Source: Pristiophorus japonicus | Taxonomy: Eukaryota | Direction of reading: 5' to 3' | Assembly (NCBI RefSeq): GCF_044704955.1 | Contig: NC_091992.1 | Coordinates: forward strand, 14,198,001-14,262,000 | Length of the DNA: 64,000 bases | Part shown: in pieces, positions 1-64,000 of the stretch | Numbering within the stretch: position 1 is the stretch's first letter | Layout of the letters: each line of letters opens with the position of its first letter | Made by a program: the position numbers and the translations under genes | Notes under the pieces: model-generated | What the model was told of the DNA's origin: nothing | The model's database searches: none | What the model saw: only the letters and a program-made list of their open reading frames with translations

Positions 1-220
1 AACCAATTTTCAATCCATGCCCCCCAATCCTATGTGCTTTAATTTTGTACACTAACCTCTTTTGTGGGACTTTATCAAAGGCCTTCTGAAAATACAAATA
101 CACTACATCCACTGGTTCTCCCTTATCTATTTTATCAGTTACAACTTCAAAAAACTCCAGTAGGTTTGTCAAACATGATTTTCCTTTCATAAATCCATGT
201 TGACTTTGTTTAATCCCATT
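1..220 (-). mobile_element. CR1 LINE ORF2 (RT) fragment, continues off the left edge
   Basis: Clearly similar to 9120-9290 of the CR1 copy below (ccactggttc..cttatc, tttgtcaaacatgattt.cctttcataaa). Confidence 0.8.
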
Positions 221-1965
221 TTAAGGAGCGTCTTAAAAGAAGGAAAGAGAGGCGGAGAGGTTTGGGGAGGGAGTTCCAGACCTTGGGGCCTAGGTAGCTG
301 AAGGCACGACCACCAATGGTTGAGCAGTTATAATCAGGGATACTCGAGAGCAGGATTTGAGGAGCGCAGAGATCTTGAGGGGGGGGGCGCGGTTGTTGGG
401 CTGAAGGTGATTACTGAGATAGGCAGGGGTGAGGCCATGGAGGGATTTGTAAACAAGGGTGAGAATTCTCAAATCGAGGCGTTGTTTAACCGGGAGCTAA
501 TGTAGGTCGGCGAGCACAGGAGTTGGGTGAGCGGGACTTGGTGCGAGGTAGGACAAGGGTTGCTGAGTTTTGGATGTCCAAGTTTATGTAGGGTAGAATG
601 TGGGAGGCCAGTCAGGAGTGCGTTGGAGTAGTCAAGTCTAGAGGTAACAAAGACCTGGATAAGGGCTTCAGCAACAGAAGAGCTGAGGCAGGGGAAAAAA
701 GACAGGCAATGTTACGAAAGTGGAAATGGGCGGTTTTAGTTATGCCGTGGATATGTAGATGGAAGCTCATTTCGGGGTCAAGTATGACGCCTAGGTTGCG
801 AACAGTCTGGTTCTGCCTCACGCAGATGCTCGGGAGAGGGATGGAAGCGGTGGCTAGGAACGCAGTTTGTGGTGGGGACCAATTTTTAATTGGAGAAAAT
901 TTCTGCTCATCCAGTACTGGATGTCGGACAAGCAATCTGACAATTGAGACCGTGGAGAGGTCGAGAGAAGTGATGGTGAGATAGAGTTGGGTGTCGTCAG
1001 CGTACATATGGAAACTGACGCCGTTTTTTCGGATGATATCACCAAGGGGAAGCATATAGATGAGAAATAAGAGCGGGCCAAGGCTAGATCCTTGGGGTAC
1101 ACCAGCGGTAACGATGTGGGAGTGGGAAGAGAAGCCGTTGCAGTGATTTTCTGGCTACGATTAGATAGATAAGAATGGAACCAGGCGAGTGCAGTCCCAC
1201 CCAGGTCAAAGGCTGCAGGCAGGTCGAGGAAGGATAGTTTACCTTTGTCACAGTCACAAAAGATGTCATTTGTGACTTTGAGAGCCGTTTTGGTACTGTG
1301 GCAGGGGCGGAAACCAGATTGAAGGGATTCAAACATGGAGTTCTGGGAAAGGTGGGCACAGATTTGGGAGCTGACAACAATTTCAAGGACTTGAGAGGAA
1401 AAGGAGGTTGGATGGTGCGGTAGCTTGCAAGCACGGTGGGGTCAAGGTTGTTTTTTTTGAAGAGAGGGGTGATGACGGCTGATTTGAAGGAGGGGTCAGT
1501 ACCTGAGAAGAGAGAACCGTTAACAATGTCAGCTACCAAGGGAGCCAGAAAAGGAAGTTGGGTGGTCAGCAGTTTGGTGGGAATAGGGTCAAGGGAGCAG
1601 GAAGTGGGTCTCATGGATAAGATGAGCGTGGAGGTGTCTTAAGAAGGGAGATTAGAGAGAAACTAGAGAAAGATGTGAGTTCAGGGCTAGGGCAGGGGGG
1701 AACCTCAGAGGAAGATGGGGAATTGGCAGAGGCAGCTGATGGGACAAAGGAGTCCATGCGCTCCTTGTACTTGCAGTTAGTGGTGGAGACAGGGGAGAAG
1801 GGTTTAAGAAAATGGTTAGCAGTAGAGAATAGTAGTCAGGGGCTATTTTTACATTCCAGAATGATCCTGGAATAGTGAGCAGTTTAGACAGATAAGAGTA
1901 GGACCTGATGATGCTTTATGTGGTCCAGCCAGATGGTGAATGGCTATACCAGTTGTCCGTCACAT
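221..1965 (-). mobile_element. L2-clade LINE, decayed RT region
   Basis: Frameshifted ORFs contain [42 protein letters not shown] and [17 protein letters not shown], which are typical L2 ORF2 motifs. Confidence 0.85.
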
Positions 1966-2660
1966 CCGTCCAAGTCCATGAACGAATAAAAAAAAGTCGA
2001 TCTATGACTAGACTATATGCGAGCTAAAAAGGATTGCATTTCATAAATATGAACTTTAACCAGCAATCCAATTGTCTGTAAACCGATTGCCTTTAATATT
2101 TTAGTTCAGTTTAGTGATAAACTATTAAGGGGGGGCTGGGGGAACGAATGCTTCTATGTGCTAAATGAGCCAAGGAAAAATTGAGACAGGAACGAATTAG
2201 ACCCGAACCACACTTCTCGTGTTCTTTTTCAACATATTTATTATAAATCTGGAAGGAAGTGTAATAAATTAATAGTTGAGCTCCTTTTAAGACTGAGAAA
2301 AGCTCAGCTCAGTTCCCAGGATTCTTGAATTAATAGTCCTTTGACGCTGTAGAATAAACTAACCCTGTTAATATGATTGTCTATCCAGTTGGTTCGTTTC
2401 AGTGCGCAGTTTTACTGGTTTAATCAATCTTTTTGGGGCCTGCTGCAAGGACCGGTGGTTTCTTTAAACTGCTCGATCCTCCGCTGTAGCTTGCCTCACA
2501 CCTGTAATTGCAGGTTTGGATCTTGGGCTAAGGATGAAAGAGCAGTTAATTATATCTGAAGACAGGCTGCTTGCTGGGGAGAAGCTAGCGCTGTCAGAGC
2601 GGATAACGAGGCTTGTTAGCACAGGCGCTGGGGGGCACTTAAGCTGCTTGATGTGTTGTG

Positions 2661-2675
2661 AGCGCCCCCTGTTGG
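2661..2675 (-). promoter_or_regulatory. CTCF motif
   Basis: agcgccccctgttgg = CCAACAGGGGGCGCT on the minus strand, a near-consensus CTCF core in non-repetitive sequence. Confidence 0.6.
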
Positions 2676-3684
2676 AAGACTTGAAACGAATTGGCCTTTG
2701 GTTTCCTCTTCAAACACGATGGCCAAATTTTGTAACAGAACAGTATCTGCCAAATCTGATACTTCTCAAATTAACTGTTCCATTTGATGTCATGAATAGC
2801 CCAGAATAAATGGGCCAGAATGTGTATGTAGCAGGGCATCAGTTAGGCTTGTACTCTGCGTCCTTCAGGTCAAAAAAAACTTTGCCCACAAAGTTGCTGA
2901 TAACGGGACAGCGAGGGAATCGGGGCTTCTGGGACCTGAGTGAATAGGGCAAGCAGCAGGGTACTTCCCTTAACCAGTGAGATTTAAACATTGGGAAATA
3001 AACACAGGAAGGACTGAGAAGGAGGGTGCAGTAAAGGGGTGAACTCAACGTCAAATCAGATACAGAAAGAGAGAGGAAAGAAGACTGAATTGAGAGAGCG
3101 AGAAAAGAGTGACAGGAAAGATAAGAAAAACATTTAAAATTATATTTTTTAAATCTCCCCCAAAAATTCAAAACCTGAAGGTGTGAGACTCCACACATGT
3201 AATAATTAATTTTTTGGTGCTAGATAGGTTGATTGGCAGTCATTAACATTAAAAGGGCACTTGCGCTAATAATTACAAGACTTAACTTTCTGCGGCTAGT
3301 TTCAGTGGTCAATTAATGAGCAAATGCAGCAAGTTACAAAAAACGGGGAGGCTAAGGGCGGAATGCCGTTTTCACAAACGGCGGAGCAACACAACTCCAA
3401 CAGCAACTTTTGGGCATTGACATTTAACCGCGCATCTGCTCCTCGCCTGTCATTGTGACGTCATTGTGGTATATTTCTAATGACACCGGTGTCCCTTAGT
3501 TCAGTGTACTGCCATTAATAATAATACTGGAACCACGTGCATGTGCTAGTATACCCAAAATGCTAGTTATCAAACTCACCAATTTTATAGGGCGCTGAAA
3601 CCAAAAAGGGAATTGCAACATCCATAATGGTGGGGCAATTTTGGAGACTTGTCCAGTGCATGGTGCCGTTTGAGAATGGACACA

Positions 3685-4045
3685 GGAAAATTAGGAACAC
3701 GAGTAGGTCACTCAGTCCCTTGGGTTTATTCCACCATTCAGTTAGATCATGGCTGATCTGCACCTCGGATCCAATTCTTGCCTTTGCTTCTTTCCTTAAC
3801 ATTAATCTATCAATCTCAGCCTTGAAAGAAAAGAAAGCCTAGCATTTATATAGCACCTTTCACGACCACCGGACGTCTCAAAGCACTTTTACAGCCAATG
3901 AAATACTTTTGGAGTGTAGTCACTGTTGTAATGTGGGACATGCTTCAACAGTCCTAGGATCCACAGCCTATTCCCACAGGGTGAGAACATTCCAAATGTC
4001 TAGCATTCTTTGTGTGGAGAAAGTGCGTCCTGATTTTTCTCCTCC
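3685..4045 (-). mobile_element. Old CR1 3' fragment interrupted by a Deu-SINE tail (~3825-3940)
   Basis: ccaccattcagttagatcatggctgatctg matches the CR1 3' end; gaaagaaaag..gcatttatatagcacc matches the SINE tail. Confidence 0.65.
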
Positions 4046-4517
4046 ATTATTTAGTGTAAAAGATTCCTGCTTTTAGGCAAAAGAGAACAGGTAATTTGGT
4101 TACTCATTGGTGCTTAAGGTTTTCCTTGATGCAGTCATCTGTGCCTTCCTGGTTTAAAGCGGCTAGTATCATTCATTTTTAAAAATTGTTCTTGGGATGT
4201 GGGCGACAGTGGCTATACGTATTTATTGCCCATCCCCAGTTGTCCTTAGAAGATGAAGAAGAGCCTTCTCCTAGAACTGCTGCATTCCTTGGAGTGATGA
4301 TGCTGACCATTGCAGGGACAGGCCCCTAGTCAGCAATGTCAGTGTTCTGTGGGCTCACCTATTGCAAGTTGTGAGTATAGTTTGTTCCGGGGTAATCTCT
4401 GCAGACCCAAGCAGCACAACCTAGGACTTAGTGGATCTAATGATGCATTTACATTGCAATTCCCGGTTTCAGATCTGCAGTGTGGGTTCCAGCCATACTC
4501 TGTTCCCTCTATTTCAT

Positions 4518-4850
4518 CCGTCTTTCAGATGAGACGTTAAACCGAGGCCCCGTCGGCTCTCTCAGGTGGACATAAAAGAACCGCCAGCACTATTTTGAAG
4601 GTCAGGGGAGTTATCCCCGGCGTCCTGGCCAATGTTTATCGCTCAATCAACATCACTAAAAAAACAGATTATCTGGTCATTATCACATTGCTGATTGTGG
4701 GAGCTTGCTGTGCACAAATTGGCGGCCGCGTTTCCCACATTACAAGTGACTACACTCAAAGTATTTCATTGGCTTTAAAGCACTTTGGGACGTCCGGTGG
4801 TCATGAAAGGTGCTATAAAAATGCAAGTTTTTCTTGCTTTCTTTCTATCT
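4518..4850 (+). mobile_element. Deu-domain SINE (SacSINE1-like), 5'-truncated
   Basis: gatgagacgttaaaccgaggcccc core and gctataaaaatgcaagt tail, shared with more than 10 copies in this window. Confidence 0.8.
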
Positions 4851-6381
4851 GTCTGTAGCTCAGATTCTTCGGCCCAGGAGAGGTTTGTTGAAGCAAAGTT
4901 TCTCCTGCGACAGTTAAATTGCAAATGTTTGCAGAGTGCGGGCTGCACCTTTATATTGTGTAAACATTTAAATTACTGTAGGTAGATTTTAAAAGCATCC
5001 AAGAGCACTTGTTACACCCAATTTGTCACCTCATTGGAGTCAAGTACCCGTGGTGTCAATTTGAAGTGGTGAGACACAAGGTGTCTTGCACCGCCCTTCC
5101 CCGCCCCCTCCAACGCAGTGAAGCCAAGGTTAGGCTCTAAGCTCTAGATTTACACTAATCCAAAGCCAAACAGCTGGCGCCCATGCTAAAGCTGCAGTGT
5201 TAAAGCACCCTACTGGTACAGAAATTTCCATTACACTGAGCTCCAACAGTGTCTCTTACCGGCAGCCCAGATCATCAGGTTGGCATTCCCTGTGAATAGA
5301 ATTGACCATAACCATGCACTGAAAGTAACAGGATTTCATCCCAAGGCACATTCAACATGAATAGCTTCAAACTAGAAGATTATACAGGCTAACAGCTCAG
5401 TAGACACTGATGTGCACTCAAGTCCTGCAATCTTAAGAGCATTAGAACAGTAATGCCACACAGCTTCTTAAAGGACCACACATATAATTGCCTATTAAAA
5501 GCCATGGGGGGGACGTGCTGTTCTTAAATAATCAACCTCCAATTAATTACCCATACTTTGCTCTCCTATTATTTTAGTCTAGGATTTATGGATAGTTGGG
5601 TGTAATTAGCTGCAATTTGAGACTTCAGATATTAAAACTCTGAAGCAAAATCTGAGTGGCTTATGAATGCCCTGTCCTTTTCAATTTCTCTCTTTCTTCC
5701 CTTGCAAATGTTGGTCCTTCCTGCAGCCACCTAATCTTCAATTCTGACGGTAGGATGGTGAAGCTGTACAATTAGTCCAATAAACCTGGTCAACATAGTA
5801 TGAAACCAGGACCTGCTCCAGCTTCAATATACTATAAAAGTATGGTATTTATATCTTTAGAAATGACTCTGGCTGCTCAATCCAACAAAAGGCATCATCA
5901 AATGTTACAAGGCAACCTATGCCCATTTTCCCCACTCCCAATGCTCTGGCCAAAGATTGGTGAAAATTGGACATCAGACTGGTCTTGAGACTTTGAGGCA
6001 GGAGGTAAACATTCTAACATCTCCTTCAACCTAGCCTAATTCTACAGGCATTTTGATTAAAATCCATATTCAGATATTCAAATCGATTGATGGAGATTGG
6101 CCATGGTGGTATCTCTGCCTCGTTCTCACTGATCCTGAGTTACCCAGATATTTCTGTTTATAACAAGGAGAATAATTTCATATGTGGTTGTGGCCTATTT
6201 ACACCGGACATTTAACAATATTATAGTTAAAGAAAAACATCAGGTTCCAAATAAATTTTCAAATGCACCCAACACTCGTCCGTTTTCTAGTTCCCGGCTC
6301 CCATTTGTCTCTCGAAGTCGTGCTGCTTGTGACTCAATCAGCTTGTATGTTGAAACTAAGCTACGCTAGAAGTGGCCGTGA

Positions 6382-6821
6382 TTTTTTTTTTGTTTTTATT
6401 CGTTTACGGGATGTGGGAGTCACTGGCAAGGCCAGCGTTTATTGCACATCCCTAATTGCCCTTGAAGGTGAGCCACTTTCTTAAACCAGTGCAGTCCATG
6501 TGGTGCAGCTCTTTGTAGCGGTTTGGTACAACTGAGTGGCTCACTAGGCCATTTCAGAGGGTTGTTCAGAGTCAACCACCTTGCTGTGGGTCTGGAGTCA
6601 CATATAGGCCAGACCAGGCAAGGGCATTAGTGAACCAGATGGGTTTTTATGACAATCCGGTAGTTTCATAACCACCATTACTGACACTAGCTTTATATTC
6701 CAGATTTATTTAATTAACTGAATTTAAATTCCACAGCTGCCATGGTGGGATTTGAACACACCCATAAGACCAGGCCTCTGGATTACTAGTCTAGTAGCAT
6801 AATCACTATGCTATCGTACCC
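6382..6821 (-). mobile_element. tRNA-derived SINE, second family
   Basis: Minus strand starts gggtacgatagcatagtg (A-box-like), has gttcaaatccc (B box) and an A-rich tail; sister copy at 29535-29950. Confidence 0.75.
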
Positions 6822-6872
6822 GCGTAAAAGGTTTTGGGAACATTTGCAATCGTCCGCTGAAAGTAAATAAAA

Positions 6873-9800
6873 TATAAGAACATAAAAAATAGGAGCAGGC
6901 GTAGGCCATTTGGCCCCTTGAGCCTGCTCCGCCATTCAATAAGATCATGGCTGATCTGATCATGGACTCGGCTCCACTTCCCTGCTCGCTCCCCATAACC
7001 CCTTTACTCCCTTATCGCTCAAAAATCTGTCTATCTCCGCCTTAAATATATTCAATGACCCAGCCTCCACAGCTCTCTGGGGCAGAGAATTCCATAGATT
7101 TACAACCCTCAGAGAGAAGAAATTCCTCCTCATCTCAGTTTTAAATGGGCGACCCCTTAGTCTGAGACCTTAGGCCCAACATTGCCCAAGCTGTTTTTCG
7201 GCGCACTAACCTGAAGCGTGCCAACTTTGCATGCTGGGAAGGGCGCCAGAAAAAAGGGGCCCCATCCTGGCCGCTCTTCGGAGTCGTGGCATGGCATGCA
7301 GTTTATGGGGGGCACGGAGCAATAGGCCAGTGCAGCAAGCACTGCCGGCACCTGCGCGTATGCTCAGTGAGGGTTGCGCGCATGCTCCTGCCCTCCCAGC
7401 GCGTCCTGTGGGCTGTGAACAGGTCCCGATGCTCAGCCCCTATCCCCAGCCGAAGGGATGCCTGATCTCGCCGCACCTTAACCCCGTCCGAGTGGCCTCC
7501 CGCACCGGCCGGCCGGCTGAGTTCCCGGGCGTGGTAGGACTTCGGTTCTATTTTTTATTTAGTGGCTATGCTTGAGATTTTTGATTTGGAGGAGGGAGGA
7601 GAGGAGAGGAGAGGAGAGTTTTGGGGGTGGAGGAGGCGAGTGTATTGGGGGGAAGAGGAGGCGAGTGTATTGGGGAGAAGAGGAGGAGAATGTATGGGGG
7701 GAAGGAGGAAAGTGTTTTTCGGGGGAGGAGGAGAGTTTTGGGGGAGGAAAGAGAGAGTGTTTTGGGGGGGTGAGGGACAAAGTGCTTTGTATACCAACGT
7801 GCCTCTCTTTCTCTCTTTTTATCTCTCTGGCTACTCCCCACTTCTTTCCCCCCCCCCACCCCCGGTGACATCGCGGCCAGCAGTTCTCATTTCTCCGGTA
7901 GGATTTACTTTACTTTTATTAGTATTTTAATTGTTTGAGATTTTCCTTGCAATGTTTGGTGCTTGGTTATTGAGGTCCTCTCCAATTCCCTTCCCTCCCC
8001 TATCCCTGCCCTAATGTCTACCTATTGTGCGCTGCTTTTTCTTCACTGCCTGCAAAGTTTTTCAGAGCTGGCCACATATGCTAAACTAAGTGGATTTGGA
8101 GTAAGTTTTTGCTGGCCAAAGTGGCATAAATGGCCAAAACTGGTGTAAGTGTCTGGGAACGCCTCCTTTTGAGAAAAAAAACTGACCTAAAAAAAATTGT
8201 ACCTAACTGACTTAATCTGGAGCAAATTTTGGGGGGGGAAATGGCATTTTTTAACTTATGCCAGAAAAAACAACTTACTCCAAAAAAATGGATGCAAGTC
8301 ATGGCTAAAATTAGGCCTGATGAGTGGAAATATCCTCTTTGTCGAGCCCCCTCATTATCTTATATGTTTTGATAAGATCACACCTCATTCTTCTGAACTC
8401 CAATATGTATAGGCCCAACCTACTCAACCTATCTTCATAAGTCAACCCCCTCATCGCCGGAATCAACCTAGTGAACCTTCTCTGAACAGCCTCCAATGCA
8501 AGTATTATCCTTCCTTAAATACGGAGATCAAAACTGTACGCAGTACTCCTGGTGTGGCCTCACCAATACCCTGTACAGTTGTAGCAGGACTTCTCTGCTT
8601 TTAAATTCTACCCCCCTTGCAATAAAGGCCAACATTCCATTTGCCTTCCTGATTACTTGCTATACCTGCATACTAACTTTTTGTGTTTCATGCATAAGAA
8701 CCCCCCAGGTCCCTCTGTACTGCAGCACTTTTTAATTTTTCTCCATTTAACTTATAATTGCTTTCCTATTTCTTCTGCCAAAGTGGATAACCTCACATTT
8801 TCCCACATTATAATCCATCTGCCAAATTTTTGCCAACTCACTTAGCCTGTATATATCCCTTGGCAGATTTTTTGTGTCCTCCTCACAACTTACTTTCCCA
8901 CCCATCTGTGTATCATCAGCAAACTTGGCTACATTACACTCAGTCCCTTCATCCAAGTCATTAATATAGATTGTAAATAGTTGAGGACCCAGCATCGATC
9001 CCTGCAGCACCCCACTAGTTACTGTTTGCCAACCGGAAAATGACCCATTTATCCCAACTCTCTGTTTTCTGTTAGTTAGCCAATCCATGTTAATATATTA
9101 CTCCCAACCCTGTGAACTTTTATCTTGTGCAGTAACCTTTTATGTGGCACCTTATCGAATGCCTTCTGGAAATCCAAATACACCACATCCACTGGTTCCC
9201 CCTTATCCACCCTATTCGATACATCCTCAAAGAACTCTAGCAAATTTGTCAAACATGATTTCCCTTTCATAAAACCACGCTGACTCTGCTTGATTGAATT
9301 ATGCTTTTCCAAATGTCCCGTTACTGCTTCCTTAATAATGAACTCCAGCATTTTCCCAACGACAGATGTTATACTAACTAGTCTACAGTTTCCTGCTTTT
9401 TGTCTGCCTCCTTTTTTAAATAGGGGTGTTATATTTGCGTTTTTCCAATCCGCTGGGACTTCCCCAGAATCCATGGAATCTTGGTAGATTACAACCAATG
9501 CATCCACTATGTCTGCAGCCACTTCTTTTAAGACCCCAGGATGTAAGCCATCAGGTCCAGGGGTCTTGTCTGCTTTTAATCCCATTATTTTACCGAGTAC
9601 TACTACATTAGTGATAGTGATTCCTCCCTTTGCCCCCTTGATTATCCACTATTGGGATATTTTTTGTGTCTTCTACCATGAAGACCAATACAAAATATTT
9701 GTTCAATGTCTTTGCCATTTTCCTAATCTCCATTATTAATTCCCCAGTCTCATCCTCTAGGGGACCAACATTTACTTAATCCACTCTTTTCCTTTTTAGG

Positions 9801-10990
9801 TACCTGGAGAAACTTAACTATCTGTTTTTATATTTCGTGCTAGTTTACTTTCAAAATCTATCTTCCCTCTTATTTTTTAATCATTCTTTGCTGGCTTTTA
9901 AAAGTTTCCCAATCCTCTGGCCTCCCACTAATCTTGGCCAACTTGTATGCCCTTGTTTTCAATTTGATACCATTCCTTATTTCCTTAGTTAGCCACGGAT
10001 AGTTATCCCTTCTCTTACAGTCTTTTCTTTTCATTGGGATATATTTTGTTGCGAGTTATGAAATAGCTAGTTAAATGTCTGCCACTGCTCATCAACCGTC
10101 CGTACTTTAATCTATTTTCATAGTCCACTTTAGTCAACAACGAGAGTACCTTTGTAGTCTCCTTTATTTAAGCTTAGGACATTGGTTTAAGAACCAACTT
10201 TCTCACCCTCCAACTGAATTTGAAATTCAGCCATGTTATGGCCACTCATTCCTAGAGGATCCTTTACTAGGAGATCATTTATTAATCCTGTCTCATTACA
10301 CAGTACCAGATCTAAGATAGCCTGCTCTCTGGTTGGTTCAGCAACGTGCTGTTCAAGGAAACTCTTCAAGTCTACCCTGGCCAATTTGCTTTGTCCATTC
10401 AATATGAAGGTTAAAATCACCTATGATTATTGCTGTTCCTTTATTACAAGCCTCCATTATTGCTTGATTTATACTCCGTCCAACAATGTAGCTACGTCCA
10501 CCAATGACTTTTCCCCTTGTTATTCCTTATCTCCACCCAAACTGATTCAACATTTTGATCTTTTGAGTCAATATCGTTTCTCACTAATGCACTGATCTCA
10601 TATCCTTTATTAACAGTGCTACCCCAGCTCCTTTTCCGCTCTGTCTGTCCTTCCGAATTGTCAAATACCTCTGAATATTTAGTTCCCAGTCCTGGTCACC
10701 TTGCAACCACGTCTCTGTAATGGCTATTAGATCATACCCATTTGTATCTATTTGTGCCATCAACTCATCTACTTTGTTACGAATGCTACGTGCATTCAGA
10801 TAAAGGGCTTTTAAATTTGTTTTTTTACCATTTTTTTCCTGCTTTGACCCCACTTTCTGATTCACCTTTGTTTCTACATTCTGTCCCTTCCTGGCATGCT
10901 GTGGTTTTCATTTCCCCCAGTGCTACCCTGATCTTGATGCCTTCTCCTTATTTGTTGACTTTTAAAATTTTCGCTCACTTCAATCCTCCC
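6873..10990 (-). mobile_element. CR1 LINE with near-complete decayed ORF2 (APE endonuclease + RT), interrupted by a MITE
   Basis: YLNARSIRNKVDEL..DLIAITETWL (EN), PGPDGLHP, VYLDFQKAFDKVPH, KFADDT, CEVIHFG (RT); 3' tail tatgttcttat. Confidence 0.92.
7173..8317. mobile_element. Harbinger-type non-autonomous element (MITE) inserted in CR1
   Basis: Imperfect TIRs ggcccaacattgccca / tggctaaaattaggcc with flanks tta/tga. The right subterminal region (8170-8240) is similar to the reverse complement of the Harbinger left end (14585-14650). Internal purine-rich tandem array at ~7590-7780. Confidence 0.7.
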
Positions 10991-11344
10991 CCCTACTAAC
11001 CGTCCTCTGATTACACCGAGAGCAATGCACGAACCCAATGGGTGGATGGGGCTGGTATTGTTTGTGCTGGTGCACTGTCCCACTAATTCTGTGCATGCAC
11101 ACATCCATGGGGTCCCATCTGCAACAGTTGGAGTTGGGACAGTCGAAGAGGAGAAAGGCTGAAAGGGGGGAATGGGAATAGGAACATATCATTTGCTTTG
11201 TGAGGCTTCAGATTATGCGCCCACTGGTAAGTGGTCACTCAGCATTGGGGTGAGTGAGAGCACCTCCTGAAGTGGCTCTGGTCAACATATCTTAAGCTGG
11301 AACTCTGCACAACTTCTCTCTTACACTCAGCTGCTGGATTTTCA

Positions 11345-11520
11345 TATAACAACAACAACTTGTATTTGTATAGTGCCCTTATCGTAGTGAAATGTCCCAA
11401 GGCGCTTCACAGGCGTATTATGAGACAAAAAATTATTTGACACCGATCCGCATGAGGAGAAATTAGGGCAGGTGACCAAAAGCTTGGTCAAAAGAGGTAG
11501 GTTTTAAGGAGTGTCTTTAG
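11345..11520 (-). mobile_element. L2 3'-end fragment
   Basis: (aac)n tail, ttgtatttgtatagtgcc and gaccaaaagcttggtcaaaagaggtaggttttaagga. Confidence 0.7.
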
Positions 11521-11999
11521 CGTCAAAAGTGATAGGAAGCCATAATCCATAGAGCTAATTTTTCAAATAAGTAAGAAAGCATCCACCTTGAAATATATTT
11601 TTTATTGTGCATATGAAATTATAAAAATGAATTGTTACTGGGAGCCAGAAGTTGGAATGCTGTTCTATAAATTAAAATTCAGAGCCTAGAGTTTACCTTT
11701 ATACAAAAAATATAAAGGACTTTATTAGGGTACATGTAGTGCTTTAATGTTCTTAATTATACTGCGTAGGCAATCTGCCCACCTTTCTTCATTGGTGATT
11801 GCAACCTTAAATGTTTAATTTGCGGGCACTAAATTACAGTGGGGGGGGGCGGGTTGGAAATAAAAGGAAATGTTTGTAGGGCAACTGGGAGAAGAGCAGA
11901 GAAGTAGGACTAATTGAATATACTTTCAAAGAGCCAGAACAGGCACACTGGGCCAAATGGCCACCTTCTGTGCTGTATGCATCTTCCACCCCCTCAATT

Positions 12000-12096
12000 G
12001 GAGTTCAGGACTGGAACATTGGGTCCTTCATTGAAACATATGTGTACTCTCGTGGAAGCAAGTCATCCTCGTTCAAGGGACCGCCGATGATGATGA
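12000..12096 (+). mobile_element. RTE-type 3' tail fragment
   Basis: gtggaagcaagtcatcctcg..gggaccgcc followed by a (gat)n tail. Confidence 0.65.
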
Positions 12097-12215
12097 TTCT
12101 ATAAAGAGAATATCCCTCCCCTCCCCACCCCAGCTCATGCTGGGCTACAGTAGCGTGGTACTTTGCACAAAAAGAATTACTCACATTTCAAAGCACAGCA
12201 CAAAATTGTGGTGTG

Positions 12216-12445
12216 TCATCATCATGGGCAGTCCCTCAGAATCGAGGAAAACTTGCTTTCACTCCTGAAGTGAGTCCTTAGGTGGCTGACAGTCCAATAC
12301 GAGAGCCACAGACTCTGTCACAGGTGGAACAGATAGTCGTTGTGGGAAGGGGAGGGTGGGACTGGTTTGCCGCACGCTCTTTCCGCTGTCTGCGCTTGAT
12401 TTCTGCATGCTCTCAGCGATGAGATTCGAGGTGCTCAGCGCCCCC
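12216..12445 (-). mobile_element. RTE LINE 3' fragment
   Basis: (tca)n tail and the C-terminal CPTCDR zinc-finger coding region, homologous to 35010-35240. Confidence 0.8.
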
Positions 12446-12572
12446 TCAGGTTCGCTGGAGGCTGACATGGAAGTTTTGCAATAATTTCCCATGTTTGTTA
12501 ACTTTTGAATTAATGATCAGTTTCAGTGGGTCAGATCCTCTCTGAAGGAATATTAGTGGCGTCGCCCCTTTA

Positions 12573-12995
12573 GTGTCAGCTGTGGCTCAGTGGGCCGCAC
12601 TCTCGCCTCTGGGTCAGGAGGTTGTGGGTTCAAGACTTGAGCACAAAAAAATCTCTGCTGTTGGAGGTGCCGTCTTTTGGATGAGACTTTAAACCGAGGT
12701 CCCGTCTGCCCTCTCCAGTGAATGTAAAAGATCCCATGGCACTATTTCGAAGAAGAGCAGGGGAGTTATCCGCGGTGTCCTGGCCAATATTTATGCCCCA
12801 ATCAACATAACATTTTTAAAAAACAGATTATCTGGTCATTATCACGTTGCTGTTTGTGGGAGCTTGTTTGTGCCGCGTTTCCTACATTACAAAAGTGACT
12901 ACACTCCAAAAGTACTTCATTGGCTGTACAGCGCTTTGACACGTCCGATGCTTGTGAAAGGCGCTATATAAATCCAAGTCTTTCTTTCTTTCTTT
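12573..12995 (+). mobile_element. Deu-domain SINE, near full length
   Basis: tRNA head (gtggctcagtgg A box, gggttcaag B box), Deu core and (tttc)n tail. Confidence 0.85.
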
Positions 12996-15404
12996 AATGG
13001 GAGACACTGGATTATGTTCCTACGCTGGCAAATTTACCTGGTTCAACTCCCCGGCTGATCCACCATTCCTCCTCTCGCCCCCCCCACCCCTTCCTCCCTC
13101 ACCCACCCGCCTCCCCCCGCCCGGCAGACATTGATACTAATTCAATCGGTTCCATTGCTGCCCCTGCTGTGATCAGCTAACAAAAATGAAAACGATTTAG
13201 CTGTCGGCGACAGAGTAATTATGAATTTGGGGTAATACGACACTCGTCTGTTATGAATCAAGCTTGTATTCTCTGGGACCCACCACCTGTAGATTCCAGT
13301 CAATGCTTTCTGCATCTAAATTAGCTGATAGACGACATGATGTGGAGCTAATTCATTGCTTAGCCTGTCTCCTATTAACCTTGACTCTGCCGGTGGGTGT
13401 AAACGCTGAGCAGTACACCACCTACATATTCAGATCATTATTCTTTTGCAGTAGGGTTTAGTGTGAGGACGGACTGGTGAGGTGCCTTTCATGGACAAAA
13501 TTGGTCTGAGATGATTCAAAGTGACCTAGAAGACTTTGACTTGCACAGTGTACAATGCAAGTATTTGTATGCAATCAGATGGCCGGTGTAGGGAGTACTC
13601 ATTAGTTATTATAAAAGGTAGCCTTAAATGGCTATCTGTCGTCTTACACCCAAGTGAAGATTATAACAGAGCCCTACCGAAGAGTCCTTGTATTAATCTT
13701 CCTCTAAAGATGATGGGTGGTGATCAATTTCTTTTAAAATGAGCTAGGGTTTTTAATAGATTTGTAATATAATGATCTCAGCAAGACCTATTTAAACAAA
13801 GAGATGGTGTGGAATGCTAGCTACCCCTAGTGGTTATCGCTAGATTCATGAATCTGTATCACTGCAAATAACAAAAGCTGGCCTAATGATACATATTTTT
13901 AAATGTTATGTTGTGTACCCAAGCTGAGAAAAGGCCATCGGGCCCATATGTATTCGCCCAATTTTTGTGCACCCTCATCCCCATGTACCAGCCCTCCTCC
14001 TCCTCCTTCCCACCTCCCAGGAGAAGGGGAAATAATAGACTTGTAGCCAATTTGAAAGATCTGACAAAAAATTGCATTCCAACCCCTCATGGGTATTCAG
14101 GCAACAGAGAGAATAATAGACAGCACAGAGGATATATATTATATTACATTATATTATCTAGTTTTAAAAACAAATCTAAATCCTTGAATCATGTTCAGGA
14201 AGTTCAAGTAGTCTAATATGGCCATCTAAATCCTGAAATTAAACCACAGCCTCACGATTCTTTGTTGCCATCTTGCTTTACATATATACGGGTAGTGTAA
14301 GAAGATAGGCTTAGGAGGGTATTTAGAGGGACTCGTCTCAATTTCTACAAAATACCCTGCGTTTAGACACGACTGAAGAATCATGTTATTGCAAACTAAG
14401 GGAGGGATGAACAGTTTGAGACTTGAAGCTGTCGACATCGTTGTATCTTGTGTCTCCTCTCTGACTTTAGGTATGCATACTCCTGTTAGTTGTTGAGATA
14501 CAGGGCTCAATTTTCCCCAGTGATCTGCGCAGTTTTTTTAAGCGCGCATCGCTTTTTTTGGCCTAAATTAAAATATCCAAGTTTCCCCAAAGGTTATGCG
14601 CCAGCGTAACTCAGTTAGTTACGATATTTTTATGTTAGTTTTTTTTTTGCATCATGGGGGCGTAACCTGATGTCTGCACCAGTTTTTCACATTTATGGAA
14701 GTTTGGCAAACTTACAATTATCCTAGGATGGCGTATGTGACCATTCCCAAAAAACCTTCTGGGCATTTAAGAAAAACCAGCGCACATTAAAAAATCGGTG
14801 CAGAGAGATGCCGTTGTTTTTAGGCAAAGTTTTAGAGGGAGTCAAGAACGTATTAAATATGCATCATGAAGCTTAATTTTTTCAAACTTAAAATGCAGAA
14901 AATGGAAGTTAATTTTGGATTCTTTTCAAAGTGCCACGCCACCACCTAATGTCTCTAAACTGGGCTTGAGGGTCGAAGTGTCAGCTGGCAGAATTGGTCC
15001 TCGCCCGGACACGGGGGTTCGGGACTCGGTTTCAAAAGAAGTCCAGTGGGGTGGGAGTGTGTGGAAGCCAAACTGAAGGGATAAGAACCCTTGCACTGCA
15101 GCAGTATCAAAAGAAGCCCGGCAGGGGGAGAGGGAGGTGGGGGTGCTGTTTGTCGAGCCCCTATGTCCAGGTGAGGGAGCGAGTTTGCCTCGAGCCTGTG
15201 AAGAGACGGTAAGGTGGTACTTTGAAAAAAATCAAAAATTAAAGAATTGCATTCGACAAATGTCCTAATTTGAATGTCTAGCTTCCCGTTCTAAGTAAGT
15301 GCAGACCTGGATGTGGTCCATACTAGGGTGTCGACCTTGGGGAGAGAGAGAACAAAAAAGCTTGTTCTGCTGTTTTGAGCTTCTTGTAAAGGTACAATTT
15401 AATC

Positions 15405-16627
15405 ATGGGCACAATATTGATACTGTCATATCTGGTGCAAGCCTTCTGCAAGATGGTGCTGCAGAGGAGACAATTGATTCGATGTTATCGTATGAGGAAC
15501 CTCAGCACGTAGGATGATGGGCAGGGAGGCCTTACCCACATCGGGTATAGCGGGACAGGCGTTCATACCTGCACCTGAGTGATGCAGACTGTGTGAGAAG
15601 GCTGCGTTTTCACAAAGAAGTTGTAACTGAGATCTGTGCGTTGGTAAAAGCAGACCTGCAACCTAGAAGCATCAGGAGGACTGCTTTGTCGGTTGAAGTG
15701 AAGGTTACAGCTGCACTTTCATTCTATGCATCTGGATCGTTCCAGGCCACAACTGGGGATGTGTGCACCATTTCTCAACATGCAGCACTTATCTGCATTC
15801 GGCAGGTGATTGCTGCACTACATGTTCGGAGGAATGACTACATAAAGTTCCCCATGACTGCCCAGGCAACGCGTGAAAGGGCCGTGGGCTTCTCCAGGAT
15901 TGCTGGCTTCCCAAAGGTACAGGGCTGCATTGATTGTACCCATATTGCCTTGCGAGCACCTTTGGAGGATTCAGAGATAGATGTACAGGAACAGAAAAGG
16001 CTTCCACTCCGTTAATGTGCAGCTCGTGTGTGACAACATGCATCGCATCATGTCAGTTGAGGCAAGATACCCGGGAGCACCCATGATATGTTCATCCTAC
16101 GCGAGAGCGTTATGTCTGCTATGTTTCAGCAGCAGCCAGAAGAGCAGAGCTGGCTACTGGGAAACAAAGGGTACAGCCTCGCCACCTGGCCCATGACGCC
16201 CCTATACGTAGCCCAGACAGAAGCTGACCGGGAATACAACATGTCGCACATTGCGACGCAGAGCATAATAGAGAGGACCATTGGCATCTTGAAACAGCGT
16301 TGCCGATGCCTGGACCATTCCGGAGGCTACTTGCAATACTCCCCTGAGATTGTCGGTCAGTTCACTGTTGTGTGCTGCATGTTTTATAACTTAGCCATGA
16401 GGCCGCAGCATCTGGTAGTAGAAGACTCACCTGAGGCGATAGTGGTTGATGATGAGGAGGAAGATGCAGAGGACGAGGAGGAGGAGGAGGAGGAGGAGGA
16501 GAACGAGGAAGCCTTGCAACTACCTGAACCCGGAGCACGACGGCGGAGGAGGGCGGGCCGTTGTGCTCCTTTAACGATTGCTTGAGCCTTGCGCCAGCAG
16601 CTCATCCATGAACGCTTTGCTACCTGA
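15405..16627 (+). pseudogene. Harbinger DDE transposase (HARBI1-like), with stops and frameshifts
   Basis: VTAALSFYASGSFQ, GFPKVQGCIDCTHI, YRNRKGFHSVNVQLVCD, WLLG[N for D]KGY, IIERTIGILKQRCRCL and an acidic C-terminal run, spread over several ORF pieces. Confidence 0.9.
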
Positions 16628-16870
16628 AGGCTCAGCGGCAACTATTCAAAATGGACCATGTTTACTGTTTGAACCTGTTCCGTTGTGTTGTGTTAATGGA
16701 ACAAATAATGGAAATGATTCTTGGTTACTTCAAAAAGTTGTGTCAATAATGGAACATATAATGGAAATGATTCAGTTATAATTTAAAATATATTTTATTC
16801 AAAAGTTTAATAAACACTTGTTTGTACTTAACTTTAATAAAAATATTCTTGTATCAAACTTTAAAGTTTT

Positions 16871-17072
16871 TGTAGTGTATGGAGAAAGAGTCAGACTGAA
16901 CACTGTGTGAGCTCAAAGTAATGTGTGACCTTAGTCTTTTATTGCAGGTCTCCAGAGTGCCTCTCCAACCTGTGAAGCACTCTTAAATACCTGATTATGA
17001 GATCCCTTGGGACTCCGGGGAATTAGCCCTCTGATGGCTGTACAGAGTATATACAAGTCCAGATACATAACA
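16871..17072 (-). mobile_element. Solo LTR (202 bp) nested in the Harbinger
   Basis: TG...CA ends, 5-bp TSD gtttt/gtttt, AATAAA on the minus strand. Confidence 0.85.
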
Positions 17073-17229
17073 GTTTTCAGTTAAGATCACTTGCAAACTT
17101 TTAAACTTGTAAATTTACATAACTTTAAAAAAAACTTAACTTGAGAACAGTTACAACAGTAACAACAATAATGAGAACAACAGCAGCAGCAGCAAAGAAA
17201 GGCTGCACCCATCTCTCCTCCACCTTATT

Positions 17230-19282
17230 CTAAGACCGCCCACTGCGCTTGGTCTTGGTGACTCCACCCCTGCCCACAGGCGGTAGCGCAGTGTTTCTCG
17301 GGTTGGTACCAAGCTTATTCTTTTGAACATCTCGAGTAATGCGCACTTCTTGATGGGGGGTTGTGGGTAGGTGGTAATGTGGAAGACCCAGCTTGGGCCT
17401 CTTCAGAGGCTGGTCTGTGGATTGGAATGGGAGTGGCAATTGATTCTGTCTCTGGGCGTGTTACCTTATCGCAGCAGCTAACTCTGACATTCCCTCCCTC
17501 AGTGTCTCAACTACCTCCAACATTCCCTCCCTCATGTGCACCGACATTGTTCCCATTTCTCGTGAGAGTGTTGTTACTTCTCTCAACAGTCCCGATATCT
17601 CATCACCCACCCCCCTGATGGTGTCCACAGAGTAAGTGGAGCTGAGTCCACGGCCAGATCAGCCGTGATCTTGTTGGGTGGCGGAGCAGGCTTGAGAGGC
17701 TAGATGGCCTACTCCTGTTCCTAATTCTTATGTTCTTATGTTCTTATTAATGTTGGGGAAGTCCAGAACCAGGGGTTACAGTCTAAGGATAAGGGGTAAG
17801 CCATTTAGGACCGAGATGAGGAGAAACTTCTTCACCCAGAGAGTGGTGAACCTGTGGAATTCTCTACCACAGAAAGTTGTTGAGGCCAATTCACTAAATA
17901 TATTCAAAAGGAAGTTAGATGTAGTCCTTACTACTAGGGGGATCAAGGGGTATGGCGAGAAAGCAGGAATGGGGTACTGAAGTTGCATGTTCAGCCATGA
18001 TCTCATTGAATGGCGGTGCAGGCTCGAAGGGCCGAATGGCCTACTCCTGCACCTATTTTCTATGTTTCTATGTCCAGGAGCGATCAAGTAAGGTCAATGC
18101 TTTCCGCACTCATTGCCATCATCTGAACCACATCTGTTAGATCCTGCACCTCAGCTTTCCTTCCCCTCCTCATCCTGGGTGTGGCTCGCTGCATCCCACT
18201 GGGACCCGCAGCCTCGGACGGTGGAGCCCTGGGTGTGGCTCGCTGCATCCCACCGGAGTCCCCAGCCTCGGACTGTGAGAAACCATGGAATGTCCCACCA
18301 ACACTCGTACCACTCGGGAAAAGGCCTGGCACCTCAATGGGCGGCACCTGCACCTCCTCCAGAGTGAGTACAACAGTGTGGGCTTGATCCATCACCTCCC
18401 CCTCCCTCTCCCTCTCACCCTCATGCTCTTGGCTGGAAGGTGGGATTGGAAGATGTTCCCCTCTTCAGGCTTGTCCGTGCCTGAATCATCATCTGCATCG
18501 GCTTCAGCCTCGCCAGGGTTGGCCTCAACTTCTGCAAAATATAACAGAACAGACAAATGGTTAGCAGCAGAGGAGGGGGCAGGGTGGGTGGCTTGAGTAG
18601 GCTCACACAGCGCAGGCAGCAGGCTCATTTGAAGGACGACAATGAATGATCGCACATTGCATCAATCGAAGCGTAGCTGACGGAGACATCCCCATGAACC
18701 GAAGCATGGCTAGCCCAAGCAGTACTTAACATTTAGCAAAGCCAGACTGTGGACTTTACAGGACTTACCCTCTCCCTCGAGTGTGAGCCCAGCTTGTGCA
18801 GTGGTGGTTGCTTTTCTCCAGGAAGGACCCATCAGAGCAGCGACCCTGTCTTCCAAGGATGTCAGTGGTGCAGATTTGCCGGGCCTCCTCTTGTTCGAGT
18901 TTTTTCCCTTTTGTTGTGTGCCACCTTCCTCTGCAAAGGTGAAAATATAACTTTATAGAGAGGGTGTCTTTCTGCTGGATGGGACATATACAGATGGTCA
19001 CATTTACAATTGCAATTCCATTGAATAAATGAAAATATTACTTACACTAACTGCTTGACCAAGGTCCTGCCACTTCTTTATGCACTGGCCTCCAGACCCC
19101 GGGGTGGTCACCATTGCACAGTAATCTTCTGCAAGTTGGTTCCAGCGTTTCTTCATTTCTTTTAGTGAAACTTTTATGTGACCTCTGCTGGTGTCCAGCT
19201 TGTGCCATCTGGCCTCAATTACAGTAACCAGTGCCTCCACTTCATCCTGTGAGAAATTCTTGGTTCTTGAGCCACGTTGCAG
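17230..19282 (-). pseudogene. Harbinger Myb/SANT-like DNA-binding protein gene, 3 exons (~19282-19046, 18930-18769, 18531-17230), disrupted
   Basis: NFSQDEVEALV..KKRWNQLAE..QCIKKWQDL trihelix Trp spacing; GTAAGT donors at 19045 and 18768, AG acceptors at 18931 and 18532; RKVAHNKREKTRTRGGP; in-frame 54-bp duplication at 18174-18273. Confidence 0.85.
17628..18070 (+). mobile_element. Chimeric CR1 insertion: two different CR1 3' ends in tandem
   Basis: A single TSD pair tgtcca (17622-27 / 18071-76) encloses a (cttatgtt)n-tailed piece and a (tctatgtt)-tailed piece. Confidence 0.8.
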
Positions 19283-19840
19283 CCTGTATTGCAGCTCCGA
19301 TTTTTCTAATGGGAATGAATGTTCTCACACACAACTGGCTCTTTAAAAATGGCCGAATGCAGACCAGGAGGTGTACTGGGCATGTGCGCCCATAGCAGTC
19401 ACATCAAAAACGCCCTTTTTTTTCTTCGCGCATGCGCAGAAGGGGGGCATCGTTTTTTTGGCACAGACAATAGGCTCCACCCCCCGAAGCTAAAAGATGG
19501 GCTGAATGGCGCCAAAGTCAAAAAATAGAACGGGGAAACTTGCTGGTTATTTTTTTGGAATAATCGGGGCCTAAAAAAAACAGGCGTAACTCTTGCAATA
19601 CGCAAAAAAACGGCATTGGGGAAAATTGAGCCCTTAATCTTTTTACTATTTCACTATTTTTTAGTATCAAGCTTTGCTGAATCGCAGTTTAATAAGTTTG
19701 CTAGACTCTAGTTTTATTTCTCCTTTGTTAGACGTAGCGAAAGGAATGATGTTTAACATGGGTTTTATTTAGAGTTAGAACTCTTCAAGGTCTGTAGGGT
19801 GAGTCCTCGGCTGCAGGAACAGAAACTGAAGGCTGGACTC

Positions 19841-20120
19841 GGGTGGATGTAAAAGATCACATGATACTATTTCAAAGAAGAGCAGGGGAGTTTTCCCATG
19901 GGTTCCTGGCCAATATGTATCCCTCAATCAACATCACTAAAACAGATTATCTGGGTCATTATCACAATACTGTCTGTGGGAGCTTGCTGTGCGCAAATTG
20001 GCTGCCGTGTTTCCTACATTACGACAGTGACTACACTGCAAAAAGTACTTCATTGGCTGTAAAGCGCATTGCGATGTCCGGTGGTCGTGAAGGTGCTATA
20101 GAAATGCAAGTCATTCTTTC
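19841..20120 (+). mobile_element. Deu-domain SINE, 5'-truncated
   Basis: Homologous to 12715-12995. Confidence 0.8.
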
Positions 20121-20667
20121 TAGACTTGCTTGTTGAGGATTTCCTGAAGCTAATTTGAGTCGATTGCAGTTCTGAAAGCCTTCGTGACTAAATTAATTAA
20201 TTTCTTTCTTTCATCTCTGATCGCAAATCGTATCCGGCACCATTCTCAAATTCTGTTTCTATTCACATTAATGATTTGCTGTGAAATAAAGCATGAGATC
20301 AGTGCTACATGGTACAACTACAATTCAGTTCCAATTGCACGATTTGATCACAGGATTTGGCTAGCCTGCTGCAAGTTAAAAAATACACGATACCATCCGA
20401 CATATCCTACTGTGTATACTTTATAGATTATTATGGATTGCGACGTGTTGATGGGTCATAAAGAGATGGCACATCTGTGTTCACATGAGCTACTTTTCTT
20501 TTGCTGTTTGTCAACATGTGATACCCTCTGTGCTACAACCTTGGAACGTACTTCAACCTGTGTTATTTCCTGCAATAACTCAATGTTACAATGTACTGAC
20601 TGCTGAATTATGTAATGTAATCTGTTGCAGAAAAAAAACCTCTGTAATCCTAACAATATATTAACAT

Positions 20668-20802
20668 CTGTTCTGACAAAAGGACACCGACCTGAAACGT
20701 TAACTCTGTTTCTCTCTCCTCAGATGCCTGACTTGCTGAGTACTTCCAGCATATTCTGTTTATATTTCAGATTTCCAGCAAGCACAGTATTTTGCCTTTT
20801 TA
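20668..20802 (+). mobile_element. Penelope-like terminal fragment with a degenerate minimal hammerhead motif
   Basis: ctgacaa-aggacaccgacct-gaaacgtta followed by ..gctgagtacttccagcat..ttcagatttccagca. Confidence 0.55.
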
Positions 20803-20849
20803 ATATATTAACATTTTAATGCTCAAATGGTATTAGTGATTAAAATGAA

Positions 20850-21201
20850 TTCCTCCATGGCCTCACCCCTCCCTATCCTTGTAATCTCCTTCAGCCCCAC
20901 AATCCCCTCGAGATGTCTGCCCTCCTCTAATTCTGCCCTCTTGAGCATCCCTGATTATAATTGCTCAACCACTGGTGGCCGTGCCTTCTGTTGCCTAGAC
21001 CCTAATCTCTGGAATTCCCTCCCTAAACCTCTCTGCCTCTCTTTCCTCCTTTAAGACGCTCCTTAAAACTTACCTCCATCTGCCCCTAATTTCTACTTAT
21101 GTGGCTCGGTGCCTTTTTCTGTCTTAGAATACTCTTGTGTAATGCTTTGGAATGTTTTACTCTGTTTAAAGATGCTATATAAATACAAGTTATTGTTGTT
21201 G
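20850..21201 (+). mobile_element. L2 3' fragment
   Basis: Encodes GGRAF..PNLWNSLP, then gctatataaatacaagttattgttgttg tail. Confidence 0.8.
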
Positions 21202-21477
21202 AGTCTAAACACCCATAAAGACCAAAGGTCTTCCAGACCCCTCCTGGGTGGCATTGGCTTGAAATCACACCCAGGTATCAATTACTTCTCATCAAATGAT
21301 TCCTGTAGTATATTATTTTTGCCACAGAGCCTGCGTAAGGCGAGTCCTCCCCTCCCTCTAAAATAGCCACGAGATTCTACTAGTGTAAGCTTTAACAAGA
21401 AAGTGTTACAAATTCCAAAATATCTTCTTATAGCAAGCCCATATAATTTTAACGGTAATGTGCATTTTAGAGACATT

Positions 21478-21603
21478 GGGCTAGAAATTCATCTCGCAAA
21501 CCACATTGACTGCAGTGAACCTGAATATCAGATGCTGCATAGAACGGGCGGCCAATCCGATACCGCCCACTTTGCACTACTGCACGAGACTAATTTCTAG
21601 GCC
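21478..21603. mobile_element. 126-bp Harbinger-type MITE
   Basis: TIRs gggctagaaatt / aatttctaggcc. Confidence 0.65.
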
Positions 21604-21840
21604 ATGGGCCCTGAAATTCCGTGGGAAGATTGCCGGAACCCCTGGGGAAAGAGCTCAAAACAGCCAATGATCATTTTTCCTGGCAGGAGCCGATTACCGC
21701 ACAGGCCACTGGAGCCTGTACATGGGCCCTGAAATTCCGTGGGAAGATTGCCGGAACCCCTGGGGAAAGAGTTCAAAACAGCCAATGATCATTTTTCCTG
21801 GCAGGAGCCGATTACCGCTCAGGCCACTGGAGCCTGTACA
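21603..21840 (+). repeat. 118-bp tandem duplication starting with a Harbinger-like TIR (gggccctgaaattcc)
   Basis: Units begin at 21603 and 21721 and are nearly identical. Confidence 0.9.
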
Positions 21841-22057
21841 AATATTGGGTTCCCGATAATACTCACTGTGAAGAAGAAAAACTGCTGGATCAAAATATTC
21901 TTCCATTTCGATATACTGACAGGAGGGGGCGCTGTAGAGCCAGCAGATTCGGTGCAGTATAAATGCTGACACCTGTGGTTGCAGTTCACGTTTATGTTTA
22001 AATGGATGGGGGTGGGGGTCGGTGGGGGGGGGGATGTGCTAGGGTTGTTTGTGGAAG

Positions 22058-22465
22058 TTCATAAATGTTCTTGGTGCCCTCAAGCCGCTCGGCATTTAAT
22101 AAGATCGTGGCTGATCTTCGACCCCAACTCCACTTTCCCGCCCGATTCCCATATCCCTTGATTTCCTCTAGAGTCCAAAATCTATCGATCTCAGCCTTGA
22201 ATATATTCAACGACTGAGCATCCACAGCCCTTTGGGGTAGAGAATTCCAAAGATTCACAATCTTCTGAGTGAAGAAATTCCTCCTCATCTCAGACTTAAA
22301 TGGCCGACCCCTTATCCTGAGATGGTGCCGCCTAGTTCTAGACTCTCTAGCCAGGGGAAACATCCTGTCAGCATCTACCCTGCCAATCCCCCTCAAAATC
22401 TTACATGTTTCAATGAGATCACCTCTCATTCTTCTAAACTCCAGAGTATATGATCAACCTACTCA
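22058..22465 (-). mobile_element. CR1 3' fragment
   Basis: MRGDLIETCKILRG..RRNFFTQKIVNLWNSLPQ. Confidence 0.85.
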
Positions 22466-22755
22466 AACCCTGTGGGTTAAAACCTGCCCTTTCACCTCCA
22501 ATGTCTAGTTTCAAATGCCTAGCCGGGTCAATGTCATCTCTGTCGGCGAGATTAGGAAAGGTGACCAGAGCTTGATTGATGAGATGGGTTGGGTGAGTTT
22601 TTAAAAGGTGCTGGGAGAGATGCAGGGGCTGGGGGGACAGATGTCCAGACAGTGGGTCACAGATAGCTGCACGCTCTGCTGCCAACCATGTAAAGGGGTT
22701 TTAACGGTGATGGGACAGAGGTGGACAAGGTTACGGCAGACTCAGTAATGGACAT

Positions 22756-22965
22756 TGTTATGTCTTGAATAGAGTCAGACTGGATACTGCAAGCTCACAG
22801 TAAAGTGGGACTGTAGTCCTTTATTACAGATCTCAGAGTGCCTCTCTAGCCTGTGAGGCCTCCTTATATACAGGTGCTCCCAAGGGATTGTGGGATCCCT
22901 TGGGACTCCAGGGGATAAGCCCTCTAGTGGTTAGACCTGGTATTTACAGGTTTACACACATAACT
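22756..22965 (-). mobile_element. Solo LTR (210 bp)
   Basis: tgtta...taact (terminal CA mutated), TSD gacat/gacat; colinear with 16871-17072. Confidence 0.85.
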
Positions 22966-23806
22966 GACATGATCTGGGGTGTAAAGTACAGCCCTGGGTA
23001 AAACCGGGTGCCAAGACTGAAAATAGTCCAGTTCAGCTTGAGAGAGTGGACAAGGAACAGAAAGATTGTGGTGGGACTGAAGATGAACCTCCCAACTGGA
23101 GGAAGTTGTAACTTGTTTAGAAATTGATGCCAGACTAACAATCTGAAGGTGGGGGGGAGCAGTTCAGTCACAGGGTCGAGAGAAGTGCTGGAGAGGTAGG
23201 GTTGAATATGGTTAATATAGATGTGAAAAATAACCCTGTGCCTGTGGATTAAGTTGCTAAGAGAACTTCGAGACAGGCTGGTGACAAGTGGGAGCCTATC
23301 CCCACAACCATTCCCTCCCCAACTCCCTTCAAAGCTTGGACCAGAATAGAGTTATCAACTCTTGAGAGGTTTCATCACATAACCTTCCACCTCCAACAGT
23401 CCTTCCCAAATAGCTTTCTCCCCCCGCATCTCCAATATGTTTTACAACTAACAAAAGCTTTCAAAGAAAATGAAGACCAAGCAATTTATTGTTAATGCTC
23501 CGATGATTTTTCTCCTGAGTTGTGTATAGCTGTGTCCGGAAGATGCATCTTTAATTCCTGGAGCGTCTAAGACAACAACTACTTGCATTTATATAGCCTC
23601 TTTAACATAGTAAAACATCCCATGATGATTCTCTACCACCTGGAAGGACCAGGACAGCATGCACATGGGAACTCTGCCACCTCCAAGTTCCCCTCCAACT
23701 CACACACCAGCTCGACTTGGAAATATATCACCGTTCCTTCATCATTGCTGGGTCAAAATCCCAGATTTACCTCCCTAACAGCACTGTGGGAGTACTTTAT
23801 CACACA

Positions 23807-24190
23807 GTGTCAGGTGTGGCTCAGTTGGTATCATCCTCACCTCAGAGTCAAAGGTTGTGGGTTCAATTCCCACTCCAGGGACTTGAGCACAAAACTCTAA
23901 GCTGACGCTCTGAGGGAGTGCTGCACTGTCGGAGGTGATGTCTTTTGGATGAGAGGTTAAACCAAGGCCCCGTCTGCTCTCTCAGGTGGATGTAAAAGAT
24001 CCCAAGGCACTATTTTGAAGTTATCCCCGGTGACCTGGCCAATATTTATCCCTCAATCAACATCACTAAAACAGATTATCTGGTCATTGCTGTTTGTGGG
24101 AGTTCTCAGCCACCTTCTCGAGGGCAATTGAGGATGGGCAATAAATACTGGCCTTTCCTGCGATGCCCACATCCCATGAATGAATAAAAA
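23807..24190 (+). mobile_element. Deu-domain SINE 5' part joined to the tail of the second SINE family
   Basis: tRNA head and Deu core to ~24104, then ccaccttctcgagggcaatt..cccacatcccatgaatgaataaaaa. Confidence 0.7.
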
Positions 24191-24194
24191 CTTT

Positions 24195-25116
24195 GGCCCT
24201 GAAATTGCGGTCAGAGGCTTCCTGCGGGCAGATGCCTCCGACTACAAAAATATTTACGAATGTACCCAGTGGTCCCGGAAGAACGAATACTTGCGCTCCG
24301 AGGCCTCGATGGGCAGCCCAGCGTGGAGGCCCACGTATTCCAGGAGCATATGCATATCCTGGGATCACATGGGCCTGGACCACCAATCATAATGTGGTAT
24401 TCTCGTTAATATTCTCGTAATGGAGCTCTGAGCTGCCATTACTATCAATCAGAATGTTATATCTTTAGATGCTCTGATAATGATTCCACGGGGCAATGTG
24501 TTGTACTTGAACTGTAGTGACCTTAGTCCTTTATTGATAACTCCAGAGTGAGGATCACACCTGGTGACCTGCCTTTTATACTAGGCCTGGCACACCTGTA
24601 CAGGTAACCTACAAATCTCCCACTGCGGTGCCCTCTGGTGGCACACCTTGTAATAGTACAAGCAGTAACCATGTAGGATACATGACAGAGAATACCCCTA
24701 AAAACAAATAAAACACAAACATAAATTTAAAAAAAACACAACTTTTTTGAAATGAATAGAAATTGCATTCAATTAAATGTTTTAGAGAAAAAAATTATTT
24801 TATTGAATTTAAAAAAATGTTTTAAAAGTGTTAAAAAATAAACTTACCTTCATAGACAGGGTTTTTAATATAAAAATAACTAATAACATTTATGTTTTCT
24901 ATTAAAACTCTTACGCTGGTAAAAGCAGGCCTTACCAGGCATAAGAGTTTTATGGACATGAGTTGGGCAAATAGCTATTCCTACTCCTGGGGATGTGTTG
25001 AAACTGTGAAAAAAAATGTTGACAGATCGCAAGTGCCGGGTTTAGGCGCATCGCGCACCGAGAATAGGGCGCGTGTGCATATCGTACGCACCCGGAGAGG
25101 CCGAAATTTCAGGACC
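24195..25116. mobile_element. Harbinger-type MITE ending ~300 bp upstream of the TMEM97 ATG
   Basis: TIRs ggccctgaaattgcggtc / ggccgaaatttcaggacc (15/18). Confidence 0.75.
24455..24687 (-). mobile_element. Solo LTR (233 bp) nested in the MITE
   Basis: tgtta...tgaca, TSD cagaa/gagaa; shares gtgaccttagtcctttatt..ctccagagtg with the other LTRs. Confidence 0.8.
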
Positions 25117-25299
25117 AATTCTCAACCAACATTTGCCAGATCCTGCAGTGCTGGAACCACCGCAGTGCAGAATCTGTCAGCCTGGGCTGAGCAAACCTTC
25201 CCATTGCACACCTGGATAGGGCTGAGGCTACACTTGATCACTTTAGGGAAGACTCTGACGTTTATTGAGCACAAAGCGAGTCTGTCAATCTTCCTGTGA

Positions 25300-25409
25300 G
25301 TGCAGGGTTGGTCGCTCCGCGTTACTCCGCCTTCAGTATGCTAACCAATCGCTTGAGGAGCTGCGAGTGGCGACACTTTGTGCACCAATCCCCAATCCTT
25401 CAGCCCGCC
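25300..25409 (+). promoter_or_regulatory. TMEM97 proximal promoter / 5' UTR, CpG-rich with CCAAT boxes
   Basis: ccaat at 25345, 25385 and 25392; raised CpG from ~25300 to 25760. Confidence 0.5.
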
Positions 25410-25529
25410 ATGGCGTCCTGCATGCGGCTGCTGGAGTGGGTCTTCTTCTTTTACTTCTTCACACACATTCCCATTACTTTGGCCATCGACTTGCAGGCTC
25501 TGCTACCCGAGTGGCTGTACCCGCCCGCA
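25410..25529 (+). CDS. TMEM97: TMEM97 (sigma-2 receptor, EXPERA domain) coding exon 1
   Basis: Kozak gccATGg; MASCMRLLEWVFFFYFFTHIPITLAIDLQALLPEWLYPPA; donor gtgagt, phase 0. Confidence 0.95.
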
Positions 25530-25878
25530 GTGAGTGTTTGCAACCATTGAGACAAGGCGACTGCATTTAGGGTTACCGCAACCCCTGTTCCAGCTCCCGG
25601 TCCCCGCTGGAGCGCGGCTCGATGCTGCACTACCGCTGAACAGCGAAAGTAGGAAGGCGAGAGTTCGGGAGGATCTCTGTCTCTTGCTGTGAGCCGCACC
25701 CCGGAGTTTGTAGCTCCGATATCCTTCTGAATCATGTCGGGATGAGTTGTTGCGCCAGAACCTCCCAGAAATCATTAACCTCAGTCGCATATTGAAGCAT
25801 AAGCAAGTGTACCGGCTGTTGCACCGATTCCCATTAAACTACTTCAAATTGTACAGGTTCTTATTGAACCCTGATTCC

Positions 25879-26176
25879 TGTTATATATGCAGCCTATAGA
25901 TATATGTGTAGTCACTGTATAGTTGCATAAGATGGAGACTTGTTTACCTGATGTACTATCAATAAGGTTTACAATGTGTATATACTATGCTGGCACCACG
26001 AGAGGGTGCAACTGGTGGAGACCGGAGTTTCCTGCCCTGGTGGCAGGGGCTGTATTAAAGGGTAGCCACCATGCGGCTGCCTCACTCTGGAGTTACGAAT
26101 AAAGGACCAAGGTCACTACAGTTTGAGTACAACATATTGTCTCGTGAAGTCATTCATAAGTGCTTTACAGACAACA
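25879..26176 (+). mobile_element. Solo LTR (298 bp) in TMEM97 intron 1
   Basis: tgtta...caaca, TSD attcc/attcc, AATAAA at 26098; reverse-complement similarity to 24455-24687. Confidence 0.85.
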
Positions 26177-27070
26177 ATTCCCATTGTACAGATTCTTATT
26201 TAACCAGTTCCCATTGTGCAGGTTCATATTGGACTGGTTAACATTACACAGGGAGTGTTTGCCAGTATCACTGGGCTGCAGCGCTATGTATTGTGCTGTG
26301 CAAATCCACCAAGCTCCAAGCCACCAGTCTGGGATCTGGTCGGCAAACACTTGGGGGTCTGTCCCAATGGCCAATATTAGGAGTTCTGGGTTTAGCTCAA
26401 GCCTGTCTTGCACATTTAGATACTGTGCGGTAAACCATCCAGCAAACCCACAGCTCCTGTGAAGGACTGGTTGTATGATATCTCTCGTGTTGCTTTCATA
26501 CCATACAGTCTGCCCCTGATATTTCAATGTCGATTCTTGTTTTTGAATTATCCCGTAATTGAGATTAAGGAACTGGAGTAAAACAACAATTCGGGATGTT
26601 TTAATGCAATTCAAATCATTCATTCATTCGAATTAAGCGACAGGGAGTTATCGGAACTAAACCGTTTGACACTTTCAGTGATGCTGTAACACCCAACGCA
26701 GCATCGAAGGTAGAGTTTAAAATGGGCAGATGATTATCAATGTTGGGAAGGTACCTAAAGAAGGTGCTTTTACACAACTGTTGATGCAAGGTCTGTGCAG
26801 GCGGCAACATTGGGAAATGTAAACTTATACAGCCAATGGCAACAGCGACCTCTGTGGATCCATTGTCAGAACTAAGACTTTCCTCAATTACCACAAATGA
26901 TCAGGGGCGGGGTCAGCCTGTTTCCATTGCGATCACCAGTGCATGATCAGGTGACCTTAGAGCACGATCACATAGTGTTCACCAATTTGCACAACATAGA
27001 ATAAATCAACATTTAATACACGCATACATTTTTAGTTTGACTGGGCAACTTGTTTTGCCTCCCTCCTGTT

Positions 27071-27492
27071 CCTAAGGAAACTCGCACACACTCGCACTGC
27101 ACAGTATCTAAGGAAACTCCTTCACACTCACTGCACAGTTTCTAAGGAAACTCCTTCACACTTGCACTGCACAGTATCCAAGGAAACTCGTGCACACTCG
27201 CACTGCACAGTATCTAAGGAAATCCCTTCGCACACTCACTGCACAGTATCTAAGGAAACTCCTTCACATTCACACTGCACAGTATCTAAGGAAACTCCTT
27301 CACACTTGCTGCACAGTATTTAAGGAAATCCCTTCACACACTTACTGCACTGTAAGGAAACTCCTTCACACTCTCACTGCACAGTATCTAAGGAAACTCG
27401 CGCACACTCGTACTGCACCGTATCTAAGGAAACTCCTTCACACTCACTGCACAGTAAGGAAACTCACGCACACTCGCACTGCACAGTATCTA
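27071..27492 (+). repeat. Minisatellite, ~35-bp unit, about 12 copies
   Basis: Unit ctaaggaaactccttcacactcactgcacagtat with variants. Confidence 0.95.
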
Positions 27493-27614
27493 ATGATACA
27501 TTAATACCCAGTATTGACTCTGAATGTGGAACACAGAAGAAAGGCTTTGATTGTAGTTGAACAAACTTTTAAAAATGTTAAATTTATTTTTAAATGCTAT
27601 ATTTCTTTCCACAG

Positions 27615-27759
27615 CTGCAAGGTTTATTAAAATGGTACGCAGCTCAGTTCAAAGACCCAATGATTATGGACCCTCCCGCATGGTTCAATGCATGCATTCT
27701 TTGTGAAGCATTGCTGCAGATGCCTTTCTTTCCTGTCGCAGCTTATGCTTTCTATAAAG
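27615..27759 (+). CDS. TMEM97: TMEM97 coding exon 2 (145 nt)
   Basis: Acceptor tttccacag; LQGLLKWYAAQFKDPMIMDPPAWF..EALLQMPFFPVAAYAFYK; donor gtcagt, phase 1. Confidence 0.95.
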
Positions 27760-28441
27760 GTCAGTGCAGTATTTCTTTACATTTGTAACTTATCTTAGTA
27801 TTCCCTCCCTCCATCACATCTGTATTTGCATCATTAATGCAATGTTGGTAGGTTGTACCATTATTTTAGATTATATCATGTAGCCAAAATGTGTGTCGCC
27901 GTGAGGATTGTTTGATTTTTTTTAATGGCGCATTAATACCAGATGAAAAATGTGGAACAATAAACAGGATTTTTTTTCTCTAACCGATTTTGATATGCCT
28001 TTTTTTGTTGCAATAACTATATCGTATGTTTCTGTATTCCATTACATCACATTCCCATTCTCACTTCTTGCTCCTCACTGGCCATTCAGTGTACTTCCCC
28101 AATCATAGACAGAAATTTCAATACAGAAGGAAGCCACTCGAACGATCAACCCCAAGACCAGTTCCCTGTATCTTTAAATATTTTGCTTTTAGAAATGTTT
28201 TATTTCCCCCTTAAATGTTGTGGTTGACTTGACTTTGTTAGTCACCAGTGATAGAGTTTTGTATTAACCTTTTACATGAAAAAAATCCTTTTAGCCTGTT
28301 CCTTGATTTTTCTAGGGCTAATTCTGAGTTTATGCCTTCTTGTTAGATTCAGTGAACAGTGGAAATAGTAATTCACTATTTATTGTCTCAGACTCTTTCA
28401 TAATTTTGAACACTTCTCGTTGATCCTATCCTTAACCATCT

Positions 28442-28722
28442 CATAGGAACATAGGAACAGTAGACCATTTAGCCCCTTGAGCCTGTTCCGCCATTCAATG
28501 AAATCACGTCGGTTTTGTGACCTAATTCCATATACCTGCTTTTGGCCCATAACCCCTAATATCTTTGGTTAACAAAAAGCTATCAATATCAGATTTAAAA
28601 TGAGCATTTGATCCAGCATCAGTTGCCATTTGCAGAAGAGAGTTCCAAATGTCTACCACCAAATGTCTAATGTGTAGAAGTGTTTCTTAATTTCACTCCT
28701 GAAAGGTCTGGCTCTAATTTTT
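28442..28722 (-). mobile_element. CR1 3' fragment
   Basis: (cataggaa)n tail, gagcctgttccgccattcaatg. Confidence 0.7.
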
Positions 28723-28963
28723 ATCTCACTCCAGTGATCACATCCTTGATTTTAAGTCTCTTGTCATAACTATATCCTCTCATTTCGGGAATCATCTGAG
28801 TGATTAGGCTGTACCTTTTCCATGGTTGGAAAATTCTTTCTTCAATGGAATGTCTAAAGCGGCACACAGTTCTCCAATCAAAACCTAACCAATGTCTTGT
28901 ATTGGTTCATCACCACTTCCTTGCTTTTGTATTTAGTGCCCCTATTTATATGGAAAAAAGAGA

Positions 28964-29272
28964 CTTCTCAGTCTCCTTGATAAAGTGCAACATTCCCAGC
29001 GACTCCTGGGAATCCCTGGTCCACAATTGTCCAAAGTGGAGGAAGAGCATACGTGAGGGCGCTGAGCACCCCGAGTCCCATCGCCGAGACCATGCAGAAA
29101 CCAAGCGTAGACAGTGGAAGGAGCGTGCGGCAAACCAGTCCCACCCACCCTTTCCTTCAACCACTGTCTGCCCCACCTGTGACAGAGACTGTAGGTCCCG
29201 CATTGGACTCCTCAGCTTTTAGAGTGGAAGCAAGTCATCCTAGACTCCGAGGGACTGCCTATGATGATGATG
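28964..29272 (+). mobile_element. RTE LINE 3' fragment
   Basis: SLIKCNIPSDSWE..CPTCDRDCRSRIGL and (gat)n tail. Flanked by a ~43-bp imperfect duplication (tgcttttgtatt.agtgcc.ctatttata.g.aaaaagagactt at ~28922 and ~29271). Confidence 0.85.
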
Positions 29273-29534
29273 CTTTTGTATTCAGTGCCTCTATTTATAC
29301 GAAAAAAGAGACTTTTCAGTCTACAGTTATACTGCCTTTTTTGCGGTGCAGCAAAGTGAAAACTAGGAATCTGACTCTAGTGCTTTAAAATAGGAGTGAA
29401 ATGTCTGTCAGTTTATGGGTTTCCAGTTCATTTTCCAATTTACAGTACTGTAGTTCAGCAAAAAGAATATTAAAACCCTGTCGTTTCACACCCTGTAGGT
29501 TGAACAGAAGTTTCTTAAGTTTTTCACTTTATCA

Positions 29535-29950
29535 TTTTTTTTTAATTCGCTCACGGGATGTGGGCGTCACTGGCAAGGCATTGCCCATCCCCAGTTGCCC
29601 TTGAGAAACTGCCACCTTTAAACCGCTGCAGTTCATGTGGTGAATGTACAATGACTGTCGTAGAAGTTTTGTACAACTGAGTGGCATGTTGGGCCATTTC
29701 AAAGGGCAGAACGGGTAAGGACGGCAGATTTCCTTCCCTAAAGGACATTAGTGAACCAGATGGGTTTTTACGACAACCAGGTAGTTTCGTGGTCACCATT
29801 ACTGATACTAACTGTTCTATTCCAGATTTATTTAATTAACTGAGTTTAAATTTCCCAGCTATTGGTGGGATTTGAATTTGCGTCTCAGGATTATTAGTCC
29901 AGGCCTCTGGATTACTAGTCCAGTAACATAACCACAATGCTACCGTACCC
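29535..29950 (-). mobile_element. tRNA-derived SINE, second family
   Basis: Colinear with 6382-6821. Confidence 0.8.
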
Positions 29951-30775
29951 AAATACATTATGATGAGTGTATGAACTTGTTGTCATCACATTAACATGCA
30001 CATATCCTAGAGCCTCCAACTGGCTTTGGATTCACGAAAAGTTTCAATCCGTCTGAGTGACGCTATAACTCTGGTCTAGCGAACCATCAGTTGTTTGAAC
30101 GTAAATGGATCTCAAATTTTGGCACGTGTAACTTGTGCCTAAGTGTCACATCCCCCAAGCAGTCCCACAACTCCCATTGCGTTCTTGATCACTGCTTCGT
30201 TGCTCTAGAGAGGCGGCAGAGAAAATAAAACAGCCACTGCCTCTTGACGGGGAGGGAACAAGCAGAAAGAGTTGTTCCTGAGGTGCTGCTGCACATGTCC
30301 CACCAGCTGATCAGAGCAGCACTTCAGAGACCTGGGAGCAGGTCATTTGGCTGCTTTCTTGGCTGCAGTCAGTGACTCAGTGGCAACTAAGAGGCAGCGG
30401 TAGAGAAAATACAGTGATTGAGTCAATGTCGATAATCCAATCTTGGGTTTCAGATTTTGTAGATAAACTGCTTAAGATTTGCTTTTGCAGTTTATTGTGA
30501 CAGTTGAATCCTTAAATAGGCTAGTGCCAGGAAAAACAGTAGAGGGAAAATTGAATTCCTGCAGATTACAGCAAATAGCATTCCTGAAGATATTCTGTTT
30601 GCTTTAGGGATCTCGGAATTTTTTGTTGGATGACTCTACCAGATAAATAGTGACAACTATTATCTTGCTATTTGTATTGTATATCTATTGCAGGATTTAA
30701 CACAATCATACCATACAACCTGAAGTAAACTGTGACTGAGAGTGAAGCAAAATTAACATTAGGAACTGAGAGAGA

Positions 30776-31097
30776 GAAAGAAAGAAAAGACTTGCATTTA
30801 TATAGCGCCTTTCACGACCGCCAGATGTCTCAAAGCGCTTTACAGCCAATGAAGTACTTTTTGAAGTGTAGTTACTGTTGTAATGTGGGAAACGCGGCAG
30901 CCAATTTATCCACAGCAAGCTCCCACAAACAGCAATGTGATAATGACCAGATAATCTGTTTTTATGTTGATTGAGAGATAAATATTGGCCAGGACACCGG
31001 GGATAACTCCTGTGCTCTTTTTCAAAATAGTGCCATGGAATCTTCAGAGTGTGGACAGGGCCTCGGTTTAACGTCTCATCCAAAAGGCAGCACCACC
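30776..31097 (-). mobile_element. Deu-domain SINE, 5'-truncated
   Basis: Reverse complement of the 12573 copy. Confidence 0.85.
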
Positions 31098-31409
31098 TGG
31101 AGTGGAAAGGCAGAATTTGTTTTGGATCTGTATGAATTGAGCTGAGTGCTGCAGAGACATTGATGATGTTCATTCGCTTCCCCCCCGCTCTGCCATTATA
31201 AATCATTCCTGTCACTCACACTGGCTTTGAAAGGACTGACAGCTGTGATGTTCATAATATGGCAAACCATGAAGATGGGAATATCAGGTCTACTGTGTGT
31301 CTCATCTTATTTCCTCTGCTTTTTCCTGCGAGGGCCTTCCTGCACAATGAACTTTACCATATCGAGCATGGACTGCAGGCTTGTGTTTGTGTGTCTGCCA
31401 GCTTGCACC

Positions 31410-31855
31410 TGCCAGCTGTGGGTGCAGTGTCGGCTGTGTAGCACTCTTGCCTCTGAGTCAGAAGGTTGTGGGTTCAAATCCCGCTCCAGTGACCTGAGCA
31501 CAAAATTCCAGGCTGGCACTCCAGCACAGTGCTGAGGGAGTGCTGCACTGTCGGAGCTGCCATTTTTCATTAAACCGAGGCCCCATCTATCCTCTCGGGT
31601 GGATGCTGAAAGATCCCATGGCACTATTTTGAAGAGGAGCAGGGCAATTCTCCCTGGTGTCCTGGCCAATATTTATCCCTCAACCAGCATCACCAAAAAA
31701 AGATTATCTGGTCTTATCAAATTGCTGTTCGTGGGAGCTTGCTGTGTGGAAATTGTCGGTCGCGTTTCCCTACATTACAACAGTACTTAATTGACTGTAA
31801 GCACTTTGGGGCATCCTGAGGTAGTGAAAGACATAAATGCAAGTCTTTCTTCCTT
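31410..31855 (+). mobile_element. Deu-domain SINE
   Basis: tRNA head, Deu core and tail; inverted relative to the 30776 copy in the same intron. Confidence 0.8.
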
Positions 31856-32152
31856 TAAGGATTGACTAAGCTTCCCTCCCTGTGGCCATAGTGCTTTTTC
31901 ACAATAAACCAAGATAAGAGTCACCATTTTGGGAATTGTGGATATAGAATCATATCCTGTGCCTTCAAGGCAGTCTCTAAAACTAATTTAAGTCCCTCTA
32001 ATTTCTTTTTTTTTAAACATCCAAAGAACTATTTATACAACATGACATTTTGTTTTACATTTCAAAGGTCATGCCTGGAATAATCCACATAAATACACAA
32101 TGGAGAGAAGTATGATTAATAATATAATGCTTTGTATTACTCTTACATGCAG

Positions 32153-32403
32153 GAAGTTGCTCATGGATAAGGACACCCGCTATCGTGTACTCCACACATG
32201 TGGCTACAACAGTCATTTCCATCCTTGCACATATTCTGTTTAACGACTTCTCAAAATCGACATACCCAGGACCAAATACCTTGTCAGAACGGTTGTCTCT
32301 CTTAGCTATTTACGCTCCCTATTTACTAATCCCGATTATGATCTTGCTAACCATGCTTTTCAGCAAAAGGTATAATCCTGATGAGGAAAAGAAGAGACGG
32401 TAA
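32153..32403 (+). CDS. TMEM97: TMEM97 coding exon 3 to stop (total 171 aa)
   Basis: Acceptor catgcag; GSCSWIRTPAIVYSTHVATT..YAPYLLIPIMILLTML..EEKKRR*; C-terminal KKxx ER-retrieval motif; 120+145+251=516 nt. Confidence 0.95.
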
Positions 32404-32484
32404 CTGCTTCCAAGTGGATCATTTCCCATTTTTCCCTCGGTGCTCCATTTGGAATTACGGTCTTATAATTTGGGAGCAATTTGT

Positions 32485-32508
32485 AATAAAATTGTAAATC
32501 TGAATAAA
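32485..32508 (+). terminator. Two AATAAA poly(A) signals for TMEM97
   Basis: aataaa at 32485 and 32503, about 80-100 nt after the stop. Confidence 0.6.
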
Positions 32509-34178
32509 ATAGGATGTGCGTGAAGACTTTACTGTCACAGCAGAGCTGCCCTCTGTTTAATTTCAGTTAAAATTGACAGGATCACAAAGTGTGTACCATG
32601 GAGCCTCAGAGGCCACATAGAAAGTTTAAATCCATGTTCCCATTAATTTGTATATATCTCGTGTTGCTGATACTAAGAGACCTTGGTCATCTGATTTATC
32701 AATAGGGTAACAGTGCTAAGAACAACTCTTTCCAAATGGCCAGTTCAAACAGGGGCATACAGGCACACCGAATTGCCTGCACTTTGAGAGCTGGATTTCC
32801 AGCGCTCATTTAAAAAAAAATCTCATAATACTCCTGTGAAGCGCCTTTGCACATTTCACTATGTTCAAGGCGCTATATAAATACAAGTTGTTGTTGCTGC
32901 ATCTGGCCCTAGGACCACAGGTTAGATAATCTGATTTAGCCCTTTTGGTCTCCGTAATCCACCTTCAATTCCTGTGCCCAGCTTCTTAAATGGGACCATT
33001 TTCCTGCCACCCTCCCTAGCAACCTATTGAGCTTGTTGGATCACCCTGTTTAGAGAAATACATTCTGGCTTCTGCCCTGAATTTGCTCCTCAAAACTTTG
33101 ACTATTCGTCACTAATATTTGGATTACTCTATGGATTCTGTTTTCCAATCAATTGTTCAGGAGTGAGATTATTTAAAAATTGTATGCCAGCAACATGATA
33201 GTTGGATCAGAAAGTTGCTGTATTTGGGCAGTAGAAGGATGAACAGCCATTATTCCTGTACACTTGTACCTTGGTGTATGGTATCGAGGATCATATGATA
33301 CTGATGATCTTGGAAATGCACTATCAATAAACAGTATTTTAATTCCTGTACTTATGCTTGGGAGAACCTTTCTTTGTATTTTATTAATGATGGATAATTT
33401 GATGTTTTCAGTGTCACATGACAGGTTCTCTCAATGTTCCCCGACACACACACATACTGATAAAAGGCAGGTAAAACATTGGAGTATTCTGGAGGACAAC
33501 AAAAGAATTGATTGTACATTTTAGATTGAGTTATGAAGTGAGGCTAAGAAAGTTAAATCTATTCTCTAGCAAAAATATTTTTAAGATGGATATGATTCAA
33601 GTTAAAGTAATGAGGAGGATATAGCAAAGGATAAGTTTGTGCAAAGCCAGGACAAGAATACATGATTATAAACCTCTTCATGTTTTGTTATTTCCAGGAT
33701 GTGCCTGACACTGGCAATGCTGCATTAGTTGTCTATCACTAATCGCCCTGAAATGGTGGACCTTATTCTTGAAACACTGCAATCCTCTCGCACCAGTGTT
33801 AAGTTGGGAATTCTGTGATTTTGACCCAGCACTAATGAAAGAACGGTGGTATATGTCCAAGTCAGAATAGTGAGAGACTTGGGAGAGGCATTTGCAGGTG
33901 ATGGGTGCTCCCATGATATTATTACTTTTGCCCTTCCGACTAGTAGTCACCAGAGGTGCTGTCAAAGAAAGAATTATGGAGTGGACCGCTACCTGGTACA
34001 GAAAATACTGACTCTGTTGAAGCATTCCGAAGAGAATTGCTCCAAGCCCCAACTCTGAGCCGAGGGATCAGAGCGCGACAAAAAAAATTATTATGCACCT
34101 AATTGGGTCCTGGAAAATGGACACAGATAATGGAGCAAGCTGGATTAGCTGGTTGTCCTATTCAGTGCTATAGTATAG

Positions 34179-35241
34179 TCGGTGTCTTTGAGTGTTTCCC
34201 CGTTCTTGGCCAGCAGTGGACTGCGGCCTTGGGTGTTTGGGCCGTAGGTGGCCTTGACTGCGATGAAGAATCCTCGCACGTCATGGCTGTCGGCCAGCTG
34301 CTGTATCTTCTGTGCTTTCTCCATCCACCACCTGTTCTTTAGGTCCCAGGTTTTTTTGTTGGACTTCAGTCTTGAGCCATCTCTAATGCTGCTTTGCTGC
34401 TCCCGAGTTGAGTTGTTAAGGCTCAGAAATGCCCTGTACTTGCGATCTATTAGCTCATGGATCTCCTGATCGTTCTCATTGAACCAGTCCTAGAGATCCA
34501 ACACCGCCTCCTGTGCACCAGCACAACCTGAGGAAATGAGTGTTTGGAGAACAGGCCCTCAAAACTGCCACCAAGCTCATGGTCTACAGGGCTGTAGTGA
34601 TACCCGCCCCCCTGTATGGCTCAGAAACATGGACCATGTACAGTAGACACCTCAAGTCGCTGGAGAAATACCACCAACTATGTCGCCGCAAGATCCTACA
34701 AATCCCCTGGGAGGACAGACACACCAACATTAGCATCCTCGACCAGGCCAACATCCCCAGCATTGAAGCACTGAGCACACTTAATCCGCTCCGATGGGCA
34801 GGCCACATAGTTCGTATGCCAGACAAGAGACTCCCAAAGCAAGCGCTCTACTTGGAACTGCTTCACGGCAAACGAGCCAAAGGTGGGCAGTGGAAACGTT
34901 ACAAGGACACCCTCAAAGCCTCCCTGATAAAGTGCAACATCCCCATCAACACCTGGGAGACCCTGGCCAAAGACCGCTCTAAGTGGAGGAAGTGCATCCA
35001 GGTGGGCGCTGAGCACCTCGAGTCTCATCGCCGAGAGCATGCAGAAATCAAGCGCAGGTTGCGGAAAGAGCGTGCGGCAAACCAGTCCCACCCACCCCTT
35101 CTCTCAACGGTTATCTGCCCCACCTGTGACAGAGACTGTGCTTCTCGAATTGGACTGTACAGCCACCTAAGGACTCCTTTAAGAGTGGAAGCAAGTCTTC
35201 CTCGATTCCGAGGGACTGCCTATGCTGCTGATGATGATGAT
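34179..35241 (+). mobile_element. RTE LINE with an inverted 5' segment (34179-34491 minus, 34493-35241 plus)
   Basis: Plus part: TKLMVYRAVVIP..LRWAGHIVRM..CPTCDR with (gat)n tail. Minus part encodes DWFNENDQEI..WWMEKAQKIQ, from upstream of the RT domain. Confidence 0.85.
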
Positions 35242-36307
35242 ATGTTCGACAACTCCTTGCTTAATTTAAAAAGGACTGTGAATGTGGTAAGCATAAACTT
35301 AGAAATGAGAAATTTTACTGGGCCGAAAGCTGATCAACCATAACTGAAGCAGCAGTATAACTAAACACAAAAATATATATTTTGGCATTGATCTCAAATA
35401 CTATTGCAATATATAATCACAGCTAAATGAAATTCTGTTGGAACATTTTGGTCCTAGATGAAGATGGTGTTTAGTTTGAGACCTCAGTATACCGTATTGG
35501 ATTTATATAAATATCAATTGAAACAGTCACTTGGATTGTGTGTTTTCAACTGGGTTAAATTCAAATAAATCTATTCAATACTTTTTATGTAGAGGAGTTC
35601 AGTCCTGATTAAATATGCAGTAATGTAACTGGTAATAAAAAGTGGACTTTCATGAAATTGCTGTGAAGTATTTTCCCAATAACTTACTTCTGTAAAAGTG
35701 ATTGAATTTTTAATAGGACTAATGACACTATCCTCAAACCTACATTTTTATGGCTTATCTTGCAACAAATTACTCTGATTTATTCATCTGATTGTGTTCT
35801 TTGTAAGTGGGATGTTTCCAAGAATTTACCACACTGTGGGGCAGTTGAATGGAAGTGGTTCAATAATAAAAGGGATATATGGGCTGTGCTGGTTTTCACT
35901 GTACCAAATCCGTTTATACTGAGGACTCTAGTAACAAACAATGGGCAGAACATGTGCATGCCTCGCATATATGCAGTTATTACAAAGTCACATTTCCCCA
36001 CTTTGTGGATCCGGCCACTGACCTTCTGCAGTGTTGGGGGAAGGGGAGGGAGAAGTCCAGATAAGCCAGCAATGCTGAAACCATATTACTTATTTGAACA
36101 GAAAGGCTAAGAGGCCAACCCACTCACAGCCCAATGCCAAATGTTGGTGCGTGTTGTCTACATTTCCTGGTGGGGTAACAGCCCAAACCACTAGTTTATG
36201 GTGCAAGTTTTCTTTCTGTCAGCGTTCTTTACATCAGAGGCAATCCTGCAGTGCACAGACACACCAGACACCGCTGTGGTGGGTAAGGCACAGCTTAGAA
36301 CATCAGT

Positions 36308-36383
36308 TTTATTCATGTTCTCAAAGGGACACTCGTGAGATGATGGTCTACACATTTCACACTAAGTTGTGGAACTATTTATT
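36308..36383 (-). terminator. Candidate IFT20 poly(A) signals
   Basis: tttatt (AATAAA on minus) at 36378-83 and 36308-13, in an AT-rich 3' UTR. Confidence 0.5.
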
Positions 36384-36718
36384 AACAATAACAGAATATA
36401 CAAAACAATAAAGGATAACAAAATATTTACACGTAACGTACGTGTTCTGATGCTTGTGGAAATGCCATCCTAAAAAAGTGGATATTAAAATTGTTACAAA
36501 TAGCTTATGTAGTCCAAACAACCACATACAAACCTGCATTATAGAAATACCTGCTGGATATATATATTCATTGAAAAATGAAAAGGCAATGCAAAAATGC
36601 ACCGTGTGTAAAACCACTGTTTTGATGGAATGCCATAATGGATTAATCACTGCAAACTTCACTGCATCGTTGCAGAGAAAAAAAAACGCTTCTCTTTTTA
36701 GTGTCTTCCCTTCCCATT

Positions 36719-36800
36719 TTATTTCTGAAGAATGAACTGATCAATGAATTCATTTTGTTCGGCTTCTACTTTTGATAGTGCGTCATACTCGATCCGGTAC
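36719..36800 (-). CDS. IFT20: IFT20 coding exon 4 to stop (total 132 aa)
   Basis: Acceptor ttttacag; [26 protein letters not shown]; 127+86+104+82=399 nt. Confidence 0.96.
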
Positions 36801-37083
36801 CTGTAAAAAAAGAGAATGGTCCGTGTTACACATTTATCTACATGATGCATGTGTCTATTCTGGGGGAGGGGAAGCTGCACCTTTATGCATCTCTCTAAGT
36901 TGATCCCCGCTATGAAGACGGAGTACTGCGCAGATCATTGCCTATGAAAACATTAGGAAATTGAGACAAAAAAACTGAAGTATAACTGAGACACTCAGTA
37001 CAGAATTATTATTTAACAAAAATCTAAATCTTCATTAGTGTTGAAGAATAAACACTTCGAAAATTTGAGGGGGGATATTTCAT

Positions 37084-37257
37084 GTCATCATCACAGGCGG
37101 TCCCTCGAAATGAGGATGACTTGCTTCCATGCCAAAAAAAAAGGATGAGTTCACAGGTGTTTTGAAGAAGAACCCGAACTACATCCTCAAGAATGGAAGA
37201 TGTCTGTGCGTGGATTTTTTTAACGTGTGGTGGCCGTTGCACACCAGCCACTACACT
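37084..37257 (-). mobile_element. RTE-tailed SINE-like fragment
   Basis: tcatcatcacaggcggtccctcg..gaggatgacttgcttcca; related to 12000-12096. Confidence 0.6.
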
Positions 37258-37769
37258 AAAGTCGAAGAGCTGACAGAGTTGGCTGTAAATAACGCGGCAA
37301 TACAGCTGGCCCGAGATTTTCCCAGTGTGGGGAGATAGAAAGGGATGGGGCAGGTTCTGGCTCTTGCCCAGCATAATTTTATATATTTAACAATTATTTG
37401 GGGTAGTCAAATATTACTGTAGTCCTTAAAAGGACCTTGCTCGGGGCAACTTGACTTCTTCACCACTTGTTTACTGCACAGCCCTGATTACATACAATAC
37501 ATTAATAATGGGTAAACACAAATGACAATTCCAATTGGCTGATAATGGCCTACAAAATGTCCAGTCAACTTGTTTCTTTCAGTCACAAAAAAAGATTACA
37601 AGGAAACTGCGAAACAAAGTTTCATTTTAAAGAAAAAAATCAGAACTATAGCCTCATAATCTAACTGTACCATGAACTGTGTGCGCATTTACCTACTAGC
37701 TTCCCCTTGTCCTTAAACACTTTAGTCCGGTCAATTAAACTCCACATTACCATCTATTTCTACACCATG

Positions 37770-38145
37770 AAACTCATCATTCTCATGTTCAAATCCCTCA
37801 ATGAACTTGCTCCTCCCCATCTCTGTAAACTCCTACAACCCTCCGAGAACTCTGTTTATACCACTCTGACCTGTTTCGCATCCCCCCACTTCCTTTGCCC
37901 CACCACTGGTGGCCGTGCCTTCTGCCCTCTAGGCCTCAAGCTGTGGAATTCCATCCCTAAACACCTCTACCTCTCCCCCCTCCTTTAAGACGCTCCTTAA
38001 AACCTACCTCTTTGACCAAGTGTTTGGTCAGCTGCCCTAATGTCTCCTTTGGCACGGTGTCAATTTTTGTCTGTTTACACTCCTGTGAAGCACCTTGGGA
38101 CATTTTATTACGTTAAAGGTGCTATATAAATGCAAGTTGTTGTTG
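37770..38145 (+). mobile_element. L2 3' fragment
   Basis: GGRAF..KLWNSIP and tail gctatataaatgcaagttgttgttg. Confidence 0.8.
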
Positions 38146-38785
38146 AAACTTGTTAGGATTTCTTTACAGATGGTTGCAAAAATTAGATTTTAAAAAAAAT
38201 AAAAAATAAATATATTTAATTCTAAATTGGAGAAGCCAAGAAAAGTGGCTCAGTTTGCTGTAACCCCTCCAAGCCATTCAGACTGAAGGAAGCAAAAGAA
38301 AGTTAGGCTGGTGGAAGTCACAACCAAACCTGCTGTTGGCACTTCTGAGCGATTAGTTTGAGAGCCAGAGACCGAGGAATGACCATCCATCAGAATGATG
38401 TAGCAATCGTAAAATGGATGAGATTTTGATTTATATATATTTTTTTTAAATACAACCAGCCATACACCTTGCACGTTTGCATTCTTTAGCCTTGCCGGTG
38501 TGCGAGAGTACCTTAGGCTGATGCAGCTTGTGTAGACCAAGTTCCTTATTGTTTGTATATGGCTTAAGTCACAAATGAACAGTTTAGCTTACTTACTCAT
38601 CTCCTTAGTTGAGCAATAGCATTACAATATATAAAATACATGATGGACATTTAATACTAAAATAATAGTAACAGCAGAAAGATGGCTTCATTTAATGGTA
38701 CTATTAACGATGGCTTCATGCAAGTCATTGCAATATTGCTCAATTCTCGCTTTGTATTGGTAAAAGATACAAGATTTCTACCAAC

Positions 38786-38889
38786 CTTTCCAGCTGCATT
38801 TTCTTTTCAGCTATTAAAGCTTGGAGCTGCTGTTGTTGTGCTTCTCTTTGTTTAGCAACTGATTTCAGAAGATTTCTAGCACCTATGGC
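38786..38889 (-). CDS. IFT20: IFT20 coding exon 3 (104 nt)
   Basis: [35 protein letters not shown]; acceptor cttcag, donor gttggt. Confidence 0.96.
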
Positions 38890-39447
38890 CTGAAGATAGC
38901 AACAGAATTAATCTTTTGTTCTATGAAACTTTTAATAATCCCCAGAGCCAGTTACTTTCTCTCGCTGTAGTAGATTCCCCCATGATGGGCAGCATTTTTA
39001 TTCCCCAACCACATAGTACAGGTTTCTCTAAAATCGTGGTCTAGTGTGCAAACAAGTGGGTCAATTCCATAACTCGTCATTTAGAAGAATTTTACACCCC
39101 AAGACAACAAGGTGGACTTTACCCGTTAGTTATTTATTACAGAGCAAACTATTTTGTAATCAACCTCCATAGGTAATTACTACAATCCACGTTATCTCAA
39201 AAACACCACTTGATCCCAGTTCCTTCATTTTCTGTTTGGGGAATGCATCATACACGGCTCGTACATTCCTACACCGGATCAAACTACCATACGGTGTCAT
39301 TCCTGCTGTCAGACCGTTCAAAGGTTCATAAAGATGAAACGTAACCATTTGACGTAGTAAAGAGAAGTTGATAGCACCACCATTTCCCTTAGTGTTAAAG
39401 TACCTACGACACACAAAATGTCAGTATTGTATCGAGAGGAACATTAC

Positions 39448-39533
39448 CTTCATCTTTTCGTTCTCAGCTTCTTTAGCAAGCTGATCGACTAGTTCAATTA
39501 AACCACCAACAATTTTCTGGAACTGGCCTATTT
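39448..39533 (-). CDS. IFT20: IFT20 coding exon 2 (86 nt)
   Basis: [28 protein letters not shown]; acceptor ctttcag, donor gtaatg. Confidence 0.96.
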
Positions 39534-39594
39534 CTGAAAGAAAAGATTTTAAAAATTGTGAAATTACACATCATAACCACACCAGAAGATAATT

Positions 39595-40598
39595 GGCTCA
39601 GTGCTGGGACCCCAGCTCTTTACAATATACATTAACAATTTAGATGAAGAAATTGAGTGTAATATTTCCAAGTTTGCAGATGACACTAAATTGGTGGCGG
39701 TGTGAGCTGTGAGGTCAACGCTAAGAGGCTGCAGGGTGACTTGGACAGGTTAGGTGAGTGGGAAAATGCATGGCAGATGCAGTATAATGTGGATAAATGT
39801 GAGGTTATACATTTTGGGGGCAAAAACACGAAGGCAGAATATTATCTGAATGGCGGCAGATTAGAAAAAGAGGTGCAACGAGACCTGGGTGTCATGGTTC
39901 ATCAGTCACTGAAAGTGGGCATGCAGGTACATCAGGTGGTGGAGAAGGCAAATGGTATGTTGGCCTTCATAGCTAGGGGATTTGAGTATAGGAGCAGGGA
40001 GTTCTTACTGCAGTTGTACAGGGCCTTGGTGAGGCCTCATCTGGAATATTGTGTTCAGTTTTGGTCTCCTAATCTGAGGAAGGACGTTCTTGCTATTGAG
40101 GGAGTGCAGTGAAGGTTCACCAGACTGATTCCAGGGATGGCTGGGACTGACATATGAGGAGAGATTGGATCAACTGGGCCTTTATTCACTGGAGTTTAGA
40201 AGGATGAGAGGGGATCTTATAGAAACGTATAAAATTCTGACGGGACTGGACAGGTTAGATGCGGGAAGAATGTTCGCGATGTTAGGGAAGTCCAGAACCA
40301 GGGTACATAGTCTTAGGATAAGGGGTAGGCCATTTAGGACTGAGATGAGGAGAAACTTCTTCACTCAGAGAGTTGTTAACTTGTGGAATTCCCTGCCGCA
40401 GAGAGTTGTTGATGCCAGTTCATTGGATATATTCAAGAGGGAGTTAGATATGGTCTTACGGCTAAGGGGATCAAGGGGTATGGAGAGAAAGCAGGAAAGG
40501 GGTACTGAGGGAATGATCAGCCATGATCTTATTGAATGGCGGTGCAGGCTCGAAGGGCCGAATGGCCTACTCCTGCATCTATTTTCTGTGTTTCTATG
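39595..40598 (+). mobile_element. CR1 LINE 3' ~1 kb
   Basis: KFADDTK, WQMQYNVDKCEVIHFG, LVRPHLEYCVQFWSP, RRNFFTQR and tail. Confidence 0.92.
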
Positions 40599-41282
40599 AC
40601 ACGCTAATACGTGACTTGTTCGTCAACCGCTAGAATCTGAATGAGTGAGAATTCAACTTTTGCTTCAACAAGGTAAGCCTCTTGATATTGTCTAAAAAGT
40701 GCACCTAACCTCCCACCCTCCATGAGACATCCACTATCCAAGTCTAACACCACTCGCGAGTCCCACCCATTGAATTGTTATCCTTGTTCCTTTACATTGT
40801 CTTGGCCCAGCTATACTGGCCAAATCTCTGGATACCATGTTGTGTCCAAATTATGCTGCACCTGCAATGCATGATGACTAGGTTTTACACAATGGTCTCA
40901 TCAATTTTTTTTTTAAGTTGGAATCAAAGATGACAATAATCGAGTGCAAGACTACCATCTAATGCAGTCTCACTCACTGCAATGAAAGCAAGACTGTGCT
41001 GCCACTCTATAATCCAAATGTGTCGTATTTACCAACATAGCAACATGAATCTTGCACTAAACCTGGAGTATAATGGTACTCAATTCATCATGCATCTTTT
41101 TCAGCACAATGTTCTTACCTGAAACTATTTCAAGATTTTTAAATAAGGTTTATTGTTTAATGCTCTCCAATAATTGATACCCTGGTACAGAATTCATGAT
41201 GAGTTACAACAGGAAAAAAAATACACTTTGTCATCAGTAAGGCATCCTGAAAAATCCAAATTCAGCTGCTGGAAGGTTTTGG

Positions 41283-42506
41283 AAACATAAAAATTTACAG
41301 CGCAAAAGGAGGCCATTTCAGCCCATCATGTCCACGCCGGCCAATAAAGAGCCGCACGGCCCTCGGTCATGACACCACTGTTCCTAATTCTTATGTTCTT
41401 ATGGTCAGCAGCCCTGAAGGTTACATATAAACCAATGAACAATGGCGGAAAGGCAAAGAGCACCCAGCCCAACCAGTCCGCCTCAAACTGCAACACTTTA
41501 CACAGAAACATTCTACACTCCATCCCAACCGGAGCCATGGGATCTTCTGGGAGAGGCAAAAGCTAGATAAAAGCCCAGGCCAATTGGGCGTAAAGAAGCC
41601 CCCCCCAAATCCCCTCTAATCCTTCCACCAACCACCTTAAAACTATGCCCCCTTGTAATAGACCTCTCAACCAATGGAAATAGGCCCTGACTATCCTCTA
41701 TGTCCAGACCCCTCAATATTTTGTACACCTCAATGAGAACAAACCCAGCCTATCTAATCTGTCCTCATAACTAAGATTCTCCATTCCAGGCAGCATCCTA
41801 GTAAATCTCTTCTGCATCCTCTCTAGTGCAATCACATTCTTCCTATAGTATGGCGACCAGAATGCACGCAGTGCTCCAGCTGTGGCCTAACCAAAGTATT
41901 GTACAATTTAAGCATAACCTCCCTGCTCTTATATTCTATGCCTCGGCCAATAAAGGCAAGCATTCTGTATGCCTTCTTAACCACCTTATCCACCTGGCCT
42001 GCAACTTTCAGGGTTCTGTGGACAATCACTCCAAGGTCCCTTTGTTCATCTACACTAGTAAGTGGCCTACCGCTTAATATGTATACCCTTTCCTTATTAG
42101 CCCTCCCAAAGTGCATTAACTCACACTTTTCTGAATTAAATTCCATTTGCCTCTGCTCTGCCCACCTGACCAGTAGATTGATATCCTCCTGCAGCCCACG
42201 ACTTTCCTCTTCATTATCAACCACACAGCCAATTTTAGTGTCGTCTGTAAACTTCTTAATCATACTCCCTATATGCAAATCTAAATCGTTAATATATACT
42301 ACAAAAAGCAAGGGACGCTGTCCTGAGCCATGCGGAACCGCACTGGAAACATCCTTCCAGTCACAAAAACATCCATCAACCATTACCCTTTGCTTCCTGC
42401 CTCCAAGCCAATTTTGGATCCAACTTGGCACTTTGCCCTGGATCCCATGGGCTTTAACCTTCGTGACCAATCTACCATGTGGGACCTTATCAAAAGTGTT
42501 CCTGAA
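41283..42506 (-). mobile_element. Composite CR1: RT region (41589-42506) joined to a different 3' segment (41283-41588)
   Basis: KFTDDTKIG, MEFNSEKCELMHFG, LVRPQLEHCV; ORF2 homology stops abruptly at ~41589. Confidence 0.8.
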
Positions 42507-43439
42507 AGTTTGATTTATGGTTTATAAATTCTCGTCAGCCAATTTCAAAAGGATGTTTGTTTTTCAGCTCTGTTGGGAAATGAAGCGAGCCTCACAGAAA
42601 TATTTCTCTTGGGGCCGGAGTATCAGCCGCAAATGAGAGAAGAGGTTTTCACCATACCTGTCTAGACTGCCTCTGAGCGCAGGCAAAACAATCAAACATC
42701 CTTCCCGTGTTTCACTCCCATCACAGGTGGGAGCAAAACACAGAACGGATGTGGTTTGATTGTCAGAGAGTTTGTGCCGTTGGTCTTAATGTTAACATTA
42801 AATAATGCAGAAAACCTCATTTGGGTTACCAATTCACACAATGTCTTTTTCCTAATACAGGAAGAGCACTGTTTAAAGCATACCATTTTTTAATGATTAA
42901 AAAGTTAATTCTAACACTGGAAGCAAGTAACACTTTACAGAAGAGCATTTCCAACACTATATACAAAGCCTCCTCTGCTGGTCTACATTTTACATTCGAT
43001 CCGACTGTTCCCCGTCATTAATTAAAATGTACTTTTTACACAGTAAGCTATTCTTCAATTGTGTCATAGACCACAGACAGTATTTCAAGCTCAGATTGAC
43101 AAACTCTCATCATAGTTGCCTGTTTTTCTAGTTAATCTAATTATAGTTAACCTCTGAATATTTGTATTATTTGGCATTTGTTCAATCGTTAATGCAGCAT
43201 CTATCCTCTCACTGTTTTGAACCCATTCAATAAAGCTGACATTTTAGATGTTGCAAAAACATGTCAAGTTTAGATCCAGGCCTGATTCTATTTGTTTTAC
43301 AGGGGACAGCATTATCTTGGACAAGTAGTTACAAAAGCCGATATTTGCTTTTATAAGTTTGTGAGGGAATCAGTGCTGGAAACATTTTTATTAATTGGAA
43401 GTCACTGGATCAACATCCTTGGTGAGACTGAATCAGAGG

Positions 43440-44034
43440 AAAGGGTCTCCTAGTCGGCCTGCCAACCTTTACCCAATACAAACTCCAACTCATTAGAACC
43501 TCACCAGCCATGTGCTATTCCATACAAAGTCCTGCTCATCAATCACCCTGACCTCACCAATCTCCAATGGCCCCCTGTTTGCAATGTATTGATTTCAAAA
43601 TCTTTAACCTCATTTAAAAAGCTCTCCATGGCCTCACTCCACCCTACCTCGGTAACCTTCCCAACTCACGCACTCCACTCTTCCAACTTGGACCCACTGT
43701 GCATCCCCCTTCCCTCCACTCCAGAATTCTCTTCCATAATTTAACAACCCTCCAAGAACTCTGCGTTCCTCCAACTGTGGCTTTGTGTGCACATACCACT
43801 CTTTGCCCACCACTGGCGAATATGCCTTCAGGCATCTAGGCCTTTAATCTCAGGAATTGTCTCGCTAAACCTCTCCACATCTCTTGTACTCCTTTAAGAC
43901 CCTCCTTAAAACCTACCCCTTTGACCAAGCTTTTAGTAACCCCTCCAAGCATCTGCTTCTTTGGCTCAGTGGCAATTTTTGTCTGAAGACACTTCTGTGA
44001 AGTGCCTTAGAATGTTTACTATGTTAAAGGGCTA
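43440..44034 (+). mobile_element. Old L2 3' fragment
   Basis: ctccaatggccccctgt..tcaaaatc, ctccatggcctc, aaaacctacccctttgaccaagc. Confidence 0.7.
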
Positions 44035-45036
44035 TCACTCCTACTGATTGAGGTTTGGCAGCTAATATTTTATAAGAGAGTGCAAATTCCATTCTAAGTT
44101 TCACGTAACACTGATGCTGCAGTCAGTTGAGTGGGGACTGAGGAGAGGAGTCCTTACTTTTGGTTTAGAAGACTCCACACATTATAGAATCATAGAATGG
44201 TTACAGCACGGAAGGCGGCCATTTGGCCCGTCGAGCCCGTGCTGGCTCTCTGGAAGGACACTTCAGCTAGTCCCACTACCTCGCCTTTTCCCCGTAAATC
44301 TCCTGATTTACCATATAGACAGTCTGCAGACACCATTCTTGGTGAGCCAATGGCTATGGTAGTTAGAGCACAGAAGGAGACCATTCAGCCCATCATGTCT
44401 ATGCCAACTCTTTGTTCAAGCAGTTTAAAACTATTCCCACTGCTTTGCTCTCTCCAAAGTTTTGCATTCACAAGATAATTACGGATAAGCAAAACCATTC
44501 AGCACCCTTATTCCATCCACCCAGAAAGACTCTACAGTCCCCTCATTGCAGCATCTAGTTGTTTCTTAAATGATCCCAAGCTGTTTCCCCTACTCTAGCA
44601 TTGATCATTGTACTGAATGTGAAGAACTTCCTAAATTTATCTTTGATCCTGTGTTTTTGTACTACTGTCCTAAATTAATTTAAATATTCTAGATATACCT
44701 TTTTCATTCTCTTAACTACCATATAACTCAATATCATCTCACAGACTCTGAAAAGTCCAGGATTTCCTCATGAAGTCCCAGACTTTTGACACCAGGTCTT
44801 GTGGCCCTTTGCATTGCCTCCAGCACTTGAATGTCTCAGTGACCAGAAGTGGAAGCAGCACAGAAGATGGGAACTGAGCAGAGTTCACCAGACCGGCATC
44901 CAACTTTATTTTGAAAGCCCCTTTTGGGTGCACCCCTACCACTCTGAAAAATTGTTTCAGACATTCATCACTCTTTGCAAGAAGAATTTCTTTTGGTATC
45001 TACTCCATTAGTGCCCAGAGCAGTTTATACTTCTAG

Positions 45037-45626
45037 GTATCAACCGTGGCTCAATGGGCAGCACTCCTGTCTCCAAGTCAGAAAGTTTGTGGTTCAAGTC
45101 CCACTCCAGAAACTTGGAACACATCATCTCGACTGACACTCCAGCGCAGCGGAGTGCTGACTGTCAGAGCAAGAATGACTTGCATTTATATAGCACCTTT
45201 CACAACTACCAGACATCCCAAAACGTTGTATCGCCAATGAAGTATTTTTGAAGTGTGGTCACTTGGAAATGCAGCAGCCAATTTGCGCACAGCAAGCTCC
45301 CACAATCAGCAATGTGACAATGACCAGATAATGTGTTTTGGTGATGTTAGTTGAGGGATAAATATTGGCCAGGACACCAGGGCTAACTCCCCCTGCTGTA
45401 TTTCAAAATAATGCCGATGTCCACCGGAGAGAATAATTTAATATCTCATCTGAAAGACGCCACCTCTGACCGTGCAGCACTCCCTCGGCACTGCACTGGG
45501 ACTGTCAGCCTGGATTTCTAAGCTCAAGTTTCTGGAGTGGGACTTGAAGCCACAACCTTCTGACCACTGAGCCACAGCTGACGTCTTTCGGATGAGATGT
45601 TACACTATATAAATGCAAGTCTTTCT
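45037..45626. mobile_element. Minus-strand Deu-SINE (~45170-45581) nested inside a plus-strand, internally deleted Deu-SINE
   Basis: Plus head at 45037-45169, a full minus copy, then plus gtctttcggatgagatgtta..ctatataaatgcaagtctttct. Confidence 0.75.
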
Positions 45627-45676
45627 GACACCCCCAGCCCATATGGTGACCAACCTCCCTACCTCCCCGGACCTAC

Positions 45677-45803
45677 TTTCGACAAAGTCCTTGCACTCCT
45701 CTTTCAGCTCGGTTGTATTTTGTGCCACCTCCGGATCCAAGACCCTGAGTTTGCTGAGCTCGTCAAAGTGCAGGCCGGCCTCCCCCAGCGCCTCCATTGC
45801 CAT
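45677..45803 (-). CDS. IFT20: IFT20 (intraflagellar transport 20) coding exon 1 (127 nt)
   Basis: [42 protein letters not shown]; donor gtaggt, phase 1. Confidence 0.96.
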
Positions 45804-45862
45804 CAGACCGAGCTGACTCCTCACCCCCGCTCTCTCCTCTCCTCTCCTCTCCTCCTCCCTCC

Positions 45863-46170
45863 GGCAACCGCTGCCACGGCGACCGAGCCCCAGACACCAC
45901 GTACGGCGTCGGCGTCAGTGTCACACATGAGCGCATGCGCCGCTGGAACTGTCAATCATTTAGCGCACGGGGGGGGGGGGGGGCGGGGTTAGAGCCCGGG
46001 CGCCTCGACTGCGCATGCCCGACTGGAACCGTTAATCACTCCGCGCACGGGGGGCGGGGTTAGAGGCCAAACGCCACGGACTGCGCATGCCCGACTGGAA
46101 CTGTCAATCACTCCACGCACGGGGGGGGGCGGAGTTAGAAGCCGGGCGCCTCGCACTGCGCATGCTCAGT
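45863..46170 (-). promoter_or_regulatory. IFT20 CpG-island promoter with RFX X-box and a triplicated ~75-bp module
   Basis: GTCGCCGTGGCAGC (minus, 45870-83); GCGCATGC at 45931, 46011, 46083 and 46158; TGATTGACAG (minus) at 45949 and 46101; GC boxes. Confidence 0.8.
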
Positions 46171-46821
46171 ACCTTACATGTAATATAACCTGTAAAAATT
46201 ATGTGTATTGACCCAATGCAAGTGCAGACAAGCAAAGGCTGTGTCATCGCATCTATGTTCTTCTCAATCTTCCTCGCTGCAATGCTTCATCTCACCCTTA
46301 ACGAGCTCTCCGCTGGAGTGGAGTTAATCTGCAGGACAAGCGGGAAATTGTTCAACCTTCTACGCCTCCAGTCTAGATCCAACGTTGCTCCAACCTCTGT
46401 CATTGCATTACAATATACAGACGGCGCTTGCATTTATGCACACTCGGAGTCCAAACTCCAAACCATCGTTGACACCTTCACTGAAGCGTATGAGAGTCTG
46501 GGCCTTACATTAAACATCAGTAAGACAAAGGTCCTCTACCAACCTGCCCCCACCACACAGCACTGCTCCCCGGTTACAAAAGCTCCACGATGAGACCTTG
46601 GAAAATGTGGACCACTTCCCATACCTTGGGAGCCTACTATCAGCAAGGGCAGACATCGATGACTAAGTCCAACACCAATTTCTGTGCGCCAGTGCAGCCT
46701 TCGGCCATCTGAGGAAGAGAGTGTTCGAACACCAGGATCTCAAATCCGGCACCAAGTTCATGGGTTACAGAACAATAGTGATACGCCCTCCTATATGATT
46801 CAGAGCCATGAATTATGTACA

Positions 46822-48337
46822 TCATCATCATAGGCAGTCCCTCGTAATTAAGGAAGACTTGCTTCCACTCCTAAAGTGAGTCCTTTGGTGGGACAGACAT
46901 TCGTTGGGGAAGGGGGGGGTGGGACTGATTTGCCACATGCTCCTTCCGCTGCCTGGCAGTGTGGGCTGTGGGGGGGACGCTAGGGGGCTGCAGGGTGGCT
47001 TGGACAGGTTGGGTGAATGGGCAGATGCGTGGCAGATGCAGTGTAGTGTGGATGGGTGTGAGGTTATCCACTTTGGGGGCAAAAACACGGAGGCAGAATA
47101 TTATCTGAATGGCGGCAGATTGGGGGGGGGTGGTGCAGCGAGACAAGGGTGTCGTGGGGCATCAGTCATTGGGGATTGAAGAAGGCAAATGGTATGTTGG
47201 CCTTCATAGCTAGGGGAGGGATTTGAGTATAGGAGCAGGGAGGTCTTACTGCAGTTGTACAGGTCCTTAGTGAGGCCTCACCTGGAATATTGTGTTCATT
47301 TTTAGTCTCCTAATCTGAGGAAGGATGTTCTTGCTATTGAGGGAGTGCAGCGAAGGTTCACCAGACTGATTCCCGGGATGGCAGGACTGACATATGAGGA
47401 GAGACTGGATCAACTGGGCCTGTATTCACTGGAGTTTAGAAGGATGAGAGGGGATCTTATAGAAACGTATAAAATTCTGACGGGACTGGACAGGTTAGAT
47501 GCAGGAAGAATGTTCCTGATGTTGGGGAAGTCCAGAACCAGGGGACATAATCTAAGGATAAGGGGTAAGCCATTTAGGACTGAGATGAGGAGAAACTTCT
47601 TCACTCAGTGAGTTGTTAACCTGTGGAATTCCCTACCGCAGAGAGTTGTTGATGCCAGTTCATTGGATATATTCAAGAGGGAGTTAGATATGGCCCTTAC
47701 GGCTAAAGGGATCAAGGGGTATGGAGAGAAAGCAGGAAAGGGGTACTGAGGCGAATGATCAGCCATGATCTTATTGAATGGTGATGCAGGCTCGAAGGGC
47801 CGAATGGCCTACTCCTGCACCTATTTTCTATGTTTCTATGCCTGCGCCTGACCTCTTCATGCTTGTGGCGTTGAGATTCGAAGAGCTCAACGCCCTCCCA
47901 GATGCACTGTCTCCACCTAGGGCGGTCTTCGGCCAGGGACTCTCAGGTGTCAGTGGTGATGTCGCAATTTACCAGGGAGGCTTTGAGGGTGACCTTGTAA
48001 CATTGTCGCTGCCCACCTTTGGCTCGTTTGCCGTGAAGGAGCTCTGCATAGAGCAATTGCTTAGGGAGCCTCATGTCTGGCATGCGAACAATGTGGCCTG
48101 TCCAGCGAAGCTGATCGAGTGTGGTCAGTGCTTCAATGCTGGGGATGTTAGCCTGGGCAAGGACACTGATGTTGGTGCACCTGTCCTCCCAGGAAATTTG
48201 CAGGATCTTGCGGAGATATTGTTGGTGATATATCTCCAGCGACTTGAGGTGTCTTCTGTACATCATCCATGCCTCTGATCCATACAGGAGGGCGGGTATT
48301 ACTACAGCCCTGTAGACCATGAGCTTGGTGGTAGATT
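46822..48337 (-). mobile_element. Younger RTE LINE inserted antisense into the older RTE, itself split by CR1
   Basis: (tca)n tail at 46822; TSD tgtaca (46816-21 / 48338-43); KSTTKLMVYRAVVIPALLYGSE. Confidence 0.85.
46956..47838 (+). mobile_element. CR1 3' fragment with an A->G hypermutated 5' portion
   Basis: TSD tgcctg (46950-55 / 47839-44); colinear with 39700-40598. Confidence 0.9.
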
Positions 48338-48561
48338 TGTACAGTAGGCACCTCAAAGCACTGGAGAAGTACCACCAAAGCTGCGTCCACAAAATCCTGA
48401 AAATTCATTGACAGAATAGGTGCACCAACATCAGCGCTCTCTTTCAGGCCAACATCCCCAGCATGCCAACATTGACCATGCTCGATCAGCTCTGGTGGGC
48501 GGGCCCCATGTCCGCATGCCCGATGCTAGACTTCCGAAACAAGCACCCTACTTCGAGCTAC

Positions 48562-48651
48562 ATCGGATCAGTCATGATCAGATTAAATGGCGGAGCAGGC
48601 TCGAGAGGCCGTATGGCCTACTCCTGCTCCTATTTCTTTTGTTCTTATGTT
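48562..48651 (+). mobile_element. 90-bp CR1 tail insertion in the RTE
   Basis: Flanked by ctac/ctac; ggcggagcaggctcgagaggccg..ttcttatgtt. Confidence 0.7.
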
Positions 48652-49186
48652 CTACGTCACGGCAGGCGAACCCCAGGAGGGCAAAGAAAACGTTTCAAGG
48701 ACACCCTCAAAGCCACCTTGAAAAAATGCAACATTCCCACTGACTCTTGGGAATTCCTGGCCCAAGACCGCTGAAAGTGGAGGAAGAGCATCCGAGAAGG
48801 CACCGAACACCTCGAGTCACTTCACCGGGAACAAGCGGAAGCCAAGCACAAAAAGCAGAAGGAGCGCACGACAAACCAAGCACCCTACCACCCGTCCCTT
48901 CAACCGCCGTCTGCCCCACCTGTGACAGAGTCTATAGATCCCCCATAGGACTCATTAGTCACCTTAGAACCCATTTTAGTGTGTAAACAAATCATCCTCG
49001 ACTCTGGGGGACTGCCTAAAAAGATCATGTGTAATGTTTTTCTCTTCCCCCCCCCCCCCAACCCCCCAGACAATACCAGCCAACTTCAGCTTATCACATT
49101 TCAAAAGTATATTATTTAAAAAAGCGATTAAAATTAGTCATTATAGTATAGCAGTTTAAAGAGAAAAAAATGCATACATTGAACCT

Positions 49187-49286
49187 AATTCCTCACTAAA
49201 TTTATGGACGGTCCCTAACTATTTCTCACTAAATTTATGGACGGTCCCTAATTATTCCTCACTAAAGTTATGGACGGTCCCTAACT
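49187..49286 (+). repeat. 33-bp tandem repeat, 3 copies
   Basis: ctcactaaatttatggacggtccctaa at 49192, 49225 and 49258. Confidence 0.92.
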
Positions 49287-49289
49287 GGC

Positions 49290-49780
49290 GGCTTGTCCGC
49301 AAGGAATGGCTTGCGCATGCGTAGTACGATGTAATGGGCGGGAGCGGACGAGGGAGGAACCACGCGCGTGCGCAGTCAGTTGGTTGGGCCGTTGGCGGCT
49401 CGCGGCCGGGCTGAAGTCACTTCCGGCGAGGCGGCTGGCTGGCTGGCTTGTCGCTCGCTGGGGCTCGAGCAGGAAGGAGCGAGAGAGGTGAGGGGGCGCC
49501 TGGTGCGCGCGCGGGCCGTCGGCACGGCAACCGCGGCCGGTATAGGGGCTGCTTCAAGATGTGGATATTTTCGCCGGGGGGGGGGAAAGAAGAGGGGGTG
49601 GAAATAAGGTCCTTTGGCATCCTCACTTGAGGGGCCGTCGTTGTAGTCGGAGCGAAGCTAGCAAATGGAGAGTGAGCGATGGGGCGGGCTGGCCAGAGAC
49701 GGGGGGAAGGCAAGCGGGGGGCGGGCTGGCCAGAGACGGGGGGAAGCAAGCGGGGGCCGGGCCGTGCGGTGCACCCCGTG
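49290..49780 (+). promoter_or_regulatory. TNFAIP1 CpG-island promoter and probable non-coding exon 1 (donor after 49487)
   Basis: NRF1-like tgcgcatgcgt at 49312, ETS cacttccgg at 49418, gag|gtgagg donor, X-box-like gtcggcacggcaac at 49518, and a 37-bp direct repeat at 49681-49756. Confidence 0.7.
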
Positions 49781-49915
49781 TCTTTTTCCTCGATTGAAGC
49801 GAGTTTTAAAAATTCTCCCATTCCACTCCAGTGGCAGCTGGAAGAAATTGCTGTCGTTGGTGGAGCGCCCTCATGCCCCTAAACAGCCAGCTGTAATTGA
49901 ATTGCTGGAACCGGG

Positions 49916-50392
49916 AAAGAGAGAAAGACTTGCATTTATATGGTGTCTTTTTGACCTCGGGATGTCCCAAAGCGCTTTACAGCCAATGAAGTACTTTTGA
50001 AGTGTAGCCACTGTTGTAATGTGGGAAACGCAGCAGCCAATTTGCGCACAGCAAGCTCCCACAAACAGCAATGTGATAATGCTCCCACAAACAGCAATGT
50101 GATAATGCTGTTTTTGTGATGTTGATTGAGGGGATACATATTGGGCAAGACGGGATAACTCCCATGCTCTCCTGCGAAATAGCACCACGGGATCTTTTAC
50201 ATCTGCCTGAGAGAGCAGAGGGGCCTCGGTTTAATGTCTCATCCAAAAGAGGACACCTCCGACGATGCAGCACTCCCTCAGCACTGCACTTGAGCGTCAG
50301 CCTAGATTTCTGTGCTCGAGTCACTGGAGTGGGATGAATCCACAGCCTTCTGACTCAGGCGAGGGAGCTACCCACTGAGCCACAGCTGACAC
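49916..50392 (-). mobile_element. Deu-domain SINE, full length, with an internal 26-bp duplication (50055-50106)
   Basis: Complete tRNA head through tail. Confidence 0.88.
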
Positions 50393-52254
50393 AAAGCATT
50401 AATATGCTTTTGTTCCTTCTATGAAGCAATTGGTGATTTCCTAACCAGTACAGCACAGATTCCCACATCAGCTGAATTTCCCATGATTTTGGATTTACTG
50501 CTATCAGCAATGGGCTTGATGGTTACTGTTGACAAAGGACAATTCTAGAAGAGTAACAATGTAGGATGAAACTGGATATTCTCAAGGCTGGGTCAGATTC
50601 GGCAACCAGACCAAATTGGAATTGAATCAACCCACCTATTCCTCCTCAACAAAGTACCTGAAAGAGGCCAGTCCACAAACTGAGGGCATGTTTCTGAAAA
50701 TTTGCAGCCCTTGCACTTTGTCTTCCCACATTAGCCCTTTCAAATAATGCTGAGGTTTAAATGTCTCCCTAGATCGGCAGGAATTTTATATAGATTTTTT
50801 TTTTGCTCTCCTCAGGGCATTAAAACATTGCCACAGCCTATCTAGAAGTTGTCTATAGTCTCCAAGAATATAAGAACTTGGCTGTAATTGTGGGCTACTT
50901 TTCAGCTGATCCAAAGCAAGTTCAGGTGCAAGTTTGATGCAAAAGTAGCAGCATAACTCAGTTTGTTATATGAAGTGCAGTGGTGTGACATCTCATCCAG
51001 GAGACTGTCTCGCACTAATGGATCTTTTTTGGCACTAGCTGGAGACTAATTCCAGTCTGATGCTAAGCCAGGTTCAAAAAGTGCTCCGATCCATTAGCTT
51101 GGACTTTTTGTTTTTGTCTAACGATTCCGATGACCTTGGTTTTCTCTAAAATGTGTGTTGAATTTTTTCAGTGTAATGAGAATACAACTCTGGTTTGCAA
51201 CAGGAGTGATACAGTACACTCGTTCTTCTCTAAAGCAAGTATGTAAACCTCCTGATCTAAATTAGCTGTAAAAAAAAAAAGATTGTTAATCTGAATACAA
51301 TAGTGCATGTTTGGGTTGGGTAATTACCAAATGGTGAGATGGCTAACAGCTGGGGTGAAAAACTTGGCATTTCTTTTGTTTTGGTTGCTCTATTCCTACC
51401 CAGTACAGCACTGATTCCCACATCAGCTGACAGTCCCATGATTTTGGATCTACCGCTATCAGCAATGGGCTTGATAGCTACTGTTGACACATTTTATGAT
51501 TCTGTGTTGCTCTGATATTAGTCCTTTAGATAGCTGTGTCATAAAAATAACATGCTGCTGAGATTGATCAGCCAGTGATGGAATGTATATCTGCAATGAT
51601 CTTTTTTTATACTCCTTTTTATTATTCTGGGATTGTACTGACATAGAATGGTTACAACACGGACGGATTCCATTTGGCTTATCGTGCCTGTGCCGACTCG
51701 TCCCCTTCCCCTGCTCTGTCAGTTTTTTCTTTCAATGCATTGTGATACTTTTGGTTCCTTCTATAAAAGCAATTGGTGATTTCACTGCTGCTGACCCACA
51801 AGCTGGTTTCTCAAGTACTAATGCAAGTGGTGGTAGTGACATGCAAATGTTAGAATAGTACAGCACAGGAGGAGGCCATTCGACTCATCAAGTCTGCTGG
51901 CTCGTTCGAAGAGCAATTAAGTGCTTAAGTTCTCAAGTTTTGGACTGAAGTTTAGGAATCCTTATAACTCTTACCTATGTTAAGATGATAGGTTTGGAGG
52001 TCTTCAGAATGTTAATTCTACTGTAAAATGCACAACTCATTTAGTGGGTGGATTGATATTTTAAGGCATGAGGGAATAATATTTTGGAGAAGGCATGAGC
52101 CAAGAATGTAAAATATTTTCTCTCGTGTTTTTGATCTCAACTTGCTTACTACCCTCTGCATAATCAACATAATGAGGCTTAACATGGCAGTCGGGTGTGT
52201 TGCTTTCTATTTACTCTTGCATGATTCATTCCTAGTGTGTATATTATAAACTCT

Positions 52255-52880
52255 CATTCATATAGTGCCTTTAACGTAGAGACACGTCCCAAGGTGCTTC
52301 ACAAATGCATAGACAGACAAGAATTAACACCTAGCCCATAAGGGATATGTTGGGCGTGATGACCAAACGCTTTGGTCAAAGAGGTGGGTTTTAAGAAAAA
52401 GAAGTAGGTGGCTTTGGGAACTTGGGGATTAGTTGACTGCAAGCACAGCCTCCAATGGTACGGGTCAGGGTGAAAAAAAGACTTGCATTTATAGTGTCTT
52501 TCATGACCACCAGACATCCCAAACCATTTTACAGCCAATGAACTACTTTTGAAGTGTAGTCACTGTTATAATGTGGGAAACATGGCAGCCAATTTGTGCA
52601 CAGCAAGCTCCCGCAAACAGCAATGTGATAATGACCAAATAATCTGTTTTTGGTATGTTGATTGAGGGATAAATATTGGCGAGGACACTGGGGCTATCTC
52701 CCCTGCTTTTTGAAATAGTGCCGTGGGATCTTTTACACCCACCCGAGGGAGCAGACGGGGTCCTCGGTTTAACATCTTGTCCGAAAGACAGCACCTCCGA
52801 CAGTGCACAAGAGGCAGAATTAGAGAAATGATGGGTTGGGATGTGGCGGGGGTTTGTAGGGCTGGTGGATGTTGGAGGTC
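52255..52880 (-). mobile_element. L2 3' fragment interrupted by a Deu-SINE (52476-52806)
   Basis: gaccaaacgctttggtcaaagaggtgggttttaag (L2) and Deu core. Confidence 0.7.
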
Positions 52881-53934
52881 GGGAGCGGCAAAACTATGAA
52901 TTCAGTGTCAATCATGCACTTTTCTGATGAATTTTTTTTAAGACTGAATGACCATTAAGTGTCATAATGCTGGAGGAGCTTGCTGCCTAAGGCTCCCCTG
53001 ATCATAGTGATTGCATTTAAAACCAAATAGATAATCTAAACTAAGACACTTTTTAACAATATTTTCTGTCCTGAAGGTTCCCAGTATCAGTGCGACTTGT
53101 CTGCGTTTTCATCCAATGTTACATTATATATTAAAAGTTAACGAGTCACTTTGTTTCTGCCAATCACTGTTAATGGGGCCTTATTCTGTTCGTTTGAAAG
53201 GTGGAGGTAGTGCAGGATCCGTTTCCTTCCGATTTACAGAGCTGAGCAAAGAGTTTCAATATTTTACTGGGTGATTGCGCGAGTGAAAAGTGTGTTACTT
53301 TGTGTGAAGGAGCAGGTGCAGAGGTTTAAACCATGTTTATATTTGGTATTGTATGAAGGTTAGATCAACGAAAGGTATCTTTTTCTGACACATAAATATT
53401 TTAAATCCACTCATCTACTTCTATCTTTATCGGGCTTCTGATGTGTGGGTTGGGTGTGTGTAATTGAGCATTAATTTTTCAGGAGTGCATGAGGGAGACA
53501 TCAGTGTGATTAAATATATTTGTTTCAACCTTGGGAAACCTTGTTGAGCTGTCGGTCTAACTCACCCATTCATTTAATAAATACAGGAGGTCAGAACTCA
53601 TTATGTTGTATGAGAAGTTTACAAAAAAGTTCTTTTGTTTCTCTTTTTTCCCCCCCTCCTCTTGCGTCTTGCTAGGATTTTTTCCCACAAGCAGTAAGGA
53701 GCCCTCTGATATCCTTGTACAGATGGCCATTCTTCATGCAAATATACACATTGTCAGACTACTTGACTGTGGAGAACATCACTGACAAGTCCAAACCTGT
53801 CCTTGCCCTAAGAGGTCAGTCAATAGCAAGTAGAACTAAAAATCCTGCTTGCTTGTTCCATGGCCCAAAGGTGCTAAGACCACCTGTAGCACTACGGCTG
53901 ATTTACCACCAAGATTGCAATCATTAAAAAGAAC

Positions 53935-54372
53935 AAACAGCTTGCATTTATATAGTGCTTATCACAACATCTGGACATCCAAAAGCACTTTACTGGCAAT
54001 GTAGTCCATTTTAAGTGTAGCCACTTTTGTAATGTAGGAAATGCGGCAGCCAGTTTGTACACAGCAAAGTCCCACAAACAGCAATGTGATAATGACCAGA
54101 TAGTCTGTTTGTGATGTACATAAAGAGATGAATATTGGCCAGGAAACCCAAAGATACTCTTCGAATTGCACCATGGAATCTTTTACATCCACAGACAGGG
54201 CCTCAGTTTAACGGTTCATTTGAAAGACGGTACCTCCGACAGTGCAACACTCCCTCAGTACTTCACTGGGAGTGTCAGTGGAGATGATGTGCTCAAGTAT
54301 CTGGAGAGGAACTTGAACCTGCAACCTTCTGACTCAGAGGCTAGAGTGTTGCTACTAAGCCATGGCTGACAT
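53935..54372 (-). mobile_element. Deu-domain SINE, older copy
   Basis: Colinear with 49916-50392. Confidence 0.8.
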
Positions 54373-55950
54373 CAGCTCTGTGCTGGCAGCTTGCATATCC
54401 ATCATCAAGTTATAGCTGTGAAAACTTTGTCCAAATCGGGAAGATTGTTTTGGCCTCCAGCCAAACTCTGCTTTCTTGCCATTTACTCCAACAGCCTCAA
54501 ACTGAATCAGAATTTGAAATCCACAACCTTATCTTCAAGCTCTTTAAAATCTTTCCATGGCTTTGCCCCATCTCATCTCTCTGCAATAGCCTTCAACCTT
54601 GTATCCTTTTGGACATTTTGCTACTCAGACTCTGCTTTTTGTACATTTCCCTGCCCCGCCCCCAAGGCTGCCTTGGCTCTACCCTGGAATTCCCATCATG
54701 AATCCTTCTCCCTCTCCACCTTACTACAACTGCAAAAACTTCTCAAAACCCAACTTTTTAACCAAACTCTCTACTATACTCGCACACCATTTGTTCCTTT
54801 AGGTGCTAGGTTTTAAGTGGGTTCACTGGAGGGGGAGGTAAAAGCCAGTCCTACTGCTATATGCTAATGACACACATTTGCAATAATATAGGGCCACTCT
54901 TTGGGTCGCTGGCCCTGTCGCAGCGGGAGACCTCTGGGAATATTTGCAGGGGCCTCAACACCGAAAAACTCGAAACACACTGACTTTTTTGGGGGGGTCA
55001 ATTTTTGCCTGATTACGCCCTGTGTAATGCCTCGCAATGTTTCCCTATGTTAAAGACTCTTATAAATGCAAGTTGTTTGATCCCATGACATGGTTTCTGG
55101 GTGACCTGCACTTGTATCGTATGATATAATCTGCAATAGTCGTCAGATATCATTCAGTAAAGGTCAACCGATTGCCATGAACAAATTGATTATGGCATGC
55201 TTTCAATTGTCACCAGCAACTTTAATTTGAAACTCAAACTACCATCTCATCATGGTATCAGTCAAATGTAAAAATTGTCAATTTGTTTGAATTCTGAAAC
55301 TTGATTTCTGAAATGATCCACTCTTTCTGTATGCCCATTGGCACTGAATTGCTGTACACCCTGTGTCTTTACTTCGAAGCAGTTAACTTCCCGTGTACAG
55401 GAGAACTATCACTTAATTATTGAATATGTCTTCATATTACTGTTTTCTTACAAGTGTGAAAAAGTGAACAGAAGTTAAAACTCCAGATTAGATATTGAAG
55501 AACAAAGAATTCTAGCCTAGGAAATCTGAAAGACCTGGCAGGAAACAGGATTGAGGGAATGGACAGATGGTGTTTTGTAGTGGTCACAAGTGGACTCAGT
55601 TACCCACTGCCTTCCTTTGTGCTTTACACTTTGGTTAGAATTGTGGATGTCTCATAAGTACATTCACAAGACTTGGAAGTTCCATAATGCTCACGTCTGG
55701 AGAAGATAAAATGGTAGTTTAGATATCCTGTGATGTATTGCACTTTCAAATTGGGTGCAAAGTGCTGTTTGTTTCTAGTGTTTTTGATGGTTAACATGAA
55801 GATTTTCTTTGTTTGTAGTGGTGCAGAGGTTATGAACACTTATGAACGTGACCAGACCTTGACGCGTTTTTGTCCGGCTTGCACACACCAACCACGGCGG
55901 GACAGATTAAGCCAACTGTGTGCAGAGTCACTATTTATCTGCAGAGAGAT

Positions 55951-56164
55951 ATGTCTGGGGACACCTGCTTAATGTCACTGTACCCACCTTCTGGAGCCAA
56001 ACCCAAGGCCATCGGCTTTAAAGGAGGAAGCATGGGGAACAAATACATCCGGTTAAATGTTGGCGGCTCGCTGTACTACACCACCGTCCAGATTTTAACC
56101 AGGCACGATACTATGTTAAAGGCAATGTTTAGTGGAAGAATGGAAGTGCTCACTGATAAAGAAG
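55951..56164 (+). CDS. TNFAIP1: TNFAIP1 (BACURD2, BTB/POZ Cul3 adaptor) first coding exon; the exon probably starts at 55819
   Basis: [50 protein letters not shown]; donor gtgaat. The MSGDTCL start and adjacency to IFT20 distinguish it from KCTD10/KCTD13. Confidence 0.95.
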
Positions 56165-57791
56165 GTGAATATAATTTAACCAGTTGTACCAGAAGTGACC
56201 AAGACAGTTACTTTAGTTTTTGAAATGTACAACCCAAAAGATGTGACAGCAAGTAGTGTTGAACATTAATGTACTAAAATATGGGAATGTGGTAGAATGT
56301 GACTTTTCCCACCCTGCACCCCCAGCATTTGCCACTGTTTCCAATCTGCCAGATCACTGGAGAGAAATTATAAATGATGCCTGGTGCGTAATGTGTTGCA
56401 AACAAAAGTTCTTTAGAAATAATTGATGTAGGTGATGGGTACTAGTATGGTCACTTGACACCAGTAATATGAATTTTGACTGCCGCTTTTGTTGTGGGAA
56501 TTCAGCATATGCTATAAAGTAAAGCTGCAGGGCTCTAAATTTAATTGTAAAAGGACTTTGCAAACCAAATTGAATAGTGTAACCTGCAATTATTTTTAAT
56601 TACTGAAATGTAATATTGTATTGGTTTATTTTTAGAACTATATCACACTTGGGTGTGATAAAGATCATGTCTTGATCCCAGTAAACACAGGACAGCTTTA
56701 AAGATAAATGCAGTGAATTTTACATGTCTGTGTTTTAGTAATTACAGGGATTAGCAGGTTGCATTTTTCAAATTTGCACCATGCTGCTTTAATGGGATAA
56801 TTTTGCCTGAGATTGTTTGTCTCCGAAAAATTACTTACTGACCTGTAAGCCCATGTAAGCCCACCAGTTCTAGTGTTGCACTCTCCTGGTTGTTATTTGC
56901 AGTCTGCCTTGCACCGAGGAATAGAATTTGCAGAGCATGGGAACAAAACAAGGCTATTTTGTTAAATTCAGAAATCTAGGTGAAGGGCCAAGGCCCATAG
57001 ACTAGAACACCACCAAGGTTGGAGAGACGATAAACCAAGTAGTATTTAGCTGCTATCAAGCTTGGGTGTTAAAAGCTTGGAGATTCTTGGAGGAAGGGAA
57101 GACTATGAGGGAGGTTTACAAATTTCCAGCCTTGAGGTGCTGGGAAAGATTAGAGTAGGAAACAGTTTTCTCCATCCAATTTTGGGACCTAATCTTTTTT
57201 CTACAAGAACCCATTCCAATATTGTTTTGAAAGTTTATTTTTAAATGATGCCACACTGCAGCAGTCAAGTGATGCAGCATGTTTATTTATCTGGTGCAGG
57301 GAGGGGGCTCTGTTCATAAATTATTGACTCGAGCATATGAAGTCATTAAAAATCTCTGGTTTCTTTGGATTATGATCCTACTGTCTGATCCACAAAGCAA
57401 CGCTCTGACTACATTATCAGATCCTTTCATTTTAAAAACTCAGATCTTGCATCCAATCTTATTTAATACCAGCTATTCATCACCATGTTAACTAGTTAGC
57501 AAAATTCCCGTTGGCTTCATGAAGCAACGGTAACTTTGAGCTATTCAAATGTCTTTTAAAAAGATGTCTATTTGTACTGCCAAAATGGCTGCCTTCTCTC
57601 TGGCTCTCCAATATCACTTGACCTATTGCTGATTGGTCTCCTTGGAGGATAAGCCACATCCTCAAGTTCCTCTGGAATGTGTAACTGGAACCGCCCAACC
57701 CAAGTTCTGACTGACTTTGCAATTTGTAATTCGATCCATTTTGACTTCAGAAGCCGCAGAGGATAGATCTCCCCAAAAGCCACCAAGTTCC

Positions 57792-57946
57792 AGCTAAAGT
57801 CCCTTACCCTAGCACAAGTGCTACCTCCATCAGTTGAAGTCCTTCACCCCAGCACGTGCTGCTTCCCCCAGCCGAAGTCCCTTACCCCAGCATAAGTGCA
57901 TCCCTCCCCCAGCCAAAATCCCAATCATTTACCTAAGCACAAGTGC
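57792..57946 (+). repeat. Degenerate ~40-bp tandem repeat (about 4 copies) followed by a C-rich low-complexity tract
   Basis: aagtcccttacc..agcacaagtgc recurs. Confidence 0.7.
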
Positions 57947-59449
57947 ATGCTCTTACAACCCTCCACCCACCCCAATCCCAGGTTCTCTTTCTCCTCCCTC
58001 CCGCCCCCCCCCCCCCCCAAAGGCTCTTTCTCTTCTCCTCCCACTCCCCTCCCCCCCCCCCGCCCCCAGGTTTTGTCTTCTCTTCTCCCCCGCCCCCCTC
58101 TCCCATGGAGGCTCAGGGCCCGATCGGTGGCTTGCAGCTCAGCTCTCTCCCTCCCCGCCACTTCTCTCCCCGCCCCCTGCAGTATGTGGTCAGACTGATT
58201 GCGGGGCCCCACTTGGGGTTGCGGGCGGGAGGCGTCGGGGGCGGAGTCTCAAGGGGACAGGGACGCAGAAGGACAGAAAAAGGACAGTGCAAATAGTCAG
58301 TCCCCTTTTAAAAACAAGGTTTGTAATACGGAGTGACTCCTGCCAATGAACCGGAAGCTGTGCAGAAGCATTCTGCGCATATAACCGTTGGGTTCCAAAT
58401 TTAAAAAATAATGTTCACAACAGGAGGATATGAGAAGTATAATGAAGCACATCACAAATAAAGTTTCATTAATGTTACTAGGTTGGGTTAATGTTACTAG
58501 GTTGCATTAATGTTACTGGTGATTTTTCCAGCTTAAGAACTGCTGTCTTGAAGAACAAACAACAACTTAAAAAAAAAAACTCAGTTCGAATTTGGTTTAA
58601 AATTAACGGTTCTAACAAAATTCTCGAAGTCCGTGACAACAAACAAAAAACCCACTGGACCTGCACATGGGCAGCTACTTTTGGTTCGTTGACAGCAGTC
58701 ACGTCCAATATTCAATGTTACAAAAGATATCCTAATAATTGTCTACATTTCACAATTTAGTTATCACCGTGGTAGAATATCTAATCACCTGACCCAGCCC
58801 ATCACTTCCAATTCCATGGTCTGGTAGAAAAGCCCACTTCAGATAATGAAGGGGCACTAAGCATGTTGATGATACATCACTCACTACCGTGATCACTGAG
58901 CTAGAAATTTAAATGGCATTGGATTTTTTTGACATGGCAACTAAATTGCTAGAGCAAGGTAACCTAACAGGTACAATCTACTTGAATTTTCAGATAGTAT
59001 TCAATAGTTACATATGGACTGCTTACAGGGATTAAATTTATGGACTTGGAGGTAAATTAGATAACGAGATTGAAAACAAGGTCATCAATGGAAGAGCTCT
59101 GTCTGTCCGAGGGGAGGAGGAAGGGAGACAGACAGTGACTAATAAAGTTCCAGAAGGATTTATTGGTTGTCTATGATTCACACAATCAGCAAACAATACT
59201 ATAGTGTTATAAGATTTGATGAAGACAACAAGCTTTCTGACCGGGTCATTGCTGGCACTCTTAGGAAGCTGAACCAATTAAGATGGACAAATGGGTTTTA
59301 ATGTGGATAAATGTATTATTTTGCACATTGGAATGGGAAATGTATGCAAAGAGAAGGATGCCCTTTCGCAAAAGTGGAAACGAATTTGGGCACGATGATT
59401 AACTTCACTGAAAAACCCAGTCAATGTGTTTTTATCAAATTGGCAGAAT

Positions 59450-59810
59450 TTGTGTTGGTTTGCATCTCATGGACATGCAGTGACTACTGTGTATTCAAAT
59501 GCTGCAGCCATTTTCTGACCATCAATGAGATGAATAACCTGTTAATCATTTTTTGATGTTGGTTGAGGGAGGAATGTTGGCTATGGTATGGGAGAATTAT
59601 TTGCTTTTCTCTGAATAGTTTGAGGATCTTTTGATGTCCACCAAAACCTCTGTTCAGTGGCTAATCCCAATGAGGACATTTCCAGTCTTGGAGCGCTTAC
59701 TCAGTGCTTCACTGGAGTGTTGGCCTCGGTTATGTCCTGAAATTCTGGAGTGGAGTTTAAACGACAACCCTCAGAATTGAGAGTACGGCCAACTGAGCCA
59801 GGTTGACACA
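59450..59810 (-). mobile_element. Highly diverged Deu-SINE within old CR1 debris (~58860-60060)
   Basis: actgagccaggttgacac head; ctggagtgg..aaacgacaacc. Confidence 0.5.
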
Positions 59811-60187
59811 GGGATAGAAGAATAAGTACAGATCATTAAATGATGGGACCATAGAAATGTCTTGTCACTAACGAAAGATGAATAATGTAGTACGTAAGCG
59901 TAGATATGCTGAAGGTTTGTTCAAATTGCAGTTGAGGAGTAGGATGAAACTTGAGAGCCTTTCCTCCAGCAATTAAAATGGGGTTAATAGTGTGACCCCA
60001 AGCAGATTGTACATGGATGGGTTTGATGGCCTTTTTACCCACAATATCCTCTGTTCTCGTCATTTAAGGGGTGTGATACAGAAGGTCCTTATTTTACCTT
60101 TTGTAAAGAATTAGCATCTGGTTGTAAAATACCCTTGCCTTGAATTACACCCCTCTACTGTGGAATATTTGGTATTTTTCCAAACAG

Positions 60188-60357
60188 GTTGGATTCTTAT
60201 TGACCGTTGTGGGAAACATTTTGGCACTGTTTTGAACTACTTGCGGGACGATTCGATTATCCTGCCAAAGAGTAGGCGGGAAATAAAGGAACTGTTGGCA
60301 GAGGCTAAATATTACCTCATTCAGGGCCTAGTGGACGTCTGTCAGACAGCTTTGCAG
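60188..60357 (+). CDS. TNFAIP1: TNFAIP1 coding exon 2 (170 nt)
   Basis: [41 protein letters not shown]; caaacag / gtaact. Confidence 0.96.
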
Positions 60358-61550
60358 GTAACTTGCAGCAGGTGCTGCCTTTCTGTTAGCGCTATGAAAT
60401 AGTTTTTTTCTAAATGTAAAAGTGTGTGCCATTTTGGTTGTGGAAAAAAGCTAAAATGTGTTATAAAAAATTTCTCTATTGGTAAACATCTGGCACAAAA
60501 ACTTCACCAATTTTCCCCTCTGGTATCAGCACAAGCACCAAATCCCAGATAAAAGTTGCATTATGAATAGGTGCAAGGCGAAACTCTATAATGATGGACC
60601 ATGCCCTCAAATTCATAGGAGTATGTTTGCTACGTCAGTGGGAATTTTTCTGCTCCACACACCCGCCATCCTGAAACCTCCTCGAAAGAAATCGCTAATT
60701 TAGTGATGGGAACTGGGTTAACAGTGGCTGCACTCAGTTCTCTGAGGATCTCTAGAGCTGATGGAGGCTTTTGCACCAGCAGCCTAGGCAGCCCACAAGC
60801 AAAAAACCAAATGTTAACTCATTGTGAGATCCAGTCATCTTGTTTTAAGATAGTGCAGTGATCTTCAAAAGAAATTGCTGTTTATATTTTTGTTGTTCAG
60901 GGGATAAAGAATGCAAAATGAAGAATGAATTAATTGTACTGGGGAAGCTGAACAAAACTAAAAAATACTTATTTTGTATTTAACCCATTTTTAAAATTGA
61001 GAAACTTTAGTGCAGGGGTAAAATCCATAGTGCAGGACACAACCGAGGTTAGAAAAAGCAACAGTAAAGAGGAGGTGAGTCAGCAAGCAGTGATTCAGTG
61101 ACAGCATGCTTGGGTTTTACAAGCCTGTAGATTGCAGCACAAACTGAATACTGTTGGGAGTTTTAAAAGTTGGCCATAAACTTTCACTGGAAACTAGGAA
61201 AAAGGTAACATTTGCTGAAAAATATCAAGTAACATAATTACAATTATTTTTTTGTGATGGTTGCAGAACCAGAGAGTTGATGAAAATGCAGCTGGCATAC
61301 CCTGCTGGTAGTAAAACACTGGTACACTGCACATGACCCAGGAATAACACAACAATTCCCTTCACTGTCTCCATTGTGCAGCAGGAATATTTTCCACATT
61401 TACAGTACTCGGCACAAGTTGAGTTGTGATCACCATAGCAACCGCATGCCGTTCTCCTTAGCTGTTTCTAAAATACTGTTAAGAAAAGTTGAGTGTTTGT
61501 TTCCATTCATTGGTGACTTTTTTTCACCTCAATTTAATTTTTTTCTTTAG

Positions 61551-61640
61551 GAAAAGAATGAATGCTGTGAAGTTGCGTGCACAATCCCCATGATCACCTC
61601 TCCTAAGGAGGAAGAACGACTAATTGAAACATGTGCTAAG
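61551..61640 (+). CDS. TNFAIP1: TNFAIP1 coding exon 3 (90 nt)
   Basis: EKNECCEVACTIPMITSPKEEERLIETCAK; tttctttag / gtcacg. Confidence 0.92.
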
Positions 61641-61752
61641 GTCACGAGACTCTTGTGTGTCTTTTTTTTAATGGAAGAACTTTACTTAGACTTTCTGCTC
61701 CATTCTCCATACTCTTACTAAAAGCTAACTGCCTTTTATTCTTTGCAAACAG

Positions 61753-61805
61753 CCGGTTGTGAAGCTGCTACACAACAGGAGCAACAACAAGTATTCCTAT
61801 ACCAG
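61753..61805 (+). CDS. TNFAIP1: TNFAIP1 coding exon 4 (53 nt)
   Basis: PVVKLLHNRSNNKYSYTS; caaacag / gtacga. Confidence 0.95.
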
Positions 61806-63468
61806 GTACGATGCAGCTTCTAATACAGATTGGGCTCTGCCATGTTTGATTTGTGTAGCCTTACCGGCTTAATGAGATTTTAAAAATTCATTTGAATCAC
61901 ATCCGACACACATGCAGTGCAGTTAATAAAAAGTGAGGGGGTGGGGGGGGGAGGGAGGAGGAGGAGAGATTGTTGGGGAGTAGTGGGACAAGCAAGGAGA
62001 TTCTATGTAAGGCACAGACTGCGAATAAAGATGTATTGCTTGAGAACTTTTAAATTGTAACAACTTGGAAAGGGAGCGGAGCAGCTTTTCAGTAGGCAGT
62101 TAACTTGCTTCTGTAGCAACAGCACTCCCAGTGACTGGCCATCAGTGTTGCTCTTTATCAATCAGCAGAAGCCATTTGGCAGTGGGCTTTGATGTTCTGT
62201 TCCAAAACAATAAAATATTTAGAAATTGTTTCTCTTTTCCCCCCCCCCCCCCACCCACTCCAAATCCCCTGCCCAAACTCTATACAAACCTATCTGCAAG
62301 GATCACCCTTCATATAAGATCTCCAAAAAAGCTAAGTCCACTCCTGACTACGTTTGGTAATGTGCTAGTTAATAAAGTTAAATACTACATGGGTGCAGGT
62401 TTTACAGATACAGAAAAACTTCTGTTAAAGCCCAGAACAGTAAATTTGGGTACTTGTGGGGGGGGGGGGGGTGGAAACTCTTACATGTATCCTGTAGATG
62501 GGGAACGGTAAACAGGCCCTGATGTGATGCTGTGTATTCCTGATGATGCCTTGTATTTAAATCATGGGGGCTCATATGATCTGACAATCGAAGGACACCG
62601 TTTCGCTGTGTCAAGTGCTACTTCTCTTAAATGGATGCAAACATCAGAATAAGAATGAACTCAAATATGAATTAGTAAAAGACACTGGAGCCATTGCTAA
62701 AATCAAAGAACTGTACCATAGTCATAGCTCCCTTTCTCTTGTGTGAAAGAAACAAAGTTGAATGAGAAGAAGCCATTCCCTTTCGTAAAAAGATGTCCAA
62801 ACGATGGTCTGTTGGCCACATGAATCCTGTAAGCCCTGGTAATTTCTATTTCTTTTTATTCTTTTGTGTTTGAATCTTATGGGCTTGCAAGTTTGGGAAG
62901 GGCTGTTTTTGGTGCTGTTGTCCCATTGGCGATTACATCCTAAATCAGAACATGATCTTGTTTGTATCCACAGCTTGAGATATATGCCAGCTGATTTGAA
63001 ATATTGATTTAAACTTTGTATATGGCCCAAGGGGCTCCATGGTATGCATTGAAGCAACCCATAAAAATAAAAGTCTTGCACAGCCTGCTATTGTATTCGA
63101 CCTTGCCCAACCTAGCATGCAACAACATTTTGAAAAGTCCCAATGTTTCCATCTCAAACTAAATGCATAAAAGTTTAAATTAGATTATAATCGTGTATGT
63201 GGTCAATTTTATACATGTTTGACCATTTTATATTTTTATTAAAACCAGATTTCAAGATTTAAATTTGTAGAGAAGATGAGGTTTAGCTTTGTATATGAAA
63301 AGGCTGCAAAAATAGACTAGCTTGGGTTATTGTAACCTAATGAAAGTACTCTCCAAGCAAGCCTTCAAAGATCTTGACATGCCTACTGTAACAAAATCCT
63401 TCATACAATTGCATCAGTATTTCTACGCTATCAACTGTTATTTAATACAGGTTGTTTTGTTTTCTCAG

Positions 63469-63664
63469 CAACTCTGATGACAATTTGTTGAAGAACATTG
63501 AACTGTTTGACAAGCTGTCCCTGAGATTTAATGGAAGAGTGCTTTTTATGAAAGATGTCTTGGGGGATGAGATTTGCTGCTGGTCATTTTATGGGCAGGG
63601 CCGCAAGCTTGCTGAGGTTTGCTGTACTTCAATCGTGTATGCAACAGAAAAGAAACAAACCAAG
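63469..63664 (+). CDS. TNFAIP1: TNFAIP1 coding exon 5 (196 nt); the final exon lies beyond the window
   Basis: [65 protein letters not shown]; tttctcag / gtacat. Confidence 0.96.
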
Positions 63665-64000
63665 GTACATGAAAGATGACCTCTATATTAGTAAACTGAT
63701 AGAGTAGTAGTGTACCTTTAGCAATACTTGAAGAATTGATTTTTGTGCCTGGTCTTCTGATAAAGTTATTTTAAATTATGTTTTGTGGTACTCCAATATG
63801 CTGTACCATGATTTGGCAAGTCCTCTGTCTTGTACATGTTGGAATGGAAGCCAAAGGATTTCTTTCCATTGAGTTGATATTCTGCTGTAACCAGGCTTCT
63901 TAACCTGGAGGAAGGGAGAGAGAAAAAATAAATAGCAGTGAATTATCTTAGAGGACACTCATGGGCATCTTCAAGTGATTGGCCTAGCCAGTGGTAGTGG

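Follow-up and report, generated by a model that had tools for sequence, protein, structure and literature searches.

Rare A-to-G hypermutated LINE copies with an ADAR-like neighbour preference in the genome of the shark Pristiophorus japonicus

Clustered A-to-G change from ADAR hyper-editing has been described in avian retroviruses such as Rous-associated virus as well as avian leukosis virus, where it may reach about half of the A positions and is linked to inverted repeats (PMC12925331). The shark LINE copies reported here are similar in that clustered A-to-G changes have probably been fixed by reverse transcription, but they differ in that the elements are non-LTR, the changes are fixed in the germline, the events are many and independent, and the edited copies are seemingly multiplying. 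The hyper-editing of Alu elements shares with them the neighbour motif of ADAR, in which G is depleted on the 5' side and enriched on the 3' side, and, putatively, the use of inverted repeat pairs as substrate (PMC3197674; PMC4365171), whereas the change is confined to RNA in the Alu pairs and lies in genomic DNA here. Likewise, ADAR meets LINE RNA in the restriction of LINE-1 by ADAR1 and ADAR2 (PMC8535693; PMC12925331), which is reported to be editing-independent, whereas here the edits are recorded in new copies.

The fossils of APOBEC activity in LTR retrotransposons are also deaminase clusters archived in vertebrate genomes and found by comparison of copies, but they are G-to-A, were made on DNA and lie in LTR elements; the main text of that study does not use the word 'ADAR' and treats the restriction of non-LTR elements as deaminase-independent (PMC4866542). 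No description of A-to-I tracts fixed in genomic LINE copies was found among titles and abstract openings, which covered few subscription journals. One family of the present work further resembles the products of R2 jumping and the Magnaporthe chimeras in that the 3' tail of one element is joined to a 3' fragment of another.

The window is the whole stretch of 64,000 nt that was analysed (Pristiophorus japonicus, GCF_044704955.1, NC_091992.1:14,198,001-14,262,000, forward strand). An earlier note on this DNA had proposed that three LINE copies within it carry an edited 5' part, a junction and an unedited 3' end. This architecture holds for one of them, here called site 1, and fails for sites 2 and 3; the 'three events in 64 kb' are a single event. 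The label CR1 is given to the LINE families of the three sites by assumption. Their copies show 5' truncation, an 8-bp repeat tail, a short target-site duplication and no long terminal repeats, which are the hallmarks of CR1 elements. Its features are as follows.

46820 to 48339, reverse strand: RTE-like LINE fragment (presumably RTE) hosting the site 1 insertion (46820-46955 plus 47841-48339), seen in self-comparison with 34560-35233
46951 to 46955, forward strand: left copy of the target-site duplication of 4-5 nt, seen in the sequence; right copy at 47840-47844
46956 to 47176, forward strand: 5' part of site 1, a 5'-truncated CR1-type LINE of family Y, lying in the RT-coding region and hypermutated from A to G as far as its 5' end
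47176 to 47177, forward strand: deletion of 23 nt where the edited tract ends on its 3' side, found in this copy alone
47177 to 47840, forward strand: 3' part of site 1, unedited, about 96% identical to 29 relatives and terminating in the 8-bp repeat tail
47214 to 47217, forward strand: 4-nt insertion, private to this copy

With the column majority of 29 own-family copies and one window copy as reference, A has become G at 23 of 61 positions in 46964-47174, while 47177-47838 shows the change at 1 of 178 (p 1e-14, Fisher test). The RVT_1 domain was detected in family Y. The deletion of about 20 nt that had been noted near 47176 is real and measures 23 nt, each missing base being present in 24-30 of 30 relatives. 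The target-site duplication encloses the whole insert; hence the edited and the unedited parts entered as one insertion. That no process acted, and that subfamily variation or an assembly error produced the pattern, is refuted for site 1: in the same columns each of the 29 other family copies has only 0-2 G among 33-64 positions, its edited pattern has two matches genome-wide, a short-read contig of 87 nt matches 46989-47075 without a mismatch (the run being possibly the assembly's own sample), and the other mismatch classes in the window reach at most 7 per 150 nt, against 14 for A>G. Among the matches listed for the contigs of two other samples (X5 and X6), no long piece lies over the edited stretch, and none of the sequencing runs listed is of RNA; neither result carries weight either way.

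Subfamily variation does account fully for site 3 and for the copy at site 2. Site 3 belongs to a third CR1-type family and is made up of two parts.

41590 to 42510, reverse strand: 5' part of site 3, unedited, with a G-run native to the family
41280 to 41589, reverse strand: 3' part of the same copy, past a 272-nt internal deletion

The switch of sequence reported near 41589 is thus a genuine discontinuity, being the 272-nt deletion at 41589/41590, but the editing said to adjoin it is absent. Only one of 45 substitutions over about 920 nt is a sense A>G in comparison with 29 relatives, and the G-run is found in all five relatives displayed, which rules out site 3 as an edited copy.

Site 2 is a copy of an amplified chimera, with two parts.

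17632 to 17748, forward strand: 3' end and tail of a family X LINE, forming an internal part of the chimera; a sub-lineage is recognised by G at 17665, 17677 and 17678
17749 to 18072, forward strand: 3' end of a Y-type family, 320 nt long, joined on as a non-coding tail of the chimera; this copy of it is unedited, and some relatives are hypermutated

The tail-to-body fusion claimed at about 17747 is real, but it is no local event, being common to 29 of 29 fetched relatives, with 1,227 exact genome matches to the junction sequence. The 5' part of the window's copy has no private A>G, and near the junction it differs from non-chimeric relatives by only the three A/G positions named above. Among 40 chimeras chosen by the junction alone, 20 have A at all three; since half of the unselected chimeras are without the G variants, the fusion is older than these variants, and editing was unnecessary for it. 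The window's copy is therefore subfamily variation. The fusion itself may have come from an RNA template jump or, with the same resulting structure, from the insertion of a truncated copy into the tail end of a source element. The 3' stem-loop folded with and without the three G takes different local structures, with z-scores of about -0.5 in both cases, and is given no weight.

Some other copies of the chimeric family are hypermutated. The long copies encode Exo_endo_phos(_2) followed by RVT_1, that is, an ORF2 with an APE-type endonuclease and RT, and in 6 of 8 long copies the RT frame stops 107 nt upstream of the junction. Of 40 copies (two of which, L322 and L336, are unscorable for tail editing and yet are counted in the denominator), 2-5 carry edits in the non-coding tail, and independent edited tracts recur within the same 200-nt stretch of it. 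Two groups of 8 and 9 copies have all-or-none edit patterns in common while their flanks and truncation points differ, and two edited chimeric copies thus appear to have turned into source elements. The pair L154/L177 was rejected as a sub-lineage, as its many shared private changes other than A/G led us to treat it as a DNA duplication.

A-to-G hypermutated LINE copies are genuinely present in the genome, but they are rare. In all, we collected 48 independent events, most of them on the sense strand, that show the neighbour preference of ADAR and include one inverted pair with edits in both arms, which bears out the claim that this genome archives ADAR-type LINE copies. At the targeted loci the called clusters had at least 70% A>G; two low-identity L175 tracts (subfamily artefacts), duplicate loci and L186 (no cluster called, 73% identity) were excluded before counting. 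That such copies are archived 'routinely' was not borne out: no A>G or T>C cluster occurred across 132 evenly spaced loci (1.32 Mb, with 498 kb of scorable repeat DNA), and in the family of site 1 roughly 0.3% of the copies are edited. The same 132 loci gave nine C>T and five G>A clusters, which probably represent CpG decay. A G-rich pattern independent of any family had two matches, as did its control.

The changes are sense A-to-G and not the sense-strand G-to-A clusters expected of APOBEC DNA editing. In the pooled events outside the window, the edited share by 5' neighbour is 0.70 for T, 0.60 for A, 0.34 for C and 0.20 for G (the 5'-T share being somewhat inflated, since every event found by the search patterns must contain 3-5 G at T-A sites), and by 3' neighbour 0.48 for G, 0.45 for A, 0.35 for C and 0.34 for T. 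This preference matches the ADAR motif as published (PMC3197674; PMC4365171). Strand specificity is strong, not absolute. Clusters were called in 24 of 25 matches to sense patterns against 4 of 12 fetched matches (16 in all) to antisense patterns, these antisense controls covering families other than the RTE-like one, and the tail pattern has 58 sense matches, most of them sub-lineage members, against two antisense. The clusters are hence mostly on the sense strand, as had been supposed, with some antisense pieces edited as well.

Error-prone DNA synthesis on either strand, with a low-fidelity polymerase or skewed nucleotide pools placing G opposite T or C opposite A, is very unlikely to have made these tracts. 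It would suit the A>G changes that lie on the insertion-collinear strand whatever the orientation of the segment, and also site 1, the sole scored event without a trend to avoid a 5' G (5 of 16 edited after G against 12 of 36 otherwise, a small sample). The pooled order of T, A, C and G, however, is that expected of a double-strand-specific RNA deaminase, and the recurrence of independent tracts in one 200-nt stretch of the chimera's tail also speaks against a polymerase error. The locus L221 points in the same direction. Two arms lie there, one antisense and one sense, and both show A>G on the same strand, with 59 T/C and 54 G/A among 132 differences between the arms, and the 59-nt spacer between these mutated arms is still A-rich (32% A against 11% and 16%, a comparison of A share only for a spacer without homolog), as would follow from a deaminase.

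The earlier note also took the clusters to be tied to junctions and inferred that reverse transcriptase starts on an intact RNA before switching to a hyper-edited, possibly cleaved one. As a rule, this route would put a break where the tract ends on its 3' side. Non-LTR RTs are able to jump between templates (PMC8857657; PMC2104539), inosine-containing RNA is cleaved by human ENDOV (PMC3741635), and the deletion at site 1 lies exactly at the 3' edge, as do small deletions at L174 and L208. Such a discontinuity, however, is present in 3 and absent in 40 of 43 sense events, a rate no different from the background of 38 in 1,344 (2.8%, p 0.12) and 43 in 641 (6.7%). Site 3 is unedited, at site 2 the G variants arose after the fusion, and the edited part of the chimeric family lies mostly 3' of the junction, a polarity opposite to the proposed one. 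At L218/L220, L185 and L182 an edited antisense 5' piece is joined to a sense 3' part, and a template switch is possible at this minority of loci; the junctions at L185 and L218/L220 also fit structures of the source locus (a 5' inversion, a nested inverted copy) that would bound the duplex. The jump as a rule is hence refuted, and template jumping is a minor route at most. The breaks adjoining the tracts are no evidence for cleavage and jump, and for the 23-nt deletion an incidental origin or an infrequent local slip is the likeliest account.

What recurs instead is that the 3' tail is spared and that copies are truncated early on the 5' side. The share of edited positions stays at 0.19-0.37 on the 5' side, whereas over the final 120 nt it drops to 0.09, 0.08 and 0 of 88 (15 copies, p 0.02 in a paired test), so that the claim of an unedited 3' end stands. 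The first edit lies within 35 nt of the 5' end of the copy in 17 of 43 events, and truncations number 20 per 14.9 kb in edited sequence against 35 per 67.2 kb in controls.

In the other 26 of 43 sense events the tracts are largely internal, with no 5' end at the edge. A homologous template switch is scarless, so seamless tracts are compatible with switching, and an unedited copy might have been partly overwritten from an edited RNA or its cDNA, either through homologous copy choice in the course of reverse transcription or through gene conversion once the copy was inserted. The single edited arm at L218/L220 (31/41 and 65/97 in the antisense arm, with the sense partner on the same insert unedited) and L167, which has the sub-lineage tail pattern but, unlike its seven scored sisters, is unedited at the three positions of site 2, would agree with such an exchange. 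Internal tracts are given equally by editing limited to a duplex, however, and most events are linked to insertion by their sense bias and by the 5' ends that lie in excess at the edges of tracts. We regard scarless exchange as quite unlikely to be the main route, though it is compatible with the explanation that we prefer.

That explanation, to which we give a probability of roughly 80%, is that site 1 arose through ADAR acting on double-stranded LINE RNA, followed by target-primed reverse transcription, with no RNA-to-RNA jump needed. The LINE RNA would pair with an antisense copy, which may be an inverted neighbour in the same transcript, as the arms at L221 suggest, or may lie on another RNA. 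The unedited sense partner at L218/L220 means that a simple hairpin is insufficient there. For neither site 1 nor the chimera did a source locus with its partner in pairing come to light, and none of the 8 long chimeric copies has an inverted repeat within the element that could serve as duplex; directly upstream of one, L095, lies a Y-type copy in inverted orientation, which at the observed density of such copies is expected by chance in about one in four such sets. An enzyme of the ADAR type would then convert about 30-70% of the paired A to inosine, the rate and neighbour preference being those observed in the pooled copies; that site 1 taken alone lacks the avoidance of a 5' G counts against this step. 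The LINE protein would prime at the 3' tail, which is nearly unedited in the copies, perhaps through selection for a recognisable tail. Inosine would be copied as G, and a frequent early stop, through stalling or RNA cleavage, would give the tracts that are seen to reach the 5' end. Where the edits fall in non-coding sequence, such as the tail of the site 2 chimera, the copy could stay active and found a sub-lineage, for which the shared patterns speak.

Taken jointly, it is somewhat favoured that ADAR is a heritable, lineage-founding mutagen of LINEs in this genome, which would hold about a thousand edited copies. In the chimera with its spare non-coding tail, editing would be more frequent by a factor of tens than in its relatives, copies that were edited would become sources and be edited again, and a minority (the L218/L220 type, possibly site 1) would record an RT switch from unedited to edited RNA. 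The copies would make visible a step that has been assumed, namely the return of RNA edits to germline DNA via LINEs. They would be a datable record of the retroelement RNAs that were double-stranded in the germline, document the preference of ADAR in this species, and show which part of the 3' tail must remain intact for retrotransposition. The record also suggests more than a plain defence in editing, since copies whose edits lie outside ORF2 apparently go on multiplying.

The window forms part of contig C16 in a genome of 5.9 Gb. The three spots flagged in the earlier note are all pieces of non-LTR retrotransposons (8-bp repeat tails, 5' truncation), and each was compared with about 29 actual relatives drawn from this genome rather than with diverged copies in the window. 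CR1 and RTE are presumptive names for these elements, in part taken from that note.

46956-47840 (+): site 1, a piece of family Y, a CR1-type LINE family with an RT domain
around 17632-18072 (+): site 2, the 3' end of LINE family X joined to the 320-nt 3' end of a Y-type family
41280-42510 (-): site 3, a LINE piece
47841-49029: RTE-like pieces in opposite orientations, abutting at 48338/48339 and resembling a 5' inversion
48562-48654: a short inserted CR1-type tail
27068-27499, 45931-46165, 21603-21840: tandem arrays (units of ~70-75, 70-80 and 118 bp) found by self-comparison of the window

Three edited copies in 64 kb had been claimed, of which only site 1 stands; across the 14.8 kb of the window that could be scored, no other cluster was called. 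Within its tract (46964-47174), 23 of 61 scorable A positions are G, against 1/178 in the 3' part (p 1e-14), and the 29 relatives carry 0-2 such G in these columns. The proposed ~20-nt deletion at ~47176, between edited 5' and unedited 3' parts, is real and measures 23 nt at the 3' edge of the tract; a 4-nt insertion lies 40 nt beyond it. The insert sits within an RTE-like fragment, and because a 4-5-nt duplication flanks it entirely, both parts were inserted together. A short-read contig, from a run possibly of the assembly's own sample, matches 87 nt of the tract exactly.

At site 3 the discontinuity survives and the editing does not: the supposed switch of sequence at 41589 turns out to be an internal deletion of 272 nt, only 1 of 45 substitutions over ~920 nt is a sense A>G, and the G-run is native to its family. 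This copy also contains a 38-nt insert (~41370-41407) with an oppositely oriented X-type tail. Likewise, the tail-to-body fusion of site 2 exists, but as a family and not as a local event, being common to 29/29 fetched relatives with 1,227 exact junction matches. The chimeric LINE is ~4.4 kb long and has a 5'-terminal 37-bp minisatellite, and its long copies encode an endonuclease and an RT; the RT frame stops 107 nt upstream of the junction in 6/8 long copies, which leaves the appended stretch (320 nt) non-coding. Around the junction, the chimera differs from 8 non-chimeric relatives at only three A/G positions (17665, 17677, 17678). Among 40 unselected chimeras (the first junction matches on contig C1), 20 hold A and 14 hold G at all three, four have G at two, one has G at one and one was unscorable. 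Hence the fusion predates the three G, since half of the sample retains A.

Edited copies occur well beyond the window. Edited-state patterns gave 58 sense vs 2 antisense matches for the Y-type tail, 2 vs 1 for the site 1 region and 25 vs 16 for the Y coding end, where clusters were called in 24/25 sense matches vs 4/12 fetched antisense ones. The RTE-like family gave 2 edited-state matches (5/7 A changed in each) vs 15,465 native. After merging copies with common patterns, 48 independent events remain (one without scorable sites), with tracts of <100 to ~1,200 nt. The pooled edited share by 5' neighbour is T 0.70, A 0.60, C 0.34 and G 0.20, though the search patterns impose a few T-A sites on each event, and it peaks when the 3' neighbour is G; this is the ADAR preference given in PMC3197674 and PMC4365171. 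Site 1 on its own lacks the trend (5/16 edited after G vs 12/36 otherwise). A double-strand-specific RNA deaminase is most clearly indicated by locus L221, where an antisense and a sense arm, separated by an A-rich spacer, are both A>G on one strand. An ADAR origin of the tracts is likely, with a probability of roughly 0.8.

The chimera stands out as an editing hot spot. Its tail is heavily edited in 2/40 unselected copies (26 and 39 A>G) and moderately in 3/40 (8-10 A>G, plus 6-11 other changes), all five patterns being different; the others carry 0-4 A>G, with two of the 40 unscorable. Pattern-selected chimeras form two groups (8 and 9 copies), each with a common all-or-none edit pattern; flanks and truncation points differ between copies, and a change in tail-repeat number is common to part of them. 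On the simplest reading of these sequences, both groups would descend from edited source elements. Two members, L158 and L180, have an additional tract farther 5'. In L157, L166, L168 and L179, all of one sub-lineage, an editing-made G-run at ~position 1626 of the oriented loci is longer by 2-11 nt, as would be expected of slippage on a new homopolymer. L167 (G000:C5:16812823-16815847) combines a sub-lineage tail pattern with A at all three of the site 2 positions, two or three of which are G in its seven scored sisters; this may reflect a scarless exchange between chimeric RNAs, with polarity opposite to that of the earlier proposal. Within the chimeric element itself, a search of 8 long copies gave no pairing partner. 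A full-length chimeric element at L095 is preceded, ~45 nt upstream, by an inverted Y-type copy (2133-3239; 93% to the tail), a candidate duplex partner whose position is compatible with chance.

It had been proposed that RT starts on intact RNA and then jumps onto hyper-edited, possibly cleaved RNA, leaving a junction at the 3' edge of the tract. In an interval running from 15 nt upstream of the last edit to 30 nt downstream of it, a break or an indel of at least 4 nt occurs in only 3/43 sense events (site 1, L174, L208); the background is 38/1,344 for family loci (p 0.12) and 43/641 for evenly spaced loci. Junction-and-jump as a rule is not supported; rather, the recurrent trait is polarity without a scar. 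The 3'-terminal part is indeed nearly unedited, in line with what had been noticed, with edited shares of 0.09, 0.08 and 0/88 in the last 120 nt vs 0.19-0.37 on the 5' side. The 5' end coincides with a tract edge in 17/43 events, and truncation is ~2.6x faster in edited copies than in controls (20 per 14.9 kb vs 35 per 67.2 kb, later insertions being scored as ends in both). Duplex stalling, inosine-RNA cleavage and short source copies all fit this early truncation.

Template switches could nevertheless have made the junctions of some loci. For example, L218 and L220 share one pattern, in which an antisense arm (67-76% of A changed) adjoins a sense part that has no editing in the corresponding arm. 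Similarly, in L185 an edited antisense part of 1.2 kb meets a sense part without editing, and in L182 an edited antisense part of 72 nt meets a sense copy that contains an internal tract of its own. The meeting of edited antisense and sense parts favours the proposal in part, but these loci also fit junctions already borne by the source, either a nested inverted copy or a 5' inversion, if pairing occurred in trans. Homologous switching is scarless, and therefore scar-free tracts are compatible with switching; the scars themselves give no sign of it. In independent cases, antisense pieces map to almost identical points along family Y, at its reference positions 758 and 777 (L218 1652/1653, L220 1160-1653, L221 977/982), possibly an insertion hot spot. 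At L214 (1455-1720), a piece of 250 nt is antisense-edited, and no 3' end of a sense LINE was seen to adjoin it on the edited strand.

Editing is rare per copy. The Y coding-end pattern has 25 edited vs 27,345 native matches, and as all three required G are present in 2/7 independently found events, ~0.3% of Y copies are edited there; a crude estimate for the genome is of the order of a thousand edited copies. In a sample of 132 evenly spaced 10-kb loci, with 498 kb scorable and 89 Y-like matches, neither A>G nor T>C clusters were called. The commonest TA-rich 26-mers of these loci (L099-L150, L223-L302) belong to a repeat matching 0/5 reference elements, possibly a minisatellite. The claim that this genome routinely archives ADAR-edited retroelement RNA is probably right on the archiving, given the 48 events and their neighbour order, and too strong on 'routinely'.

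The literature searched yielded no account of tracts like these in LINE copies in a genome, and the word 'editing' is absent from the main text of a recent CR1 survey (PMC13343379). LINE-1 restriction by ADAR is reported as editing-independent in PMC8535693 and PMC12925331. The latter describes A-to-G hyper-editing fixed via reverse transcription in two avian retroviruses; here it would likewise have been fixed, but in LINE copies in genomic DNA. Deaminase fossils of APOBEC are known from LTR elements (PMC4866542), whereas the traces here are ADAR-like and lie in LINEs.

What the first reader, a model, noticed from the sequence alone, without database searches (positions are those of the whole stretch)
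46961..47175. CR1 copy with a massive sense-strand A->G cluster: candidate fossil of ADAR-hyperedited RNA written into the genome
Seen: aligned by eye to the sister CR1 at 39702-39916, this ~215-bp stretch has about 26 A->G differences, only 2 G->A, and about 11 other changes. Examples are ggataaatgt->ggatgggtgt, agtataatgt->agtgtagtgt, ttagaaaaag->ttggggggggg and gaaag->gggga. The direction is fixed by the protein: the sister copy reads WQMQYNVDKCEVIHFG and the more distant CR1 at 8747-9088 reads WQMDYNVGKCEVIHFG, while this copy reads WQMQCSVDGCEVIHFG. The rest of the same insertion (47178-47838) matches the sister copy with no such bias. Known: ADAR converts A to I in dsRNA in clusters, RT reads I as G, and ADAR prefers a 5' U/A neighbour; many edited sites here follow T or A. 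APOBEC-type editing would give the opposite change, G->A on the sense strand. Inference: a hyper-edited CR1 transcript was retrotransposed in the germline.
Basis: partly seen in the sequence, partly recalled or inferred. Interest (0 to 1): 0.88.

Follow-up and report, generated by a model that had tools for sequence, protein, structure and literature searches.

The report
RNA-edited jumping-gene copies fixed in genome
This copy of a jumping gene, like at least 34 others in the same genome, carries a dense one-strand burst of A-to-G changes that stops at the insertion's edge, most likely because the enzyme ADAR edited its RNA before it was copied into heritable DNA.

Summary
Confirmed, and not a one-off. 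The CR1-type LINE copy at 46956-47838 has 23 of 62 family A's changed to G in its first 220 bases, against 1 of 174 in the rest and 0 of 98 in the flanking host repeat. Read-derived contigs carry the 5' half of the cluster at single-copy depth. Two genome-wide motif searches found 35 distinct copies with sense-strand A>G tracts (13-260 changes each), against 2 T>C copies and 0 of 3 clustered G>A controls. The copies are independently edited. Pooled context is ADAR-like (5' U>A>C>G, UAG highest), and the 3' UTR is spared (4 of 138 A, 42 expected). One T>C copy has an unedited source locus: an antisense CR1 nested in a sense CR1, whose antisense arm alone is edited in the daughter (134 of 275 A versus 2 of 175). 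A test for that exact hairpin failed. ADAR itself is inferred. The scan noted similar single cases in other genomes; I found no paper on fixed ADAR-edited LINE copies, but one key paper was unavailable.

The parts
46956..47838 (+). 5'-truncated CR1-type LINE insertion (end of ORF2, 3' UTR, 8-nt tail repeats)
46964..47174 (+). A>G hypermutated tract, 23 of 62 family A's changed
   Evidence: read-derived contigs confirm 46989-47076
47176..47177 (+). 23-nt deletion at which the edited tract ends
   Evidence: the same deletion occurs in unedited copies L005 and L013, which were selected by this query
47177..47838 (+). unedited 3' part of the same insertion, including the 3' UTR hairpin and tail
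   Evidence: 1 of 174 A>G; hairpin -27.3 kcal/mol, z -1.48, not significant
47214..47217 (+). 4-nt insertion private to this copy
   Evidence: pattern search with 1 mismatch finds only this locus
46950..46955 (+). left copy of a 6-bp target-site duplication
47839..47844 (+). right copy of the target-site duplication, overlapping the tail by 2 nt
46820..46955 (-). 3' end of an older, different repeat that hosts the insertion; unedited
   Evidence: 0 of 25 A>G and 0 of 30 T>C against 29 relatives; its clade (RTE-like) is recalled, not tested
47839..48339 (-). continuation of the host repeat; unedited
   Evidence: 0 of 73 A>G, 1 of 125 T>C
   Evidence: 0 A>G over the tract columns

Best explanation
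This is a truncated CR1-type LINE insertion whose first 220 bases carry one-strand A>G changes, likely because ADAR turned those adenosines into inosine while the RNA was paired with antisense CR1 RNA, and the LINE's reverse transcriptase then likely copied inosine as G into germline DNA. Shown: the changes are real, are confined to the insertion, lie on the strand of the copied RNA, recur independently in at least 35 copies, have ADAR-like neighbours, and in one case arose between an unedited source locus and its daughter. Inferred: the duplex partner is an inverted CR1 in the same read-through transcript or a separate antisense RNA; the enzyme is ADAR; only RNAs with an unedited 3' UTR are accepted for copying, probably in trans, since many edited RNAs could no longer encode a working enzyme; and inosine-rich RNA tends to stop the copying early. 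The copy is a dead fossil with no function of its own.
For: Purity: in tracts of 35 copies, anchors excluded, A>G is 2537 of 6126 A, while A>T (1.1%), A>C (0.85%) and T>C (2.0%) stay near the unselected background of 0.9, 0.9 and 1.5%. Context: edited share after U 0.65, A 0.59, C 0.35, G 0.22; before G 0.49, A 0.47, U 0.36, C 0.30; UAG 0.77, GAU 0.14; G is the best 3' neighbour in 3 of 4 classes, matching the upstream G deficit and downstream G excess stated in PMC4365171 and PMC3197674. Strand: 35 versus 2, p = 1e-8. Edge: 0 of 25 and 0 of 73 A>G in this copy's flanks; 0 of 37 in the flank versus 33 of 60 in the first 200 nt of L074; a later CR1 nested in edited L067 has 4 of 78. Parent and daughter: source locus on C8 is a sense CR1 with an antisense CR1 nested in it; the daughter on C10 keeps the junction and private variants, with 134 of 275 A edited in the antisense arm and 2 of 175 in the sense 3' arm, the last edit lying 24 nt before the end of the pairable segment. 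3' UTR: 4 of 138 A versus 41.6 expected in 8 copies edited up to it. The two catalytic Asp codons are hit by A>G in 4 of 24 copies that span them; up to 148 codons are changed per copy. Six loci with the A_deamin domain exist in the genome, not assigned to genes.
Against: The exact-hairpin test failed: where today's upstream sense arm of the source locus is deleted, the daughter is still edited at 11 of 22 A; the deletion may be younger, or the partner was another RNA. The sense 3' arm also has a complementary arm in that locus yet is unedited; co-transcriptional folding order could explain this but was not tested. 3' A is favoured almost as much as 3' G. This copy alone shows no 5' G depletion, and its source locus was not found. 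Human L1 RNA was not edited by over-expressed ADAR1 in over 2.5 kb sequenced (PMC5224506). No inosine, no RNA reads and no enzyme assay were seen. Tracts were defined by A>G density, which inflates the 41% rate.
Confidence: 0.87

Rival explanations
1. An error-prone polymerase inserts G opposite template T during second-strand synthesis of the new insertion (polymerase eta or iota type, or skewed nucleotide pools), giving top-strand A>G without RNA editing.
For: It also predicts top-strand changes limited to the insertion and a preference for A after T or A. Polymerase properties are recalled.
Against: A>T and A>C are at background, unlike the mixed spectra recalled for these polymerases; rates of 30-66% of A over up to 1.8 kb; it gives no reason for editing to stop at the antisense/sense junction of the daughter or at the 3' UTR, nor for the 3' G preference.
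Confidence: 0.06
2. Editing came after insertion: ADAR acted on the DNA strand of an R-loop, or edited pre-mRNA was copied back onto the locus by gene conversion.
For: ADARs can deaminate DNA in DNA:RNA hybrids in model substrates (PMC12925331). Many tracts have internal boundaries.
Against: It predicts orientation set by host transcription, not 35 to 2, and tracts crossing junctions, not seen in 2 of 2 testable edited 5' junctions. Deamination of the first cDNA strand would give sense T>C. The daughter, not the source locus, is edited.
Confidence: 0.04
3. A G-rich CR1 subfamily, or copies duplicated from one mutated ancestor.
For: Concordance at A sites (median 0.64) exceeds independence (0.51); 7 of 23 sites here are also G in 3 or more relatives.
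Against: Maximum concordance 0.80 of 468 pairs, with 0-1 shared other variants in those pairs; tract limits and 5' ends differ; heavy missense load. Shared context preference is expected to raise concordance; I did not model how much.
Confidence: 0.015
4. Sequencing or assembly artefact (G-biased base calls).
For: The three confirming runs are one sample; 47122-47174 is not covered by a listed contig. Clustered artefacts have entered assemblies before (PMC2873906, G-to-A type).
Against: Zero-difference contigs at single-copy depth; bias follows element strand on both genomic strands (5 forward, 10 reverse; 10 and 11); trinucleotide profile and biological boundaries.
Confidence: 0.01

Closest known systems
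ADAR hyper-editing of long dsRNA formed by inverted repeats (PMC4365171, PMC3197674; passages read)
   Same: Dense clustered A>G on one strand, G deficit upstream, G excess downstream, substrate is inverted retroelement pairs.
   Different: Those are RNA-only changes; here they are fixed in genomic DNA in new insertions.
APOBEC-edited retrotransposons fixed in vertebrate genomes (PMC4866542, passages read; Carmi 2011, not held, seen only as cited)
   Same: A host deaminase scars an element during its replication and the hypermutated copy still integrates; strand-specific clusters polarised on a consensus.
   Different: That is C-to-U on cDNA, giving sense G>A; PMC4866542 screened LTR elements and filtered for G>A over A>G. 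Here it is A>G in a non-LTR element, and 0 of 3 G>A control hits were clustered.
A>G hypermutated avian retroviruses, Rous-associated and avian leukosis virus (review PMC12925331, passage read)
   Same: ADAR-type changes at nearly half of the A's of an inverted repeat region in a reverse-transcribed element.
   Different: Infectious retroviruses, isolated cases; here an endogenous LINE, dozens of inherited independent events.
ADAR1 restriction of human LINE-1 (PMC5224506, passages read; review PMC4982230)
   Same: ADAR engages LINE RNA.
   Different: Reported as editing-independent, with no edits found in L1 RNA; the 2016 review calls a role of ADAR editing in retroelement evolution undetermined. 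These copies point to catalytic editing of retrotransposing RNA in vivo.
TpA-directed A:T>G:C DNA hypermutation in Bigelowiella (known to me only from scan notes)
   Same: A>G excess in dead repeats.
   Different: By those notes it is TpA-restricted and yields both TG and CA; here all four 5' neighbours are edited and T>C stays at background.

Membership tests
ADAR A-to-I hyper-editing product | Clustered, nearly pure A>G on one strand | tested here: met
ADAR A-to-I hyper-editing product | G depleted 5' of edited A | tested here: met
   pooled 0.22 versus 0.35-0.65; not seen in the focal copy alone
ADAR A-to-I hyper-editing product | G enriched 3' of edited A | tested here: met
   0.49, highest overall and in 3 of 4 classes, but A is close at 0.47
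ADAR A-to-I hyper-editing product | Edited region lies in a long RNA duplex | tested here: inconclusive
   source locus offers a 1208-column, 89% complementary arm and editing ends near its end, but a bulge is edited at 11 of 22 A; no source locus for the focal copy
ADAR A-to-I hyper-editing product | Inosine in RNA, dependent on ADAR catalysis | not testable with these tools
   no RNA holder listed; needs inosine mapping or knockout
Retrotransposed (target-primed) LINE insertion | Intact 3' tail, 5' truncation, target-site duplication | tested here: met
   focal copy: 6-bp duplication, tail repeats; a clear duplication was not found for most other edited copies
CR1 clade | Non-LTR reverse transcriptase domain | tested here: met
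   RVT_1 in an unedited relative
CR1 clade | RT phylogeny within CR1 | not tested
Stringent-type LINE (3' UTR needed for copying) | 3' UTR stem-loop required for retrotransposition | tested here: inconclusive
   3' UTR spared from editing and folds as a hairpin with z only -1.48; requirement known for other LINEs (PMC3747384), not assayed here
APOBEC-edited retroelement | Sense-strand G>A clusters | tested here: not met
   3 G>A versus 23 A>G
TpA-directed DNA hypermutation | Restricted to TpA and present on both strands | tested here: not met

The most novel reading that the evidence does not exclude
In this vertebrate germline, a LINE that picks its template by the 3' UTR routinely writes ADAR-hyperedited transcripts into the genome: about one or two in a thousand copies at any site, some hundreds in all. 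These fossils record ancient germline dsRNA and ADAR specificity at single-molecule level, can be traced to source loci with inverted nested copies, and show catalytic editing acting as a brake on LINE copying (3' UTR must stay unedited, copies break off in edited RNA).
Probability: 0.6. Interest if true: 0.85.

Novelty: new variant of a known kind. Interest (0 to 1): 0.74.

Why it matters
It would be the ADAR counterpart of APOBEC-edited retroelements: an RNA modification made heritable by reverse transcription. Published cell work found ADAR1 restricts LINE-1 without editing it, and a 2016 review left the role of editing in retroelement evolution open. A set of hundreds of independently edited genomic copies makes that question testable from assemblies alone: which RNAs were double-stranded in germ cells, which ADAR acted, whether editing blocks or truncates copying, and whether templates are taken in trans. 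Such copies also distort repeat ages and can pose as RNA editing in mapping studies.

Tried and rejected
Search for the focal copy's source locus by its private 4-nt insertion found only itself. Template switching as the cause of tract ends: 3 of 23 internal 3' boundaries have an indel nearby, against 0.088 expected per window, so no support; the focal copy's own deletion was invisible to this test because the reference lacked 21 nt there. Exact-hairpin bulge test failed. The idea that L076 is a twin-priming inversion was dropped once the nested source locus was found. Of the four junction-pattern hits, L094 is an independent nested insertion and L095 an ordinary copy. The idea that the family has a fixed 2.9-kb 5' end was wrong; only the source-locus arm is truncated there. 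No RNA holder listed. Two short zero-difference contigs over five edited sites in a second sample (X5, kind unknown, depth 4 and 7.9) are too weak to count: they could be the same locus or fresh RNA editing; X6 and X7 showed none in the listed pieces. A C>T control pattern was not run. Flanks were callable for only 2 of 12 other edited copies at the 5' side, and only one of these is edited at its 5' end. Nine paper searches for prior reports, judged from titles and abstract openings, listed none on fixed ADAR-edited LINE copies; Carmi 2011 was not held; no supplements were read.

Full report
Observation. The window lies in a 5.9-Gb genome. The feature is a 5'-truncated LINE copy at 46956-47838, flanked by a 6-bp target-site duplication and inserted into an older repeat on the minus strand. 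Against the column majority of 30 other copies, 23 of 62 A's are G in 46956-47176, with 8 other substitutions, and 1 of 174 in the remainder; the other copies show 0-5 (p = 2e-25 and 2e-14). Seven of the 23 may be inherited variants. The tract ends at a 23-nt deletion. Read-derived contigs from one sample match 46989-47076 without differences at the depth of unique flank; the sites at 47122-47174 were not covered by listed contigs. The host repeat has 0 of 25 and 0 of 73 A>G on the two sides, so the changes came with the insertion.

It recurs. A 31-nt pattern with three forced A>G found 15 loci against 48,364 unedited matches. A second site gave 21 against 45,439. One locus is shared, so 35 are distinct, and 35 of 35 have at least five A>G in 100 nt, with 13-260 per copy; the weakest, L102, is marginal because the forced sites count. 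Mirror patterns for T>C gave one locus each, both true tracts (129 and 27 changes). A G>A pattern gave three loci, none clustered. With a pattern sensitivity near 0.27-0.28 (from the context rates), about 0.1-0.2% of copies are edited at a given site, which suggests some hundreds of edited copies; this is a rough inference, and the unedited counts include duplicated copies. None of 42 unselected copies (28 after removing duplicates) had more than 6 A>G in 100 nt. The edited copies are independent: maximum concordance 0.80 over 468 pairs, those pairs sharing 0-1 other variants.

Chemistry. In tracts, anchors excluded, A>G affects 2537 of 6126 A; A>T, A>C and T>C are near background. The share edited is 0.65 after U, 0.59 after A, 0.35 after C and 0.22 after G; 0.49 before G, 0.47 before A, 0.36 before U, 0.30 before C; UAG is highest and GAU lowest. 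This fits the ADAR motif as stated in PMC4365171 and PMC3197674 (passages). The focal copy is too small to show it.

Which strand and when. The T>C copy on C10 is an antisense CR1 segment followed by a sense 3' end. Its junction led to an unedited locus on C8 with the same junction and private variants, where an antisense CR1 is nested inside a 5'-truncated sense CR1. The daughter has other flanks and a longer tail, lacks the upstream part, and differs from the source by 134 of 275 A>G in the antisense arm and 2 of 175 in the sense arm, with the same neighbour profile. So the changes follow the strand of the copied RNA, not the LINE's coding strand, and arose in that one copying step. The source offers a 1208-column, 89% complementary upstream arm, and editing ends 24 nt before its end. 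Against a simple hairpin: a stretch unpaired in today's locus is edited at 11 of 22 A, and the sense arm has a possible partner too. The other T>C case is a 285-nt tail-less fragment with a 5-bp duplication, readable as an edited antisense RNA piece. A younger CR1 nested in edited L067 is unedited (4 of 78).

Filter at the 3' end. In 8 copies edited up to the end of ORF2, 4 of 138 A in the 3' UTR are edited against 41.6 expected. Several non-L1 LINEs need their 3' UTR for copying (PMC3747384, passages); I infer the same here, though bound protein or the UTR's own fold could also shield it. A>G hits the catalytic Asp codons in 4 of 24 copies spanning them, so the enzyme came in trans or was made before editing. 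Edited copies are shorter: 5 of 15 end within 100 nt upstream of the anchor against 1 of 28 (p = 0.015); this is suggestive only, as alignment ends in edited sequence can be called early.

Mechanism. Inferred sequence: a transcript containing CR1 pairs with antisense CR1; ADAR deaminates a third to two thirds of the paired A's; the LINE enzyme binds the unedited 3' end, primes at a nick and copies inosine as G; the insertion is inherited. Confidence 0.87. Rivals are second-strand polymerase error (0.06), post-insertion editing (0.04), a subfamily (0.015) and artefact (0.01).

Known and new. The parts are known: ADAR hyper-editing of RNA, APOBEC-scarred retroelements fixed in genomes (PMC4866542, passages), and ADAR-type hypermutation in avian retroviruses (PMC12925331, passage). 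One mouse provirus with A>G excess lacked the ADAR context (PMC12548423, passage). ADAR1 was reported not to edit L1 RNA (PMC5224506, passages). Nine searches (listings only) showed no report of fixed ADAR-edited LINE copies, but Carmi 2011 was not held and one scan note names genome-encoded A>G clusters in mammalian retrotransposons as prior knowledge, a source I could not locate. Other passages read without bearing: PMC2873906, PMC8072771, PMC7693803. The scan has noted similar cases in L1 and a retrocopy in other genomes; these are unchecked here and are not evidence. Verdict: new variant of a known kind, interest 0.74.

Noticed in passing
L118 (G000:C8:1760000-1769900), reverse strand 3053-7923: Sense CR1 with an antisense CR1 nested near its 3' third; source of the edited daughter on C10. 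A small inverted CR1 piece also sits in the upstream arm.
   Followed up: yes
L081:6554-6862 (oriented locus; copy L064): About ten tandem copies of a 33-nt unit inside an edited CR1, possibly reverse-transcriptase slippage.
   Followed up: no
L079, L080, L082 (copies L062, L063, L065): Three independent edited copies begin within 2 nt of the same family position, a possible break-off hotspot; they share 0-3 other variants.
   Followed up: partly
family position matching window 47170-47190: Tract starts and ends, 5' truncations, small deletions and a nested insertion cluster here; partly caused by how the queries were chosen.
   Followed up: partly
L121, reverse strand 4788-5073: Tail-less 285-nt CR1 fragment with 27 T>C and a 5-bp duplication inside an older LINE; may be an inserted edited antisense RNA.
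   Followed up: partly
L122-L157 (G000:C1, first 4 Mb): Five groups of near-identical CR1 copies (at least 97.5%), some sharing frameshifts: segmental or tandem duplication, or a very recent burst.
   Followed up: partly
window 45931-46165: Three imperfect CpG-rich repeats with GCGCATGC words and G runs, promoter-like, upstream of an old LINE fragment.
   Followed up: no
window 27068-27499 and 21603-21840: A tandem array of about 70-nt units and a 119-nt direct duplication.
   Followed up: no
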